DNA of 64,000 nt from Carcharhinus amblyrhynchos (Eukaryota), in contig OZ336877.1 of assembly GCA_965287045.1 (NCBI GenBank), forward strand, positions 88,474,001-88,538,000, given 5' to 3'. The position numbers and the translations under genes were made by a program. Shown piece by piece: positions 1 to 64,000 of the stretch. Below the pieces are notes generated by a model. It was not told where the DNA came from and searched no databases. It was given only the letters and a program-made list of their open reading frames with translations. Each line of letters opens with the position of its first letter. Positions within the stretch are counted from its first letter, which is position 1.

Positions 1-445
1 ATATTGCCTCCTCCAACTCTGAGTCCTTATCTTGCCTATTATGTGGCACCTTTTTTGAGGATGTGACTAGTCGGTGAAATAAACCTTCAGTAAAACCACA
101 TTGACTTTGTCTGATCATACTATATTTGTTTAAGTGCATTGTTAAGATCGCTTTAATAACAGATTCCAGCACTTTCCCAATGACGTGTGGTCAGGCTGAT
201 TGTCCTGTAGTTCCCTTTTTGCCCCACCCTCGTCTTTTTTGAATAGTGTTACATTTGCTAACTTCTAACCTACTGAAACTGCTTTAGAATCCAGGTGTCA
301 ATGTAGATACTTCACTCCATTTGTCATGACCAAACAGCTTCTTTGAGATGGTGAGGATTTCTTTCATAATATAAATGGTACAGGAATTCATGGTTTTAAT
401 ACTTTCATAAATTATTTTTCTTTAACTATTTGAACATGTATCAAC

Positions 446-766
446 GGGCAGCATGGTGGCACAATGGTTAGCACTATTGCCTTACAGCCCCAGGGACCAG
501 GGTTCGATTCCTGGTTTGGGTCACTGTGTGGTGTTTGCACGTTCTCCCCGTGTCTGTGTGGGTTTCCTTTGGGTGCTCCTGTTTCCTCCTACACATCCAA
601 AGATGTGCGGGTTAGGCGGATTGGCCATGCCAAATTGTCCCTTAGTGTCAGGGGGACAAGCTAGGGTAAGTACATGGGGTTGTGAGGATAGGCCTGGGTG
701 GGCTTGTGGTCGGTGCAGACTCAATGGGCCGACTGGCCTCCTACTGCACTGCAGGATTCTAAGATT
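446..766 (+). mobile_element. tRNA-derived HE1-like SINE (CR1-type tail)
   Basis: A box TGGCACAATGG, B box GGTTCGATTCC, shared core, tail ctgcactgcaggattct. Confidence 0.9.
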
Positions 767-859
767 ATCGTTACAGATGTTGATTTATTGTGACTATTTT
801 ATTGCAAGATCTTTCACCTGCAAACTTTCATAAGAATGGGATGGCCTAACGTTTAATAG

Positions 860-1227
860 TTGTGCTTTTGAAGTCACTGGTGTAATGTAGCGATACACTG
901 CAGCCAATTTGCACACGAGGTAAATGATGGATGAACTGTTTTTGTTGATGTTGATTTAGAAGTAAACATTAACCAAAACAGTCTTGAAGTTCTTTGCTTT
1001 ACTATCAATCATAATAGGTGTAGATTACTCGGCCCCTTGAGCCTGCCTTGCCATCGACTTCTTAAAAATTTTGGTTCAGTTTAACCTTTTATCTAGAAGT
1101 TGGAGCTTGCAATAATGTAAGACTCCCTTGGTGCTGCACCTGTGCATCTGTCTAGATTAGGTGCTCCAGTTTTTCGAGTGGGCCCGGAATCCAACCTTCT
1201 GACTGCAACTGAGCCAAGCCTGACACC
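860..1227 (-). mobile_element. old DeuSINE/SacSINE-like remnant
   Basis: diverged similarity to the copy at 35230-35506 (cccttggtgctgcac, actgagcca). Confidence 0.5.
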
Positions 1228-1293
1228 TACATTTAGATTTCAGAATTGCATGTGCCCTATCTAATGCACTTCTTATTTAATTATCTATTTTAG

Positions 1294-1417
1294 GATCGAT
1301 ACAACCAGAGTGGAACATACCATTCCTTTAAGGGAAAATTGGGCATTACCATATTTTGCATTACAAGTTGGAGCACTCACAGGCTATCTGAAGACCAACA
1401 TTAATTCTACTATGGAA
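1294..1417 (+). CDS. DPY19L4: DPY19L4-like C-mannosyltransferase, coding exon A (first in window; upstream exons lie outside)
   Basis: tttag|G...GAA|gtgagt; encodes [41 protein letters not shown], containing the DPY19 hallmark (D)TTR...PLRE(N/S)W motif. Confidence 0.95.
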
Positions 1418-2038
1418 GTGAGTGTGGTGAAATACAGTAATCCAAATTTAGATTAAATGTTTAGTGTGATGCTCAATATCTAAATGGAAAGCCTGCATAC
1501 TCTTGCTGTCTGTGTTTTCAACTTCTGTCTTTGACTTTCAGCTCCGAGTAGCACCAAATACAACATTGATGTTGACTACTATATATATATAGAATTTTCC
1601 AGCATTGCAACAAGCTGTTTGACCCAGCAGGGCTGTGCTGGTGTTTACACTCCACATCTGCCTTCTCCAATCTTATTTCATCTCACCCTATCAAATATTC
1701 TTCCTTTCCCTTTTCCCCTCATGCACTTATTAACTTTCTTTTAAATGCTACTTTTTGCATAGACAGCATAGGACAAATGAAAACAATGACCAGATTACCA
1801 ATTCATATGGAGCTATAGAAAATTACATTTTGCACAGGCTCTTTTAAACAGCAGTCTTGCTTAACTTTGCATCGCTGTTTTTTATTCATGGCGCTAAGTT
1901 CCTCAACTTCTTTTTAAAAATTGTTCCTAGAATCAGCTGCCACCACCATTTCAAGTCAAGAATTCCTGATCCTGACAACTCTGAATAGTAAAAATTCTCA
2001 TCACCTCCACTCCAGGTCTTCTGCTGATGAATTTAGCA

Positions 2039-2331
2039 GGAGCAGCATAGTGACACAGTTGTTCGCACTGGTGCCTCACAGCACCCAGGACCTGGGTTTG
2101 ATTCCCAGCTTGGGTCACTGCCTGTGCGTAGTCTGCATGTTCTCCCCGGGTTTCCTCCGGGTGCTCCAGTTTCCTCCCACAGTCTGAAAGATGTGCTGGT
2201 CAGGTGCAGTGGCCATGGTAAATTCTCCTTCAGTGTACCCGAACAGGTGCTGGATTGTTGTGACTAGGGAACTTTCACAGTAACTTCATTGCAGTGTTAA
2301 TGTAAGCCTACTTGGGACTCTAATAAATAAA
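2039..2331 (+). mobile_element. tRNA-derived SINE (AATAAATAAA-type tail)
   Basis: same head/core as other SINEs; tail gtaacttcattgcagtgttaatgtaagcctactt...aataaataaa. Confidence 0.9.
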
Positions 2332-2339
2332 TAGAAATG

Positions 2340-2770
2340 AATCCAAGACCTCTAGTTGTTGACCTACTTGCTAAAGGGAATATTTTTCCCTTTAATTCCA
2401 TCAAAACCTCTCATCATCTTGAAAGCCTCTGTTAAGTACTCTGTTAAGCTTTCCTCTTCCAAGAGGAACTGTCCTAATTTTTCTAACCTCCATTGATAAC
2501 TGAAGTCCCTCATCCCTGGTAATATCCTGTTAAACCTCTCTACTGTCACACTTCTCCTGAAATATGGTGCCCATAATTGTCATAGCACTCTAGTTGAAGC
2601 CTAACCGGTGATTAATAAAATTATAGCTTGCTCAGTTGGCTCTCATATTCCAATCCAAAGTTTATAAACATGAGCAACCATTGTACTTTTCTTAAACCCT
2701 TATTAACTTGTTCTGTGACCATTTAAGGATTTGTGTATAAGAACATCAAACTCTCTGCACATCTACACTT
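2340..2770 (-). mobile_element. old CR1 LINE 3' fragment
   Basis: minus ORF RFNRILPGMRDFSYQWRLEKLG... resembles the CR1 ORF2 C-terminus. Confidence 0.75.
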
Positions 2771-4957
2771 TCTGAAGCATGATATGTGTAGTGTGAATGG
2801 CATGGACCATATCAGTCCAGGTTGGCTGGTGGATGGGAAAAAACGTGGGCTTTAGCAGAGTAGCTGGTGTTTTCGGCCAAATGTTAGAACAAATCTTGGT
2901 AAATGCTAGTGACTATTCTGGGGGGTGGAGTATTTTCTTAATCAGGCACTTCGTGGCCCAAAGAGGTAATCTCCTGTGGCAACGGTCACCTTGCAGCATC
3001 CACCCTCACAAGTACCCTCCCATTCTCCTTCTCTTGTTGGGGCCTGCTTAACTGGCTCTGATAAACTGAGACCCCTTTCATCTCATTGCAAAACAGCGTC
3101 CAGCGCCATGCCCTCTCAGCTTGTGCAGTCTCAGCAGTGACCACAGCTCCCAGTGACCACAGCTGAAACTGAAGAGCTGCTGACTGTCCGATTGGCTGGC
3201 AGCTCTTAGAGGTGGGCTCCCCTCTTTTAAAAGGTTTGGCATCCCACCGGCAGCCAATTAGTTGCCAGTTAGACTTAAAATGCAGCTGTGGCTCCCTAAA
3301 TGGCCACAGTGGGGTTGCCCCTCTCTTTCTGGCCTGCTGTTGGAGCTACCTCTGCCAGTTTACTTAAATTCATCTTAGGTTTTGTTGAAGACTTGTCAAT
3401 GCACTGAGTTTTTCATTGTGCAAACCCATCAGACTTCTTATGTAGTGAAGGAGTAGTAGGGGGTTTGAAATCAGCTGGCTCCACTGAGGCCAGCAGTTTC
3501 TTTGACTCACGACTGATCTGCACTCTGTAGCTGTTGAGGGGCGTTCCACTATCACTGTAAATGAAGGGGTGATTGATGACAGAAGACTGGCCTCAGTAAA
3601 ATTATTACACTGGCGATGAGGAATAAAGCAAGTACTTTTACTTCCCTCTGGATTGTCTTCACTATTGAGACAAACAATCCTCCAGTAAGAAACATGCCCC
3701 TTTCAGGAAAACTTGATGTAAGCACAGAAGACTGGGTCCAATACTCAGACCGCACACATTACTTTTTTTGGGCCAACAACATTGAGAGGGATGAGAAGTA
3801 GAAAGTGATCCTGTTGACAGTATGTGGGTTCCAACTTCAGTGTAATTCTGACCTACCGGGATGCCCAGACTCCAAAACCTTTAATGAATTTGTGGTCTTG
3901 GTTAAAAGCTATAATGACCCTAAATCTTCCATAATACTTTAGCAATACTGTTTTAACATGGCAAGGTGAACCCCTGGGGAAATCTGTGACCGAGTTGAAC
4001 AGGCTGCAAAAATTAGCAAAGTGCACGGAATTCAGGCCACCCCTAAACAAATGCTGCGAGATAGACTGGTCTGTGGAATTAACGAAGTGACAGTCTAAAA
4101 AATAATTATTGGTGGAACTCAACTTGTACACCATTGTGATAGCTCTATCATTGGAGATTGCAGAGAAAGGAGCTGAGGAATTATAGGAAACGTCAGATAG
4201 CCATGTCCTCAAATTGGAGGGAATGCGTCTCATGCACTGTACATCCCTCAACCGAGAACGATGGTATCGGTAAAATATCTGTGTCCCTGGCAGCAATGGT
4301 ACATGAGTTGCATCACCAGGCAATCAAGGGAAGTCAGGGACAGCCTTCAGACTCCTCGGAAGCATATTCCAGAAGATTGTGGGTGCCAAATGGCAGACTA
4401 TTGCAAGCACTGAAGAAGACCACAATCAAGGGTAAGTGATGGGGATAGTCATAACACATGCTATTTTGAGAAAAGGCCAAGGCCAATACCAGACTGTAGC
4501 TGGCAGAAAGGCCCACAATGAGGGCAATGCAATTAAATGGCATCTCCAGGACAAAAGTTGCCCCCATAATGGTGGAGTTGTTAGTAAATGGCCACCCATT
4601 AAAATAGGAGTGGATATGAGGACTGCAATCTCTGTTATCGGGGAGGAGACTTATGATCAACTCTGGGTTGATATTCAGCTCCTGAACTTAGAAAGCACAA
4701 GGCCAGGCTGGCCACAACACAGGGGAGCTGTGGCAAATAAAGGGCGCCATGGTGAGCCTAGTGACTTATAAGCAGCAGCCTGCTCAACTTGCACTCATCA
4801 TTGTATGGGGATAAGGACCTAGCCTAACAGGGAGAGATTGGTTCCAACACATCAGACTGAATCGGCCGGCGATCATTAGGTTAGGCACTGCAGGACTGTA
4901 CAAAGTCACCAGTAAGTACTCTGAAGTCTTCCAAGAAGAGCTTAGGAAAATAAAAGG

Positions 4958-5875
4958 ACATGATGTGGATATGCCGGCGTTGGACTGGGGTAAACACAGT
5001 AAGAAGTCTGACAACACCAGGTTTAAGTCCAACCGATTTATTTGATTGTAAACTCACAAGCTTCCGAGGTTAAGCTCTTCTTCAGGTGAATGAAGAGTTC
5101 TGGCCTCAGACAGAGCATATAAAGCACAGACAGCTTACAGATTACTGATTAGGATGCGAATCTTTACACCTAACCTGCTGTTCAAGTCTTAAAGTGGCCG
5201 ACAGTGTGAGTGGAAGGAGCACTGATCACAGGTTAAAGAGATGTGTATTGTCTCCAGACAGTACAGTAAGTGTGGTTTTGCAAACCCAGGCAAGTCACAG
5301 GGGTTACAGATAGTGCGACATGAACCCAAGACCCTTGTTGAGACCGTCCTCATATGTGCGGAACTTGGCTATCAGTCTCTGCTCAGTGACTCTGCGCTGT
5401 CGTGTGTTGTGAAGGCCGCCTTGGAGAATGACCTTTGGGTAACCATTCTCCAAGGCGGCCTTCACGACACACGACAGCACAGGGTCGCTGAGCAGAGACT
5501 GATAGCCAAGTTCCGCACACATGAGGACGGTCTCAACAGGGATCTTGGGTTCATGTCGCACTATCTGTAACCCCCATGACCTGCCTGGGTTTGCAGAACC
5601 TCACTTACTGTACTGTCTGGAGACAATACACATCTCTTTAACCTGTGATCAGTGCTCCTTCCACTCATATTGTCGGCCACTTTAAGACTTGAACAGCAGG
5701 TTAGGTGTAAAGATTTGCATTCTAATCAGTAGTTTGTAAACTGTCTGTGCTTCATGTGCTCTGTCTGAGGCCAGAACTCTCCATTCACCTGAAGAAGAGC
5801 TTAACCTCAAAAGCTTGTGAGTTTACCATCAAATAAATCGGTTGGACTTAAACCTGGTGTTGTCAGAATTTTTAC
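4958..5875. mobile_element. fold-back (inverted) Penelope-like element insertion no.1
   Basis: inverted arms 4999-5430 / 5444-5875, extra 41-nt tail on the left arm only; GIY-YIG C-terminus (ILQGGLHDTRQ..EQRLIAKFRTHEDGLNRD); 11-bp TSD aaaataaaagg at 4947-4957 and 5876-5886. Confidence 0.93.
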
Positions 5876-6747
5876 AAAATAAAAGGTGCCAAAGCTAAGA
5901 TTTACATTGACCCTGATGCTACGCCAAAGTATTTTGGAGTGAGATCGGTTCCATACTCCCTATTGGAAAAGGTCATGTCAGAACTGGAATGCCTGGAAAA
6001 CTGGGCATTATAAGACTCATTCAGTTTGCAGAGTGGGCCACACCTGTTGCTCCTGTCCTTAAGTCAGATAAGTCAGTCTGACTTTGTGGAGACTATAAGC
6101 TTACACTCAATAAAGATTTTAACTTGACATTTATCCCATGCCCCAGATTGAAGACCTGTACATCCACTTAATTTTGGCGGGGGGGGGGACATCAGCCATG
6201 TGTACCTCCAACTTGAATCAGACGAGCCTTCCCGAAAGTACGTAACAATTTATACACACAAAGGCCTATACGAGAACATTCACCTGCCTTTTGGGCTCTC
6301 ACCTGCATGCACCATTTTTCAATGAGTCGTAGAGAATATACTCCAAGGGTTACTTCAGAAAGTGTTATATTTGAACAATGTCTTAGTCATAGGAATTTTG
6401 AAATGCAAACATCTAGCTAACCGGGAAGAGGTCTTACGGCGATTTTCAGAGGTCAGGGTACACCTGAAAAGGGGAAAATGTGTCTCCCGAGTTAGTGCTG
6501 TGATCTATTTGGGCTATTGGGCAGATGGCAAGGACCTTCATCTGGAAGATGAGGTGAGGGCCTTAAGGAGGAGCCAATTCCAAAGAATCCCATGGAATTG
6601 AAATCCTTCTTGGGATTATTGAATTATTAGGGGAAGTTTATTGCTTCTTTGCTGGCCTCCCTGCATGCCCTACTATGGAAATATCAAAGGTGGCCTGGGA
6701 GAGTGGGGGCGGAGGGGGCTGCTGCAGCTAGAGACTTTCAACAGAAT

Positions 6748-7596
6748 TGTGACGTTAGTGTATCTTTAAGAAAGGTATTTAAAAGTCATGATCTCTGCTG
6801 CTCTCTTAGCTTCAGTGTTTCTCAGCTCACAGCCTCAGCTGAAGTTATTTGTTACTGGCTTGACTGGGGATATCCTTTTATTGTGACTTCAATAGCTGAA
6901 ATGGGGGTTGTTCATGTTTATCCTGGGATTGGCTTCATGGCTCAGCACTGTTAGGAGGAAGGTCATGGGTTCTGGTAAGTTTTTTTTTCCTTTCCGGAGT
7001 ATTCAAGGTTTAATTTTTTGTTTTTGGCTGACAACAGTGTTTTAGTTTAGAAGGGAGTGGACTTCAGACTGAAAGCAGTATCTCTCTCTCTCTCTCCTTG
7101 GTTTTGGGAAATTCTGCTGTTTAGTTGAAAGCCTTCCTGGAGTAGAAAATCTGCTGTTGGTGGATTACCTGCAGCCCCTGTTCTGGGAAGCTATCCTGAC
7201 TTCAAACTGTTCTGAGTCTATTCAGAGAACTGCAGATTTCATCCAAAGATCTCAAGTCCAGTATCACATCTTTGCTGTGTTAAACTTGTGAAAAGGGCTT
7301 TGTCTATGGGATTGGTTTGATTGGAACACATTAGATAAATTTGTTGAGGATTATACATTATAGTGGTTGTTCTGTTTCTTATTTGTAATTGATAAAAGTT
7401 CTTGCTAATTTTCTTACTATACGCGTTAACTATATTCTTAAATAAACTTTGTTTGATAAAATCTCCCTAGCAGGTCACTTGAATCAAACCTAAAGTAAAA
7501 CATATCATACTTATCCTAGACAAGTTCAAGAGACAAAACTTATGATCCAGGAGGGCTCCATAAAACACTTCAGAGTTTTTGGCCTGAATCATAACA
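6748..7596 (+). mobile_element. solo LTR inserted in the Gypsy pol region
   Basis: TG...CA termini (tgtgac...ataaca), 4-bp TSD GAAT (6744-6747 / 7597-7600), internal AATAAA at 7441; removal restores host frame ETFNRINQELLSS. Confidence 0.85.
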
Positions 7597-8524
7597 GAAT
7601 TAATCAGGAACTTTTGTCCTCTAATTTAATAACACACTTTGACCCCAAAATCGACCCTATCTTGACATGCGATTGCCCCCTCTCCCTTATGGGATTGGCG
7701 CAGTACTGGCACAATGCTGGAGAACTGGGACAGAGAAGCCTATTGCGTGCACATCTAGGACCCCCTCAGAGGCTAAGCAGAGGTATTCCCAGATCAAGAA
7801 AAGGGACTGGCAGTTGTTTTCAGCATTTAAAAACTTCCATCAGTATGTCTGTGGTAGACATTTTTTCATAGTGACTGATCATAAACCACTGCTGGGATAT
7901 TTTAAAGAAGGCAAAGCAATGCCCCCCACGCACACATTGCCTCTGCCTGGATACAATATTGGGTCTTGTTATTGGCGGCTTATGAATACCTCCTAGAAAC
8001 CGCCCCCCCCCAACCCCCCAGAGTTGGGTAGCTAACGCTAATGCATTGAGTCATTTGCCATTGCCCATAAGCCCAACTTCACAACAAGCTATGGAAGAGG
8101 TCATGATGAGCCTCAATGTTTTGGACATCTTGCTGATACTGCGGGGCAAATCAAGGCTGGAAAGGACCCAGTCCCAAGTGAATTAAAAAAACATAATACT
8201 ATATGGGGGATTCAGAGGACAGCCTTCAGATGAAATGAAGCATTACTGAACAAAGAAAGATGAGCTTGGTATTGAGGATGGCCTTATCCTCTAGGGTTCC
8301 TGCATAGCTATCCCTCGCACAGGGTGATGTTGGATACTTATAGCATTATACCATAGCCATCCCGGGATTTCAAAGATGAAAATGCTAGCCAGGAGTTATG
8401 TATGGTGGCCCGGCCTTGATTCAGACATTACTGATTTGGTTAGACAGTGTGAGTCATGTCAAGAGAATCAAACCCACTCCTCCCCCTTCAGCCACTGTAT
8501 GGGAATGGCCTTGTAGTCCCGGGG

Positions 8525-9565
8525 TGTTTTTTTTTGGATTTGATTTATTATTGCCATATGTATTAGTGTACAGTGCAAAGTATTGTTTCTTGCCTTCTAT
8601 ACAAATAAAGCATACTGTTCATTGAGAAGAAATCAAGAGAGTACAGAATGTAGTGTTGCAGTCATAGCTAGAGTGTAGAGAAAGATCAGCTTAATGTGAG
8701 GTAGGTCCATTCAAAAGTCTGATGGTACATAGAACATAGAACATAGAACACTACAGCACAAACAGGCCCTTTGGCCCACAAGTTGCGCCGATCACATCTA
8801 TACCTACCAAGCCACAGAACTATCTGTAACTTCCAATGCCATTAGATCCCATATACTCATCCAGAAGTCTTTTAAAATACCCCAGCGAGTCCGCCTCTAC
8901 CACCACCGACTACAGCTCCAAACATGTATACATATTTGGTGCTGTCATGTGAACAATAATCCTGCTGCCTCCCAGGCACAGCCAACATTTATGAATATGT
9001 GCTCAGGGCAGCTAAGTAGACCAAAACCAAATTTAAAGACCATGTTATGACTTAAATTAATACACATTAGTGGTTTATTGCTGTGTACCAATTTTTAGCT
9101 CAAGTCCCTGTTCTGTGTATTCGAGTTTCTCATTGCTTCTTATTGCCCTTTCGGTATTGTTCTTTCCCAACAAAAAACGGTGAAGCTGTAGAATGTGCAT
9201 GCATTCAGATACTGCCAAATGACCCGTAGAGATATGTTATGTGGGGGAGGACATCATAGGTTACTGCTGCGTGGCTACAATCAAAGACTGGGTTGAAATT
9301 GGTAGCAGGGAAGAAGCAGTTCTTGAGTCAGTTGGTACATGACCTCAGACTTTTGTATCTTTTCCTGACGGAAGAAGGTGTGAGAGAGTATATCCGGGGT
9401 GCGTGGGATCATAATTATGCTGGCTGCTTTGCCGAGACAGCAGAAAGTGTAGACAGAGTCAATAGATAGGAGGCTGGTTTGCGTGATGGACTGGGCTTTA
9501 TTCATGACCATTTCTAGTTTCTTGTGGTCTTGGGCAGAGCAGGAACCATACCAAGTTGTGATACA
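8525..9565 (-). mobile_element. Rex1/Babar-type LINE 3' fragment, itself interrupted at 8728-9299
   Basis: minus ORF NKAQSITQTSLLSIDSVYTFCCLGKAASII resembles the Rex-Babar C-terminus; AATAAA/A-rich tail at left end. Confidence 0.75.
8728..9299 (-). mobile_element. chimeric insertion: CR1 3' end (8728-8910) plus about 390 bp unrelated sequence
   Basis: (catagaa)n tail and body similar to the CR1 end at 31893-32296; whole unit flanked by 5-bp repeat tggta (8723-8727 / 9300-9304). Confidence 0.7.
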
Positions 9566-10630
9566 GTCAGAGTGTGTGAGTGTGTGTAGACTCCATTGGG
9601 TGTTTTATGGGTTCCATGTTACTGATTATAGTTGACGTGCATTCCAAATGGTTGGAGATGCATAGGATGAATTCCATCACTTCCCATGATGCCATTGAGA
9701 AACTATGACAAGGTTTCTCCACGGATGGGACATCTGAAATCTGGGTTTCTGACATTGGCACTGCCTTTACTTGTACCAAGTTTCAGACCTTCACGCATTC
9801 CAATGGAATCAAACACATTAGAACAGCACCTTATCACCCGCCATCGAATGGGTTGGCTAAATGAATGGTGCAAACTTTTAAGCTCGGCACCCTGTAGCAT
9901 CCGTAGAGACCAAACTGGTGTATTCTTTATTCGACTATAGGACTCCCCCTCACACAACGATAGGAATCACCCCAGCAGAATTGTTAATGAAATGGAGGCT
10001 TTGGACAAGATTAAGCTTACTATCACCAAACCTGGCGGGGAGCGTGGAGTTCCAAGAAGAGAAGTAGAAGAAGAATCATGATTCTGTAAGGACAGACAGA
10101 ACATTCAAAATTGGCCACCCAGTGCACATGAGGAACTTTGGGGACAGGCCTCAGTTGGGTCCCCAGGATTGTAACAGCGAAAATGGGAGCTCCCTGTCCT
10201 ATGAAGTCCAAATACAGGGCAAGATTTTCAGAAAACACCTGGACCATTCCCGGAATAGGGAGTCCACGCTGGTACAAGCATCATTACCAGCCATGGGGAT
10301 GGCCACTGCCAGCATTGAGCCACTAATGAAGGTTGACCCCACACCGGCCCCTCCGTGTGATGAGGATATGGATTCCAATATGGAAGGGGAAGAGACTGGC
10401 ATCCTTACTGAAATGAGACCTTAGGAAGAGTGAGAGTGTGTGAATTTGCAGCTTTCTCCTCAGGAGCAAAGGTCTCCCATCTGCATCATACCCCGGTCCG
10501 GTCCTGCCTCCAGCAATACCAGACCAATCACTAAGATGCAAAAGACTCTCCCATGGCGGGGGTGCAGGGGAAGAAACAGACTTGAGGGGGGAGTGATGTT
10601 GTAATGGCCATGAGGGATCTTCAGTAGGTC

Positions 10631-10820
10631 TTAGGCTAATTGGTGTAACAAATTGTCCCTAAATTAGTCTCCCCTCAATCTGGTTTCCAATGTGGAGTGC
10701 CATAAGCGTAGACAAGGGTCACGGGTGGAAGAGGGAACTCACAATGTTAAAATGGCGGTGCGGGCTCGATGGGCCGAAGGGCCTGTTTCCCGTGCTGGGT
10801 TGTTCTTTGTTCTTTGTTTT
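10631..10820 (+). mobile_element. 5'-truncated SINE with (GTTCTTT)n tail inside the Gypsy 3' LTR
   Basis: similar to 31006-31228; ends gggcctgtttcccgtgctgggttgttctttgttctttg. Confidence 0.75.
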
Positions 10821-11195
10821 TTGTCTCCCTATAGGCCTCTTTGAATATGAGCTCCCCTATTAGGGGAGTGAAAGCTCATCCAATAAGGAAGGAGCAGTGG
10901 GGGGTTTAAAATCAGCTGGCTTCACTCACGCTGATAGTCAATAGACTTGGACCGATTCTGCATTGAATGGTGCTCACGTCTCACTGTGAATAAAATGGTG
11001 ATTCGTGATGGAAGACTGGCCTTGGTACGATTATTACATTAGTCCACTCCATAGCAGCGCTCATCTGAGTCCTCTGCAGCAGAACCTGTATGTGAATGTA
11101 CCCTCAGATAGACTAGCACTTGTGCTAACCTTGCTTTGGCTACCAACCACTCATGTAGATCCTATCTCTAAGCTGTCTTGTAAATTATATGCGGT

Positions 11196-12326
11196 TGTTG
11201 AGATCCCTGGAGAGACTGACAACATTTAGAATCATATTAAAATTTTTAGTGTCTGACTAGAAGGATCACATGACAAGATTTCAAGTTTTAAGACTTTTGC
11301 CGTAATAAACAAACTAAAAGCAATCTTATATAAATGTTATCTAATAGGCAACATTTACTCAAAACTATAGAAGAAATATCCCCCATTTAACTTTTAAAAC
11401 CACAGAAATCCCTCCTCCTTAGTTATACTTCACTTTAAGATGGCACAGTGGCACAGTAGTTAGCACTGCTGCCTCACAACGCAAGGATCCAGGTTCAATT
11501 CCAGCTTGGATCACTGTCTGTGTGGAGTTTGCATGTTCTCCCTGTATCTGTGTGGGTTTCCTCTGGGTGATGCTGGTTTCTTTCCATAGTCCAAAGAAAT
11601 GCAGGTTAGGTTGATTGGCCATGCTAAATTGCGACTAAATGTCAGGAGATTCACAGGGTAAATTTGTGTGGAACAGAGCCTGTGTAGGATGGTAGTCAGT
11701 GCAGACTCAATAGGCCGAGTGGCCGCCTTCTGCACTGTAGAGATTCTATGATTCAGATTCTATGACTCTGTCCTTTAAGTGTACACTTTATTCTACAGAA
11801 ACCAGTGCAAAGATATTCTTAACTCCTGATGACATGTTTCTATTTTCCTTTTTCAGCTGGATAACTTCTAACCCCCAAACTGATTTTCACGATGAGGGTT
11901 GAATTGGACCTTCTTACCTCTAACCAAGCTAGGCAAATCTTCTAGTCTTGTTTAAATCCTCACAAAGTCGGTCTTCTTAATCTGATCATGAACTCCCTCC
12001 TATCTAACGACTGACTGGGCATTCTCTCTACTTAAGCTGCAGGGCTAGCCGCTTCTATTTTTCTCGGCTGTTTCTTTACACAGGTTCTTGCAGACTGACC
12101 TCTGAGGTTCAGTGGTAGCTTAAAAAACTTGTAAGTTGATAGTGTACTGGCTTGCAATGGACACTTCCAGTCTTAGCCCATCTCTAATGCTATGGGCCTA
12201 GTGAGTAGGTAGAAATGCTAATTAGCTGTCCTTTTGACTCCCAACTCATTTCATCTTGGAAAGGAATAGACAGTTTAATTTATAACCATTTATGAAAGCT
12301 GACATTCTTAATACCTCCCTGTGACT
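11196..12326 (-). mobile_element. putative old solo-LTR-like repeat (interrupted by a SINE)
   Basis: tgttga...tgtgac ends; shares cacat(g/a)acaagatttca with the 39551-40679 segment; no TSD recognised. Confidence 0.3.
11441..11766 (+). mobile_element. HE1-like SINE (CR1-type tail)
   Basis: tRNA head, core, attctatgattc tail. Confidence 0.9.
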
Positions 12327-12611
12327 TAGAACATAGAACATAGAACACTACAGTCTATTGGCCGTCAGCACAGTTGCCCTGGTCATTGTTTGTAAGTATA
12401 AATAGATCATGCCTTCTTCCAAGTTACACAACTTGAGTCTCCACTTTAACCTTTTAATAATCAAGCCAACCAATTCAGGCAGAATTCAGGAGATATCACT
12501 TGACACATACCATCGTCCACTTTGATTGAGCTGATGTAAAACTCTGTTGCCCATTACCCAACTCAGACCAACCCTGGTTACCCATCACCCCTGTGCATGC
12601 TGACCTAATTT

Positions 12612-12951
12612 GACAGCATGGTATCACAGTGGTTAGCACTGCTGCTTCACAGCTCCAGGGACCTGGGTTCGATTCCTGGCTTGGGTCACTGTGGAGATTG
12701 CACATTCTCCTCGTGTCTGTGTGGGTTTCCTCTGGGTGCTCCGGTTTCTTCCCACAGTCCAAACATATGCGGGTTAGGTTGATTGGCCATGCTAAAATTG
12801 CCCCTTAGTGTCCTGAGGTGCGCAGGTTAGAGGAAATAGCGGGTAAAATATGTAGGGATATGGGGGTAAGACCTGGGTGGGATTGTGGTCAATGCAGACT
12901 GAATGGGCCGAATGGCCTCTTTCTGCACTGTAGGGTTCTATGATTCTATGA
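12612..12951 (+). mobile_element. HE1-like SINE (CR1-type tail)
   Basis: tRNA head, core, ttctatgattctatga tail. Confidence 0.9.
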
Positions 12952-13458
12952 CATTCGGTCCAGCTGTGCCTCCAATTGAAATTTCTCATCCTTATGTTCG
13001 AATCCTTCCATGTCCTCACCCCACTCTATCTTGATAATCCCCTACAGCCCTCTGAAAGCTCACCATTCCTTTAATTCTGATGTCTAGCACATTCTTCACT
13101 CCTTTTGCTAACTAGAAACAGTTCCTCATCTCTGCTCTACCTCTGCCACCCATCCTTCCCCTTTTGAAACTCTCTTCCTAAATCACTTCCATTTTAAACT
13201 CTTAATTCTTATTTTCAAATGGTTTCTTAAACTTTTTTCATCCACTCTTACAGCCTCATTCCCTAGCAATCTAGCAATATTTCCCTCACAACTGATAACT
13301 ATATATTTTCTTCCCATAAAAACATTGTACTGTATAGTATTTTCCTAAAGAACTGTGTAGTATATAGTAAATTATCTAATTTTGTACATGCTTATACTGA
13401 GAATTGTGTCTAGGATCTTGGGTAACAAAGCTAATGTTGCTGTTTCCTCCTGTCCTAG

Positions 13459-13593
13459 ATGTTTTCATATCTTCTGATGTCTGCATCTACTTTTGCCTTT
13501 ATAATGATGTGGGAGATTAGCCATTATGTATTATTTGTACAAGCCCTCAGTGTTTTCCTGTTGGATTGCCTGGATCTAATTCAAAGCCGCAAG
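13459..13593 (+). CDS. DPY19L4: DPY19L4 coding exon B
   Basis: cctag|ATG...AAG|gtatgt; 135 nt, phase 0/0; [45 protein letters not shown]. Confidence 0.93.
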
Positions 13594-14048
13594 GTATGTG
13601 GGAAATAAATTCTTCTTGGGGAAGAAAGAGGGGCTGAAAAAGCTCCCCCTTAGATCAGATTAAGTTAATCAGAACTGATCAGTACATATTGACCATGTTG
13701 CATTTTGGTAACGGTGGTGGTCAAGGTTAATTAATTTGCAAATTGTTACAAATGTACTGAAGGAAAATCTTGTAATTGTGGAATGTGCTTGGTGATGTCA
13801 AGGCTTGGCAGTCTGAACTTTTGTCACCATGTTCCTCTAGTTGATGTAGAAACTGGCTGTAAAAGCAACTGAATCAGATGGATTGTGTGACACTGACTCA
13901 GAACTGTACTTCCCAGCCCAAGAAGTGTTAATGTTGCTGGGTCTAGCATGATTGCTCCAAAACCCAAAGCATGTTGATTGACCCTAGCTGGAATCTTTTG
14001 CAAGCAAATGGGTTTAATGCTTGTATCACTGTGAAATGGACTGCACGC

Positions 14049-14347
14049 GGGGTGGCACCGTGGCACAGTGGTTATTACTGCTGCCTCACAGCGCCAGGGG
14101 CCAGGGTTCGATTTCCAGCTTGGATCACTATCTGTGCAGAGTCTGCACGTTCTCCTTGTGTCTGCATAGGTTTCCTCTGGGTGCTCCAGTTTCCTCCCAC
14201 TGTCCCACAGATTAGGTGCATTGGCCATGCTAAATTGTCCCCCAGTGTACCCGAACAGGTGCCGGAATGTGGTGACAGGGGGGATTTTCACAGTAACTTC
14301 ATTGCGGTGTTATGTAAGTCTACTTGTGACGCTGATAAATAAACTTA
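14049..14347 (+). mobile_element. tRNA-derived SINE (AATAAATAAA-type tail)
   Basis: tRNA head, core, gtaacttcattgcggtg...ataaataaactt tail. Confidence 0.9.
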
Positions 14348-14639
14348 AAAAAAAATCAGACTCTCTGGCTTCATCTGAGACTCTTGGGTTGTGCAAAACA
14401 GGCACATAACAATAATACATATTTGTCTATATGCAATTGTGTGTACTGACTTGTAGAAGATAGCACTTGATTAGAGATTCTTTTGTGCTGGTTGGTTGGG
14501 AAGATACAATATCAACAAAAGAGTGAATGAATTCAGTAATTGCATTCCTGGGCATTACCAATAACTTGGAACATTTAGTTGGGTACTGCATTATTTTCTA
14601 TAGTGCAGTAGGTAGGACTGCAGGATTGTTAAACAGTTT

Positions 14640-14748
14640 TGAATGAAATTTTACAGCCGCTTCCGCCAACAGAATTTTCTGGTTCTGAATGCCTCTCCAC
14701 ATTTTTCAGCCCCAGCTACACTGTGGCAGGGCTGTAATATTCTGCCCT
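14640..14748. mobile_element. short MITE-like remnant
   Basis: imperfect terminal inverted repeats aattttacagcc / ggctgtaatatt. Confidence 0.4.
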
Positions 14749-15161
14749 GTGAAACAGAAAGCTAAAATGATGGACTTCATGATTGTCCTCAATCGGTCTG
14801 GATTATTAATGCAAGTTTTGGAGAGTTTTCCGTATTCATTTACAAGCTGAAATCTTCCAAATCCAATACACCATATTTGTGAGGTTTTTTTTTCTGATTC
14901 TGTTTATCTTTATAAAGTGGGTTGCAGAAAGCAAAATACATATTTTATAAAAAATTCTAAAAACCAACACAATGCATGATAATTATTTTTGTCACCTGCC
15001 TGAGTAGAAATAATAAAATATACTGAACACAGAGTCTTTCGCTGTGTCTGTGTGCGAGTGCGTGCGTGTGCTTGTGTAGTTTTTTTAATCTTTTATGTTA
15101 GTGTAGGGATGCAGTTGTAGTTGTGAAATGGTTAAGGATGATTCTTGGTTTTCTGTTGTAG

Positions 15162-15293
15162 GTGACTGATGTCTACAGGATGTATTTAGTGTGCCTTGCA
15201 CTGGGATATTTTATCCAGTTCAGGAACTCTGCCTTGTTGGCTTCCCCATTGTTAAGCTTCATTGGTGGCTCTCACCTTGCAAAGTACATTCAG
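15162..15293 (+). CDS. DPY19L4: DPY19L4 coding exon C
   Basis: tgtag|GTG...CAG|gtaata; 132 nt; VTDVYRMYLVCLALGYFIQFRNSALLASPLLSFIGGSHLAKYIQ. Confidence 0.92.
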
Positions 15294-16597
15294 GTAATAG
15301 TTTTGGCTTTGAAACTCCTTCATTTAGTTTTAACATTTTGATTAGTGCTGATTTCATATTTGACAATTTAATAAAAGCCAGCTTTGTTGGTTGTGATGCT
15401 TTGGCCCAGATTTTCAGTGTAAAGGTTAGAATCTCAAGTTGGACTATTTTCCAATGTTGCTATCCTAACACCTGCCCGGCAGTGCCCATCTCTGCTATTT
15501 TCATGGCAACCGGATGTGGATGGGCTGGAGTTGAGGCCATGCCTCCGGAAGCAGGCTTGAGGTAGGAATAGAGGTGGACAATGTTGAGGCAGGCAGGGTA
15601 GAAGGTCTGCCTCCATTCACAGTGTCCTCGGCCCAGTTCTGTCCATGTGTTAGACACCTTAGATCTCACCTCTCCTTGCTCAGCCTCCACCCATTCCCAT
15701 GCCCTGTACATACACGTTCATTCTCCCACTTATTTCCTGTCCCATACACGTAACATAGACAGAATTCATGATCTCTCTAGTAACATTGGGAAGACCTTGC
15801 AATGCTCATGAAACTGTCAGAATAAACAAATTTCCATTCAAAAGATTCTTCAAAAACATAACACTTTTAGGAGCTCACGAAGCTCAAAACAAAGATCACT
15901 GTAACTTTGACGGTTCCATCAACAACCCTAATTAGCTGAACCCTTTTGTGGGGTTTAGAGCACAGCCAAGTGTTCATAATGCAATTCCGTTGCAGAACTG
16001 TGGCAACAATACCTCCAGAATGCATTAAAAATAATGGAACAGTTGGGCTGTCAATCAAAGAACTGAACCAGCTGTTCCACAGCTTCAAAGGTTGAGCAGG
16101 TGTCTGGGCTGTCAATCAGGTAAGTCCACCATCTGTCCAAGTATTTCAAAGGCTGAACAATGGCTTCTTGGTCAATCAATGTAAAAATCTAGTCACAGGG
16201 CGCAGCTGACACATTGAAATCTTGGATCTTGATACTCATTAATGTAGAGAAGCACTTTATCCACTAAATAAATTAATGCATCTGAAGACTTTCTGCTTTC
16301 ACATTGTTTGTCAATCTAATAATGGTCACTTACCTTCTCTAAACCAATCCCTATCATCAATCACTGCATTTAAAACATACCTAATTTATCATACAACATC
16401 TAGTAATGATATATGAAGTTGTCAACACCTTTTGAACTTCCCAGTCACAAGGTTCCAACTCCAGACTAGGATTCCCAATGACACCTCTGAGGTGTCATGA
16501 ACCGTGCTATCATCGAAAGCCTGGCTCTATGAAAATAGTGGGGGGTCTAAATGCCCACCCCTGCAATAGAATAGGCAAAGACGAGATTATAAAACAA

Positions 16598-17346
16598 CAT
16601 AGAAGATAGGAGGAGGCCCTTTGAGCTTATTCTGCCATTTATTACGATCATAGCTGATCATCCAACTCACTTCTGAGCCTAATTCTGCTTTCTCCCCTTA
16701 CCTTTGATCCCATTCGCCCCAAATGCTATATCCAGCCGCCTCTTGAATGCATTCAGTGTTTTGGCATTGACTACTTCCTGCGATAATGAATTCCACAGGC
16801 TCACCACTCTTTGGGTGAAAGAATGTCTCCTCACCTCCATCCTAAATGGTCTACCCTGAATCCTCAGGCTGGGACCCCTGATTCTGGACTCATCCATCAT
16901 TGGGAATATCCTCCCTGCATCCCCCCTACCTAGTCTTGTTAGAATTTTATAAGTCTCTAAGATCTCCCCTCATTTGTCTGAACTCCAGCAAAAACAACCC
17001 TAACCTAGTCAATCTCCTCATACGTCAGTCCCGCCAACCCCGGAATCAGCCTGATAAACCTTCACTGCATTCCCTCAAGTGCAGGAACATCCTTCTTCAG
17101 AAAAGGAGACCAAAACTGCACACAATGCTCTAGGTTTGGCCTCACCAAGGCCCTATATAATTGCAACAACACATCGCTGTTCCCGTATTCAAAACCCCTC
17201 ACAATGAAGGCCAACATGCCATTTGCCTTTTTTACTGTCTGCTGCATCTGCGTGCTTACCTTCAGTGACTGGTGCACAAGGACACCCAGGTTCTGCTGCA
17301 CACTCCCCTCTTCCAATTTACAGCCATTCAGGCAGTAATCTGCCTT
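16598..17346 (-). mobile_element. CR1 LINE 3' fragment
   Basis: minus ORFs LGVLVHQSLKVS..LYRALVRPNLEHCVQFWSP and FTQRVVSLWNSL; 3'UTR hairpin region. Confidence 0.9.
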
Positions 17347-17633
17347 TGAGATTGTTGCATTATGACCCGCATTCTTATCCTACACCCTTAAAAACGCTAA
17401 ACGGCAGGAATGGGGAAAGGAACCTTGCAACTAGGGCCTGCCATTTTTATATCCGGCCCAACTCTGTTCTGATGTGGCAGGGGCATGAAAGTCCAACCCT
17501 GTATTTTGAGTAGCATTGATCATAGAAGCAGTCAAATTTGCTTTATGAAGGAGAATTAGTTGAAAATGTCATGAGCTGTGATACAACTACTAGAGGTGTT
17601 TAAAACTAACTAATTTCCCCTTTTATTTAACAG

Positions 17634-17735
17634 CAAAACCTGAAAAAAGGTCACTTTGCAGCCAGGCTGATGAAATTGTTGCTTCATTTCTACTTGGTGT
17701 TCACAGTTTCAGTCACTTTAAATCTTGTAATAAAG
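17634..17735 (+). CDS. DPY19L4: DPY19L4 coding exon D
   Basis: aacag|CAA...AAG|gtaagt; 102 nt; QNLKKGHFAARLMKLLLHFYLVFTVSVTLNLVIK. Confidence 0.92.
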
Positions 17736-18479
17736 GTAAGTATGATCTCTTGCAGTCGGGTATGTAGTTTTGTCATTATTATTTTGCACTTCATTTGCTG
17801 AAGACCAGATTATTCTTTATTTCAGTAACACACAGAGCTAAATAGCCTACTCTTGCCCCGAAGGCTTTGTTCTTCATGGCATGTCCCTCATGCAGATAAA
17901 GACTTTCTGTTTGTTTGCATGGCAAACATTGAGTAACCTTGTCACAAATATCTGGAATAAGCTTTATGTAAGGATGAAACCTTACATAATTATTGCACAA
18001 TATTATGTTTACCCTGTATTGAATATTTCTAGATATTTAAAATTTTGAATTTGCCACATTCCTCTCCTGAGAAGAGGTCTACTTGTCATGACATTTACCT
18101 TCATTGAAGGAGCCATTCTTTATTTGTGACGAAAAATAAGACAATGAGTATTGATATTCAGGTCTTCTTGGGTAGCAGCACAGCTAAGCCTAATGCTATG
18201 CTCATTCAAAGTGCCTTCCAGTGAGTATGGCTGGATAGCAGTCAGGATTGTTTCTCTTTTTACCCCCTCTAATTCACTACATTGAGGTCAATTGTGTCAT
18301 CGCCAATCTTATCCTGGCTCACTTCATATCTCTCTGTTTTTGTTCTGTCATTCTCATTTTAACAGCAACACCATTCATTTCTTGAAGCTTCATGGTTGGA
18401 TCTTAGAGTAGAAAGTTGCCCTGTTTTGTGGCATGTCAGTATGTTTCTGATTCTCGAGTTTGAGAGGAACTCAGCAAGC

Positions 18480-18760
18480 TCCTTAGGCAGCACCATCCAA
18501 ACCCATGACTACGACCATCCAAGAAGACAAGGGCAGCAGATACCCGAGGTTTTCCTCCAAGCCGCTTGCCGTCCTGACTTGGAACTCCATCACTGTTGCT
18601 GGGTTAAAATCCAGGAACTCCCTCCCTACCAGCACTGTGGATGTACCTACACCATAGGGACTGCAGCAGTTCAAAAAAGCAGCTCACCTCCCTCTTTTCA
18701 AGAGCAACTTGGGATGGACAATAAATGCTGGCCTAGCCAGTGATGCCCACATCTTGTAAA
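18480..18760 (+). mobile_element. old CR1-like LINE 3' tail
   Basis: sense copy of the tail family also seen on the minus strand at 25005 and 33680 (caataaatgctggcctagccagtgatgcccacatc). Confidence 0.65.
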
Positions 18761-21700
18761 CAAATGTTTGCAAAAACCTGAGTGCAGTTTTATTCCCTAT
18801 TTAGACATTCTTTCCTGAAAAAAAGTTGCTTGCATTCACTGGACTTGAATGCATGCAAAAAGTTTACTTTGTAAACTGTGTGGGTTAAGTAGAAGATCGG
18901 TTTTGTGTGAAGATCCTTCACACAAGCATCACCTTGACATTGTGCTGGGAATAATGGTTGACTTTTTTTGCACTCCCTATACTTCGGCCAACTGATAACC
19001 CTGCCGCTCCTATCCTGATTGAGATCTTGCGTTGTATCTTTTCCGCTTATTGCTGGAGTAAGGTTTTGTGTAATTGTATACAGTGCCCATTATTTCTGGC
19101 TGGTCCTAGCCATAGAGGGTAAGCACTTATAGGCTATTTCAACTGTGGAGGGCACCCCAGCCAAACCCAGTCCCATCCTAATCCAATGTTTAAATTTACG
19201 TACTTTACAATGGACCATAATCGTGAATAGAAACCTTGTCTAATTTTAGTTTCTGTAGCCCAAGAACCAGTTACAACAACCTAAATGATCTCCAGCCAAG
19301 ATCAGCTAACTGAACACAAATAAGAAATTAAATCCTGGATTTCTGGTCTGAATGGTTCAGTATTTTGCTGATTAATAGGCAAAATTCTACTTGAACTATT
19401 TTTCATCCCTGAATATTTTCATTTTGTATTTGCAGCACCGTGATTCTTTTGATTTTAAAACAATGGATTGATCCCCATGTGTATTGATGACAGAAAATAT
19501 AACACAAAAGGGAGATGATTATGTACAAAGAGATTGTCTCATTTGCCAGAAAGCTAAGTACTGAAGAAATGTGAATATTTCTCAGCGTAATTTCTGACAA
19601 AAATTAGAATAGTGAAATAGTGAAACATAAGGAAAAAAATCTATTTCAGAATGGCGAAGCAAAAAATCATCATATGAATCTCTTCTTTGATTGGATTGTA
19701 TATTCTTCCCAGTTAACTGAATCTCTTTTTAGAAGACAAATACCATTTTTTGTTCAAAGAACAAATAACAGTACAGCACAGGAAAAGGCTCTTTGGCCCA
19801 CCAAGTCTGGGCCCACACAGATGCCTCTCTAATCTAATATATTCTTGCCTCCACTTAGTCTATATCCCTCTATTCCCCACCTATTCATGTATCTATCCAG
19901 ATGCCTCTTGAACATTGCTGTACAATCTGCTTCCACCACCTCCTCTGGCAGTGCGTTCCAGGCATTCACCATCCTCTTTGTAAAAAACCTGCCCCTTGCA
20001 TCTCTTTTAAACTTCCCCCTTCTCACTTTCAACCTACACCCTCGAGTCATTAACTCTTCGACCCTGGGAAAAAGATTTTGACTATCCACTCTACCTTTCT
20101 TCATAGCCCATATCCTCCAAACCAGGCAACATCCTGGTAAATCTCTTCTGCACACTTTCCAATGCACCAGTATCCTTCCAGTAATGTGGTGCCCAGAACT
20201 GTACAGGATGCACGGGGAGATGTAATAACTGGAAATGAAAAAATAGCTGAGGCATTGAATAGGTATTTTGTGTCGGTCTTCATAGTGGAAGACACAAGTA
20301 ATGGCTTTACCCTCATCCACCTCTTTGGTCACTTTCTCAAAGAATTCAATAAGGTTTGTGAGGCACGACCTACCCTTCACAAAACCGTGTTGACTATCCC
20401 TAATCAACTTATTCCTTTCTAGATGATTATAAATCCTGTCTCTTACAATATTTTCCAAAACTTTGCCCACAACAGAAGTAAGGCTCACTGGTCTATAATT
20501 ACCAGAGTTGTCTGTACTCCCCTTCTTGAACAGGGGGACAACATTTGCTATCCTCCAGTCTTCTGGCACTATTCCTGTAGACAATGATGACATAAAGATC
20601 AAAGCCAAAGGCTCTGTAATCTCCTCCCTAGCTTCCCAGAGAATCCCAGGATAAATCCCATGTGGCTGAGGGGACTTATCTATTTTCACACCTTCAGAAT
20701 TGCTAACACCTCCTCCTTATGAATCTCCATCCCGACTCATCTAATAGCCTGTATTTCAATATTCTCCTTGACAACATCGCCTTTTTCCTGTGTGAATACT
20801 GATGAAAAATATTCACTTAGCCCCTCTCCTACCTCTTCAGACTCCACGCACAACTTCCCACTACTATCCTTCACTGGCCCTAATCTTACCCTAGTCATTC
20901 TTTTATTCCTGACATATCTATAGAAAGCTTTAGGGTTTTCCTTGATCCTACCTGCCAAAGACTTCTCATGTCCCCTCCTGGCTGTTCTTAGCTCTCTCTT
21001 TAGGTCCTTCCTGGCTAACTTGTAACTCTCAAGCGCCCTAACTGAGCCTTCATGTCTCATCTTTACATAATTTTCTTTCTTCCTCTTCACAAGAGATTCA
21101 ACTTCTTTAGTAAACCACGGTTCTCTCGCTCGACCATCTTCCTGTCTGCCTGGCAGGTACATACTTATCAAGGACATGCAGTAGCTGTTCCATGAACAAG
21201 CTCCACATTTCAATTGTGCCCATCCCCTGCAGTTTTCTTCCACATCCTATGCATCCTAAATCTCACCTAATCACATCATAATTTCCTTTCCCCCAGCTAT
21301 AACTCTGCGGTGTATACCTAATCTTTCCATCGCTAAAGTAAATGTAACCGAATTGTGGTCACTATCACCAAAGTGCTCTCCTACCTTCAAATCTAACACC
21401 TGGCTTGGTTCATTACCCAGTACCAAATCCAATGTGGCCTTGCCTCTTATTGGCCTATCTATATACTGTGTCAGGAAACCCCCCTGCACACATTGGACAA
21501 AAACTGACCCCTCTAACATACTCGAACCATAGCATTTCCTGTCAATATTTGTAAAGTTAAAGTCCCTCATAACAACTACCCTGTTACTTTCATTCCTATC
21601 CAGAATCATCTTTGCAATCCTTTCCTCTACATCTGCTGGAACTGAAAACTCCCAACAGGGTGACCTCTCCTTTCCTGTTTCTAACCTCAGCCCATACTAC

Positions 21701-22213
21701 CTCAGTAGACGAGCCCTCATCAAACATCCTTTCTGCCACCATAATACTGTCCTTGACTAACAATCCATACCTCCCCTCTTTTACTACCTTCCCTGATCTT
21801 ACTGAAACATCTAAACCCTGGAACCTGCAACAACCATTCCTGACCCTGCTCTGTTGTGGCCATGTCTCTGAAATGGCCACAACATCAAAGTCCCAGGTAC
21901 CAATCCGTGCTGCAAGTTCACCCACCTTATCCTGGATGCTCCTGGCGTTGAAGTAGACACACTCCGAGCCACCTTCCTGCCTGTCGGTACACTCCTGTGA
22001 CCTTGAAACCATATTCATGACTTCTCTACTCTCAACCTCCTATACACTGGAGCTACAATTCAGGTTCCCATCCTCCTGCTGAATTAAACCCTCCCGAAGA
22101 GCATTAGCAAATTTCTTTCCCAGGGTATTGGTACCCCTGTGGTTCAGGTGTAGACACAGTAAAAAGTCTGACAACACCAGGTTTTAGTCCAACCTATTTA
22201 TTTGATAATATTC

Positions 22214-22251
22214 TCACTAGCTTTCGAGGGGACAGCCTCTTCGTCAGGTGA
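22214..22251 (-). ncRNA. minimal type I hammerhead ribozyme motif (mirror copy)
   Basis: exact reverse complement of 23766-23803. Confidence 0.82.
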
Positions 22252-23765
22252 ATGGAGAGTTCTGGCCTCAGACAGAGCATATAAAGCACAGACAGTTTAG
22301 AGATTACTGATTAAAATGCGAATCCTTACACCTAACCTGCTGTTCAAGACCTGAAGTGGCTGACAATGTGAGTGGTAGGAGCACTGATCACAGTTTAAAG
22401 AGATGTGTATTGTCTCCAGACAGTACAGTAAGTGAGGTTTTGCAAACCCAGGCAAGTCACGGGGGTTACAGATAGTGCGACATGAACCCAAGATCCCTGT
22501 TGAGACCGTCCTCATGTGTGCGGAACTTGGCTATCAGTCTCTGCTCAGCGACTCTGCGCTGTCGTGTGTCGTGAAGGCCGCCTTGGAGAATGCTTACCCG
22601 AAGGTCAGAGGCTGAATGCCCGTGACCACTGAAGTGTTCGCCAACAGGAAGGGAACAGTCTTGCCTGGTGACTGTCGAGCGATGTTCATTCATCCGTTGT
22701 CGTAGCGTCTGCATGGTCTCCCCAATGTACCATGCTTCGGGACATCCTTTCTTGCAACGTATCAGGTAGACAATGTTGGCCGAGTTGCAAGAGTATTTAC
22801 CATGTACCTGGTGGATGGTATTCTCACGTGTGATGATGGTGTCCATGTCGATGATCCGGCATGTCTTGCAGAGGTTGCTGTGACAGGGTTGTGTGGTATT
22901 GTGGTCACTGTTCTCCTGAAGGCTGGGTAGTTTGCTGCGAACAATGGTCTGTTTGAGGTTGTGTGGTTGTCTGAAAGCAAGAAGTGGGGGTGTGGGGATG
23001 GCCCTGGCGCCAGGGCCATCCCCACACCCCCACTTCTTGCTTTCAGACAACCACACAACCTCAAACAGACCATTGTTCGCAGCAAACTACCCAGCCTTCA
23101 GGAGAACAGTGACCACAATACCACACAACCCTGTCACAGCAACCTCTGCAAGACATGCCGGATCATCGACATGGACACCATCATCACACGTGAGAATACC
23201 ATCCACCAGGTACATGGTGAATACTCTTGCAACTCGGCCAACATTGTCTACCTGATACGTTGCAAGAAAGGATGTCCCGAAGCATGGTACATTGGGGAGA
23301 CCATGCAGACGCTACGACAACGGATGAATGAACATCGCTCGACAGTCACCAGGCAAGACTGTTCCCTTCCTGTTGGCGAACACTTCAGTGGTCACGGGCA
23401 TTCAGCCTCTGACCTTCGGGTAAGCATTCTCCAAGGCGGCCTTCACGACACACGACAGCGCAGAGTCGCTGAGCAGAGACTGATAGCCAAGTTCCGCACA
23501 CATGAGGACGGTCTCAACAGGGATCTTGGGTTCATGTCGCACTATCTGTAACCCCCGTGACTTGCCTGGGTTTGCAAAACCTCACTTACTGTACTGTCTG
23601 GAGACAATACACATCTCTTTAAACTGTGATCAGTGCTCCTACCACTCACATTGTCAGCCACTTCAGGTCTTGAACAGCAGGTTAGGTGTAAGGATTCGCA
23701 TTTTAATCAGTAATCTCTAAACTGTCTGTGCTTTATATGCTCTGTCTGAGGCCAGAACTCTCCAT

Positions 23766-23803
23766 TCACCTGACGAAGAGGCTGTCCCCTCGAAAGCTAG
23801 TGA
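23766..23803 (+). ncRNA. minimal type I hammerhead ribozyme motif (PLE-type)
   Basis: stem I tcac/gtga, core CUGACGA, stem II gagg/cctc, GAAA, palindromic AGCU stem III, predicted cut after CUA (23799). Confidence 0.82.
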
Positions 23804-24384
23804 GAATATTATCAAATAAATAGGTTGGACTAAAACCTGGTGTTGTCAGACTTTTTACTGTGTTTACGCCAGTCCAACGCCGGCATACCCACATCATGAC
23901 TACTATCGTTCAGGTGTAGACCATCCCATTTGTAGAGGCCCCACTTACCCCAGAATGAGACCCAATTATCCAGGTATCTGAATCGCTCCATCCTGTACCA
24001 TCCCTGTAGCCACATGTTCAACTGCTCTCTCTCTCCCTATTCCTCGGCTTGCTAGCACATGGCATGGGCAACAAACCAGAGATAACAACTCTGTTTGTTC
24101 TAGCTCTAAGCTTCCACCCTAACTCCTTTAATTTCTGCCTTACATCCCCATCCCTTTTTCTACTTATGTCGTTGGTGCCTTTATGGACCACGACTTGTGG
24201 ATGGTCCCCCTCCCCTTAAAGATCCCGAAAACATGATCTGAGACATCACGGATCCTGGCACCTGGGAGGCAACACACCAACCGCAAGTCTCCCTTGTTCC
24301 CACAGAATCTCCTATCTGTCCCCCTAACTATGGGGTCCCCAGTGACTAATGCTCTACTCCTTTTATATCTGTTTTATCAGCTCA

Positions 24385-24715
24385 CTTCAGATTCCATATG
24401 ACTTTATCTTCTGCATCAGCCTGTCTTGAGGAACCTTATCAAAAGCTTTACTAAAGTCCATGTATACAGCATCCACTGCTCTGTCCTGGTCAATTTTTCT
24501 TGTCACTTCTTCAAAGGACTCAATCAAGTTTGTGAGACACGACCTCCCCTTCACAAATCCATGCTGCCTATCATCAATAAGCCTATTCTTTTCCAGATGT
24601 GAGTGCATCCTATCCTAAGAATCTTCTCCAATAATTTCCCCACCACTGATGTAAGGCTCACAGGCCTGCAATTTCCTGGATTGTCTCTTCTGCCCTTCTT
24701 GAACAGAGGAACAAT
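24385..24715 (-). mobile_element. CR1 RT fragment
   Basis: QHGFVKGRSCLTNLIESFEEVT..VYMDFSKAFDKVP. Confidence 0.9.
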
Positions 24716-24769
24716 TCAATTAAGCGATGTGGACTTTGCTAACTAGTCCAGCATTCAGTGCCCATCCAT

Positions 24770-25002
24770 AATGATGTTAGGGGTAGGTTTTTCACTCAGA
24801 GGGTGGTGAGTGAATGGAATTGGCTGCCGTCAGTGGTGGTGGAGGCGAACTCGCTGGGGTCTTTTAAAAGACTTCTGGATGAGTATATGGGATTTAATGG
24901 GATTGGGGGTTATAGAAAGGTCTATGGATTGGTAGGTATTGATGTGATCGGTGCAACTTGTGGGCCGAAGGACCTGTTTGTGCTGTAGTGTTCTATGTTC
25001 TA
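24770..25002 (+). mobile_element. CR1 3' end
   Basis: DVRGRFFTQRVVSEWNWLP.. then gttctatgttctat tail. Confidence 0.88.
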
Positions 25003-25004
25003 TA

Positions 25005-25890
25005 ATTGCCCTTGTGAAAGTGGTGGTGAGCAGCCTTCTTGAGCCACTGCACTCCAAGTGGCGTAGATACACCCATAGTTGTGTTAGGTAGAGTGTTCCA
25101 CGATTTAGGAACAGCAATATATTTCCAATCAGGATGGTGAGTGACTTGAAGGCGAACTTGCAGTTGTGTTCTCATGCATCTGCTGCCCTTATCCTTCTAG
25201 ATGGTACACGCCATGGGTTTGGAAGGTGCTATATGAGGAACTTTGGTGAGTCCCTATAGTGCATCTTGTAGATGGTACACGCTTGTTGCTACTGTCCATC
25301 GGTGATGGAGGAAGTGGATATTTGTGGAAGGAGTGTCAACCAAGCTGGCTGCTTTGTCCTGGATGCTGTCAAGCTTCTTGAGTGTTACTGGAGCTGCCCT
25401 CATCCAGGCAAGGGGGAAGTATTCCATCACACTCCTGATTTGTGCCTTGTAGATTGTGGACAGGCTTTGGGGAGTTGGGAAGTGAGTTGTTCACCACAGG
25501 ATTTGTAACCTCTGACCTGCTCCTGCAACCACAGTATGTATATGGTAAGTCCAGTTAACTTTCTGGTCAGTGATTACCTCCAGAACGTTGATAGTAGGGG
25601 ATTCAATGATGGTAATGCCATTGAATGTCAAAGGGCAATGATTAGATTGTCTCTTGTTGGAGATAATAATTGCTTGGCACTTGTTTAGTGTGAGTGTTCC
25701 TTGCCATTTGTCAGCCCAAGCCTGGATATTGTCCAGGTCTTTCTGTATTTGAACATGGACTGCTTTAGTACCTGAGGATTCACAAATGGTGCTGAACATT
25801 GTGAAATCATCAGCGTACATCCCCTCTTCTGACCTTATGACGGTAGAAAGGTCATTGACAAAGCAGCTGAAAGTGGCTGAGGCAAGAACA
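25005..25890 (-). mobile_element. older CR1-like LINE fragment
   Basis: minus ORF CFVNDLS..MYADDFTMF..QKDLDNIQAWADKWQ..NKCQ. Confidence 0.85.
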
Positions 25891-26202
25891 CTAGTATACT
25901 TCTTTGAACCCAAAACATATGAATGAAAACTGAAGCACAATAAATTAATATTGTATTTTATAGTATTCAATCCAAATGGCAGCATTTTGCAGGCGCCATC
26001 CCAGTGACTTTATGAAACTGAAGTAAACATTACATTTGGCTGTACACTTATCCTTTTACACTGCAGTACTGTTCATAGCAGTTATCTGAGTGGGAACCAT
26101 ACTCTCTGCAAGAGCAGATCAATGTTAGAAAATTAAAGATAATTAAAGTCAGTTGAGGTGAGGTGGTAGGTAATTGCTCATCTGATGCAAAGTAGATACC
26201 AT

Positions 26203-26325
26203 GGGCAGGATTTTACAACCTCGCTCGAGCGAGACCAGAATACCAGCCTGAGTTCAACAGATGCATCTGTTGTTCATCCCTCGCCCGCTCCGATTCTGTG
26301 ACGCATGGGGCAGTAGAATTTCGGC
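26203..26325. mobile_element. short MITE-like remnant
   Basis: imperfect TIRs ggcaggattttac / gtagaatttcggc around a CpG-rich core. Confidence 0.4.
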
Positions 26326-26426
26326 ATATGTCTGTCTTGGCCTGTTTTTCATAGTTGTTTGTTTGTCACTATGACTGTGACTTCAACCCTGGAATTCACG
26401 ATTTCTTTTTATTGAAATATGCACAG

Positions 26427-26500
26427 AAAATGGTCCCCCAAGAGGAAAATGAACACATAATAAAGTTTTTTGAAGCAAAATTTGACTTGAATACTACAAG
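26427..26500 (+). CDS. DPY19L4: DPY19L4 coding exon E
   Basis: cacag|AAA...AG|gtatgt; 74 nt, phase 0/2; KMVPQEENEHIIKFFEAKFDLNTT(R). Confidence 0.92.
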
Positions 26501-28365
26501 GTATGTTTGAGCTTTTTTACTTTTTAAAGTTTCTTTTGGAACAATATATGGGTGCTGCAGAATAGATTCAGTAAGTTTCAAATTGAGCTTTAACTGTTTG
26601 AGTACTAATGCTAATCTATCTTGTTGCATTTCAAAGTAAGAAAGAGAATACTTAAATTAGTTGCTGTTAGTCAGTGCTCTGGTAGAGATGCTACAGTTGG
26701 CTTCACTGTTCTGTTCAAGGGATAAAATTGGTTAGGACTCTGTCTGGCATCACTGCTGTGAACATTTGGATGTCCATGTTGTACAAAGATGCACCGTTGC
26801 TTGGCCACAATGCCCCTACAGTTGAGTAGCCTGCTAATGTTCATTGCCATAGTTGACAATGGTAATGAGTCAGCTTTGTAGGACCTGGAAAAAACACCTA
26901 TTAAAATAATACCAGAAAAAAAGGATTATAGAGGACAGCAAACGGCCTTTTTGATTAGAACATCTAGCCAGTTCCAAAACAGCAACTTAACACATACACG
27001 AAGTAAAAATAGGCAGAGCAAAGAATCTATATTGTTAATGGTGTGTGGTTGACCATCCCAAAATAGATCGTGCTCTTGGTATAATGGTTATGCCTTCTGT
27101 AACAGGACTACATAAAGCCAGAATGCATAACCCATCTTCGGAAATCCCCAAAAAGAAATCAAATGTTTTTAAAGGATGTTCTTACAAAAAAAAATCAATG
27201 GGGTCAGTTAAAAGGCCAACTCAAATGGGTAATTTTTATGGCTTAACATCACCTGCCAAAAAATGGCATCTATTACTTTACATTATTTTGCAGCTCCCAA
27301 CCAGTGAACTGAAGATCTATCAGCCCCCAGAAGAATCTAAAATAAATGTACTGCACACTGCAAGATCTTTCTGTTTTTTAAGCTTTAAAAAGAGAAAATC
27401 TCAGGTGCTCCTCCTACTCCATCACCACTTGTCCCTGTCCCAGTCAGTGACTACCCCTCCCTGTTTTGCGAAACTCTGCAACTGAACCCTATATCCTCCC
27501 TGTGCTCTTCACTACAGAAAATTCTCACTTCATCCTTTCCTCGCCTTCCACCTACCAATGAGATAAAATCAGGGAATGCTGCTGTTTAGAAAGGAATAAA
27601 CATCGGCAAGCACCCTAACCCCAATGCCTGAGACAATATTTTTAATTATACGTTCACTACTGGTTCTTAATGAACCTCCACCACCCCCACCCTCACCCAC
27701 TGCGCATGTGTTTTCACAACACATCTCCCAACACAAATACAGATACCAGACCCCGTATTGCAATGGGGCGTGTATCACATACAGGGATTTTCTGGGTTTT
27801 GAATCCAGGGCTGTGGATGGTGGTAGAGAGAATGGGATAACTTAAAGCCGGGTGGGTTTCCCCACTGAGCTGCACCCATGCACCCAGCTGGGATGGGAAA
27901 AGGAAGGAATGTGAGTCAGGCCAGCTTCCACCGTTAGAGTCCAGGGGATCAGCGCGTTGCATCCCAGATATGATGGCAAGTAATGCCTGATGGGTAGGAT
28001 AGTTTCCACGGCACGGCATAGTTTTCTGGTCCTTCCAGATTTTCAGAAGCTGGATAAGTGGTCCTGGACCTGGATACCAACGAGGGTCCTTCCCATTCCC
28101 CACTACCGAAATTAAATAAAACAGTGCCTATTTTACTGTATTGAGGCGAATGTTGATGCATTTCCTTATTTTGCATTGCTTGTTATCTTTAGTCTTGTTT
28201 TTGTAGTTCAGTAACACCTGAAGTGACTTGGAGGGTGGATTATCTGTAATCTGAGAAAAGATCTCATAAAACTAAATTTATTCAGTATAATGTTGTCTTG
28301 TTTGATTTTTGATAATTTGTTTTTACAATTTCCCTGGATTATCTACAAAATAAAGTCAATAAGGC

Positions 28366-28675
28366 ACAAAATCTCACTAACTGTCCTGTCTGGAGACAAT
28401 ACACATCTCTTTAACCTGTGCTTAACCCTCTCTCCACTCACATTGCCTGTACCTTTAAGATTTGATTACCTGTAAAGACTTGCATTCCAACCATTATCTT
28501 GTAATTGTGTTTGTATCTATATATGCCCTCTTTGTGAACACAACTCCTCACTCACTTGAAGAAGGAGTGACACTCTGAAAGCTTGTGCTACCAAATAAAC
28601 CTGTTGGACTTTAACCTGGTGTTGTGAGACTTCTTACTGTGCTTGCGCCAGTCCAGTGCTGGCATCTCCACATCA
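28366..28675 (+). mobile_element. solo Penelope-like 3' end (second subfamily) with degenerate hammerhead and full tail
   Basis: ctgtctggagacaatacacatctctttaacctgtg...; cac-TTGAAGA-a-ggagt-gac-actct-GAAA-gctt-gtg (28553-28587); aataaa; tail ...ctccacatca. Confidence 0.85.
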
Positions 28676-30056
28676 CTGCAGCAGTTTGATACTGGGAGCC
28701 ATGTTAAATGCCTCTGAGCTAAAATTTTGCCCCAATCCCTGGATGAAGCTCCACCTGAGACAGCTGAGAGCCTGTCAGATAACCAGACTTGGGTGAGGGT
28801 GGGAATGGTCCCTCTGGATCAAGAGAGCACATATAGGTGATCTTTCCCCCCTTGTCCAGCTGGAGCCGGCAAGCTTCCTGTCTGGAATGGGCCTCACTTT
28901 CTCTCCACCCTCCCTAGATTTTAAGGCAGATCAGAGGTGGATTTTATGTAGCTGCAGTCACCTTCAAACTCACGTGCAGAGGAGAGTGAAATCCAGCCCA
29001 TGGTTTTCACCCAGGAGCTCGCAGGTAACAGCAGGTGTGTTACTTTGAGTCCTGCCTGAGGCACGCCTGCAAACTAATCCCGTCATAATCACTGGGAAAA
29101 CTTATAGGGTACTGTTAGATTTACACAGATATCATTCGAAATGCAAACTCAATAGAACAGAGAGAATAAAATCTGTGCACTTTCACTCTGTTATGGATCA
29201 TATGATGCTTCACATTCTATTCAGGAATAAAAGCGCAGATGTATTTGATGAGAACTTTAAGAAACATCTGCAGTACCTAGAAGATACAAAAGAGCAAAAT
29301 AAGACTTTCATACTAAATAGCATTCTTTAATGTAGAAAAATGTCCCAAGATGCTTAACAAAGGTGTAATCTTTTGAAGGGCAATGGCTAACAATGTAATA
29401 GATTTTAGGAAGCCTAGAAGTTGTGAACATGGGAAGTAATACGAATATTGACATTTGAAATGCCATTGGGCACCTAATGAAATCTTCTGTGCTGAAGACT
29501 TCTGCAATGAGCTTCATACAGGGATTGGGCATATTTGACACATGAACAGAACAGAAATGGTCCCCCAAAATACCTGTTCCATTTCTTGAAGCAGAAACAG
29601 TTATTGAAATAAGTGTTACTTTTGGAGGTTAACAGTGCTAAAGTATTACAGATATTTGGAGTTGGTGTATGTGTATTCCCTTATATAATAATGAGACCTA
29701 CTGTCCCCTTTTAGCAGAACTCTGGCCTCTTGTGTAACTTGACATACATGTTGTGCAGTGACTATATTAATTGTATTGTACAATTGTATTGTGATGAGTG
29801 TTTTGGATAGAAATCTAGACTTGTACATTTTTTTTATTGTAGTGTTAGTTTGTTTCTTTAATGAATTTTAAAATTGATTTTTTGTTTAAATTCTATTTTT
29901 GTTGGACTACATGAATAGTGCAGTATAGTATTAAACCCTTTCTGAAGTTGAGAATTTTAGATCACTAAAATGAGAAGGTATGATCGGGAGTATGGTTTAC
30001 TGCTGTTGTGTTCCTTACTGTTCTAGTAATTTGCATTTATTTCTTTTTTAACTTAG

Positions 30057-30215
30057 AGACTTCAACACAAATTTGCTGCTCTGTCAGGAAACCTTCCAAA
30101 CTCCATCACAAGAATTCTTTATCCGACTGACTCAGACCTGTCTGCTCCCATTCTGTATGTCTGTGTTGGTTATCTGCCTTTTCTCAACCTTGGAAGTAGC
30201 TTCCAGGAAGTTTCG
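30057..30215 (+). CDS. DPY19L4: DPY19L4 coding exon F
   Basis: cttag|A...CG|gtaagg; 159 nt, phase 2/2; DFNTNLLLCQETFQTPSQEFFIRLTQTCLLPFCMSVLVICLFSTLEVASRKF(R). Confidence 0.93.
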
Positions 30216-30497
30216 GTAAGGTGGGAATTAAGGGTTGTTGTCAAAGCATATTACTGTGTGCATCCAAAAGATTTAGTCTGAATTCTAAAGAAATACTCTA
30301 CAATTCATTTGAGATGGCATAGTGGTTAGCTCTGCTGCCTCACAGCACCAGGGACCTGGGTTCAGTTCCTGGCTTGGCGTCACTGTCTGTGTGGAGTTTG
30401 TACATTCTCTGTGTCTGTGTGCGTTTCCTCCGGGTTCTCCAGTTTCCTCCCACAGTCCAAAGATGTGCTGGTTAGGTGCACTGGCCATTCTGAATTA

Positions 30498-31482
30498 TGA
30501 TGTGGATATGCCGGCGTTGGACTGGGGTAAACACAGTAAAAAGTCTGACAACACCAGGTTTAAGTCCAACCGATTTATTTGATAGTAAACTCACTAGCTT
30601 TCGAGGGGTTTCCCTCTCCTTCAGGTGAGTGGAGAGTTCTGGCCTCAGACAGAGCATATAAAGCACATACAGTTTACAGATTACTGATTAGAATGCGAAT
30701 CTTTACACCTAACCTGCTGTTCAAGCCCTAAAGTGGCCGACAATGTGAGTGGAAGACTGTTCCCTTCCTGTTGGCGAACACTTCAGTGGTCACAGGCATT
30801 CAGCCTCTGACCTTCGGGTAAGCATTCTCCAAGGCGGCCTTCACGACGCACGACAGCGCAGAGTCGCTGAGCAGAGACTGATAGCCAAGTTCCGCACACA
30901 TGAGGACTCAACAGGGATCTTGGGTTCATGTCGCACTATCTGTAACCCCCATGACTTCCCTGGGTTTGCAAAGCCTCACTTACTGTACTGTCTGGAGACA
31001 ATACAGTGAGTTTCCTCTGGGTGCTCCGGTTTCCTCCCACACCCCAAAGATGTGCTCTTAGGCTGATTGGTGTACCAAATCGACACTATTCTCCCCTGAA
31101 TCTGGCAACATTAGGGATTCCATTCACATACACACAGGGCATGGTAGGTGTAGGAAGATGGGGCGGCGTGGGCTCGTTGGGCCGAAGGGCCTGTTTCCCA
31201 TGCTGGGTTGTTCTTTGTTCTTTGTTCTAATACACACATCTCTTTAACCTGTGATCGGTGCTCCTTCCACTCACACTGTCGGCCACTTTAGGACTTGAAC
31301 AGCAGGTTAGGTGTAAAGATTCGCATTCTAATCAGTAATCTGTAAGCTGTCTGTGCTTTATATGCTCTGTCTGAGGCCAGAACTCTCCATTCACCTGAAG
31401 AAGAGGGAAACCCCTCAAAAGCTAGTGAGTTTACTATCAAATAAATCGGTTGGACTTAAACCTGGTGTTGTCAGACTTTTTA
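30498..31482. mobile_element. fold-back Penelope-like element insertion no.3 (asymmetric arms)
   Basis: short minus arm with full tail 30498-30755 joined through aag microhomology to a longer plus arm (DCSLPVGEHF...AKFRTHED) ending cagacttttta; 13-bp TSD ccat(t/g)ctgaatta at 30485-30497 / 31483-31495. Confidence 0.92.
31006..31228 (+). mobile_element. 5'-truncated SINE with (GTTCTTT)n tail nested in Penelope arm
   Basis: SINE core tttcctctgggtgctccggtttcctcccac; TSD aataca (31000-31005 / 31229-31234). Confidence 0.85.
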
Positions 31483-31892
31483 CCATGCTGAATTACCCCG
31501 TGGTGTCAAGTAAATGTGTAGGTTATGGGGATGGGGCCTGGGTGGGATTGTGGTCAGTACAACCGAATGGCCTCCTGCTGCACTGTAGGATTCTATGAAT
31601 ATATAATAGTGCACTTGCATTAAGTTTTATATGTATGAAATCCTTTTAGAAAATATTTCATGCAACTGCAGGATTAATTTATTGACTAGAATAAGCAGTG
31701 AATGGGAAAGAGTGACTAATACTGGAAACATTTAACTGGATGCTAAGACAATGTGCCTCATCATTTGTTTGATGCATGCTATGCCCATTAATTTGAGAGA
31801 TGCTGGTGTTGAACAGACGAACTTTAGTATTTTGGACATTTTGTTTTAGTGGTAAGTATTCCTAAATATTGTTTTGTTTCTGGAAATGTTGT

Positions 31893-32296
31893 AGAACATT
31901 GAACACTACAGCACAAACAGGCCCTTCGGCCCACAAGTTGCGCCAATCATATCTGTACCTACTGGGCCTATCTATAACTCTCAATCCCATTAAATCCTAT
32001 GTACTCATCCAGAAGTCTCTTAAAAGACCCCAGCGAGTTCGCTTCTACCACCACCGATGGCAGCTGATTCCACTCACTCACCACCCTCTGAGTGAAAAAC
32101 TTACCCCTAACATCTCCTCTGTACCTGCTCCCCAGCACCTTAAACCTGTGTCCTCTCGTAGTGACCGCTTCAGCCCTGGGAAATAGCCTCCGAGAATACA
32201 CCCTATCTATACCTCTCAACATTTTATAAACTCTTATCAGGTCGCCTCTCAATCTTCGTCTCTCCAGGGAGAAGAGACCTAGCTCCCTCAACCTTC
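31893..32296 (-). mobile_element. CR1 3' end
   Basis: RLRELGLFSLERRRLRGDLIRVYKML..FFTQRVVSEWNQLP. Confidence 0.92.
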
Positions 32297-33137
32297 CTGC
32301 AAGATATTCTAACAAATAATGCCCAAGGCAGTTACACAGCCTTAGTCTGGTGTATTTCTTTAATGGAAAAGTAAAGGTCCAGTAATGTCTTGTTTCACTG
32401 ACTAGTTGCAGGATGAAACTCTGCCATCATCCATTGACACGTAGAAATTGTGACAGAGCTCAACAACTTTGGGAGCTTTGCATTTGCGAGAACTACATGT
32501 TGTACGAGTGTTTCATTTCACTTCAGATGGTTGTAGCTATACTTTCAATGATGAATTGAAGCATTCAATCAATTGGCAACATAGCAAACCAGTCAGTTGG
32601 GGCAGGGCTTAACGATGTTAGCAACTTGCCGTTACTAACATCACCAGCTCTGAATGGCTTGTTAGAGCACTGTATTCATCTTTGAATTAAATTTTAGATT
32701 TAATCTACAATTGTAACCTTTTGTAAGAATAGAGCATTTATTCTGCATGAAGATAACTTAGTATTTGAGAGGCTTCTGATGCTGTGAAATTCTACCATGC
32801 GATATCTGTTTCAGCTTGAGGCAATAAGTTCTAGTGAAGCCAATCTATTATTAATCAAATTGAAATAAGATGAAATCATTGCAGTACAAATACTTCACAG
32901 TATCTATACTCTTTACGTTCATCAAGAATACCATAACCTGCTGATGACCAAAATTGGTAGCTTCGAGCTTCTGTAAATCATATAAATTGTGCTGTGTTTA
33001 TACCCAGTCTGATTAACTAGATGACTAAATAGTAAATTTTTTTAAAAAACTCAAGCTTTTCTAATACAACTAAGTGTGAGAATATTTCTGCACACTCATC
33101 ATATGTTATAATTCATTCTCTGGGTGTAGACATCACA

Positions 33138-33451
33138 CGGTGTCTCAGTGGTTAGCACTGCTGCCTCACAGCACCAGGGACCCGATTTAATTCCGGCCTT
33201 GGGTCACTGTCTATGTGGAGTTTGCATGTTCTCCCCATGTCTGCATGGGTTTCCTCTGGGTGCTCCAGTTTCCTCCCACAGTCCAAAGATGTGTGGGTTA
33301 GGTGGATTGGCCATGCTAAATTGCCCCTTAGAATTGGGGGATTTGAAGGGTAAAATACATGGGGTTGCAGGGATAGGGCCTGAGTGGGATTGTCGTCGGT
33401 GCAGGCTCGATGGGCCAAATGGCCTCTTTCTGCACTGTAGGGATTCAATGA
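33138..33451 (+). mobile_element. HE1-like SINE (CR1-type tail)
   Basis: tRNA head, core, ctgcactgtagggattc tail. Confidence 0.9.
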
Positions 33452-33679
33452 TAACCACAATCTGATTGACAGTCTGTGGTTTTCGAAAAGAATAAGTATC
33501 ACTGACAGGACCGCATGTAATGCGCATCTCAAATTGCATTGACAAAGTAGGTGAGAGCTGTCTTGAACCATTGTTCCACAATGCAAAAGGGAAAAAAGAA
33601 CTTTCACAGCCACCAGACATCTCAAAAACACTTTCAACAAGTGTCATAATGTAGGAAATGCCACATTTTATTTATGCTT

Positions 33680-35212
33680 TCACAGGATATGGCAGTCGCT
33701 GGCTAGGCTTGTATTTGTTGTCTATGCTTAATTGCCCTTGAAAAGGTAGTGGTGAGCTGCTGCCTTCAATCTCTGCAATCCAGGTGGTTTAGGTACATGC
33801 ATAGCGATGTTTAAAAGGGAGTTTCAGGATTTTGATCCAGCAGCAGTGAAGGAACAGCAAAATGGGTACAAGTCCAGCTGAAGTGTGACCTGGAGCACAA
33901 CTTGCAGGTGGTAGCATTCCCATGCACCTGCTGTCGTTGTTTTTCCAGATAATAAAGATCATGAGTTTTGAAGTTTCTGTCGAAGAAACCTTGCTGAGTT
34001 GTTGCAGTGCATGTAGTAAGAAGCACACACTGCTGCTACTGAACTTCAGCAATGAAGAGATTAAACATCTCATTGATGGATGGGCTGCAAATAAAGCAGA
34101 CTGTTGACAAACACGTTTTGAGTGTCGTTGGACCACACTCACCGAGGTGATTGGAGAGTGGGAATATCGCAGTATCTTCGTTGCAGTGTTAATGTAAACC
34201 TTACTTGTGACTAATAATAATAAATAGATAAACATTCCTGACTTGTACCTCGTAGGCAGGCTTTGGGAGTCAGGAGGTGAGTAACTTGTTGCAAAATTCC
34301 CAACCTCCAATCTATTCTTGTAGTCACAGTATTTTTATAGTTATTAAGTTAAGTTTCTGGTCAGTAGTAACCCTTGAGATGTTGATAGTGGGGTGCCCGT
34401 GATGGTAATGCCATTGAATGTCATTAGGGAGATAGTTAGACGCTCTCTTTATTGGAGATGATCATTGCTTGACACTTGTGGCAACACAAATTTTACTTGC
34501 CACCTATCAGCCAAAGCCTGAATGTTGTTTGGGTCTTGCTGCATATGGGCATGAACAGTTCAGCTTTTGAGGAGTTGCAAATGGTATTTAATACTGTGCA
34601 ATCGTCAATGAACATATCCACTTTTGACCTTTTAATGGAGGGAAGGTTATTGATGAAGATGATTGGACCTAGGACATTACTACACTGAGGAACTCCACCA
34701 GTGATGTCCTGAGAATAAGATAATTGGACTCCAACAATCCAACACCTTCCTATGTGCTAAGTTTGGCTCCACCCACTGGAGAGTTTTCCCCCAATTTTGC
34801 TTAGTTTCCTTGATGCCACACTTGGTCGAATGCTGCCTTGAAACCAAGGGCAATCACTTCCACCTCACTTCTTGAGTTCAGCTCTATTGTCCATGTTTGG
34901 ACTAAAATCATAATGAGGTCAGTGGCCTTGGTGAAACCCAAACTGAGCATTGGCATGCAGGTTATTACTAAATACTGCTTGATAGCACTGTCGACAAGAC
35001 TCCGTCACTTTGCTGATGATCAGGAGTAGTCTGGTGACTCGGTAATTCGACGCATTAGATTTGTCCTACTTTATGTAGAGAGGATGTACGTGGGTAATTT
35101 TCCACTTGGTCAGGTAGATGGCAGTGTTGTAGTTGTACTGGAGTAGCTTGGCTAGAAGTACAGCTGGCATCAGTACTAATGCCTGGATGGTTTGCTGTAT
35201 CCAGTGCCTTCA
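33680..35212 (-). mobile_element. older CR1-like LINE fragment
   Basis: colinear with 25005-25890 (gatggtaatgccattgaatgtca etc.); heavily mutated; contains a small SINE-tail piece at about 34175-34228. Confidence 0.75.
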
Positions 35213-35229
35213 GTAATTGCACACAATGA

Positions 35230-35506
35230 ACTCCATCAACCAGAAATGTGATGATTTTTTGTTTTGGGATGTTGGTAGGGGGATAACTAGTGGCCAAGAC
35301 ACCAGGGATAGCTCCTATGCTCTTCATCAAAACAGCACCATGGGACCTTTTGTGTCCAGTTAAGGGGTTCAATTTAGTATCGCATGTGAAAGACAGCACC
35401 TCCAGCAGTGCAGCTGTCCCTTGGTGCTGCACTGGAATGTCGAGTAATTGTTGTGCTCCTCCTGTAGTAAAACTTAAACTTCTGAGAGTGCTGCCACATG
35501 AGCCAC
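35230..35506 (-). mobile_element. old DeuSINE/SacSINE-like element
   Basis: minus strand reads gtggctca..ggcagcactc (tRNA-like head) and ctgcactgctggaggtgctgtcttt...aggtcccatggtgc...ccctggtgtcttggcca, resembling the Deu domain. Confidence 0.6.
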
Positions 35507-35778
35507 AACCATCGCAGTGCTGTTCTTGTTATTCTTTCTGGTCCGTTTAATTTAACTAAATGATTTCCGTGGCCACCTCAGAGGGCATATAAGAGTCAAC
35601 CATATTGGTGTTGGAATGGAGTCAGTTCTAGGTCCTGTTAGTTAAGGATGACAGGTTTTCTTTCCCTCGAGGACAGGAATAAACTAGTTGGGTTTTTAAG
35701 ATAATCCATTAGCTCCATGGGAGTGAATTTGTGGGTCAGGAATGGAGGTAAAAATATCTTGGGCTGGCTTGTATGCAT

Positions 35779-35782
<4 letters not shown>

Positions 35783-35859
<77 letters not shown>
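35783..35859 (+). repeat. (GT)n microsatellite, about 38 units
   Basis: uninterrupted GT run. Confidence 0.99.
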
Positions 35860-35860
<1 letters not shown>

Positions 35861-36292
35861 CCTCTAATATGACAAAAAGCTTATCTCTATCACAATTAAT
35901 CAAAATTTCAGTGAGTACCTGTAGGGTATTGTTAGATATTGAATGATGTCAAAAGATGAGTGGAATTTAACGTTGTATTCTAATTTGTTTAAATTTATTT
36001 TTAAACTTCAAGAATATATAGCCAGATCCTATATTGTAGCCTGTGTCTACAATGTGAAAGTTGCATTTGTGTTTCTCTCCTGTGGTATAGACATTGCACT
36101 TTCAGGAAAGCAGGTGAAGAATTCTCTACTACATCTAAAATAAGTCAACGAGGGCCTTATTATCCAATGTTACAAATTTGTTTCATTGTATCTATCCTCA
36201 ATGCCCTAAAATGATTTTTCATTCCTTTTTATTGAAGTTGTGTAGATTTCACTGCGGTAATTTGTCTTCTGAGTCTGTTTGTTTTGCTTTAG

Positions 36293-36412
36293 TGATGTGC
36301 CTCAAAAAAGTGATGGCTCGCTGGAGAATATGGTGATTGGTGAGAGGCCAGAGGTGGTTTACCACATGTTCCACATAGTGCTGTTTGGTTCATTGGCACT
36401 GATGTTCCAAGG
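36293..36412 (+). CDS. DPY19L4: DPY19L4 coding exon G
   Basis: tttag|T...GG|gtaagt; 120 nt; DVPQKSDGSLENMVIGERPEVVYHMFHIVLFGSLALMFQ(G). Confidence 0.93.
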
Positions 36413-36435
36413 GTAAGTGTGTCAATTGGATTGCA

Positions 36436-37522
36436 GGTGGTGTCTTGATATAGATAGAAAGCTGGTTAGCAGATAGGAAGCAAAGAGTTGGCCAAAACGG
36501 GTCTTTTTCTGATTGGCAGTCAGTGACTAGAGGGGTTCCACAGGAATCTGTGCTAGGACCCCAACTGTTGATGTTACATATTAATGATTTAGAAAAGGGA
36601 ACTGAATGTATTATCTTCAGATTTACAGATGATACAAAGTTGGGTGGGAGGGTGAGCTGTGAGGAGGATGCAGAGATGATTCAGCGTGATTAGGACAGGC
36701 TGAGTGTATGCATAGCAGATGCAGTATAATGTGGATAAACGTGAGGTTATACACTTTGGTAGCAAAAATAGGAAAATATTCTTACTTGAATGGGTGTAAA
36801 TTGAGAGGGGTGGATACTCAGCAAGACCTCGGTGTCCTCGTGCATCAGTCGCTGAAAGTGAGCGCACAGTTACAGCAGGTAGTAAAGATAGCAAATGGAA
36901 TGTTGGCCTTCATAGTGAGAGGATTTGAGAATAGGGATAGGGATGTTTTCCTGCAAATCTACAGGCCACACCTGGAGTATTGTGTGCAGTTTTGGTGTTC
37001 TCAACAGAGGAAGGATGTCCTTGCTGTACAGAGGGAGTACAGCAAGGGTTTACCAGGTTGATTCCGAGGATGGCAGGTCTGTCATACGAGGAGAGACTAA
37101 GTCCGTAAGGATTGTATTCACTGGAGTTTAGAAGAGTGAGAGGGGATCTCATAGAAACTTATAAAATTCTAACAAGATTTGACAGAGTAGATTCAGAAAG
37201 AATATTCCCAATGGTAGGGGAGTTCAGAACTTGGGTTCATAGTTTGAGCATAAGGGGTAAATCTTTTAAAACTGAGGTGGGGAGAAATTTCTTCATCCAG
37301 AGGATAGTGAATGTGTGGAATTCACTATCACAGAATATAATTGAGGCCAAAACGTTGTCTGATTTCAAGAAGAAATTAGATATAGCAGTAGGAGCTAAAG
37401 GGATCAAGGGATATGGGGGAGAAGGGGGGATCGGGATACTGAATTCGATGATCAGCCAGGATTAAAATGAATGGCAGAGCAGGCTTAGAGGGCCGAAAGG
37501 CCTACTCCTGCTTCTAGTTTCC
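36436..37522 (+). mobile_element. CR1 LINE 3' 1.1 kb
   Basis: GVPQESVLGP..FTDDTK..DLGVLVHQSLKV..FFIQRIVNVWNSL, 3'UTR cctactcctgcttctagttt; begins about 24 nt after exon G donor. Confidence 0.92.
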
Positions 37523-38373
37523 AATGGAGATCCTGTGGGCACCTTGTAGGGTGATGCTTGGCAATAATAACAAGTTCTGGCAATCTCCACGGTGTTATGA
37601 AACGGATGGAAGAATTCTAGTAATCCATCGCTGGCCTCACCATGCCGTTTTATAAAAAGAATCACAGCTAATGAGGGCTGCACATGTTAATATAATTCAG
37701 CAGCTTTTTCCTCCTGTCTCAGTTCGATACTGAGTGACGAGTAAGGTGAGGGAATTAATTAATTTTCACTTTTTTGTGAAACCTATTAGAAAGTTTTTAA
37801 AAGGAATAAAAGTTGTTTCCACACTGACTTTAAAATTACAGGACCTTAATTTTGTGACATATGTAAAAATGGAGTTACTTCAGTCCCCCTGACATGGATA
37901 CTTTCCAGTATCCCTGGATAACGGTCTTTCTCTCTTTGCCCAGACCACTAACAGCCAGTTGTAGCACTCCCACTTCTACCCTGGATCTGTAGATCTGCTA
38001 TACATTAACTTAGCACTGCCATGGATTGAAGCTGGGATCTTCGTAAACTGACACTGAACAATGATTGTCCTGAAGAGTCATCACTTTATAAGAGATGGTG
38101 CTGTCTGAGAGGTTAGGTGGTACAATTTATGGTAGGATTACTTGCACACACAAAATTCTGCTGTCCTTTCCATATACCACAAAATTAAGGTCCCATAATT
38201 CTAAAGTCAATCAGTGTAGAAACAACTTTTACTTATTCCAAAAACTTTCTAAGAGGTTTTTAATTTTTTTTAATTAACTCACTAAAAGTGAGGGGGGGAG
38301 TTAGGGCAGAGATATATGTATCTAATGCTGTTAGAGTTTTGCCATTATTTACCCTTCTATGCTGGAATTATTT

Positions 38374-38478
38374 CAGTAAGAAGTCTCACAACACCAGGTT
38401 AAAGTCCAACAGGTTTATTTGATAGTAAACCCACAAGCTTTAGGAAACGCTGTTCCTTTGTCAGGTGTGTGGAAAGTT
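38374..38478 (-). mobile_element. short Penelope-like 3' fragment with degenerate hammerhead
   Basis: reverse complement cac-CTGACAA-a-ggaa-cagcgt-ttcc-TAAA-gctt-gtg...aataaacctgttggactttaacctggtgttgtgagacttcttactg; lacks the tail. Confidence 0.8.
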
Positions 38479-38658
38479 ATTTCAGTCAGTGCCCAGGTGG
38501 TGGTGCTGTTGAACTTCCTATGTGTAATTACACAGCTTTTGTTGACATTAGTGGAAATTCCCAGCCAAAATTAACCTGTGTAATTTCTATTTGTGATGCT
38601 TATTACAAAAACTTAAATGATTACTTGCAATAACTCTTATCATACATTGTCTTCACAG

Positions 38659-38779
38659 CCTGAAGTATTTATGGACTCCTTATGCCTGTATGTTCACTGC
38701 CTTTGGTGTTTGCTCTCCTGAGATCTGGATGACTGTATTTAAGTGGTTGCGACTAAGAGCAGTGCCTCCAGTGCTACTG
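38659..38779 (+). CDS. DPY19L4: DPY19L4 coding exon H
   Basis: cacag|C...CTG|gtgaat; 121 nt; [40 protein letters not shown]. Confidence 0.94.
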
Positions 38780-38875
38780 GTGAATTCAATATATTCCTTT
38801 AGATCTTGAAGACCATAAGATTTTTAATTTTTTTTTCTACAGGAATAATATTCGTTGTATTTCTTTTTAATTTAG

Positions 38876-38932
38876 GCACTTATGTTGAGTACTGCAGTTC
38901 CAACAATAATAGGGTTTAGCATGTGGAAGGAT
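38876..38932 (+). CDS. DPY19L4: DPY19L4 coding exon I
   Basis: tttag|GCA...GAT|gtgagt; 57 nt after a 96-nt intron; ALMLSTAVPTIIGFSMWKD. Confidence 0.92.
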
Positions 38933-39550
38933 GTGAGTACTTTTGCAAATTTCTTTTTCAGTGTTGTGATATATTAACAAACATCTTCATTAATCAGATG
39001 TGTTTTGAAATCATTTATGAAAAGTGGTTGGGCAGTTCAGACAGTGGGAAAATGTGAGAAAGACATTTCTGGGCAGCTGATGACCATTTTCTCTTTCTGG
39101 CCAAGCTGATGATATAGTTTACATGGTAGCTCAGGACTTGAATGTTGCTAGAAAAAGATATGCAGTCAAAGCTTTTCACCTTTCACAGGATGTCTCTTTT
39201 TTACAGCAATACTGATGGTATAATCTGCCTTAATTCACCTAAATATGACTACTTCTTGCTTGCTTTAAAGTAGGATCATTGAAGGTCATGAATAAACCCA
39301 ATGGTCTATGGTTTCAGAACAGTAAGAAATATAAAAGATATAGAAAGGAAGTAATTCGGAGATTAGGAAGACCAAGGAGAATGAAAGAGGGCTGTCAACA
39401 TACAGAGGAAAAGCCAGAGTTTTTGTAAGCATGAATTAGGTAAAAGAATTGTCAAAGGAGTGGGACTAAAAGACGAAAGATATCTAGTGTGCAAGGAATG
39501 TGGAAATGTTTAAGTATTTGGATTATGTTTATTATGATCATGTTAGAAAC

Positions 39551-40679
39551 TGTTGAAATTGAAATAGAAATCTGAATACCCAGTAATTAGTTGACAGAGC
39601 CACATAACAAGATTTCACATTTTTAGCCAAAAACAAATTTTATTGCATATATAAAGAATTAAGCAAAACAAGCACTAATAACTTTATCACTTATGTTATG
39701 AACTCAGTTCAATTTCCTACTTCACCGTCAAGAGTTCACTCATACATTACAACAATCTTGAAGGGTCACTCGCCTCCTTAGGGACCAACCCAAAGTATGC
39801 CACAGCCCTCTAGAATTTACTGCAATTCTCCTCAGTATTCCAGATTTCTCCAATGTACAAGGTTTATGACAATCCTTCCATTAGCTTTTGGCTAAGCAAC
39901 TTTCCCATTTTTACTTAAGGATCACATACCTGAGGATTCCTCAGATCCTTGTCCTAGCTGCCAGCAGATATAAAACTGCCTCCTCTCAGCCTTCATGGTT
40001 ATCTCTGCTGACTGCTTCCTGCCACAAGGATCTATTATGACTGCTGTAGATTTATTCCTCTAACTCCAAACCACACAAATCTTTCCCCCTTACAAACTTC
40101 AAACTGAGCTCAAGCCGCCATTTTGCACAGTGAATGATTAAGTTAGCATTTTCTCTGCTTAAGGTGCAGGCTGGGCTAGCATTCAATTTTGTTTGCTTTC
40201 CCGTCTCAGTGATTTGCAGCCAACCAAAAATCAAGTCAGCAGCTGCCTCTGTCTGTTCTCAAATTGAACTGCTACTTTTGTCAGCAAATACACAGATAAA
40301 TTAAACAAAGAAACCTTCTAACCCCTCTAGCTTATATGACAATGTGGCAGACTTTGGGATGATCCAAAACAGAAATACAAACCAACTATGTTTTACCCTC
40401 AACATTACTCTTTGATCTTGCAACCCATTTGAATAATTTATATCTTAGGATATATTTTCCCTCTCTCCAGGCTAAGAGGCCCAGTTGTTGTTTAAATATT
40501 TTTTCACGATCAACGTTGCCCTTATAAGATAAACACAAGTTAATTAAACTTAGGCTTGTTTGATTTGCCTTTACATTAGGCTGTGTATCAGATTCTCAAC
40601 CAGGCTTTTTCATTTAGCATACGCTTAACATTCAATTTACAACCTAAAAGTTATATTCTAAGCTTATGAATCATGAACA
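39551..40679 (-). mobile_element. putative old solo-LTR-like repeat
   Basis: tgttga...tcatgaaca ends, minus-strand AATAAA, sits between decayed CR1-like pieces; no TSD recognised. Confidence 0.3.
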
Positions 40680-40839
40680 AGATATTCTGCACATGTTTTT
40701 AGAGTGACTGTCTGAAGAAGCTGTAGAAGAACAACACCCAAAGATAAACATTGAAAAGAAATCTATTTTTTAAAATAAGTTTTAATAGTGGTAATGAGCC
40801 TAAAAGTAAAACAGAAATCGCAAGGTTTAGATGGTACAC

Positions 40840-41490
40840 GCCTAGATTTCATAAGCAGATTAGGGAAAAGCTAACAGAGGCACTCACCATTATTTTCAAA
40901 TATATTCAAATGTACTCATGTAACATGAAAAGACTGAAAGGTGTTCTATGTTATCCTGTTTAATAAAGGGGAACTAGATTAGCCAGGAAACTTTGGGCCA
41001 CTAAATAGTCTTGGTTACAAGAACGTTTCTAAGGCCCATAAGTTTGGAAGAAATGAGTGCATATATTGCAAAGCACGGGCTGATCATCAGTTTGCAAAAA
41101 GCAGGTCATGCTTGACAAACCTAATTGATTTATTTTGAGGAAATCATAGGGGATCTATCTAATGGGAATGTGGTGAATGTTTTTTTTGTATCTGGATATT
41201 CAGAAGTGTTTGATAAGGTGCTGCATAAGAGAATTCTTATAAATTAATGAACATGGTATCAAAGCAACACAGATAAAGTGATGGGCTGAGGCTCAAAGCA
41301 AAGAGCAAGAATTAATTGATTGTTTCTGAGATTAATATGATAGGCTTACAGTGTGCTCTAGGGATCAGTGATGGGGAAGGTCTCATTTGCCTAGAACAAA
41401 GAGAATCATATTGAAGTTAGTTGAAACTAAGAGAGGCTGGGAAACTGTCAGGAAGAATGCGGAAAATTAAATGAAAATGTTTATCATTTC
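40840..41490 (+). mobile_element. highly decayed CR1 RT fragment
   Basis: aggtcatgcttgacaaacctaattgatttattttgag (GRSCLTNL-like), tttgataaggtgctgcat (FDKV.H). Confidence 0.65.
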
Positions 41491-41818
41491 TGACTGAATA
41501 TTCCTAAGTCAGCAGCAATCAAGTTGATTACAAAGAGGCATCTCTGACCTGTCCCTCAAATGTACCTCCAGCCCAATCTCAAAATGTCCTGCTGCTCAAC
41601 TGTAATGCCTTCCATAGTTGAATTACCAATAAACTGGATTATACTTGAAAAATGGCCACTTCAGTGAGGTGCTGAAGGGTAGCTTGTGACTGTATTATGG
41701 GATGTCACTGCATCCAGGAAGAAGGGACAAGGCAAAATTATTTATAATGAGATATTTTACTTGTTTGTGTTAGTTTTGCTGATCATGATGTATTTGACTT
41801 AAAGTACTTGCACATCAG

Positions 41819-41901
41819 TTCTTTCCAGATGTAATGGCCGAACTCTCTGAACTTCAGGAATTTTATGATTCTGATACTGTAGAGCTGATGAGCTGGATCA
41901 A
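41819..41901 (+). CDS. DPY19L4: DPY19L4 coding exon J
   Basis: atcag|TTC...AA|gtaagt; 83 nt, phase 0/2; [27 protein letters not shown](K), DPY19 'EF.D.DT.EL..WI' motif. Confidence 0.92.
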
Positions 41902-43778
41902 GTAAGTTGTACCTTTGTGCGTGTGTGTCCATGTATTTATGTAAGCAGTAGCTGGGAAATTGGTTTCATCATCAATGAAAATGGGTTGGTGCAGCTGATA
42001 ATGAAGACGTGACGCTCACTGGGAATTTAGCCTGAGGTCTCATCTACAGGATCCCACAGGCAAGCTTCGGTGCCAGCTAGGCAACTTGATGCACAGCGTC
42101 AGATGATCCCAAGACAATTCAGCCAACATCAACACAGAGAGCAGCCCAATGGTACTTTCTGTGGGGGGGGGTAGTGGTGGTGGCAGCGGTGAAGTGAGGC
42201 TGGAGGTATTAATTATTCTGGTAGCAGAAGGGGAACACTCTAATTAAAGCAGAAAAAAGATAGAGAGAGACAATGTTTAAACAGGAGCAGGACAAAGAAA
42301 ATGACAGTGAGAAAGATGTGTACAGCTGTAGGAGAGAGGGAGTTGGATGGCCTATCAAGTGTTTAAATGGAAAGCAAGGAAAGTGCTTCATTTTACAATG
42401 TTAATGCCCCTCATCTTGAGGGAGAAAGAAATCTCCCAACCACACTTATAAGGAATAATTTTTGTAATGCAATAGTATTTTACCACTGCAGTATGAGATA
42501 TATATATATAAAATATATGTGCATATAAATATTTACATTGCATGTGAACCAAATGCAGTCAATTCAACTCAATCGAAATGCTATTTTGATCTAGCTTTAC
42601 TACTAATGTGCATTTAATTACCAGCTTTTGAATGTAACTGGGGACTCTCAATTTTAACCTAATTCTCTCAAGGCAGATCATAACCTCCCATTTGTTATCA
42701 AATATAGATGGAAAGCTGAACATGGTTGGATAAAGCGACAACAGTTGGTTGAGACAGAAACCAGATTATCTATCTGTACACTGTGGCACGTGTCATGCTA
42801 GAAGCTGTTTCATCAATCTGCACAATTGAACCTCTTCAGCAGATCCTACTCTGCATACAGCTGAGCCAGACAACTTTAGTTGAATACTCCAGCTTCATGC
42901 ATAATAGCATTTTAATTTGCTGCCTGACATTCTACTTTGTTACGGAAGCTACACATCCGTGAACCTTCCAAATACATTACCTCACCTCAAACTGTATCTA
43001 AGAGGCAAAATAATTGCATGTTCATACGCTAAAGCCAGTAACAGCTGGACAGGTCAAGTGCAGCCCATTAAAACAGTATTCAACTCCATTCACTGTAGTT
43101 TTTCTTGTTCACAATATGACTATTTTCTTTTGTCTGGTGATGGAGATAGCTAAAGTAATTTGCAGGCACTATTGAAAGCTATTTATAAACCTCAGGATTT
43201 TTTTCTATCATGTTTCTGATTTGATTTCAAATACTTATTCTTTACTTTGGTTTTTCTGCTTTTATAGTGCGATTGTCAAGCACAGACCCATTTTTCTCAT
43301 GTAGTAAGGGATTTTTAAAAATTATTTGATGGGATGTAGGTGTTACTGCAAAGGCTAGCATTTATTCCCTTCCCTAATGATCCTTTAAACTGAGTGGCTT
43401 TCTAGGCCATTTCAGAGGTCAGTTAAGTGTCAACCACATTATGGATGTGGAATCACATATAGGCCAAATGTAGTGTTTCCTTCCCTAAAAGACACAACTG
43501 AACCAAGTGGGTTTTTAAAACAAAAAAAAAATAGTTTCATGGTCACAATTACTGAGACTGGCTTTCAATTCCAGACTTTATTAGTTGAATTTAAATTCTA
43601 TTAACTGCCATGCTGTCCTCTGGATTGTGAGTGAAGTTACCACTCTGCTACCGTCTTTCCTGGTGCTGGTATTTAAAGCCTCTTTTAAGGAGCATGTCCT
43701 TTGCCATAATACTTATTAAAAAAAAATTGGGATCTGTCAGTAGATTCAGCTTTTTAACTAACATTTATTTTCAAGCTG

Positions 43779-43810
43779 AGGGAATTAGCTCAAATGGTAG
43801 AGTGCTCGCT
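43779..43810 (+). pseudogene. 5' half of tRNA-Ala(AGC) fused to a SINE
   Basis: agggaattagctcaaatggtagagtgctcgct matches the vertebrate tRNA-Ala 5' sequence as recalled (GGGGAATTAGCTCAAATGGTAGAGCGCTCGCT) at 30/32 and stops in the anticodon loop. Confidence 0.8.
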
Positions 43811-44063
43811 CGGGTGGCACAATGGTTAGCACTGCAACCTCACAGCACCAGGAACTCAGGTTTAATTTGGGTCACTGTGTGGAGCCTGCACATTCTCCTC
43901 CGGGTGCTCCGGTTTCCTTCCACAGTCTGAAAGATGTGCTGGTTAGATGCATTGGCTATGCTAAATTTTCCCACACTGTACCCAAACTAGGGGAATTTCA
44001 CAATAACTTCATTGCAGTGTTAATGTAAACTTATTTGTGACACCAATAAATAAACTTAAACTT
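43811..44063 (+). mobile_element. tRNA-derived SINE (AATAAATAAA-type tail)
   Basis: ggtggcacaatggttagcactg head, core, aataaataaacttaaactt tail. Confidence 0.88.
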
Positions 44064-44222
44064 AAAATTTAAAGAACTTGGAGAGGTAGTGGGATTGGTG
44101 CCTACATAGAATACAAGGCTATGGACAAAGTGCTGGAAAATGGAATAAGAATAGATTGGTGTTTGGTGGCCAATTCAGACACAGTGGGCTGATGGGCCTC
44201 TTTCTGTGCTGTAAAACGCCAT

Positions 44223-45078
44223 GGAAGCGATTCTCCCAAATAAATTCTAAGTGCTGAATTGGTGGGAAAAATGGTGTAATTCACGATTGTTTTTTCAGTG
44301 GGAGTTCAGACTCGAACCTCCAACACTCTGTGCAATGCAGAGGTCACAATCATGAATATTATTAAAAACTTGGCGGGTGGGGCCTATTCACACCAGACTC
44401 TGACAGTTTGGGAACTCTGAGCATGAGCAGTGACCCCAAACTGTCAGCTCGCAATTTGCTGGCCAGCAAAGGGCCAGTCTCGATGACCACCCCCCCCCCC
44501 GCCCAGTCCACATCCCTTGGTCGCCATCCCTGATCCAGTGCCCTGATAGCTGGTCTCCTTCCTGTTCCGATCGACCCCAATGCAGAGTAGCAGCGGGACC
44601 CTACCCTACAGATTTCCCGGTGAGCAGTGCCAAGGTGCCCCCTGGACATGAGCACTTTACTCCTTGGGCAGTACTGGGGGCACAGGCAGGGTGCCCATGC
44701 CCCCAGAGCACCACCACACTCCCCCGCTGCCTGACCCCCTGTGGGGCCCCAATTTGCCCCCTTCGCTCTAGTGGAATTTCCCACTAGTTCCCTGCAAGTG
44801 GAATTAAATTGTACTGGCAGAGTGGGAGATGCTATCAGGCCTGGAGAATTCAGCCCTGGGCCTGATAATCATATTCAAATTACATTAAAAATAGATTAAA
44901 ATGACTTACCTGGTCTTTCTGCCAGTTTCCAGTGTGGTCCCAACCGCGCCTGCTCTCCGGCAGTGGGAGACAAGCATGCATAGGGAACGCACGTGCGAAT
45001 CCCGCGAATCGGTGCACGTGCGTATCTCCTGTTCTGATCCACCAAAAACTTAGCGGATTGGAGTGGGAGAATCGCCCC
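44223..45078. mobile_element. non-autonomous DNA transposon (MITE-like, possibly PIF/Harbinger group)
   Basis: perfect 12-bp TIR gcgattctccca (44227-44238) / tgggagaatcgc (45064-45075); GC-rich non-coding interior; interrupts a CR1-type tail (..ctgtgctgtaaaacgcca | tatgactctat). Confidence 0.75.
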
Positions 45079-45521
45079 TTATGACTCTATAATTTTGATC
45101 TTTATACCAATAAAAGACACATCTTACCATTTTTGGAAATGAATGCAGTGCCGTCTCTCCCTCCTTCACATATGCCACATGTATAATTTTCCTGCTTCAG
45201 AAAATGGGCAAGGGATTGAGTGCTTTGTGACTTTGCACTTCATTGTGTGTGAAGTGCTTGAGGATGCCCTGACTGAAGTGATAAGGAGCTTTCTCGATGC
45301 AAATTTGTTCGCTCATTCTCTGCCTAAAGATATGAGGTTTTTCTACTCTCCAAAAACGTCTGTCTCATTTCAGAAGCTTACAGTTTTGTGTAAACCTCCT
45401 TTTGTATATCAGTGAGCCAGATTATTGGTGCCTTTACCTTCACATTTGTCATTTCTGTACTTTAAAGTTTGCAAGTTGTTTGAAAAAAGCTATTTTAATT
45501 TTTATTGCTCTTGTCGCTTAG

Positions 45522-45654
45522 AAGACAAACCCCAGCTGCTGCTGTGTTTGCTGGAAGTATGCAACTTATGGGAACTGTGAAACTCTGTACTGGCCGAACA
45601 GTGACCACCCATCCACTCTATTCAGATAGGGACCTACGAAAACGGACAGAGGAG
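45522..45654 (+). CDS. DPY19L4: DPY19L4 coding exon K
   Basis: cttag|A...GAG|gtaagt; 133 nt; [44 protein letters not shown] (AVFAGSMQL motif). Confidence 0.96.
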
Positions 45655-46366
45655 GTAAGTACCTCTTATTGGCTTGACAAAAATCATTCTGTGTTATATA
45701 CTAGTTATACTGGTGAGGCATTGTATTAGTTTGGCATTGAAACGCAACTGAATCAGTTGTGCATTTTAGATGCTTGTCTCTGTATGGACCCACCCAATGA
45801 TTCAATTGAAAGATGCGACATTCATTGTGGTACTGATAGGGGGAGGGGGGAGAGGAAGTTTGATTGCATGCTCAGTTATCCCCTTAACAGGGATCCAGAT
45901 GTAGGGCTCTTATGATTGGTCTTTGCACCATAGTCCAGGAAGTGGAGGGTAGGCCACTGACTGCTCCTGATTATTACGTTCTACTGAATCGTGTTGAACA
46001 GTGTCTGGCTGGATAGCTGGTTATTAGATGATGATACTGACCCACTATGATGCTCACACATTTCCACTTTATCCCTGCACTCTTTCTATGTTCATCCATG
46101 AAGAATGACCATTTGACTAAAATACTGAGGGGCTAATGCCTTTGGAGTCCTCTTCTCTCATGAATTAGCACTGTCTCCATAGAAGGCAAAAAGATTATGT
46201 TTTTGTTCTCGAGGTTAATGTTACTACAAGTTTAAATTTAAATACATTAATTTTTAGTGCGACGGGTTAAAGCAGGAACATTTCATTAGAGTGGCACATC
46301 CATGGTTTGGGGCTTTTGATGCCACTTTGCTGATTTGGTTTCAGAGTTCTATTGTTTTGTCACTAG

Positions 46367-46525
46367 ATCTACCAGGTGTATTCTAGAAGATCTGCTGAAG
46401 ATATTTATATGATTCTCATGTCGTATAAAACTGATTATTTCATAATTGAAGAAGGAATTTGTAATGACATGGGACCAGTGAAAGGCTGCCGTGTAAAGGA
46501 CTTGCTGGATGCTGCAAACGGCCAT
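46367..46525 (+). CDS. DPY19L4: DPY19L4 coding exon L
   Basis: actag|ATC...CAT|gtaagt; 159 nt; [53 protein letters not shown]. Confidence 0.96.
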
Positions 46526-46645
46526 GTAAGTTTCATTAAAGATCTATTTTCCAGTATTCGTGCATTTGTTTGGCAGGAAGAGTGAAATGGTATTTGGTTA
46601 TGATGAAGCATAATATGGTAATGAAAAGCCCCTAATTGTTCCCTT

Positions 46646-47249
46646 TGAATATAAAAGTAGGGAGGTCTTGCTGCGGCTGTATAGGGCAGCTGGAGTACTG
46701 TGTGCAGTTTTGGTCGCCGTACTTACACAAGGATATTTTGGCCCTGGAAGGAGTGCAGAGGAGGTTTACTAGGCTGATACTGGAGTTGAGGGGGTTGAGC
46801 TATGAGAGGCTGAATAAACTAGGCTTGTACTCGTTAGAGTTTAGAAGAATGAGGGGAGATCTCATTGAGACATATAAGATGATGAATGGGATGGATAGGA
46901 TAGAGGTGGAGAGACTCTTCCCGCTCAGAAAGGACAGTAGGACTAGGGGGCACAGCCTCAAGATAAAGGGGGGGCGGTTTAGAACGGAGTTGAGGAGGAA
47001 CCTCTTCACTCAAAGGGTGGTGAATCTCTGGAATTCTCTGCCCGTTGAGGTGGTGGAGGCTGCCTCGCTAAATATTTTTAAGACGCGGGTTGATGGGTTT
47101 TTGATAAGCGAGGGGATTAAGGGTTATGGGGAGAGGGCAGGAATGTGGAACTGAGCCACGACAGATCAGCCATGATCTTATTGAATGGCGGGGCAGGCTC
47201 GAAGGGCTGGATGGCCTACTCCTGCTCCTATTTCTTATGTTCTTATGTT
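46646..47249 (+). mobile_element. CR1 LINE 3' end
   Basis: LEYCVQFWSPY..RRMRGDLIETYKMM..FTQRVVNLWNSLP; tail tttcttatgttcttatgtt. Confidence 0.93.
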
Positions 47250-50200
47250 TTCTGAGACATTCTTGGCTTCTATTTTCTGCTCAGTTTCCATCTGCCCAAC
47301 GCTAAGTCCTGTGGTTATATTGTAGGAATTAATATTTTTATCAAAATTTACCTCAGTAATTGGGAGGAAGTTTCAGCCCAAGTTTCCCTCATTTGGCTTT
47401 AGACATATTAGATGATACATTTTGTGTGGTAAATGTCTTTTAGATTTCTCTTTACCTGGAGAAGTGATTTGTATAGTTTATTACCTCAATGCAAACACCC
47501 CAACCCCAAGCCTAGGCCATCAGTCTTTTGATTTTAAAGTTGCTACTTTTTGTTGCGATTTCATAGAGTTCTAACACATTCTCACTCCTTACAGTTCTGA
47601 CAAAGAGTCAAAAACTCAAAAGTTGTGAGTTTCTGGAGTCTGTTCCTCAAAAGACAGTGGAAGCAGAATATTTGGATATTTTTAAGGCAGAGCTAGATAG
47701 GTTCTTGATTAACAAGGGGGTGAAAGGTTATTGGGGATATGCGGGAATCTGGGATTGAAGTCACAATCAGGTTAGCCATGATCTCATTGAGTGGCGGAGC
47801 AGGTTTAAGAGGCTGGAAATCTGAAATATTTCCAGCACTTTTTACTTTCAATGGTGGAAAATAGTTTCAGTTCTGATTTCAACTTCCACTGCCTAAGGAT
47901 ATATCCCACAAGATATACTTCTTGTTTTACAACATTCTATAGCTTTTTAAAATTTATTAATTTATGGCATATGGGCATCTCTGGCAAGGCCAGCATTTAT
48001 TGCACATCCTCAATTACCCTTAACTGTGCAGATTACCAAACCATTTCAGAGGATAGATAAGAGTCAACCACATTGCTATGGATCTGGATTCACAAAATCC
48101 AGACTGAGTAAGAGCAGTAACTTCCTTCCCCTAAAGCTCATTAGTGAACCAGATGGGTTTTTACACCAATATCGTGGTTAAAAAAATTAAGTGACAGTTC
48201 ACAGTTCACATGGCAGATCACATCACATCAAAGATTTTCATAGACTTTTGTAGGTTAAGCAAATACTATAATTCTGTAATTATATAATGGATATTAAAAG
48301 CTTTTCTATGTTGCCTTGAGGCACTTCATTCACATGTCTTTTATGTATCTGCATTATTAATGTGTACATAGAATATACAGTGCAGAAACAGGCCACTTGG
48401 CAAACTAGTCTATGTGTTTTAATGCTCAGTCAGCCTCCTCCCATTCCATCTGCCTTATCTCAGCTTATCAGCAGACCTTTCTATCCCTTTTCACCCTGTA
48501 GTTGTCTGTTTCCTGCTGAAAGCATCTAAACCATTTGTCTTGAACATTTTTTAATGGTAGCACATTCCACATTCTAACCATTCTCTGAGTAAAGACTTTT
48601 CTCCTTATTTCCCTATTGGTTTATTAGTATTCGTCTCATTTTAATGCCCCCTAGTTGAGGATCCCCCCACAAATGGAAACATTCTCTTCACCTCTGAGTC
48701 TTCTACTTTTACAAGAACCCCACGCTGTTCAATATTGCTTCATAGCTGTAATCTATCAGTTCTGGTATCATCATTGTAAATGTTTTCTGAACTTTCTCCA
48801 GAATTTCTCTGTCCTTTTTATGGTACAGAGGCTAGGACTCCTACACAATAGTCTAAACCTGAGCAGAACCTGTACAAGTTTGACGTAATTTCTCTGTTTT
48901 TAAATCCTGTACTACTAGAAATAAATGCTAATGCTTTGTTAATATTTTAATTTATTTGCTATTTTTAAGGTACTGTGTTTTAAATACCAGTTTAAAAATT
49001 AAACTTATGTCCTTTTTAGCATTGAATATATGTCCTTTTTTAGAACTGGAAGAGAAAGTAAATCACCAATCCTGCTATCAAAGTAGCATTGCATTTTTGT
49101 GCAGTATTTCTGATAAATATATGCTGGAATGCTTTCCTGATGCTGCTGCAGTGAATGGAGTTTTGGCTGAGTGCCAAATTCTCCATTCTCGCTGGCAATA
49201 TTGGCGGGGTGAATGAGAATCCTGCCCATAATGTAAGCCTTTTATCACATGAAGAGAATTGTGCATCTGGAGCTAATCATTTTGAAGTGAGTTTAATCAG
49301 CAGTTGCAAAAGTAGTTCTTCTCTATATATCAGAGAATTTTGTCTAAAGGCAGCAGTTAGTTGGAGGGCAGAAAGGGAAAGATATGGGAAAATTCTTGCA
49401 CTGGAAGAATGCGATGAGCGGCATTGCACAGTGGTCTCCGTCACTACTAGTGCGTAAATGGTTAGACGCAGTGGAAAGAATTGAATGATCAATGTCAACA
49501 TTTTCTGGTGATGCTAAATTGATGAGTAATACACATTGTGGTTGATCGAAAGATGGCAAAGAAACGTTGTAGGATGAAAATTAGATTGCTTTGAGAAAGA
49601 GAAATGGCTAGGCACCCAAGTCAGTCTGTCAAGTTCCCAACCCAAAAATAGTCCCACCATTCCAGCAGGGATTAAGGTTAGAAATTTCTGGCCATTGAAT
49701 AAGCAAGGAGGTAATGTTGAATTTGTACAAGAACTTAGTTGGACTTCATTTAGATTATTGTGTACATTTGGGAATTAGAAGGAATAGTGAAACACATACA
49801 TGTATTCACAGAACTATTATCTGGGATGATAGGTTACAGTTATGAAAAAAATTTGAAAATTGGCAATTTTTGCTTTTGTTGAGGATAAATGTTATCCTGA
49901 AAAGTGTCCTTCAAAATGATGGAGTGACAATAAGATAAGTAATGATGGATTGTTTCCTGTAGTAGTTCAGAGAGCAACGAAAGGGCAGAAAGTTATGATA
50001 ATTGCAAACCAAAGGGGTTAGAAGCAAAATATTTACACAGAGGCTGATTAGAGTGTGAAACTCTGCCACAAATTGCCAGAATAGATTTCATAGCACTCTT
50101 TAAGGGAAATAAATGAAATTGTCCTTCTTGTGTATCTAAATGATAAGGGAAGTGAGTAGAGGATTGGTGTTATTCTTGGCTCATGCACAAAAACATAAGT

Positions 50201-50373
50201 GCAAACTTAAATGAGCTTAATTTTCCTGTACTATAAATAATTTGAAAGTGAAACTCTTGAATAAATCCCTATGCTTTAGCATGTGAAGGCCGCTGTTTCT
50301 GACTGTTTTTGATGTGAATACTCACTCTGTGTTGGCAACTGCAATTTTATTTATTTTTCTTTTCCTTTACCAG

Positions 50374-50547
50374 ATACTTTATGGTGAAGGAGACAGCGAT
50401 GCAAACTATGCATTTTCCCTGTATGGACGATTTTGCCATGAGATTAAGCTGGACTATTCTCCATATGTCAACTACTTCACTCGTGTTTACTGGAATAGGT
50501 CCTATCGTGTGTACAGAGTCAATACACTGATATCATTTCAATACTAG
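50374..50547 (+). CDS. DPY19L4: DPY19L4 terminal coding exon with stop
   Basis: long pyrimidine tract, accag|ATA...TAG; [57 protein letters not shown]; C-terminus [24 protein letters not shown] is characteristic of DPY19L4 as I recall it. Confidence 0.96.
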
Positions 50548-51637
50548 TGAAGATTGAAACCTTCCCAGTCGTCATCCTCATTAGTGTTGCATATATTTAA
50601 TTTTTGTGTTTAAGTAATGTCGCATTTTACAGATGGACTTTTAAAATGGAACTTTGAAAAACATATAAATAACATTGTTTTTTTTAAGTTATTTTTTACA
50701 AATTAGTCTGGAGTGAAAAGAGGGAAAATCTTGCTTTTTGGAATCACCCTCATGTTGTTCAGAATGGAGGTCTAAAACAAAATCTCGCATCAGATTGAAA
50801 TAAGTGGATCCGTATCTATTAATTCAGCTAGAGAACAGTATTGTATTTACTTCTTTGGATACAGAACAGACCTACTAAGCTATACATGGTCTTCAAAAAA
50901 AACCACAGCACTCTAGGCAGAGCTTAAGCATGCGTGGTCATTGTGTGCACTTAGTCTACATGCCTAAGCTCTGCCCAAAGTTTAGCAACTTTTATGTCAG
51001 CTGTAAACTTTTTTTTATGAAGTGTTACAGAAGTGGGTAATGTACTTCATTCACTGTTTTTGGTTTCAGACACCTGAAAAACAGCTCCTTTGCATTGAAT
51101 CTTTGAGGCCTTACTAAAAATTGTTATTGCAAATGACCAAGTTAATGCTGTTTTATTAAATTGCTAGTTTGGTACATTGAAAGTGGAACATCTTTTAGAA
51201 CAGCCTTGTTTAGCATCCATGCAGTGCACGTGTACAGTAAATTATCTGTTCTTTCATCTTGTACATTACGAATGAAGTGCATTTTGTATCTAATTATTAG
51301 GCACCACATATTTTTAATTTTGAGTTGCAAGAAGGAGTGATTTAACAAGGAAGAAGATTGTTCTTTTACTTGTTTTGTCTTGGAAGAACTATACTTTGAG
51401 CCTCTCGCTTCTGGTACCATGAGCCACTTTCCAAAACATCATACGAGGGGAAAAATGAGGAGGAACTGGAAGGAGGCACCTCCAGATTATCGAGGCAACG
51501 CTGGTGATGTATTTTGCTGCTCAATAATGTCCTTTTTTAGGGCATATTTCTCAGACTGGTATTAGGAAGGATACCACCATAGTCCCAAAGGTGGGAAGCA
51601 CGTGATTTGGCTTTTCCATTTTAGCACCTTTATTGAG

Positions 51638-51643
51638 AATAAA
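51638..51643 (+). terminator. candidate polyadenylation signal for DPY19L4
   Basis: AATAAA about 1.1 kb after the stop within repeat-poor AT-rich sequence; runs into a genomic A tract; actual use unknown. Confidence 0.3.
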
Positions 51644-51989
51644 AAAAAAAAAGAGGAAAATAGAGAAAGAAAACACCAAATTCATCTTTTTTTAAAACAA
51701 AAATTTCAAGTGGAAAGAGCTGTTTGTTATATGTGAAGCACTTAACTTGAGAATCTATTTTGCAATCTAGACCTCTGCTTAGTGGCTGAAATGACCTCTA
51801 TAAATGAATTTGAATACAGTCTCAAAATCCAGTTCCATGTGTGCATGGCCTGCAACACAAATCTAATCTTACCCAGAAAAGCCACAAGATGCTGAGTGTG
51901 GAGAACAGAGGAGGCGAGTCACACTGGGGCAGCAGGGAGTAATCTTTCACAGGTGGAAGAGTAGGGATGGCTTTACTCTGCAATATATA

Positions 51990-52082
51990 AAAAATAAAAT
52001 GTTAGAGATACTCAGCAGGTCTGACAGCATCAGTGGAGAGAGAAAAGCTGAATTAATATTTTGAGTCCAATATATCGACTCC
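51990..52082 (-). mobile_element. decayed 3' end of another Penelope-like family
   Basis: atactcagcaggtctgacagcatcagtggagagagaaa motif recalled from shark PLE ends; hammerhead not recoverable. Confidence 0.4.
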
Positions 52083-52559
52083 GTTTGGCGGTTCTATGCC
52101 TTGCCCGCGAATACTTGATGCTATCACCAACTGTCTCAAGTAGAAAGTGTTCCAATCCTAAGCACAGCATTCCTCACCTTTAATGAGCTGGAAAAGAAAC
52201 TGAGGTTATCCTTCTGATTTTGTGCTTTTCTAAATGATATTCGAGAACTGCAAATTGGTGTCTCGTTAGGTGTGGGAAATAGTAGGGAAATGAAAGCACA
52301 GAATCCACTTAAAATGCTTTGTAAAAAGATGCCTGGGTATTGAAGAGTTTAGAAAATGTCTTTTACAAGTTGTATTACATTTGTTAGATTGTAAAATACA
52401 TTTTTATTTCAATTGGCGTGTTTGTCAGAGAGCATTCTACATGGTGTGGATTAAAATAAATGAATATAGTGATGAGGCATTTAAGAGGGAATTGACTGTT
52501 GAAAGTGAGAAAGTTAATCCTGATACATTGAAAAAGTAGTAAGGTGAAGGGGATAGTTT

Positions 52560-53420
52560 CTGCGGTGGGGTAGGCTAATTGTCCCCTCAAGCCTGTTGTG
52601 CCATTCAATTACAAATAGATCATGGTTTCGTTTGACCCACTTACTTATCAATCATCCTGAAAATTTGGCTTGACCCAACATCCATAGTATTTTGAAAATG
52701 GAGTTCTGATATTCACACCATCTTTTGGTGGTGGTGGTGGGAGAGAATGCAGAGAGTGTTTCATGATTTTGCTCCTAAATAGTGAGCAAATTAGAGATTA
52801 TGTCCACTTGTTCTGGATTCTCATACCAGAGGAAATCTGCCTTTGTACATCTTTAATGCTTAAGTATCTCAATCAGATCACCTGTTCAACCTTTTAAATT
52901 CAATGAAATCCAAACGTACTTTACGCAACCTTGCTTCACAATTTAACCCTTTTTAATCTCTGGTATAATTCTGCTGAATCTCCAGTGTACCCTCTCCAAG
53001 ACCAGTTTATCTTTTCTGAGGTGCAATGCCCAAAACTGAATGCAGTTCTCCAAATGGAGTCTGCCCAAATCTCTGCACAACTGAAGCATCACTTCCTTAC
53101 CTTTGTATCTCTTTAAGACAAAATAACATTCCATTAACCTTTTTGAGGTTTTTTATCTGTGCACTATCTATGAATGATTTGTGTATGTGAATAGTTCAAT
53201 CTATTTGTTTCTCCATAGCTCTAAGACTCTCTCAACTTTGAAAATATCCCAAATTACCTTTCATTACTGAATAACCTCATACTTCACTGCAGTTTAGCCC
53301 ACTCTTTTAGTCTTTGTAACTTCCTACTCCCATCTATACAGCTGTACCTCCAGCTTAGCGTTATGTGCAAACTTTAGATATATAACTCCTTCATCTAATA
53401 CATTAATTTCTATGATGAAA
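52560..53420 (-). mobile_element. old CR1 fragment
   Basis: minus ORF EVMLQLCRDLGRLHLENCIQFWALHLRKD..LERVHWRFSRIIP. Confidence 0.75.
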
Positions 53421-53499
53421 AACTAAGACTCCCAATATGTTTTATTTTCTATGAAATGTGGGTGTTGCTGGCTGGGACAATATTTATTGCCCTTGAGGT

Positions 53500-55060
53500 T
53501 TTTTTCCTGGCCTCTCACTCATTCAGACTGAAATGACAGTCATGACAATGTTTAGTCAAAGTCTACATTTTCTGAAGTAAGTTTCTAGGGACCAAAGAGC
53601 TTTAGCGAATGTTTCCTCAATGTCACAAAGTTCTTTAGCCTGGAAAGCCTTGGCCAAGCCGTCAGCAAATGTGAAGAGCCGTATTCTTTTCCTGTTTTTC
53701 AGGAATTCTGGGTAAATCCCATCAACTCTTGCTGCTTTGTCTGACTTGTTTGCCATCAGAGTGTTCTTCACTTCCGCTTATGTGTAAAACGGCAAGAAAC
53801 AGGTGTTTAAAAAAAAAACTCCAATTCAGCATTGTCCACTTTCTCTTTTGTGTAAAGAGTTGAAAAGTCTGTCTGCTCTGGGGCACTCTTGAGAGATTGC
53901 ATCAGGGCTGTTTTTACTGCTCACTTATCTTCCCTGCTGGTCAGTAACTTTAAGTTTACTAGGAATTGTGAAGCAACAGCATTAGTGTTGGTTCAGGGTC
54001 ACTGATGTGGGAGCTGTTTAGGAGCTCCTAGGTGGCATAGGAATTTCCATTTGGCTTGCACAAAGTCAGCCTTTTACACTGTTTCCTGCCCACTTATGAA
54101 GCATCCTTCAGGAAGGGACTGGAGGAATGGTGTTCCTCAATTGGGGTCTTCACTTTTCCTGCATTCTTTCAGGAATCATTCACTTTACGAATTCCAGTAG
54201 GGGCTGGAAGTTTTTCTGAAGGCCCTACTGAACAAATTTAGTGGCTGCCAATTTGAGAAGTCAAGTGAAGGGGTTTTTGTTTTGTGGGTGGATGGGATAA
54301 GGGGGTTGAGTGGGTGGGATCCAGTTAACACTGGTTTTTAAGTATCTGCCGTAGGCATCCGTGTTGCCCTTCCACAGGTTCCAGCTTGGGTTTGGCTTAG
54401 TCAATGGTTAATAGTTGAAGGCTGATTACCCAAACCTTGCAGCAATGTTGGGCATAGGAAAAGATGGGCAGCACTTGTCTTGAGCACATTGGCATTCAGC
54501 CTTTGCCCTTCATGGGTCATGAATCAAAATCAGATGAGTGATCGTTCTTCCACTGAGCAGAATGGATATACCAGGCTGCTTTACATTGTGCACAAGCTTT
54601 CTGTTATGCACGGAAGGGGCTTTGTGTGACACTTTTTCTCCTATAGTATTGTTGAGGTATCCCCACTTCTGATGTTGGAAGTTGAAGTTGTCAATGTGGA
54701 TGGTTGGATGTGCTGGATGTGTTAGCTCACAGGCCATTTGGTGGCTTATAGACATTTGTGATGCTCAGCTTAGCTATTTGGATGGAGTAGGGAATAATCT
54801 GATTTTATCTTCGGTGAAGCTTTCCTTGTTTTGGGTGGGTTTGTCTTATTATCCCTGCTTACAGTGAGTTGGCAACCTAGAATGTGGGCCCAACAGGTGG
54901 CATGTTTGCGAGGTGGGCTTCTCGCAATGTGATCATGTCCATATTCCTGTCAGAGAGTTCTTTTACAAGTAGCTCATGTTTTGCCCATGATTGGTGTTCA
55001 ACATTGAGATAGTGTATTCTTCTTGCCTGTCCATTGTTGTCCCTGAGACACTCCATTTTT
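53500..55060 (-). mobile_element. decayed non-LTR retrotransposon, L2-group (Daphne-like), APE plus RT remnants
   Basis: HPTIHIDNFNFQHQKWGY (GDFN..H..WGY), KAARVDGIYPEFLKN, LFTFADGLA..LETYFRKCRL; large internal deletion. Confidence 0.65.
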
Positions 55061-58000
55061 CAGTGTGTATTTATTGCTTGGACCAGGAGCCTGGCAGCCA
55101 AGGATCAGTTGCCTTCTTGATAACATTAGTTTGCAGGTTTTCAAATTTTTAAATTTGCTTTAATTGAAGATCCACAAGAATGTTTCTGCCTCCTTGGAGA
55201 ATGTGATCTGGAAAAATGCAGATCCCTGTGACAAAATTACTAGTCATTTCAGACCAGTCAGAGAATACTCTCCTTACTCTCACCCTTTGTGTCCTACTCA
55301 CCATTCAGTTACTGACATGTGTCAAAGGTTACTTCCAATTCCATGCATTTTCATATTTACCAATAATCTCTTTTGGGGCTCTTTACAAAAGATTTCAAGA
55401 AGTCCATGTAGGCAATATCTGTAGATGTCCCCTTGCCCACCATGCCAGTGCCTCCTCAAAATATGCAGCTGGATTAATCAGATTTGGCATATCCTTCATA
55501 AATCCATACTCACTCCCTTGGATCAGCCTTCCCTTATCCAACTACTCAGTCACCCTGTCTTTGATAGATTTCAGTAAATTCCACACAAGTGATGTTAAAA
55601 TGATGGATCTCTAGTTGTCTGGTTTCTCCCTTCTTTAATTAATGAAGTGACTTTTGCAGTTTTGTGATCCTTGTAAAATTATAACTCCTGTATCTGCAAT
55701 TTCCTCACTTATTTTCTACAATTCCCCAGGATGGGAAGCATCGGTTCCTAGAAGTTTGCCTGTCTTGTGCTGGTCCATATTTAGGGAAAATGAAACAGCA
55801 TAATCCAGCTCAGCAAGTGTTGGATTTGGATGGGAGTGGTTGAAAAGAACAAAACAGGCATTGGGATGATTTGTGTGCTTCATGACTATATGCATTAGTT
55901 ATATATTGCTAACTCTCTTTTAGATGTTATGCCTTGCAATAGGTACATGGTTCCTGTAGGATTGTAGTTTTAGGATTTATTGTAGATAAAATCCCATTCT
56001 AATTGAAGTACATTGCTAGGGTTACAATCATTTTGACTCGAAGTATAGACCCCAGCATGAAACTTCTGTTTCCTTTTAGTACTTTATAAATGTTATATAG
56101 CACCATTGCTTTCTTTTTCCTCTCAGTATTATATTCTTTTCCTCCCCAGTGTTATATTCTTTCTGTTAGTCTGGAACTTTGAACCTTCCATGGAATGATG
56201 TAGCCTGTTATATTTTCATGACCACCATCAGTGCTTTTATTGTTTCATTTGATAGTCTTCTGTCATGTCTAGTGACCTGGGCATTAGTTGCGTTCAAATA
56301 TTATATGTCACTAGAATTCTACCCTTTCTGCTGCATACAGATACCTAACATTGTGTCCCTGCAACTGCTGAATTGTCTGAAGAGTTTAGAATTCTTTCAG
56401 AGCAATAATTCCGACACAAGTAGCATGATTTTGGTAGCAAGATGTTGATATACAATGAAACCTATATGAAATTAAGAGATCACCTATCTTACTTTATACT
56501 ATCAATGCCAATCTGACCCACTTATTCATTATACCTGAATCTCAGTGGGACCACTATCTGTAAAAACTAATTGACTATTGAAGCATTTTCACTAGTTTCT
56601 CTATCCATTTGTTATACCTATTTATTCATATTTTTATTTTTCTCTATATAAACATTCCCAAAAGTCAGCACCCTGTCTAATAGTTGTCATATTTAAGAAA
56701 AATAATTATGAATCTTTGTAATTGAAGCATCGGACACATATGAATGAAAGTCCATCTGCTACCCTGTGAAATCGTAAAAGATATTTGCAGACAATTGTTC
56801 AAATGAGCTATCAAATGCTATGACTGTTTCCTCATTCCTGTTAATCTCACATGTTGAAGGAATATTTTTGAAATTAGTTGCTCTGCTTTAATACATTTGG
56901 GTCGTGTATATCTCAGAAACTTAGACATTCAAATAAAATGTTTGCACTCAGTTTGAAGGAATAAATAGTCAAATTTTAAACTTTATAAAATCTGGACACC
57001 CACTGTTTAAAACCATACAGTATAATGCAGTGTCTGTTGTTAGATTGAAAACCTATTTCCCATGTTTAGAAGTGCTATTAGCCATAAGCCGTGCATAACT
57101 ATAAGCTATGACAGCAAGATGCATTTACAGTACTGTCTGGATGAAAGATAAAGACTTACATGAGCTTGATGTGCATCTTTCAAAGACAGTACCCTGAGTA
57201 CTTTGAATAACCTCAGTACCAATACTGAAATGATAGGTACAGTGGTGATTCCATTGCCAACTTTAGGTGCATCTGCTATATATCTTGCCACTAATGTAAT
57301 GTTTGATGTGGTGTGGGCCAGTTGGATTATTTTTGGGATTGAAGGGGACATACCAGAAAATTCACCTTTATGAGGAAATGGAATAAATTGAGAGTTCATA
57401 ACCATGTCATCTCTAAATGCTCATTGAAAAATGTCTGTGTGAAGAGAATGGCTTTTTTTAAAACAAAAGGGAAAACCAAGAACAAGGAATAGCTACTTAG
57501 CCTATTATTCTTCGGTACTTTACATTTTTTTCCACAATATCATCCACCCACATTTTAAATGCTCTTAATCTTCATTCTCCCCACCCTGTTCCCTCAACTT
57601 CTGATCTGTCACATTATCCCAAAGATTGCACTCCTTAAATTCTTACTAATATTCATTTCAGATTTTCACAATGTTCAGTTTATGAACTCTCATTTTCATT
57701 ATCTCAATTTGTATTATTAATTTAGAATTATCATCCTTATTGCTTTTCGAACCTGAAGACCTCATTATCACTTTTTTCTTTCAAAACTGTAGAACTGCAG
57801 GTTTTCCAGTCTTTCCTTTTAATGTTTTTTACATTTGGATCAGTCATTTTTCTATTCTGTCATTGTTTAATTAAACATTGCATAGTGCATAAGTCAGACC
57901 ATACTTAACTAAAGCACAACCTCCAGAAGTTAACTTGTTTCTGTTGTAGTTCAGTATTTTGTGTTTTTAAAAATGCCGTTTCCACATTATTTTGACATTT

Positions 58001-59787
58001 TCTTCTCCCTTTATTTGCTTATCTTCTGCACAAATGGAGATATGACAAACTGTGGCATTTGCACCATTTTATTTTTTGTGCTTTGTGATATCTTCAGATA
58101 ACAAAGAACATTTCAGCAATTGCGTAAGTTCACACACATCAGATAGATACCAAGTTCTACTTTTCTTCGCTTAATAAATTTTTATTTTTAGCATTGCTAC
58201 TCACTTCTGTTGAAATACTCCAAAATGTCCAGTGGAATGATCAAGCATGAATTGTTGTAATCTTCTGTTGCAAAGCTTCAGTAGCTCCGAGAGAGGAGCT
58301 ACTCAATGAATACTATTCAGAGTGTCAGCTATGTTTTTATAGTGGGAAAAAATCTTTTATTTTGTGATTTGCTGTATTTCTCTAACTTGTACTATTGCAC
58401 ATTTTGTATTATTAAAATACCAAAGGGAAATTTTAATCTTGGTACTTCATTGAATGTGTTTTCTCTTGCTAACCCTCTCTCAATTTGCACAGAGCTTGTT
58501 GAAACATTACCATTAAAATGTTGAGTGAATGAAATTACGGTGCTAAAAATAAGAAAGAAGGTTCTTCACCCTCAAGATAGCTCAGTTGGTCACCACTCCT
58601 GGTTTAATATTCTTTATCACATATAAGGAATATATATTTAATGTTGAGTACTTGGAGTGCGTACTCCATTAGTTCCAGCAAACCTGTATTGGAAAGGAAC
58701 TTCCAAGGTTCTTGCTCTTGACTGCTGTCCATTGATCTGTGTTGAAAATGTATAGATCAGAACAAGGTGAGGATTCAGCCATGGTGATCCTCATGCTTAA
58801 ATAATCTCTCAGTGCTCATTCACTAGATCTTTCATATCAAATAATTGCTTCGATATTGTAGCAAACAGTCATGACCCAGGAACAGGACTCCAGTGAGAGT
58901 TGATGTATTCAGGAGATGAAGGGTAAAGGGGAGAAAATTAAAAGATTTATTTTCTAAAATTAAGTAGTGGGTAAATATCAAACTCATATTAGTGATAAAG
59001 GCTCTCCTTGCAGTTCTTGTATCATCAACTCCAGAGACCTTTAGGATTATATTCTGTCAGCACCCCACAGGACTTGGTACTTTTTAACCACAAAATATAA
59101 TTCAAGTTACTATGTATTGCTGAATAACCCTAATGTGATGGTTCATTATCCATATGTATGTTTCTGTAGTTTTATTTTAAATGGTGTTTTGCTTTGGAAA
59201 TGTTGGATATAATCTTCACACAAGTGCTGTTGCAAATAAAAGTTACAGCAAATTAACTTTGTATTGAGATTTATTTGTGATTTCTGGAAAAAATGAAATT
59301 GTAAGATTCTCCCAAGTAATGCAATTTTTCTCAAGATATTGCTAATAAAATTTATGATTGAAAGAATCTGATAAAACATGTTAAATTTGGCAAGATGTCA
59401 TGGATGTAATCTTTTGAGATAGTTCAGCAGATAATCTAACAAGTTGATAATTAAAACCATAACTAAACATATTGCTGGATATAAGATTTGTCATTCCTGT
59501 GATCTAAAGTAATATATTGAATCTTCATGCAGGCTTAGTTGGTGTTACTTCATGCCTAGCTGTATAAGAATTTATGTGCACACATGCATTCCATAGCAAA
59601 CTGTCTTAAGGGCAAGATTTGTAACTTTATAAAAAAGTAAAAGATGAAAGAAGTAAAGGCATTTGTTTTTGTACAGATAAATTTAAGAACATCAATGTAC
59701 TGAAGTCACAATGGCTGCAGGCTCTTCATTACATTTCCAAAGCATCTGTGTTCCCATCTCCATACCAAATTCCCTTAGTCTTCTGTA

Positions 59788-60630
59788 GAGGTGTTGGTGG
59801 GCTTTCTTAACTATAGTGTCGGCATGGGAGACCAGGACAGGTTATTGGTGATCTGGACACCTAAAAACTTGAAGCTCTCAACCATTTCTACTTCATCCCA
59901 TTGATGTAGACAGGGGCTTGTCCTCCACTACGCTTCCTGAAGTTGATGATAATCTCATTCATTTTGTTGACATTGAGGGAGAGATTATTGTCGTCGCACC
60001 AGATTCTCCATCACATTCCTCTACTCTGTCTCGTTATTGTTTGAGATCTGACCACTATGGTGGTGTCATCAGCAAACTTGAAAATCGAGTTGGAGAGGAA
60101 TTTGACCACACAGTCGTAGATGTATAAGGAGCATAGTAGAAGACTGAGGACACAGCCTTGTGGGGCACCAGTGTTGAGGATGATTGTGGAGAAGGTGTTG
60201 TTGCCTATCCTTACTGATTGTGATCAGGGGGTTAGGGAAGTTCAGGATCCAGCCGCAGAGGCCCAGGCCATGAAGTTTGGAGATTAGTTTCATAGGAATA
60301 ATGGTATTGAAGGCTGAGCTGTAGTCAATAAATAGGAGTCTGACATAGGTATCGTTGTTATCTTGGTGTTCCAGGGTTGAAGGTAGGCCCAGGGAAATGG
60401 CATCTATCATGAGCCTATTGCGGCAATAGGCGTATTGTAATGGATCCAGGCAATCTGGGAGGCTGGAATTGATTTGTGCCATGACTAACCTTTTGAAGCA
60501 CTTCATAATGCTGGATGTAAGAATCACCGGACAATCGTCATTAAGGCATGCTACTTGGCTTTTCTTTGGTACTGGGAGGATGATCGTTGTCTTGAAGCAG
60601 ACAGGGACCTCAGATTGTTGTAAAGAGAGG
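59788..60630 (-). mobile_element. Rex1/Babar LINE RT fragment
   Basis: [55 protein letters not shown]. Confidence 0.88.
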
Positions 60631-60816
60631 GATATGGCCTGTGCTTTCACATGACGCCTTTCTAAACTAGAGACCTTTTGCCTCTAAGTGGTCCATATCC
60701 AGCTATTCCTTGCCCATTCATGTGTCTGTCAAGGTGCTTCTTCAACGTTGCTATTGTATCTGCTTCAACCACCTCCTCTGGCAGTGCATTCCAGGCACTT
60801 GCAACTTGCCTTTCAC

Positions 60817-61107
60817 AGCATAGTGGTTAGTACTGTTGCCTCACAGCAACAGGAACCTGGGTTTGATTCCAGGCTCGGGTGACTGAGCAGAGTCTGTATT
60901 GACCCCCTATCTGAGTGGGTTTCCTTCAGGTGCTCAGATTTCCTCCTATAGTCTGAAAGATGTGCTAGTTAGGTGCATTGGTCAAGCTAAAATTCTTCCT
61001 CCGTGTACTTGAACAGGTGCTGGAGTGTGGCGACTAGAGGATTTTCACAGTAACTTCATTGCAGTGTTAATATAAGCCTACTTGTGACACTAATGAATAA
61101 ACTTTAA
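60817..61107 (+). mobile_element. tRNA-derived SINE (AATAAA-type tail)
   Basis: head, core, gtaacttcattgcagtgttaatataagcctacttgtgacac tail. Confidence 0.88.
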
Positions 61108-61688
61108 AACCTTTTACCTTAAACATACGTCCTCTAGTAATTGACATTTTTAAAATGGGAAGAAGACTCCGAATATTCATTCTACCCATGCCTCTCATAA
61201 TTTTGTGAACTTCTTTCAGGTCACCCCTCAGCCTCAGACATTCAAGTGAAAACAAACCAAGTTTTTTTCTATCTCTCCTCAGCTAATACCTTCCAAACCA
61301 TGCAACATCCTGGTAAACCTTTTCTGTGCCCTTCCAAAGTCTCCATACCCTTCCGGTAGTGTGACAACCAGAACTGTATACAATATTCCAAATATGGCCT
61401 AACTATAGTGCTGTGCATCTGAAACATGACTTGTCAATTTTTATACTCTATGTCCTGACTGAAGGCAAATAAGCTATATGCATTCTTGATCACTGTATCC
61501 ACTTGTGTTGTTACTTTCAGAGAATTGTGGACCTGTATGCTTAGATCCCTCTGTATGTTAATGATTCTAAGGGTAGTGCCATTTACTCTATATTTCCTTC
61601 CTGCATTAGACCTTCCAAAATGATCACCATGCATTTGTCCGGATTAAGTTCCATCTACCATTTCTCCGCCCAAGTCTCCAGTTTATCT

Positions 61689-61999
61689 GGGGTGGCACAG
61701 TGGTTAGCACTGCTGCCTCACAGCGCAAGTGACGTGGATTCAATACTGGCCTCGGGTCACTGTGTGAAGTTTTGCACATTCTCTTCATGTCTGTGTGGGT
61801 TTCCTCCGTGTGCTCTGGTTTCCTCCCACACTCCAAGATACGTGGGTTAGGTTGATTGGCCATGCTAAATTGCCCATTAGTGCCAGGAGCATTAGCAAGG
61901 TAAATATGTAAGGTTAAGGGGATGGGGTCTGGGTGGGATTGTTGTTAGTGTAGGCTTGATGGGCCAAACGGCCTCCTGCGCTGTAGGAATTCTATGATT
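61689..61999 (+). mobile_element. HE1-like SINE (CR1-type tail)
   Basis: ggtggcacagtggttagcactgctgcctcacagc head; ctgtaggaattctatgatt tail. Confidence 0.9.
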
Positions 62000-62195
62000 A
62001 TATCTGTATCCTCTGGCAATCCTCACTATCTGCAGCTCTCCCATGTGTTTTTTATTTGTACAAATGTATTAAAAAGCCTCCATACACATTTGATGTTTTC
62101 ACTGCATGATTCCCAATTGCCAAATCTTTGTTTTTTTGTTTAAACAGTTGAATTGTAAACTGCTACGTTGTTTGCCATGTAAACTTGTCACAGTT

Positions 62196-63348
62196 CGTTT
62201 GATAAGGTTCACCATGGTTCACCACGGAAGCCTTCTGCAGAAATTGCAGATGTATGGGATTGAGGGTGATTTAGGAAATTGGATTAGGAATTGGCTGGCG
62301 GATAGGAGACAGAGGGTGGTGGTTGATGGTAAGTATTCGACATGGAGTTCAGTTACGAGTGGTGTGCCTCAAGGATCTGTTTTGGGGCCACTGCTGTTTG
62401 TAATTTTTATAAATGATCTGGATGAGGGTATAGCTGGGTGGATTAGTAAATTTGCTGATGACACCAAAGTTGGAGGTGTGGTTGATAGTGAGGAAGGGTG
62501 TCTTAGTCTACAGGGAGACTTGGACAAGTTGCAGAGCTGGGCCGAGAGGTGGAGGATGGAGTTTAATGCGGAAAAGTGTGAGGTAATTCACTTTGGCAGG
62601 AATAACGGATGTGTAGAGTATAGGGCTAACGGTAGGACTCTGAATAGTGTGGATGAACAGAGGGATCTAGGTGTATGTGTACATAGATCCCTGAAAGTTG
62701 GGAATCAAGATAGGGTTGTTAGGAAGGCATACGGTGTCTTGGCGTTTATTGGTAGGGGGATTGAGTTTAGGAGCCGCAGCGTCATGTTGCAACTGTACAA
62801 AACTCTGGTGCGTCCGCACTTGGAGTAGTGTGTGCAGTTCTGGTCCCCACATTACAGGAAGGATGTGGAGGCTTTGGAGAGGGTGCAGAGGAGGTTTACC
62901 AGGATGTTGCCTGGTATGGAGGGGAGGTCCTATGAGGAGAGACTGAGGGATTTGGGGTTGTTTTCGTTAGAAAGAAGGCGGCTGCGAGGGGACCTTATTG
63001 AAACATATAAGATGTTTAGAGGTTTGGATAGGGTGGACAGTGATAGCCTTTTTCCTCAGATGGAGAAAGCTAGCACGAGGGGGCATAGCTTTAAATTAAG
63101 GGGTGGTAGTTATAGGACGGATGTCAGGGGTAGGTTCTTTACCCAGAGGGTAGTGAGGGATTGGAATGCCCTGCCTGCTGCAGTTGTAAATGCGCCTAGT
63201 TTGGGGGCGTTTAAGAGATCCGTGGATAGGTTTATGGATGGAAAGGGTTTGGTTTAGGTTAGAGGGTCATTGTTTTTTAACTGGTCGGCGCAACATCGTG
63301 GGCCGAAGGGCCTGTTCTGCGCTGTAATATTCTATGTTCTATGTTCTA
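62196..63348 (+). mobile_element. relatively young 5'-truncated CR1 LINE (RT C-terminal half and 3'UTR)
   Basis: SGVPQGSVLGPLLFVIFINDL..KFADDTK..; in-frame stop at 62826-62828; tail ttctatgttctatgttcta. Confidence 0.95.
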
Positions 63349-64000
63349 CAGTGTAATCACAAATTCTAACCACTAGGTGGATCTGATCCTAATTCAGAAC
63401 CATTTATACCAGTTCTGTGACCATACTGTTTTTCTTGTAATTGGGTAAGTTTGATGCGCACTTTGATATATTAAAATTTATTTTAACAAAGCCCTTCTTC
63501 CCTCCAGGTATTAAGACAAAAATCTGACTGTCCATCCATCCCACCATGCTACCTTTGGTCCTTGTGCCCTATTGCAAGCCTGCTGATTCTCCTGACTTAT
63601 TCAGTGAGTCACATTTCCAGACTTCACTCTCCCATTCAGCCATTTCTGACACCAGTGATTCCTCTGAGGCAGTCTCACCACTCCTCTGCTGTTGGCGGAT
63701 GCCTCCAATGCCAGGAAAATGTTCTCTGGATCAGGCCATCGTTCTGTCCATATCTATATCCTTAGCATCGTTGGTCCTGTCTACACCTCAAAACATTTTC
63801 CTGCATTCATGGTCATTCATGCATTAATCCGCATTTATTTTTATACTTAAGTATTTGGCCCCTAGGCTGAAATAGTAATTATCCTGTCAAATGACTTCCT
63901 TTATTGTCTAACTCCTTGTGTGTTTCAAATGTTTTACTTGTTAAAATAATGGTGGGTCACTAAATGAAGTACCAGGTGTTGACTGTAGTGTATGCTGGCC

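Follow-up and report, generated by a model that had tools for sequence, protein, structure and literature searches.

Three fold-back insertions of a Penelope-like element

The window, a stretch of 64,000 nucleotides from Carcharhinus amblyrhynchos, contains three fold-back insertions of a high-copy Penelope-like element (PLE) and two solo copies; in each fold-back, two 5'-truncated 3' ends of the element meet head to head:

4947..4957 and 5876..5886, plus strand: target site duplication (TSD) of insertion 1, 11 bp, exact, AAAATAAAAGG
4958..5430, minus strand: tailed arm of insertion 1 with GIY-YIG ORF end, 3' UTR and hammerhead; tail at 4958-4998, terminating in CATCATG plus one additional letter
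5429..5875, plus strand: tail-less arm of insertion 1, ending in TTAC
22142..22155 and 23908..23921, plus strand: TSD of insertion 2, 14 bp, exact, GTTCAGGTGTAGAC
22156..23008, minus strand: tail-less arm of insertion 2, ending in TTACTGT
23009..23907, plus strand: tailed arm of insertion 2
23009..23551, plus strand: 3' portion of the PLE ORF, open over 180 aa and including the GIY-YIG domain (mirrored at 22466-23008)
23764..23804, plus strand: putative minimal type I hammerhead (stem I, CUGANGA, variable stem II, GAAA, palindromic AGCU)
23859..23907, plus strand: tail of insertion 2, running into ATG ACT ACT ATC
28367..28675, plus strand: tailed solo copy of an older subfamily, ~72% identical to insertion 2
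30485..30497 and 31483..31495, plus strand: TSD of insertion 3, 13 bp, one mismatch, inside a SINE; the first C of the right copy doubles as the last C of TTAC
30498..30755, minus strand: tailed arm of insertion 3, tail at 30498-30535
30753..31483, plus strand: tail-less arm of insertion 3, ending in TTAC
about 31006-31233: SINE-derived later insert within the tail-less arm of insertion 3
38368..38486, minus strand: tail-less solo copy of the hammerhead end module, ending in TT(ACTG)

The TSDs of 11, 14 and 13 bp described in an earlier sequence-only reading of this DNA were confirmed, the last with one mismatch; among about 3000 random flank pairs, an exact repeat of at least 11 occurred in one and of at least 13 in none. 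The solo copy at 38374 carries a previously unreported 10-bp TSD (38368-38377/38477-38486). No TSD was found at the flanks of the solo copy at 28367-28675, a fifth copy that was absent from the earlier reading. Insertion 2 is a perfect palindrome around the axis 23008/23009, with one difference between its arms (23219) across 23009-23861; it is the youngest of the three palindromes and has no loop. The arms diverge by 3.2% in insertion 3, which is of intermediate age, and by 6.9% in insertion 1, the oldest, whose tailed arm differs from the tail-less arm of insertion 3 by only 5.0%.

The final 180 amino acids before the stop match GIY-YIG (PF01541) with 23.2 bits against a cutoff of 22.6 (E value 8.3e-05), which places the endonuclease at the C terminus as in EN+ PLEs. 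All copies in the window are truncated; two shark relatives (P0003 and P0005, 82 to 91% identity) contain RVT_1 upstream. The hammerhead motif, judged by the published minimal definition (PMC4209133), occurs in every arm, and its stems I and II and core are kept in all six aligned sequences, with compensatory changes in stem II. Rfam at the gathering threshold gave no match for this region, and folding the hammerhead and tail regions as single sequences gave structures no more stable than those of shuffles (7/7, z from -0.9 to 1.0). We regard it as a candidate minimal hammerhead in the pLTR, based on motif and covariation. Together with the C-terminal endonuclease, it excludes Naiad as far as that group is described in Craig 2021 (PMC8557442).

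In three of the five insertions in the window, a 5'-truncated copy is inverted and one TSD encloses the whole unit, and the eight ends comprise four with and four without a tail. The accounts of EN+ PLEs that we compared (Arkhipova 2013, PMC3846280; Craig 2021, PMC8557442; Schostak 2008, PMC2377424) describe such complex insertions, with an inverted 5'-truncated copy and an optional tail. Like those described here, they are head-to-head inverted copies within one TSD (8 to 10 bp in Adineta), often with a 30- to 40-bp tail at one end only that overlaps the ORF start, and with an overlap or palindrome at the inverted junction. Unlike them, both arms here are bare truncated 3' ends without a full ORF, the TSDs are 11 to 14 bp long and the tail reaches 49 nt; moreover, in their passages on these insertions the published accounts do not relate the side of the tail to the longer arm. 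A MITE or foldback DNA transposon was rejected on account of the coding 3' end and the tail asymmetry.

Short contigs of four sequencing runs, which permit no linkage from center to tail, were aligned to the plus arm of insertion 2. The family is very abundant, with 64,000 to 117,000 contig records per run over 1.1 kb, a figure that is not a copy number. No partial tandem (pLTR) is present in the window, and the contig joints 23858->23080 and 23895->23079, among the best 12 of 134 rows, look tandem. A profile scan retrieved 12 related loci, two of which have long inverted arms, both cut by a contig end. At locus L005, the long arm passes through a tail to an ATG at the contig end, with a center overlap of 2 nt; since this may be a counterexample, a tandem unit or a collapsed assembly, it was left out of the counts. 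A 28-nt pattern of the 3' module had no match in metagenome, viral and prokaryotic collections.

Tails, start sites and a candidate hairpin

All three insertions carry the full tail (39 to 49 nt) on one arm only, as the sequence-only reading had stated, and the other arm indeed stops near one common site (TTAC in insertions 1 and 3, TTACTGT in insertion 2), as does the solo copy at 38374 (TT(ACTG)). If each end had picked its start site independently, one tail per insertion in all three would have a probability of about 0.10. In all four runs, crossing the tail-less site lowers the summed contig depth to 0.60-0.67, and past the tail end it drops ~30-fold. Among the best 24 of 4605 loose ends, those with mixed flanks lie at 23896, 23897, 23901 and 23903, and none lies at the tail-less site.

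The proposal that reverse transcription (RT) starts internally, ~40 nt upstream of the tail end, is supported by these data, as is the argument that the tail is not copyable from a tail-less cDNA, which means that a second RNA-templated event is needed. Both are already shown or implied for Poseidon of Anolis carolinensis (PAc) in vitro (Frangieh 2024, PMC11167929). In that system, a stem-loop downstream of the hammerhead holds two internal sites of RT initiation, which delimit the tail; both strands are nicked and extended, and a dimer is predicted; the parts of the study that concern these steps do not treat fold-back products or firing order.

The tail end had also been equated with the RNA 3' end, which our data do not support. 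Tail ends scatter over 23896-23903 and continue into the templated, ORF-start-like ATGACTAC, so that RT probably has a second internal start here, at the ATG of the ORF. The putative ORF start lies at 23896-23907, where ATGACTACTATC translates to MTTI; related full-length ORFs start with MASMDT and MPYLDT. No shark protein with this N terminus was found among 142 proteins compared, so the MTTI start is our inference. The putative ATG is at the tail end here but in the hammerhead in PAc, according to the PAc account.

The tail-less start site (about 23856-23862) sits within a predicted hairpin, whose 3' strand belongs to the tail:

23824..23878, plus strand: conserved hairpin, GTTGGACT (23824-23831) / AGTCCAAC (23871-23878)

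Its pairing holds in 47 of 48 cells over six sequences, including two distant non-shark loci, with one compensatory change. New here is this hairpin, which the tail appears to close and which encloses the internal start site; it is conserved in distant relatives.

Short pairing between target primer and RNA is possible at three of the four tail-less junctions and absent in insertion 1 (0, 9, 7 and 4 nt if wobble pairs are allowed; P = 0.002 to 0.004, post hoc; with Watson-Crick pairs only and a free register, P = 0.16, not significant). In insertion 2, the final 9 nt of the left TSD can pair with the RNA just beyond the tail-less end (two wobble pairs), and in the solo copy at 38374 the last 4 nt of the TSD pair with the RNA at the start site. 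At the two tailed junctions tested, pairing was weak, reaching 3 and 1 nt when wobble pairs were counted. The PAc account, in contrast, reports neither a start site that differs between strands nor homology to the target.

Centers of the palindromes and the origin of the second arm

A microhomology of 2 to 3 nt had been described at all three centers. Comparison with other copies confirmed a TG overlap in insertion 1 (5429-5430), followed by a 13-nt unpaired loop on the tail-less arm (5431-5443), and an AAG overlap in insertion 3 (30753-30755), with a joint chance probability of about 0.03. The "cg" of insertion 2, however, holds only if the Leu codon lost upstream was CTC; any of the five alternatives leaves an overlap of 0, and the loop is 0 nt whatever this codon was. 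The 508 nt between the arms of insertion 3 comprise ~280 nt of element, which belong to the tail-less arm, and the later ~228-nt insert. The loop belongs to the tail-less arm in insertions 1 and 3, as claimed, but insertion 2 is uninformative and two of two has a chance probability of 0.25. A consistent loop polarity is therefore not borne out, there being only two informative cases; the center may also have been deleted after insertion, since the youngest insertion has no loop.

The two arms had further been said to share private variants. Their stem II loops do match in 3/3 insertions and differ between insertions, with five different loops among the five insertions in the window; in the contigs, however, the loops of the arms are common subfamily states, so that the variants are mostly not private. 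One near-private variant, 23176 C at ~1% or less of the family depth, is present on both arms of insertion 2. Three identical columns, two of them outside CpG, distinguish the two arms in insertion 1 and again in insertion 3, and the arms of insertion 1 disagree at one subfamily-diagnostic site, where each state (CTTCTTAC versus TTTTTAC) is that of another subfamily. In order of size, the arm overlaps are about 220, 430 and 850 nt. The offsets between the 5' ends of the arms, again in order of size, are 0, about 15 and about 285 nt.

One origin of the second arm, which we consider somewhat unlikely, is a snap-back, in which the tail-less cDNA would fold via 2 to 3 nt and be copied, while a short cDNA from the second nick would add the tail and capture the copied strand. 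Copying fits 23176 C on both arms, the TG and AAG overlaps come with a loop on the tail-less arm in both cases, and 13 nt make a plausible hairpin. For R2, such folding back of cDNA has been documented, and there, as here, an inverted cDNA copy lies beside the 5' end of the insertion (PMC11371274, in its part on these products), and self-priming has been proposed for PLE inverted junctions in the corresponding passage of PMC3846280. Yet a second RT priming would still be required, and opposite-strand joints of other copies share 0 or 1 letters in all six cases among the best 15 of 226 joints, for which a head-to-head orientation is not given. Given that hairpins leave 4 to 6 unpaired bases (PMC7999016), the 0-nt loop means that intramolecular snap-back cannot make insertion 2. 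The R2 product is described as copied from cDNA or nearby target DNA, while the second arm here has 39 to 49 nt that are absent from the first; with a first arm lacking the tail in 3/3 insertions, a pure R2-type snap-back does not describe them. As a general route, the snap-back favored by the sequence-only reading is not supported: insertion 2 has no loop, and the second priming of the tail already accounts for the second arm.

Loops may instead come from deletion of the center after insertion. It is unlikely, in our view, that the insertions were born as near-perfect palindromes and that asymmetric center deletions and conversion made the loops, their side being random, and the common variants. 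Such deletions stabilize palindromes in vertebrate cells (PMC8701086), and the loop is 0 where the arms are nearly identical (one difference) and present where they diverge by 3.2% and 6.9%. But loop size does not track age, the oldest insertion having 13 nt and the one of intermediate age ~280, the tail asymmetry and TSDs are left unexplained, and young PLE copies with inverted truncated copies are also reported in the PLE accounts.

It appears quite improbable that two RNAs of one subfamily were each copied from one nick and their cDNAs end-joined. L1 shows head-to-head joins of two RT products (PMC11702581), the PLE protein is a predicted dimer, and the three columns at which the arms of insertions 1 and 3 differ would fit. 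However, in two of three insertions the arm ends are only 0 and 15 nt apart, and the stem II loops match in all three despite five loops among five insertions.

A fold-back artifact of assembly or library was considered chiefly for insertion 2, whose arms are almost identical and without a spacer, and whose junctions had no confirming piece among the contig matches listed, from samples in which the presence of insertion 2 is not given. Insertion 2 nevertheless has an exact 14-bp TSD, a tail on one arm and a difference between its arms; the arms of insertions 1 and 3 have diverged, with a later insert in one arm of insertion 3, and strand-switch joints are present in independent runs. We rejected an artifact as very improbable.

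A proposed twin target-primed reverse transcription

We give about even chances to the reading that these are dead-on-arrival, 5'-truncated insertions of an EN+ PLE, made by twin target-primed RT with the cDNAs joined head to head. The enzyme would make staggered nicks, 11 to 14 bp apart as seen from the TSDs. One 3'-OH would prime inside the conserved RNA hairpin, often aided by a few primer-RNA base pairs, and yield the tail-less cDNA, whose end position is observed; the other would prime 39 to 49 nt downstream, where the next tandem unit has its ATG, and yield the tailed cDNA. Both start sites would lie on one read-through RNA, so that the same stretch is copied twice, the second cDNA probably displacing the first. 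The cDNA 3' ends would then be joined head to head with 0 to 3 nt overlap and filled in.

Consistent with twin priming, in all three insertions each target 3' end runs on into antisense element sequence, and the Poseidon protein, in the steps reported, nicks and extends both strands, uses two internal starts and is a predicted dimer (PMC11167929). The two-step drop in contig depth, the ORF-like ATG at the tail end, the conserved hairpin, the primer-RNA pairing at tail-less junctions, the stem II loop common to both arms, 23176 C and the closeness of the arm ends in two of three insertions point in the same direction, and the zero loop of insertion 2 suits two cDNA ends meeting. Against it, there are only three palindromes and two informative loops, the one-tail pattern has a P value of about 0.10, the post hoc pairing is absent in insertion 1 and not significant with Watson-Crick pairs only and a free register, the tailed solo copy at 28367 has no partner, and the arms of insertion 1 split at the subfamily-diagnostic site. 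Common variants might also stem from later arm-to-arm conversion, and once a loop exceeds about 4 nt, the sequence is the same whether two cDNAs were joined in trans or one snapped back in cis.

L1 twin priming is similar in that both target ends prime on one RNA, the TSD is kept and the cDNAs are end-joined with short microhomology (PMC11702581). However, L1 arms derive from adjacent parts of the RNA, with 1 to 10 bp of overlap or gap, while here the same hundreds of bases are copied into a palindrome; the arms are not adjacent, nearly nonoverlapping cDNAs of the L1 type.

Were the tail-less start to fire before the tailed one, which would then trail it, the tail-less arm would have to be at least as long as the tailed arm; the offsets of 0, ~15 and ~285 nt fit this order but do not establish it. 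A more specific version, which we put forward tentatively as possible, is a fixed order of the two start sites on one RNA, each being used by a different subunit of the same dimer. The first RT would start in the hairpin, helped by wobble-tolerant pairing with the nicked target; copying the 5' strand of the hairpin would free the tail, and the second RT would chase the first, priming from the opposite nick at the ATG-proximal site.

Fold-back architecture, internal RT initiation at two tail-bounding sites and both-strand extension are already published, so that our findings are mostly known; the proposed rule relating arm length to tail rests on only two cases, and its fixed-order version is a tentative lead. 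The three copies alone amount to a testable prediction, not a result. Given that the family is very abundant, one long-read assembly could separate the chase, snap-back and post-insertion trimming. The origin of PLE inverted pLTRs is stated as open in the relevant part of Craig 2021 (PMC8557442), and the later steps are left unvalidated in that of Frangieh 2024 (PMC11167929). The chase, if true, would explain at once the one-ended tail, the inverted pLTRs and a rule by which the tail-less arm would never be shorter.

Insertions of a Penelope-like family

A single element family accounts for five insertions in the window, three of them head-to-head pairs (no.1 to no.3) whose arms are mirror copies of the element's 3' end.

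Insertions of the element family in the window
4958-5875: head-to-head pair no.1
22156-23907: head-to-head pair no.2
30498-31483: head-to-head pair no.3
28367-28675: solo copy with tail
38374-38478: solo copy without tail

The longest arm has a GIY-YIG domain within 180 open codons, the closest named relatives of its ORF are shark proteins (82 to 91% identity), some of them carrying an upstream RT domain, and the 3' module holds a minimal hammerhead of the type described for Penelope-like elements (PLEs). Judging from these features, the element is a Penelope-like retrotransposon whose endonuclease is C-terminal, and the genome is shark-like; to the element the label Poseidon applies as a resemblance only. 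Pieces of this endonuclease also occur in annotated shark gene isoforms (P0012, P0018, P0024, P0025, P0033, and P0034), probably as gene-model read-ins of insertions. All three palindromes lie within older repeats (∼4560-6150, 21900-24100, and 30300-31600), the first resembling the pol remnant of an LTR retrotransposon, the second a minus-strand LINE of CR1-like type, and the third a SINE of tRNA type. Fragments of SINEs and LINEs occur in the window besides the element. Other dispersed inverted repeat pairs, 71 to 90% alike (16691-17339 with 36778-37420; 8736-8916 with 24823-25003), are probably separate LINE fragments.

Target sites and arms

The three insertions are real and of a known kind. 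The sequence-only reading had proposed TSDs of 11, 14, and 13 bp; the first two are exact and the third has one mismatch, and 1 in ∼3,000 random flank pairs has an exact repeat of at least 11. Solo 38374 has a 10-bp TSD, and a search at solo 28367 found none. As had also been noted, every palindrome (3/3) combines a tailed arm with a tail-less one. Arkhipova 2013 (PMC3846280) reports inverted pLTRs with a TSD, a tail on one pLTR, and junction palindromes, and proposes self-priming; according to Craig 2021 (PMC8557442), the tail is often confined to one of the unit's two ends, which can be either, and the mechanism is undefined.

The notion that both arms share variants holds for the stem II loop (3/3 insertions) but not throughout: over the shared 220-nt core, paired arms diverge by 6.9% (no.1), 0% (no.2), and 3.2% (no.3), and one cross-insertion pair, at 5.0%, is closer than no.1's own arms. 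Alignment columns 337, 407, 480, and 542 cover two kinds of disagreement: the arms of no.1 and those of no.3 differ at the same three columns, one a CpG, and no.1 has CTTCTTAC on its tailed arm, as in older subfamilies, and TTTTTAC on the other. Such disagreements reflect either recurrent mutation or mixed templates. Pair no.2 (22156-23861) is a 1.7-kb palindrome without spacer in a vertebrate assembly, with one arm difference and the ORF open on both arms; it is probably very young, or its arms are kept alike by conversion. Both its arms have C at 23176, where 98.8 to 99.99% of the family depth has T, indicating one source for both arms or later homogenization.

The tail-less arm of no.3 contains a later insert (31006-31233) made up of a SINE fragment and another piece, which ends in TTTGTTC repeats; AATAC recurs at both ends of the insert. 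A TATA-like motif (no.2 arm, 23732) lies upstream of the point where the solo at 38368-38486 starts, and hammerhead stem I follows ∼6 to 8 nt after that point; the solo may be a run-off copy of RNA starting there.

Two probable start sites bounding the tail

An internal RT start, as claimed earlier, is correct, yet it was already published: Frangieh 2024 (PMC11167929) reports initiation at two internal sites bounding the tail, with both strands cleaved and extended and a dimer predicted. The tail end had been read as the RNA 3' end; a second internal start fits it better. Contigs from 4 of 24 runs were placed on 23009-24100 (plus arm of no.2), and the 63,939 to 116,990 records per run mark the family as highly abundant. 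Summed depth, which is not a copy number, falls in the tail bin to 0.60 to 0.67 of the preceding bin and drops ∼30-fold past the tail (4/4 runs). Positions 23896, 23897, 23901, and 23903 have loose ends with mixed flanks (best 24 of 4,605 loose ends); the tail end is therefore uneven, and the element includes at least ATGACTAC. In no.2 the tail ends in ATG ACT ACT ATC (MTTI), and related full-length ORFs start MASMDT and MPYLDT. The tail thus appears to continue into the next tandem unit, at a putative ORF start, as likewise described for Adineta and D. virilis. Among the joints listed, a tail-less end (23858 to 23080) and a tailed end (23895 to 23079) both join the same internal position, a hint of a truncated tandem subfamily.

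The tail-less site is surrounded by a hairpin, GTTGGACT/AGTCCAAC, whose 3' strand the tail supplies and which L001 and L005, two distant loci not from sharks, retain. Its pairing holds in 47 of 48 cells with one compensatory change (six aligned sequences, three of them close kin); single-sequence folds were no better than shuffles. In these loci, distant PLEs on metagenome contigs (L001:965-1110, L005:1315-1470), the hammerhead is again followed by the TGGAC stem, then the TTCTT(T)AC site, and then the tail; L005 finishes with an ATG, and its 5' end bears an inverted truncated copy. The expected target-strand primer of the tail-less cDNA can pair over 0, 9, 7, and 4 nt, wobble allowed, with RNA just past the copied part (n = 4). 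In a post hoc comparison of these four, the best of seven registers gave P values of 0.004 (random primers) and 0.002 (shuffled own flanks); Watson-Crick pairing with free register gave 0.16.

Joining of the arms and a possible order of the starts

Each of the palindromes shows antisense element sequence continuing from both target 3' ends. The tail is not copyable from tail-less cDNA, as the sequence-only reading had recognized, and any model therefore needs a second RNA-templated priming. The simplest account is twin priming, in which two target nicks would each prime RT, one per start site, and the two cDNAs would then be joined head to head. The snap-back proposed earlier, in which the tail-less cDNA folds back and is copied, predicts the same sequence when the loop exceeds ∼4 nt, but is not needed and is unable to yield no.2, whose loop is zero.

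Of the proposed center microhomologies, TG and AAG are real (together, P ∼0.03), but the "cg" of no.2 hangs on a lost upstream base, the overlap being 2 nt if the lost Leu codon was CTC and 0 otherwise. Six opposite-strand joints in other genomic copies, 43 to 165 nt apart (best 15 of 226 joints, orientation not given), share 0 or 1 letters, which speaks against a 2- to 3-nt overlap as a rule. In no.1 and no.3 the unpaired loop does belong to the tail-less arm, and no.2 has none; as a rule this polarity has two cases behind it (P = 0.25) and is a fair prediction. Deletion of the center after insertion is a real rival source of the loops, since a loop is missing from no.2, the only one of the three whose arms are almost the same. 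A related PLE (L002:1-496), in a locus cut by the contig end, has a fold-back junction within its ORF, with arms of 136 nt, 98% complementary and 224 nt apart.

For twin priming, we favor one RNA as template for both arms, because arm subfamilies match (3/3) and paired arms stop within 0 and 15 nt of one another (2/3). Copying it twice would require that the RNA survives and that RT displaces the first cDNA, as has been proposed for RNase H-less non-LTR elements (PMC2881922); Pfam found no RNase H in three related proteins scanned. The TSDs, the end positions, the structure of the arms, and two overlaps are observed in the sequence; the order of the starts and the number of templates are inferred. 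In a possible fixed-order version, two subunits of one dimer would share this RNA, the tail-less start firing first. The trailing tailed cDNA would be unable to overtake the leading one, which would give the loop polarity and also allow a zero loop. The absence of strand difference in start sites and of target homology, reported in Frangieh 2024, counts against this ordering and against primer pairing. [quoted passage not shown] We regard the fixed-order dimer as possible but rather doubtful.

Follow-up and report, generated by a model that had tools for sequence, protein, structure and literature searches.

Among the traits by which endonuclease-bearing Penelope-like elements are recognized is a CCHH motif, whose two cysteines lie between the GIY half and the YIG half of the endonuclease (PMC8557442). 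Head-to-head repeats with palindromes at the junction have already been reported for these elements (Arkhipova et al. 2013, PMC3846280). Where this paper and Craig et al. 2021 (PMC8557442) deal with insertion, the terminal tail is ascribed to resolution by the endonuclease, and the palindromes are put down to self-priming on antisense templates, a route proposed for rotifer Penelope elements (PMC3846280). In vitro, the protein of the anole Poseidon element cuts and extends both DNA strands (Frangieh et al. 2024, PMC11167929). According to the same source, two adjacent internal RNA start sites bound the tail, the protein is predicted to dimerize, and the hammerhead is dispensable; the start sites are described there as not different between strands, and the later steps are left undefined. 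Minimal hammerheads are reported as needing a tandem partner and as poor cleavers (PMC4209133). Self-folding repeats in pre-mRNA, such as lizard Penelope and the palindromic frog Harbinger, are targets of ADAR (Porath et al. 2017, PMC5625713), and lizard Penelope, heavily A-to-I edited, is the one other massively edited LINE-class repeat named in that source. A 2026 preprint on retrozymes (10.64898/2026.07.22.740005) has no bearing on the structure described here.

The window analyzed here is a stretch of 64,000 nucleotides of Carcharhinus amblyrhynchos (assembly GCA_965287045.1, contig OZ336877.1, positions 88,474,001 to 88,538,000 of the forward strand). A palindromic insertion of this class resides in it, within an intron. 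Its features, and the exons that flank the intron, are the following.

17634–17735, plus strand: DPY19L4 exon upstream of the host intron
22142–22155, plus strand: target-site duplication, left copy; the last 2 nt match the element too
22154–23008, minus strand: left, untailed arm, the 3' end of a 5'-truncated element (linker, GIY-YIG, 3' UTR)
22213–22252, minus strand: left-arm minimal hammerhead motif, mirroring that of the right arm
22466–23008, minus strand: left-arm GIY-YIG endonuclease frame, truncated
23008–23009, no strand: centre, CG in both arms, zero spacer
23009–23863, plus strand: right arm, paired part
23009–23551, plus strand: truncated right-arm frame, with the end of the RT-endonuclease linker (CX4CxxC), GIY-YIG with CCHH residues, and stop
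23219, plus strand: single arm-arm mismatch, private G, U-G wobble in pre-mRNA
23765–23804, plus strand: minimal type I hammerhead motif, assigned by hand against PMC4209133, no Rfam match
23815–23820, plus strand: AATAAA; its mirror at 22197–22202, minus strand
23864–23908, plus strand: Penelope tail, right arm only, in which the element ORF starts (ATG at 23896)
23908–23921, plus strand: target-site duplication, right copy; the first G matches the element too
26427–26500, plus strand: DPY19L4 exon downstream of the host intron, located by tblastn

The two arms, 855 bp each, are exact reverse complements bar one position, T22798 facing G23219. Complementarity, walked outward from the centre, ends at the break 22153/23864, and the arms abut between C23008 and G23009 with 0 nt in between. 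A repeat finder and the outward walk agree on this in the assembly sequence, which bears out the arms, junction and single mismatch given in a preliminary description of the locus. A GIY-YIG frame, a hammerhead motif and an AATAAA had also been claimed for each arm, and all are present. The picture of two mirrored modules holds for the arms and fails for the unit as a whole, which is asymmetric: the 45-nt tail, with the start codon of the element inside, is found on the right arm only, and the GIY-YIG frames of both arms are 5'-truncated remnants lacking a start or promoter of their own. The open frame of either arm matches GIY-YIG (Pfam PF01541) marginally (E 1e-4, 22.9 bits, cut-off 22.6).

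The hammerhead core, CTGACGA...GAAA, was assigned by hand against the minimal hammerheads described in PMC4209133, and an Rfam scan yielded no hammerhead match at E≤1. In the right-arm motif a helix I of 5 bp is followed by CUGACGA, a bulged A, a helix II of 4 bp and GAAA, and the self-complementary AGCU stands where helix III would be. Free folding of the region did not yield the ribozyme fold (z +1.6), the expected outcome for a motif which lacks helix III. Rfam microRNA hairpins matched the centre below threshold in all cases; these matches follow from the palindrome itself, and were discarded.

The unit is bracketed by the 14-bp direct repeat GTTCAGGTGTAGAC, found within the window at 22142–22155 and 23908–23921 only. 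It lies in an older host repeat which, from motifs in its reading frames, we take to be CR1-like. At 11 of 11 paralogous loci of this host repeat, the left flank runs directly into the right one, the two overlapping in a single copy of the 14-mer. Since these loci correspond to the empty site, the 14-bp repeat is a true target duplication, and the unit a single insertion, as had been proposed.

The host gene is DPY19L4, again in line with the preliminary description. In a homologue search, two shark DPY19L4 proteins matched one exon (30061–30213) with 94% and 92% identity. The unit lies in the plus-strand intron 17736–26426, as delimited by tblastn, 4.4 kb and 2.5 kb from the flanking exons. 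A motif search for the downstream exon found nothing, and the exon was located by tblastn. A protein-cluster comparison of one exon yielded STT3-like clusters only, and DPY19L4 was established by the homologue search. Two more DPY19-family genes, putative paralogues, were identified by Pfam search elsewhere in the genome (C8:44760463-44836020, on the contig of the window, and C4:28654809-28711757).

The element belongs to a large family. In the 2.92-Gb genome, 40 scored loci are 99–100% identical to the arm used as query; exact matches number 24,493 for a 32-mer close to the element's 3' end and 4,785 for a 30-mer located ~500 nt upstream of it. A full natural copy, arranged in partial tandem, was found at locus L033 (L033:2145-6171). 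Its open ORF of 893 aa encodes an RT (Pfam RVT_1, E 1e-9), a CX4CxxC linker and a GIY-YIG domain with CCHH. RT and C-terminal GIY-YIG reside in a single ORF in this copy, and the focal insertion represents its 3' part only. The two cysteines of the CCHH motif lie in VYLIRCKKGCPEAWYIG, and two His-bearing motifs follow. The linker, CHSNLCKTC, fits the CX2-5CxxC criterion of the Neptune and Nematis clades. Partial tandems or pLTRs, an inverted 5'-truncated copy and a one-sided tail of 30–40 nt are all present in the family, and the extra 45 nt of the focal unit are the Penelope tail, which contains the first codons of the ORF. The minimal hammerhead core was found in 137 of 200 arms, with a varying helix II, and fits the description in PMC4209133; Rfam gave no match. 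Judged by the definitions in PMC8557442, the motifs place the family among the endonuclease-bearing Penelope-like elements, with an assignment to the Neptune/Nematis type. The Penelope origin suggested earlier is borne out by the GIY-YIG of the arms and by the RT and GIY-YIG of the full-length ORF. Full-length units were found also at L081, L082, L090 and L120; given these and the open ORF of L033, the family is probably still active.

Family loci were sampled by two probes. Among the first 100 listed matches of the upstream 30-mer, 80 of 84 clusters were taken; among the first 100 listed matches of the 3'-end 32-mer, 40 of 50 further clusters. All 120 stretches come from the first 49 Mb of contig C1. 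To these were added 29 loci from the arm search, 14 of them extended, and the window. A head-to-head junction was found in 78 of the 120 C1 stretches, a few of which are segmental duplicates. The 118 junction calls reduce to 107 unique ones, and 99 pairs remain once 7 complex or very old junctions and the focal one are set aside. Within the first 6 Mb of C1, some insertions recur in identical form at several positions (L095–L098, L157/L166, L080/L088, L078/L164), pointing to segmental duplications or tandem blocks.

Head-to-head pairs follow common rules. Counting from window position 23858, tailed arms end at +27 to +53 (mode 39–40) and untailed arms at -14 to +18 (mode 0–1), and one tailed and one untailed arm make up the pair in 82 of the 82 cases in which both outer ends are resolved (17 of the 99 are unresolved). 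Among 36 solo copies both kinds occur (13 tailed, 21 untailed, 2 unresolved), so that free choice between the two sites would yield many pairs with two tails or none. Exact target duplications flank 49 of 53 scored pairs, with a peak at 12 bp (11 bp, 1; 12 bp, 22; 13 bp, 12; 14 bp, 7; 15–17 bp, 7), and the focal duplication of 14 bp fits 12 bp plus end homology; in solo copies, duplications of at least 10 bp were found in only 11 of 36. Within 34 young pairs, minor subfamily alleles are common to both arms in 50 of 64 cases, versus 150 of 1705 between loci; the 14 discordant alleles are concentrated in few loci (L008, L081, L086, L022).

The 5' ends of the arms are coupled. In three samples drawn separately, ends at most 30 nt apart were found in 7 of 45 pairs (2.0 by permutation, p 0.002), 20 of 28 (6.9, p < 5e-5) and 4 of 24 (1.0, p 0.012). 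In 74 asymmetric pairs the arm extending further 5' is the tailed one in 41 and the untailed one in 33; when it extends more than 30 nt further, in 33 and 20, respectively. Spacers exceed 30 nt in 37 of 48 long pairs. Microhomology of at least 2 nt marks the centre in 20 of 29 insert-free young junctions, versus 15% by chance, and short inserts, several copied from adjacent sequence, are present in 14 of 43 junctions. At the focal centre the microhomology is the CG common to both arms, 2 nt and self-complementary, the only way in which two identical ends can anneal. A 30-nt sequence across this centre is unique in the genome by exact match search, and the palindrome has therefore not been amplified as a unit.

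The rarity implied for the focal unit had been overstated: head-to-head pairs are the usual product of the family, and other long pairs with spacers of 0–2 nt are present among the sampled loci (L022, L104, L112, L150). Such pairs make up 3 of the 80 loci of the 30-mer sample, corresponding, if C1 is representative, to an extrapolated ~150 genome-wide (95% range ~30–420). Five gapped junction patterns, with at most 30 nt between motifs, matched 1289, 276, 31, 33 and 18 junctions genome-wide. Loops were counted by hand, among the matches listed, in all 82 junctions of the three smaller patterns and in 50 each of the two larger ones. Loops of 0–2 nt occur in 16 of the 82, versus 15.5–18 expected, and a zero loop in 12 of 182 among the matches listed, versus 7.6–8.8 expected (p 0.08–0.17). 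Taken alone, the sampled loci showed an excess near exact symmetry (absolute delta ≤2 in 4 of 45, versus 0.31 expected) and suggested a sharp spike at zero spacer; the idea was dropped, as the larger genome-wide counts hold no clear excess. Pairs with zero spacer are best regarded as the extreme of a near-symmetric class, not as a separate spike. No loss of tight palindromes with age was detected among long pairs (3 of 31 young, 1 of 17 older, p 1.0). Near-symmetric short pairs pile up below a TATA-like box, just upstream of the hammerhead (1289 junctions at -91, 276 at -127). This pile-up may reflect run-off at the transcript start or an RT stop, and it is not used here as evidence because motif conservation differs between the patterns. 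Among the listed -91 pairs one junction recurs in 7 of 50, and one perfect centre in 3.

The focal unit is best explained, with a rough probability of 0.6, as a recent 5'-truncated insertion made by twin priming on one RNA, followed by end joining of the two cDNAs. What is observed is the membership in the family, the youth of the unit, the target duplication, the one-tail arrangement, the CG overlap and the family-wide features; the steps that would connect them are as follows. The element protein likely cuts the two DNA strands ~12 bp apart, and each cut end likely primes one cDNA on the same RNA. This RNA would be held by a dimer, its two protomers sitting at the tail site (~+39) and ~40 nt upstream (~+1), respectively. 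Both cDNAs would run toward the same broken or stalled 5' point, and their ends, trimmed by a few to ~30 nt, would be sealed by microhomology-type, polymerase-theta-like end joining, at the focal locus via the 2-nt self-complementary overlap. Microhomology and templated inserts, the signatures of joining by polymerase theta, suggest the latter step. A zero spacer would arise when the overlap is a self-complementary word equidistant from both ends. In favour of the model are the family rules given above and the in vitro activity of the anole protein on both strands, with its two adjacent start sites and predicted dimer. To copy one RNA twice would require strand displacement, which weighs against the model, as do the discordant alleles (14 of 64), the lack of a clear spike at zero, the few duplications of solo copies, and the in vitro observation that start sites do not differ between strands, made on an element of another clade (Poseidon). 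Most long pairs, moreover, are far from symmetric, with spacers >30 nt, so that a common stop would account for some of the events only.

The foremost alternative, which we consider unlikely, is self-priming: antisense RNA or the first cDNA would fold back at its 3' end, the hairpin would be inserted, and trimming by the endonuclease would leave the tail. Allele sharing within pairs, microhomologies of 2–3 nt and near-symmetric centres are all explained by it, as is the recurrent junction mentioned above, whose sequence fits a stem of 3 bp and a loop of 7 nt. The outer and inner ends of the arms argue otherwise. Fold-back of a tailed strand cannot yield an untailed arm that is the longer one, as seen in 33 of the 74 asymmetric pairs, by more than 30 nt in 20; an untailed strand folding back cannot create a tail; and loops of 0–2 nt, as at the focal locus, are too tight for priming. 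Twin priming is preferred chiefly because the untailed arm is so often the longer.

Next in rank, and doubtful as well, is twin priming on two separate RNAs held in one dimer, arm lengths being coupled by timing and alleles by few sources or assembly in cis. This would avoid strand displacement, and would fit the many strongly asymmetric pairs and the discordant alleles; it offers no reason why the start sites should differ in 82 of 82 pairs, nor why ends should lie within 30 nt of each other after hundreds of bases.

It is very improbable that the centre or one arm is an artefact of assembly or polishing, caused by a fold-back read or a lost spacer. Long perfect hairpins are hard to sequence, and the centre is read from the assembly. 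Four sequencing runs that aligned to the locus leave 22228–22459 uncovered and have mostly 90–95% likeness, and are therefore regarded as being from other species; the aligned stretch ended 22 nt past the centre, the best runs had at most 0.24 of flank words in common with the locus, and no RNA run was among those listed. An artefact is opposed by the unique flanks, which join up again as host repeat around a 14-bp duplication, by the one-sided tail seen in all family pairs, by the private G23219 of the right focal arm (found in 1 of 83 arms), and by short pairs and older diverged ones whose centres have this geometry too.

The insertion had been described as either very recent or homogenized by arm-to-arm conversion, and the former holds. 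The left focal arm shows 0 differences in 850 bp to both arms of L031 and to L038; the focal arms are therefore no more alike than the age of the copy would lead one to expect, youth explains their identity, and conversion is not needed. L031 itself (C675:48000-56000) is a 4.8-kb head-to-head pair with paired arms of 2.2 kb, one difference and a 400-nt spacer. An older insertion kept identical by conversion is the least probable of all readings, given that in 56 pairs mean divergence is 1.24% between arms and 1.19% to the nearest copy, that older pairs diverge by up to 11%, and that a common template explains the young pairs which are closer than their nearest sampled relatives (L031, 0.05% versus 0.5%; L131, 0 versus 0.85%).

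Other repeats mark the window. A head-to-head pair of the same family, older (arms 6.3% apart), with a 13-nt spacer and the tail on the left arm, resides at 4959–5875 in a different DPY19L4 intron. A third pair (30497–31483) starts ~280 bp after a DPY19L4 exon, and a SINE-like insert (~31006–31233) interrupts its right arm. At 28367–28675 lies a solo 3' fragment, tailed and older (72%), from a related subfamily. At least 8 copies of a SINE-like repeat, presumably tRNA-headed, are present (e.g. 449–760, 12614–12935, 33133–33442, 61685–61991).

In the DPY19L4 pre-mRNA the arms are able to pair fully, as a duplex of ~855 bp in which the sole mismatch is a U-G wobble on the plus strand; the folding capacity attributed to the transcript earlier is thereby upheld. 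As the hammerheads lie on opposite strands, each transcript holds one sense hammerhead, paired to the antisense one, and no tandem partner in cis. The duplex would bury the right arm's sense hammerhead and AATAAA. Because of this burial, and because the minimal type needs a tandem partner, ribozyme action at the focal locus is unlikely. Editing by ADAR is plausible by analogy with the edited lizard Penelope repeats. Most likely the focal insertion is a neutral passenger, and its pre-mRNA hairpin a predicted ADAR substrate.

That Penelope-like elements in general integrate by obligate two-site twin priming, with a 12-bp stagger, one RNA copied twice and microhomology joining by the host, is a proposal to which we give even odds. 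If true, one rule would account for inverted pLTRs, one-sided tails and junction palindromes. The family would be a factory for thousands of intronic hairpins, loading ADAR and dsRNA sensors in cartilaginous fish, ~150 of them, by rough extrapolation, with arms >400 bp and almost no spacer. The hairpins built into the family offer a simple reason for the heavy A-to-I editing of lizard Penelope repeats. The insertion statistics of a young, large family constrain a step left undefined in the cited papers, the way in which inverted repeats and one-sided tails of Penelope-like elements arise. Together, the one-tail rule, the peak at 12 bp and the alleles shared within pairs provide a specific model, testable in the in vitro system already at hand. 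No model of twin priming or end joining for Penelope inversions was found in a search of mainly open-access papers.

Twin priming is reportedly known from L1, in work of Ostertag and Kazazian: both target ends are said to prime on one RNA, and joining at microhomologies gives an inversion within the target duplication. In L1 the second primer anneals internally and the two parts hardly overlap; in the focal family the starts are at most 40 nt apart and the sequence is copied twice. A palindrome results because both cDNAs start within 40 nt on the same sequence. Poseidon, as studied in PMC11167929, belongs to a clade different from the focal family, which has a CX4CxxC linker, and the main text of that paper does not tie the two start sites to the two arms of inverted insertions. 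With the endonuclease-bearing elements described in PMC8557442 and PMC3846280, the family shares an RT with C-terminal GIY-YIG, partial tandems (as at L033), an inverted 5'-truncated copy, a 30–40-nt tail at one end, junction palindromes, a short target duplication and a hammerhead in the pLTR. Unlike the elements presented in these sources, the focal unit is made of two long truncated arms with no full ORF, and the rules of the family are counted here at family scale. Taken by itself, the focal locus is what a known class ordinarily produces, striking but not rare; what is new is the regularity of the family, that is, the one-tail rule, the 12-bp peak, shared alleles, coupled 5' ends and microhomology.
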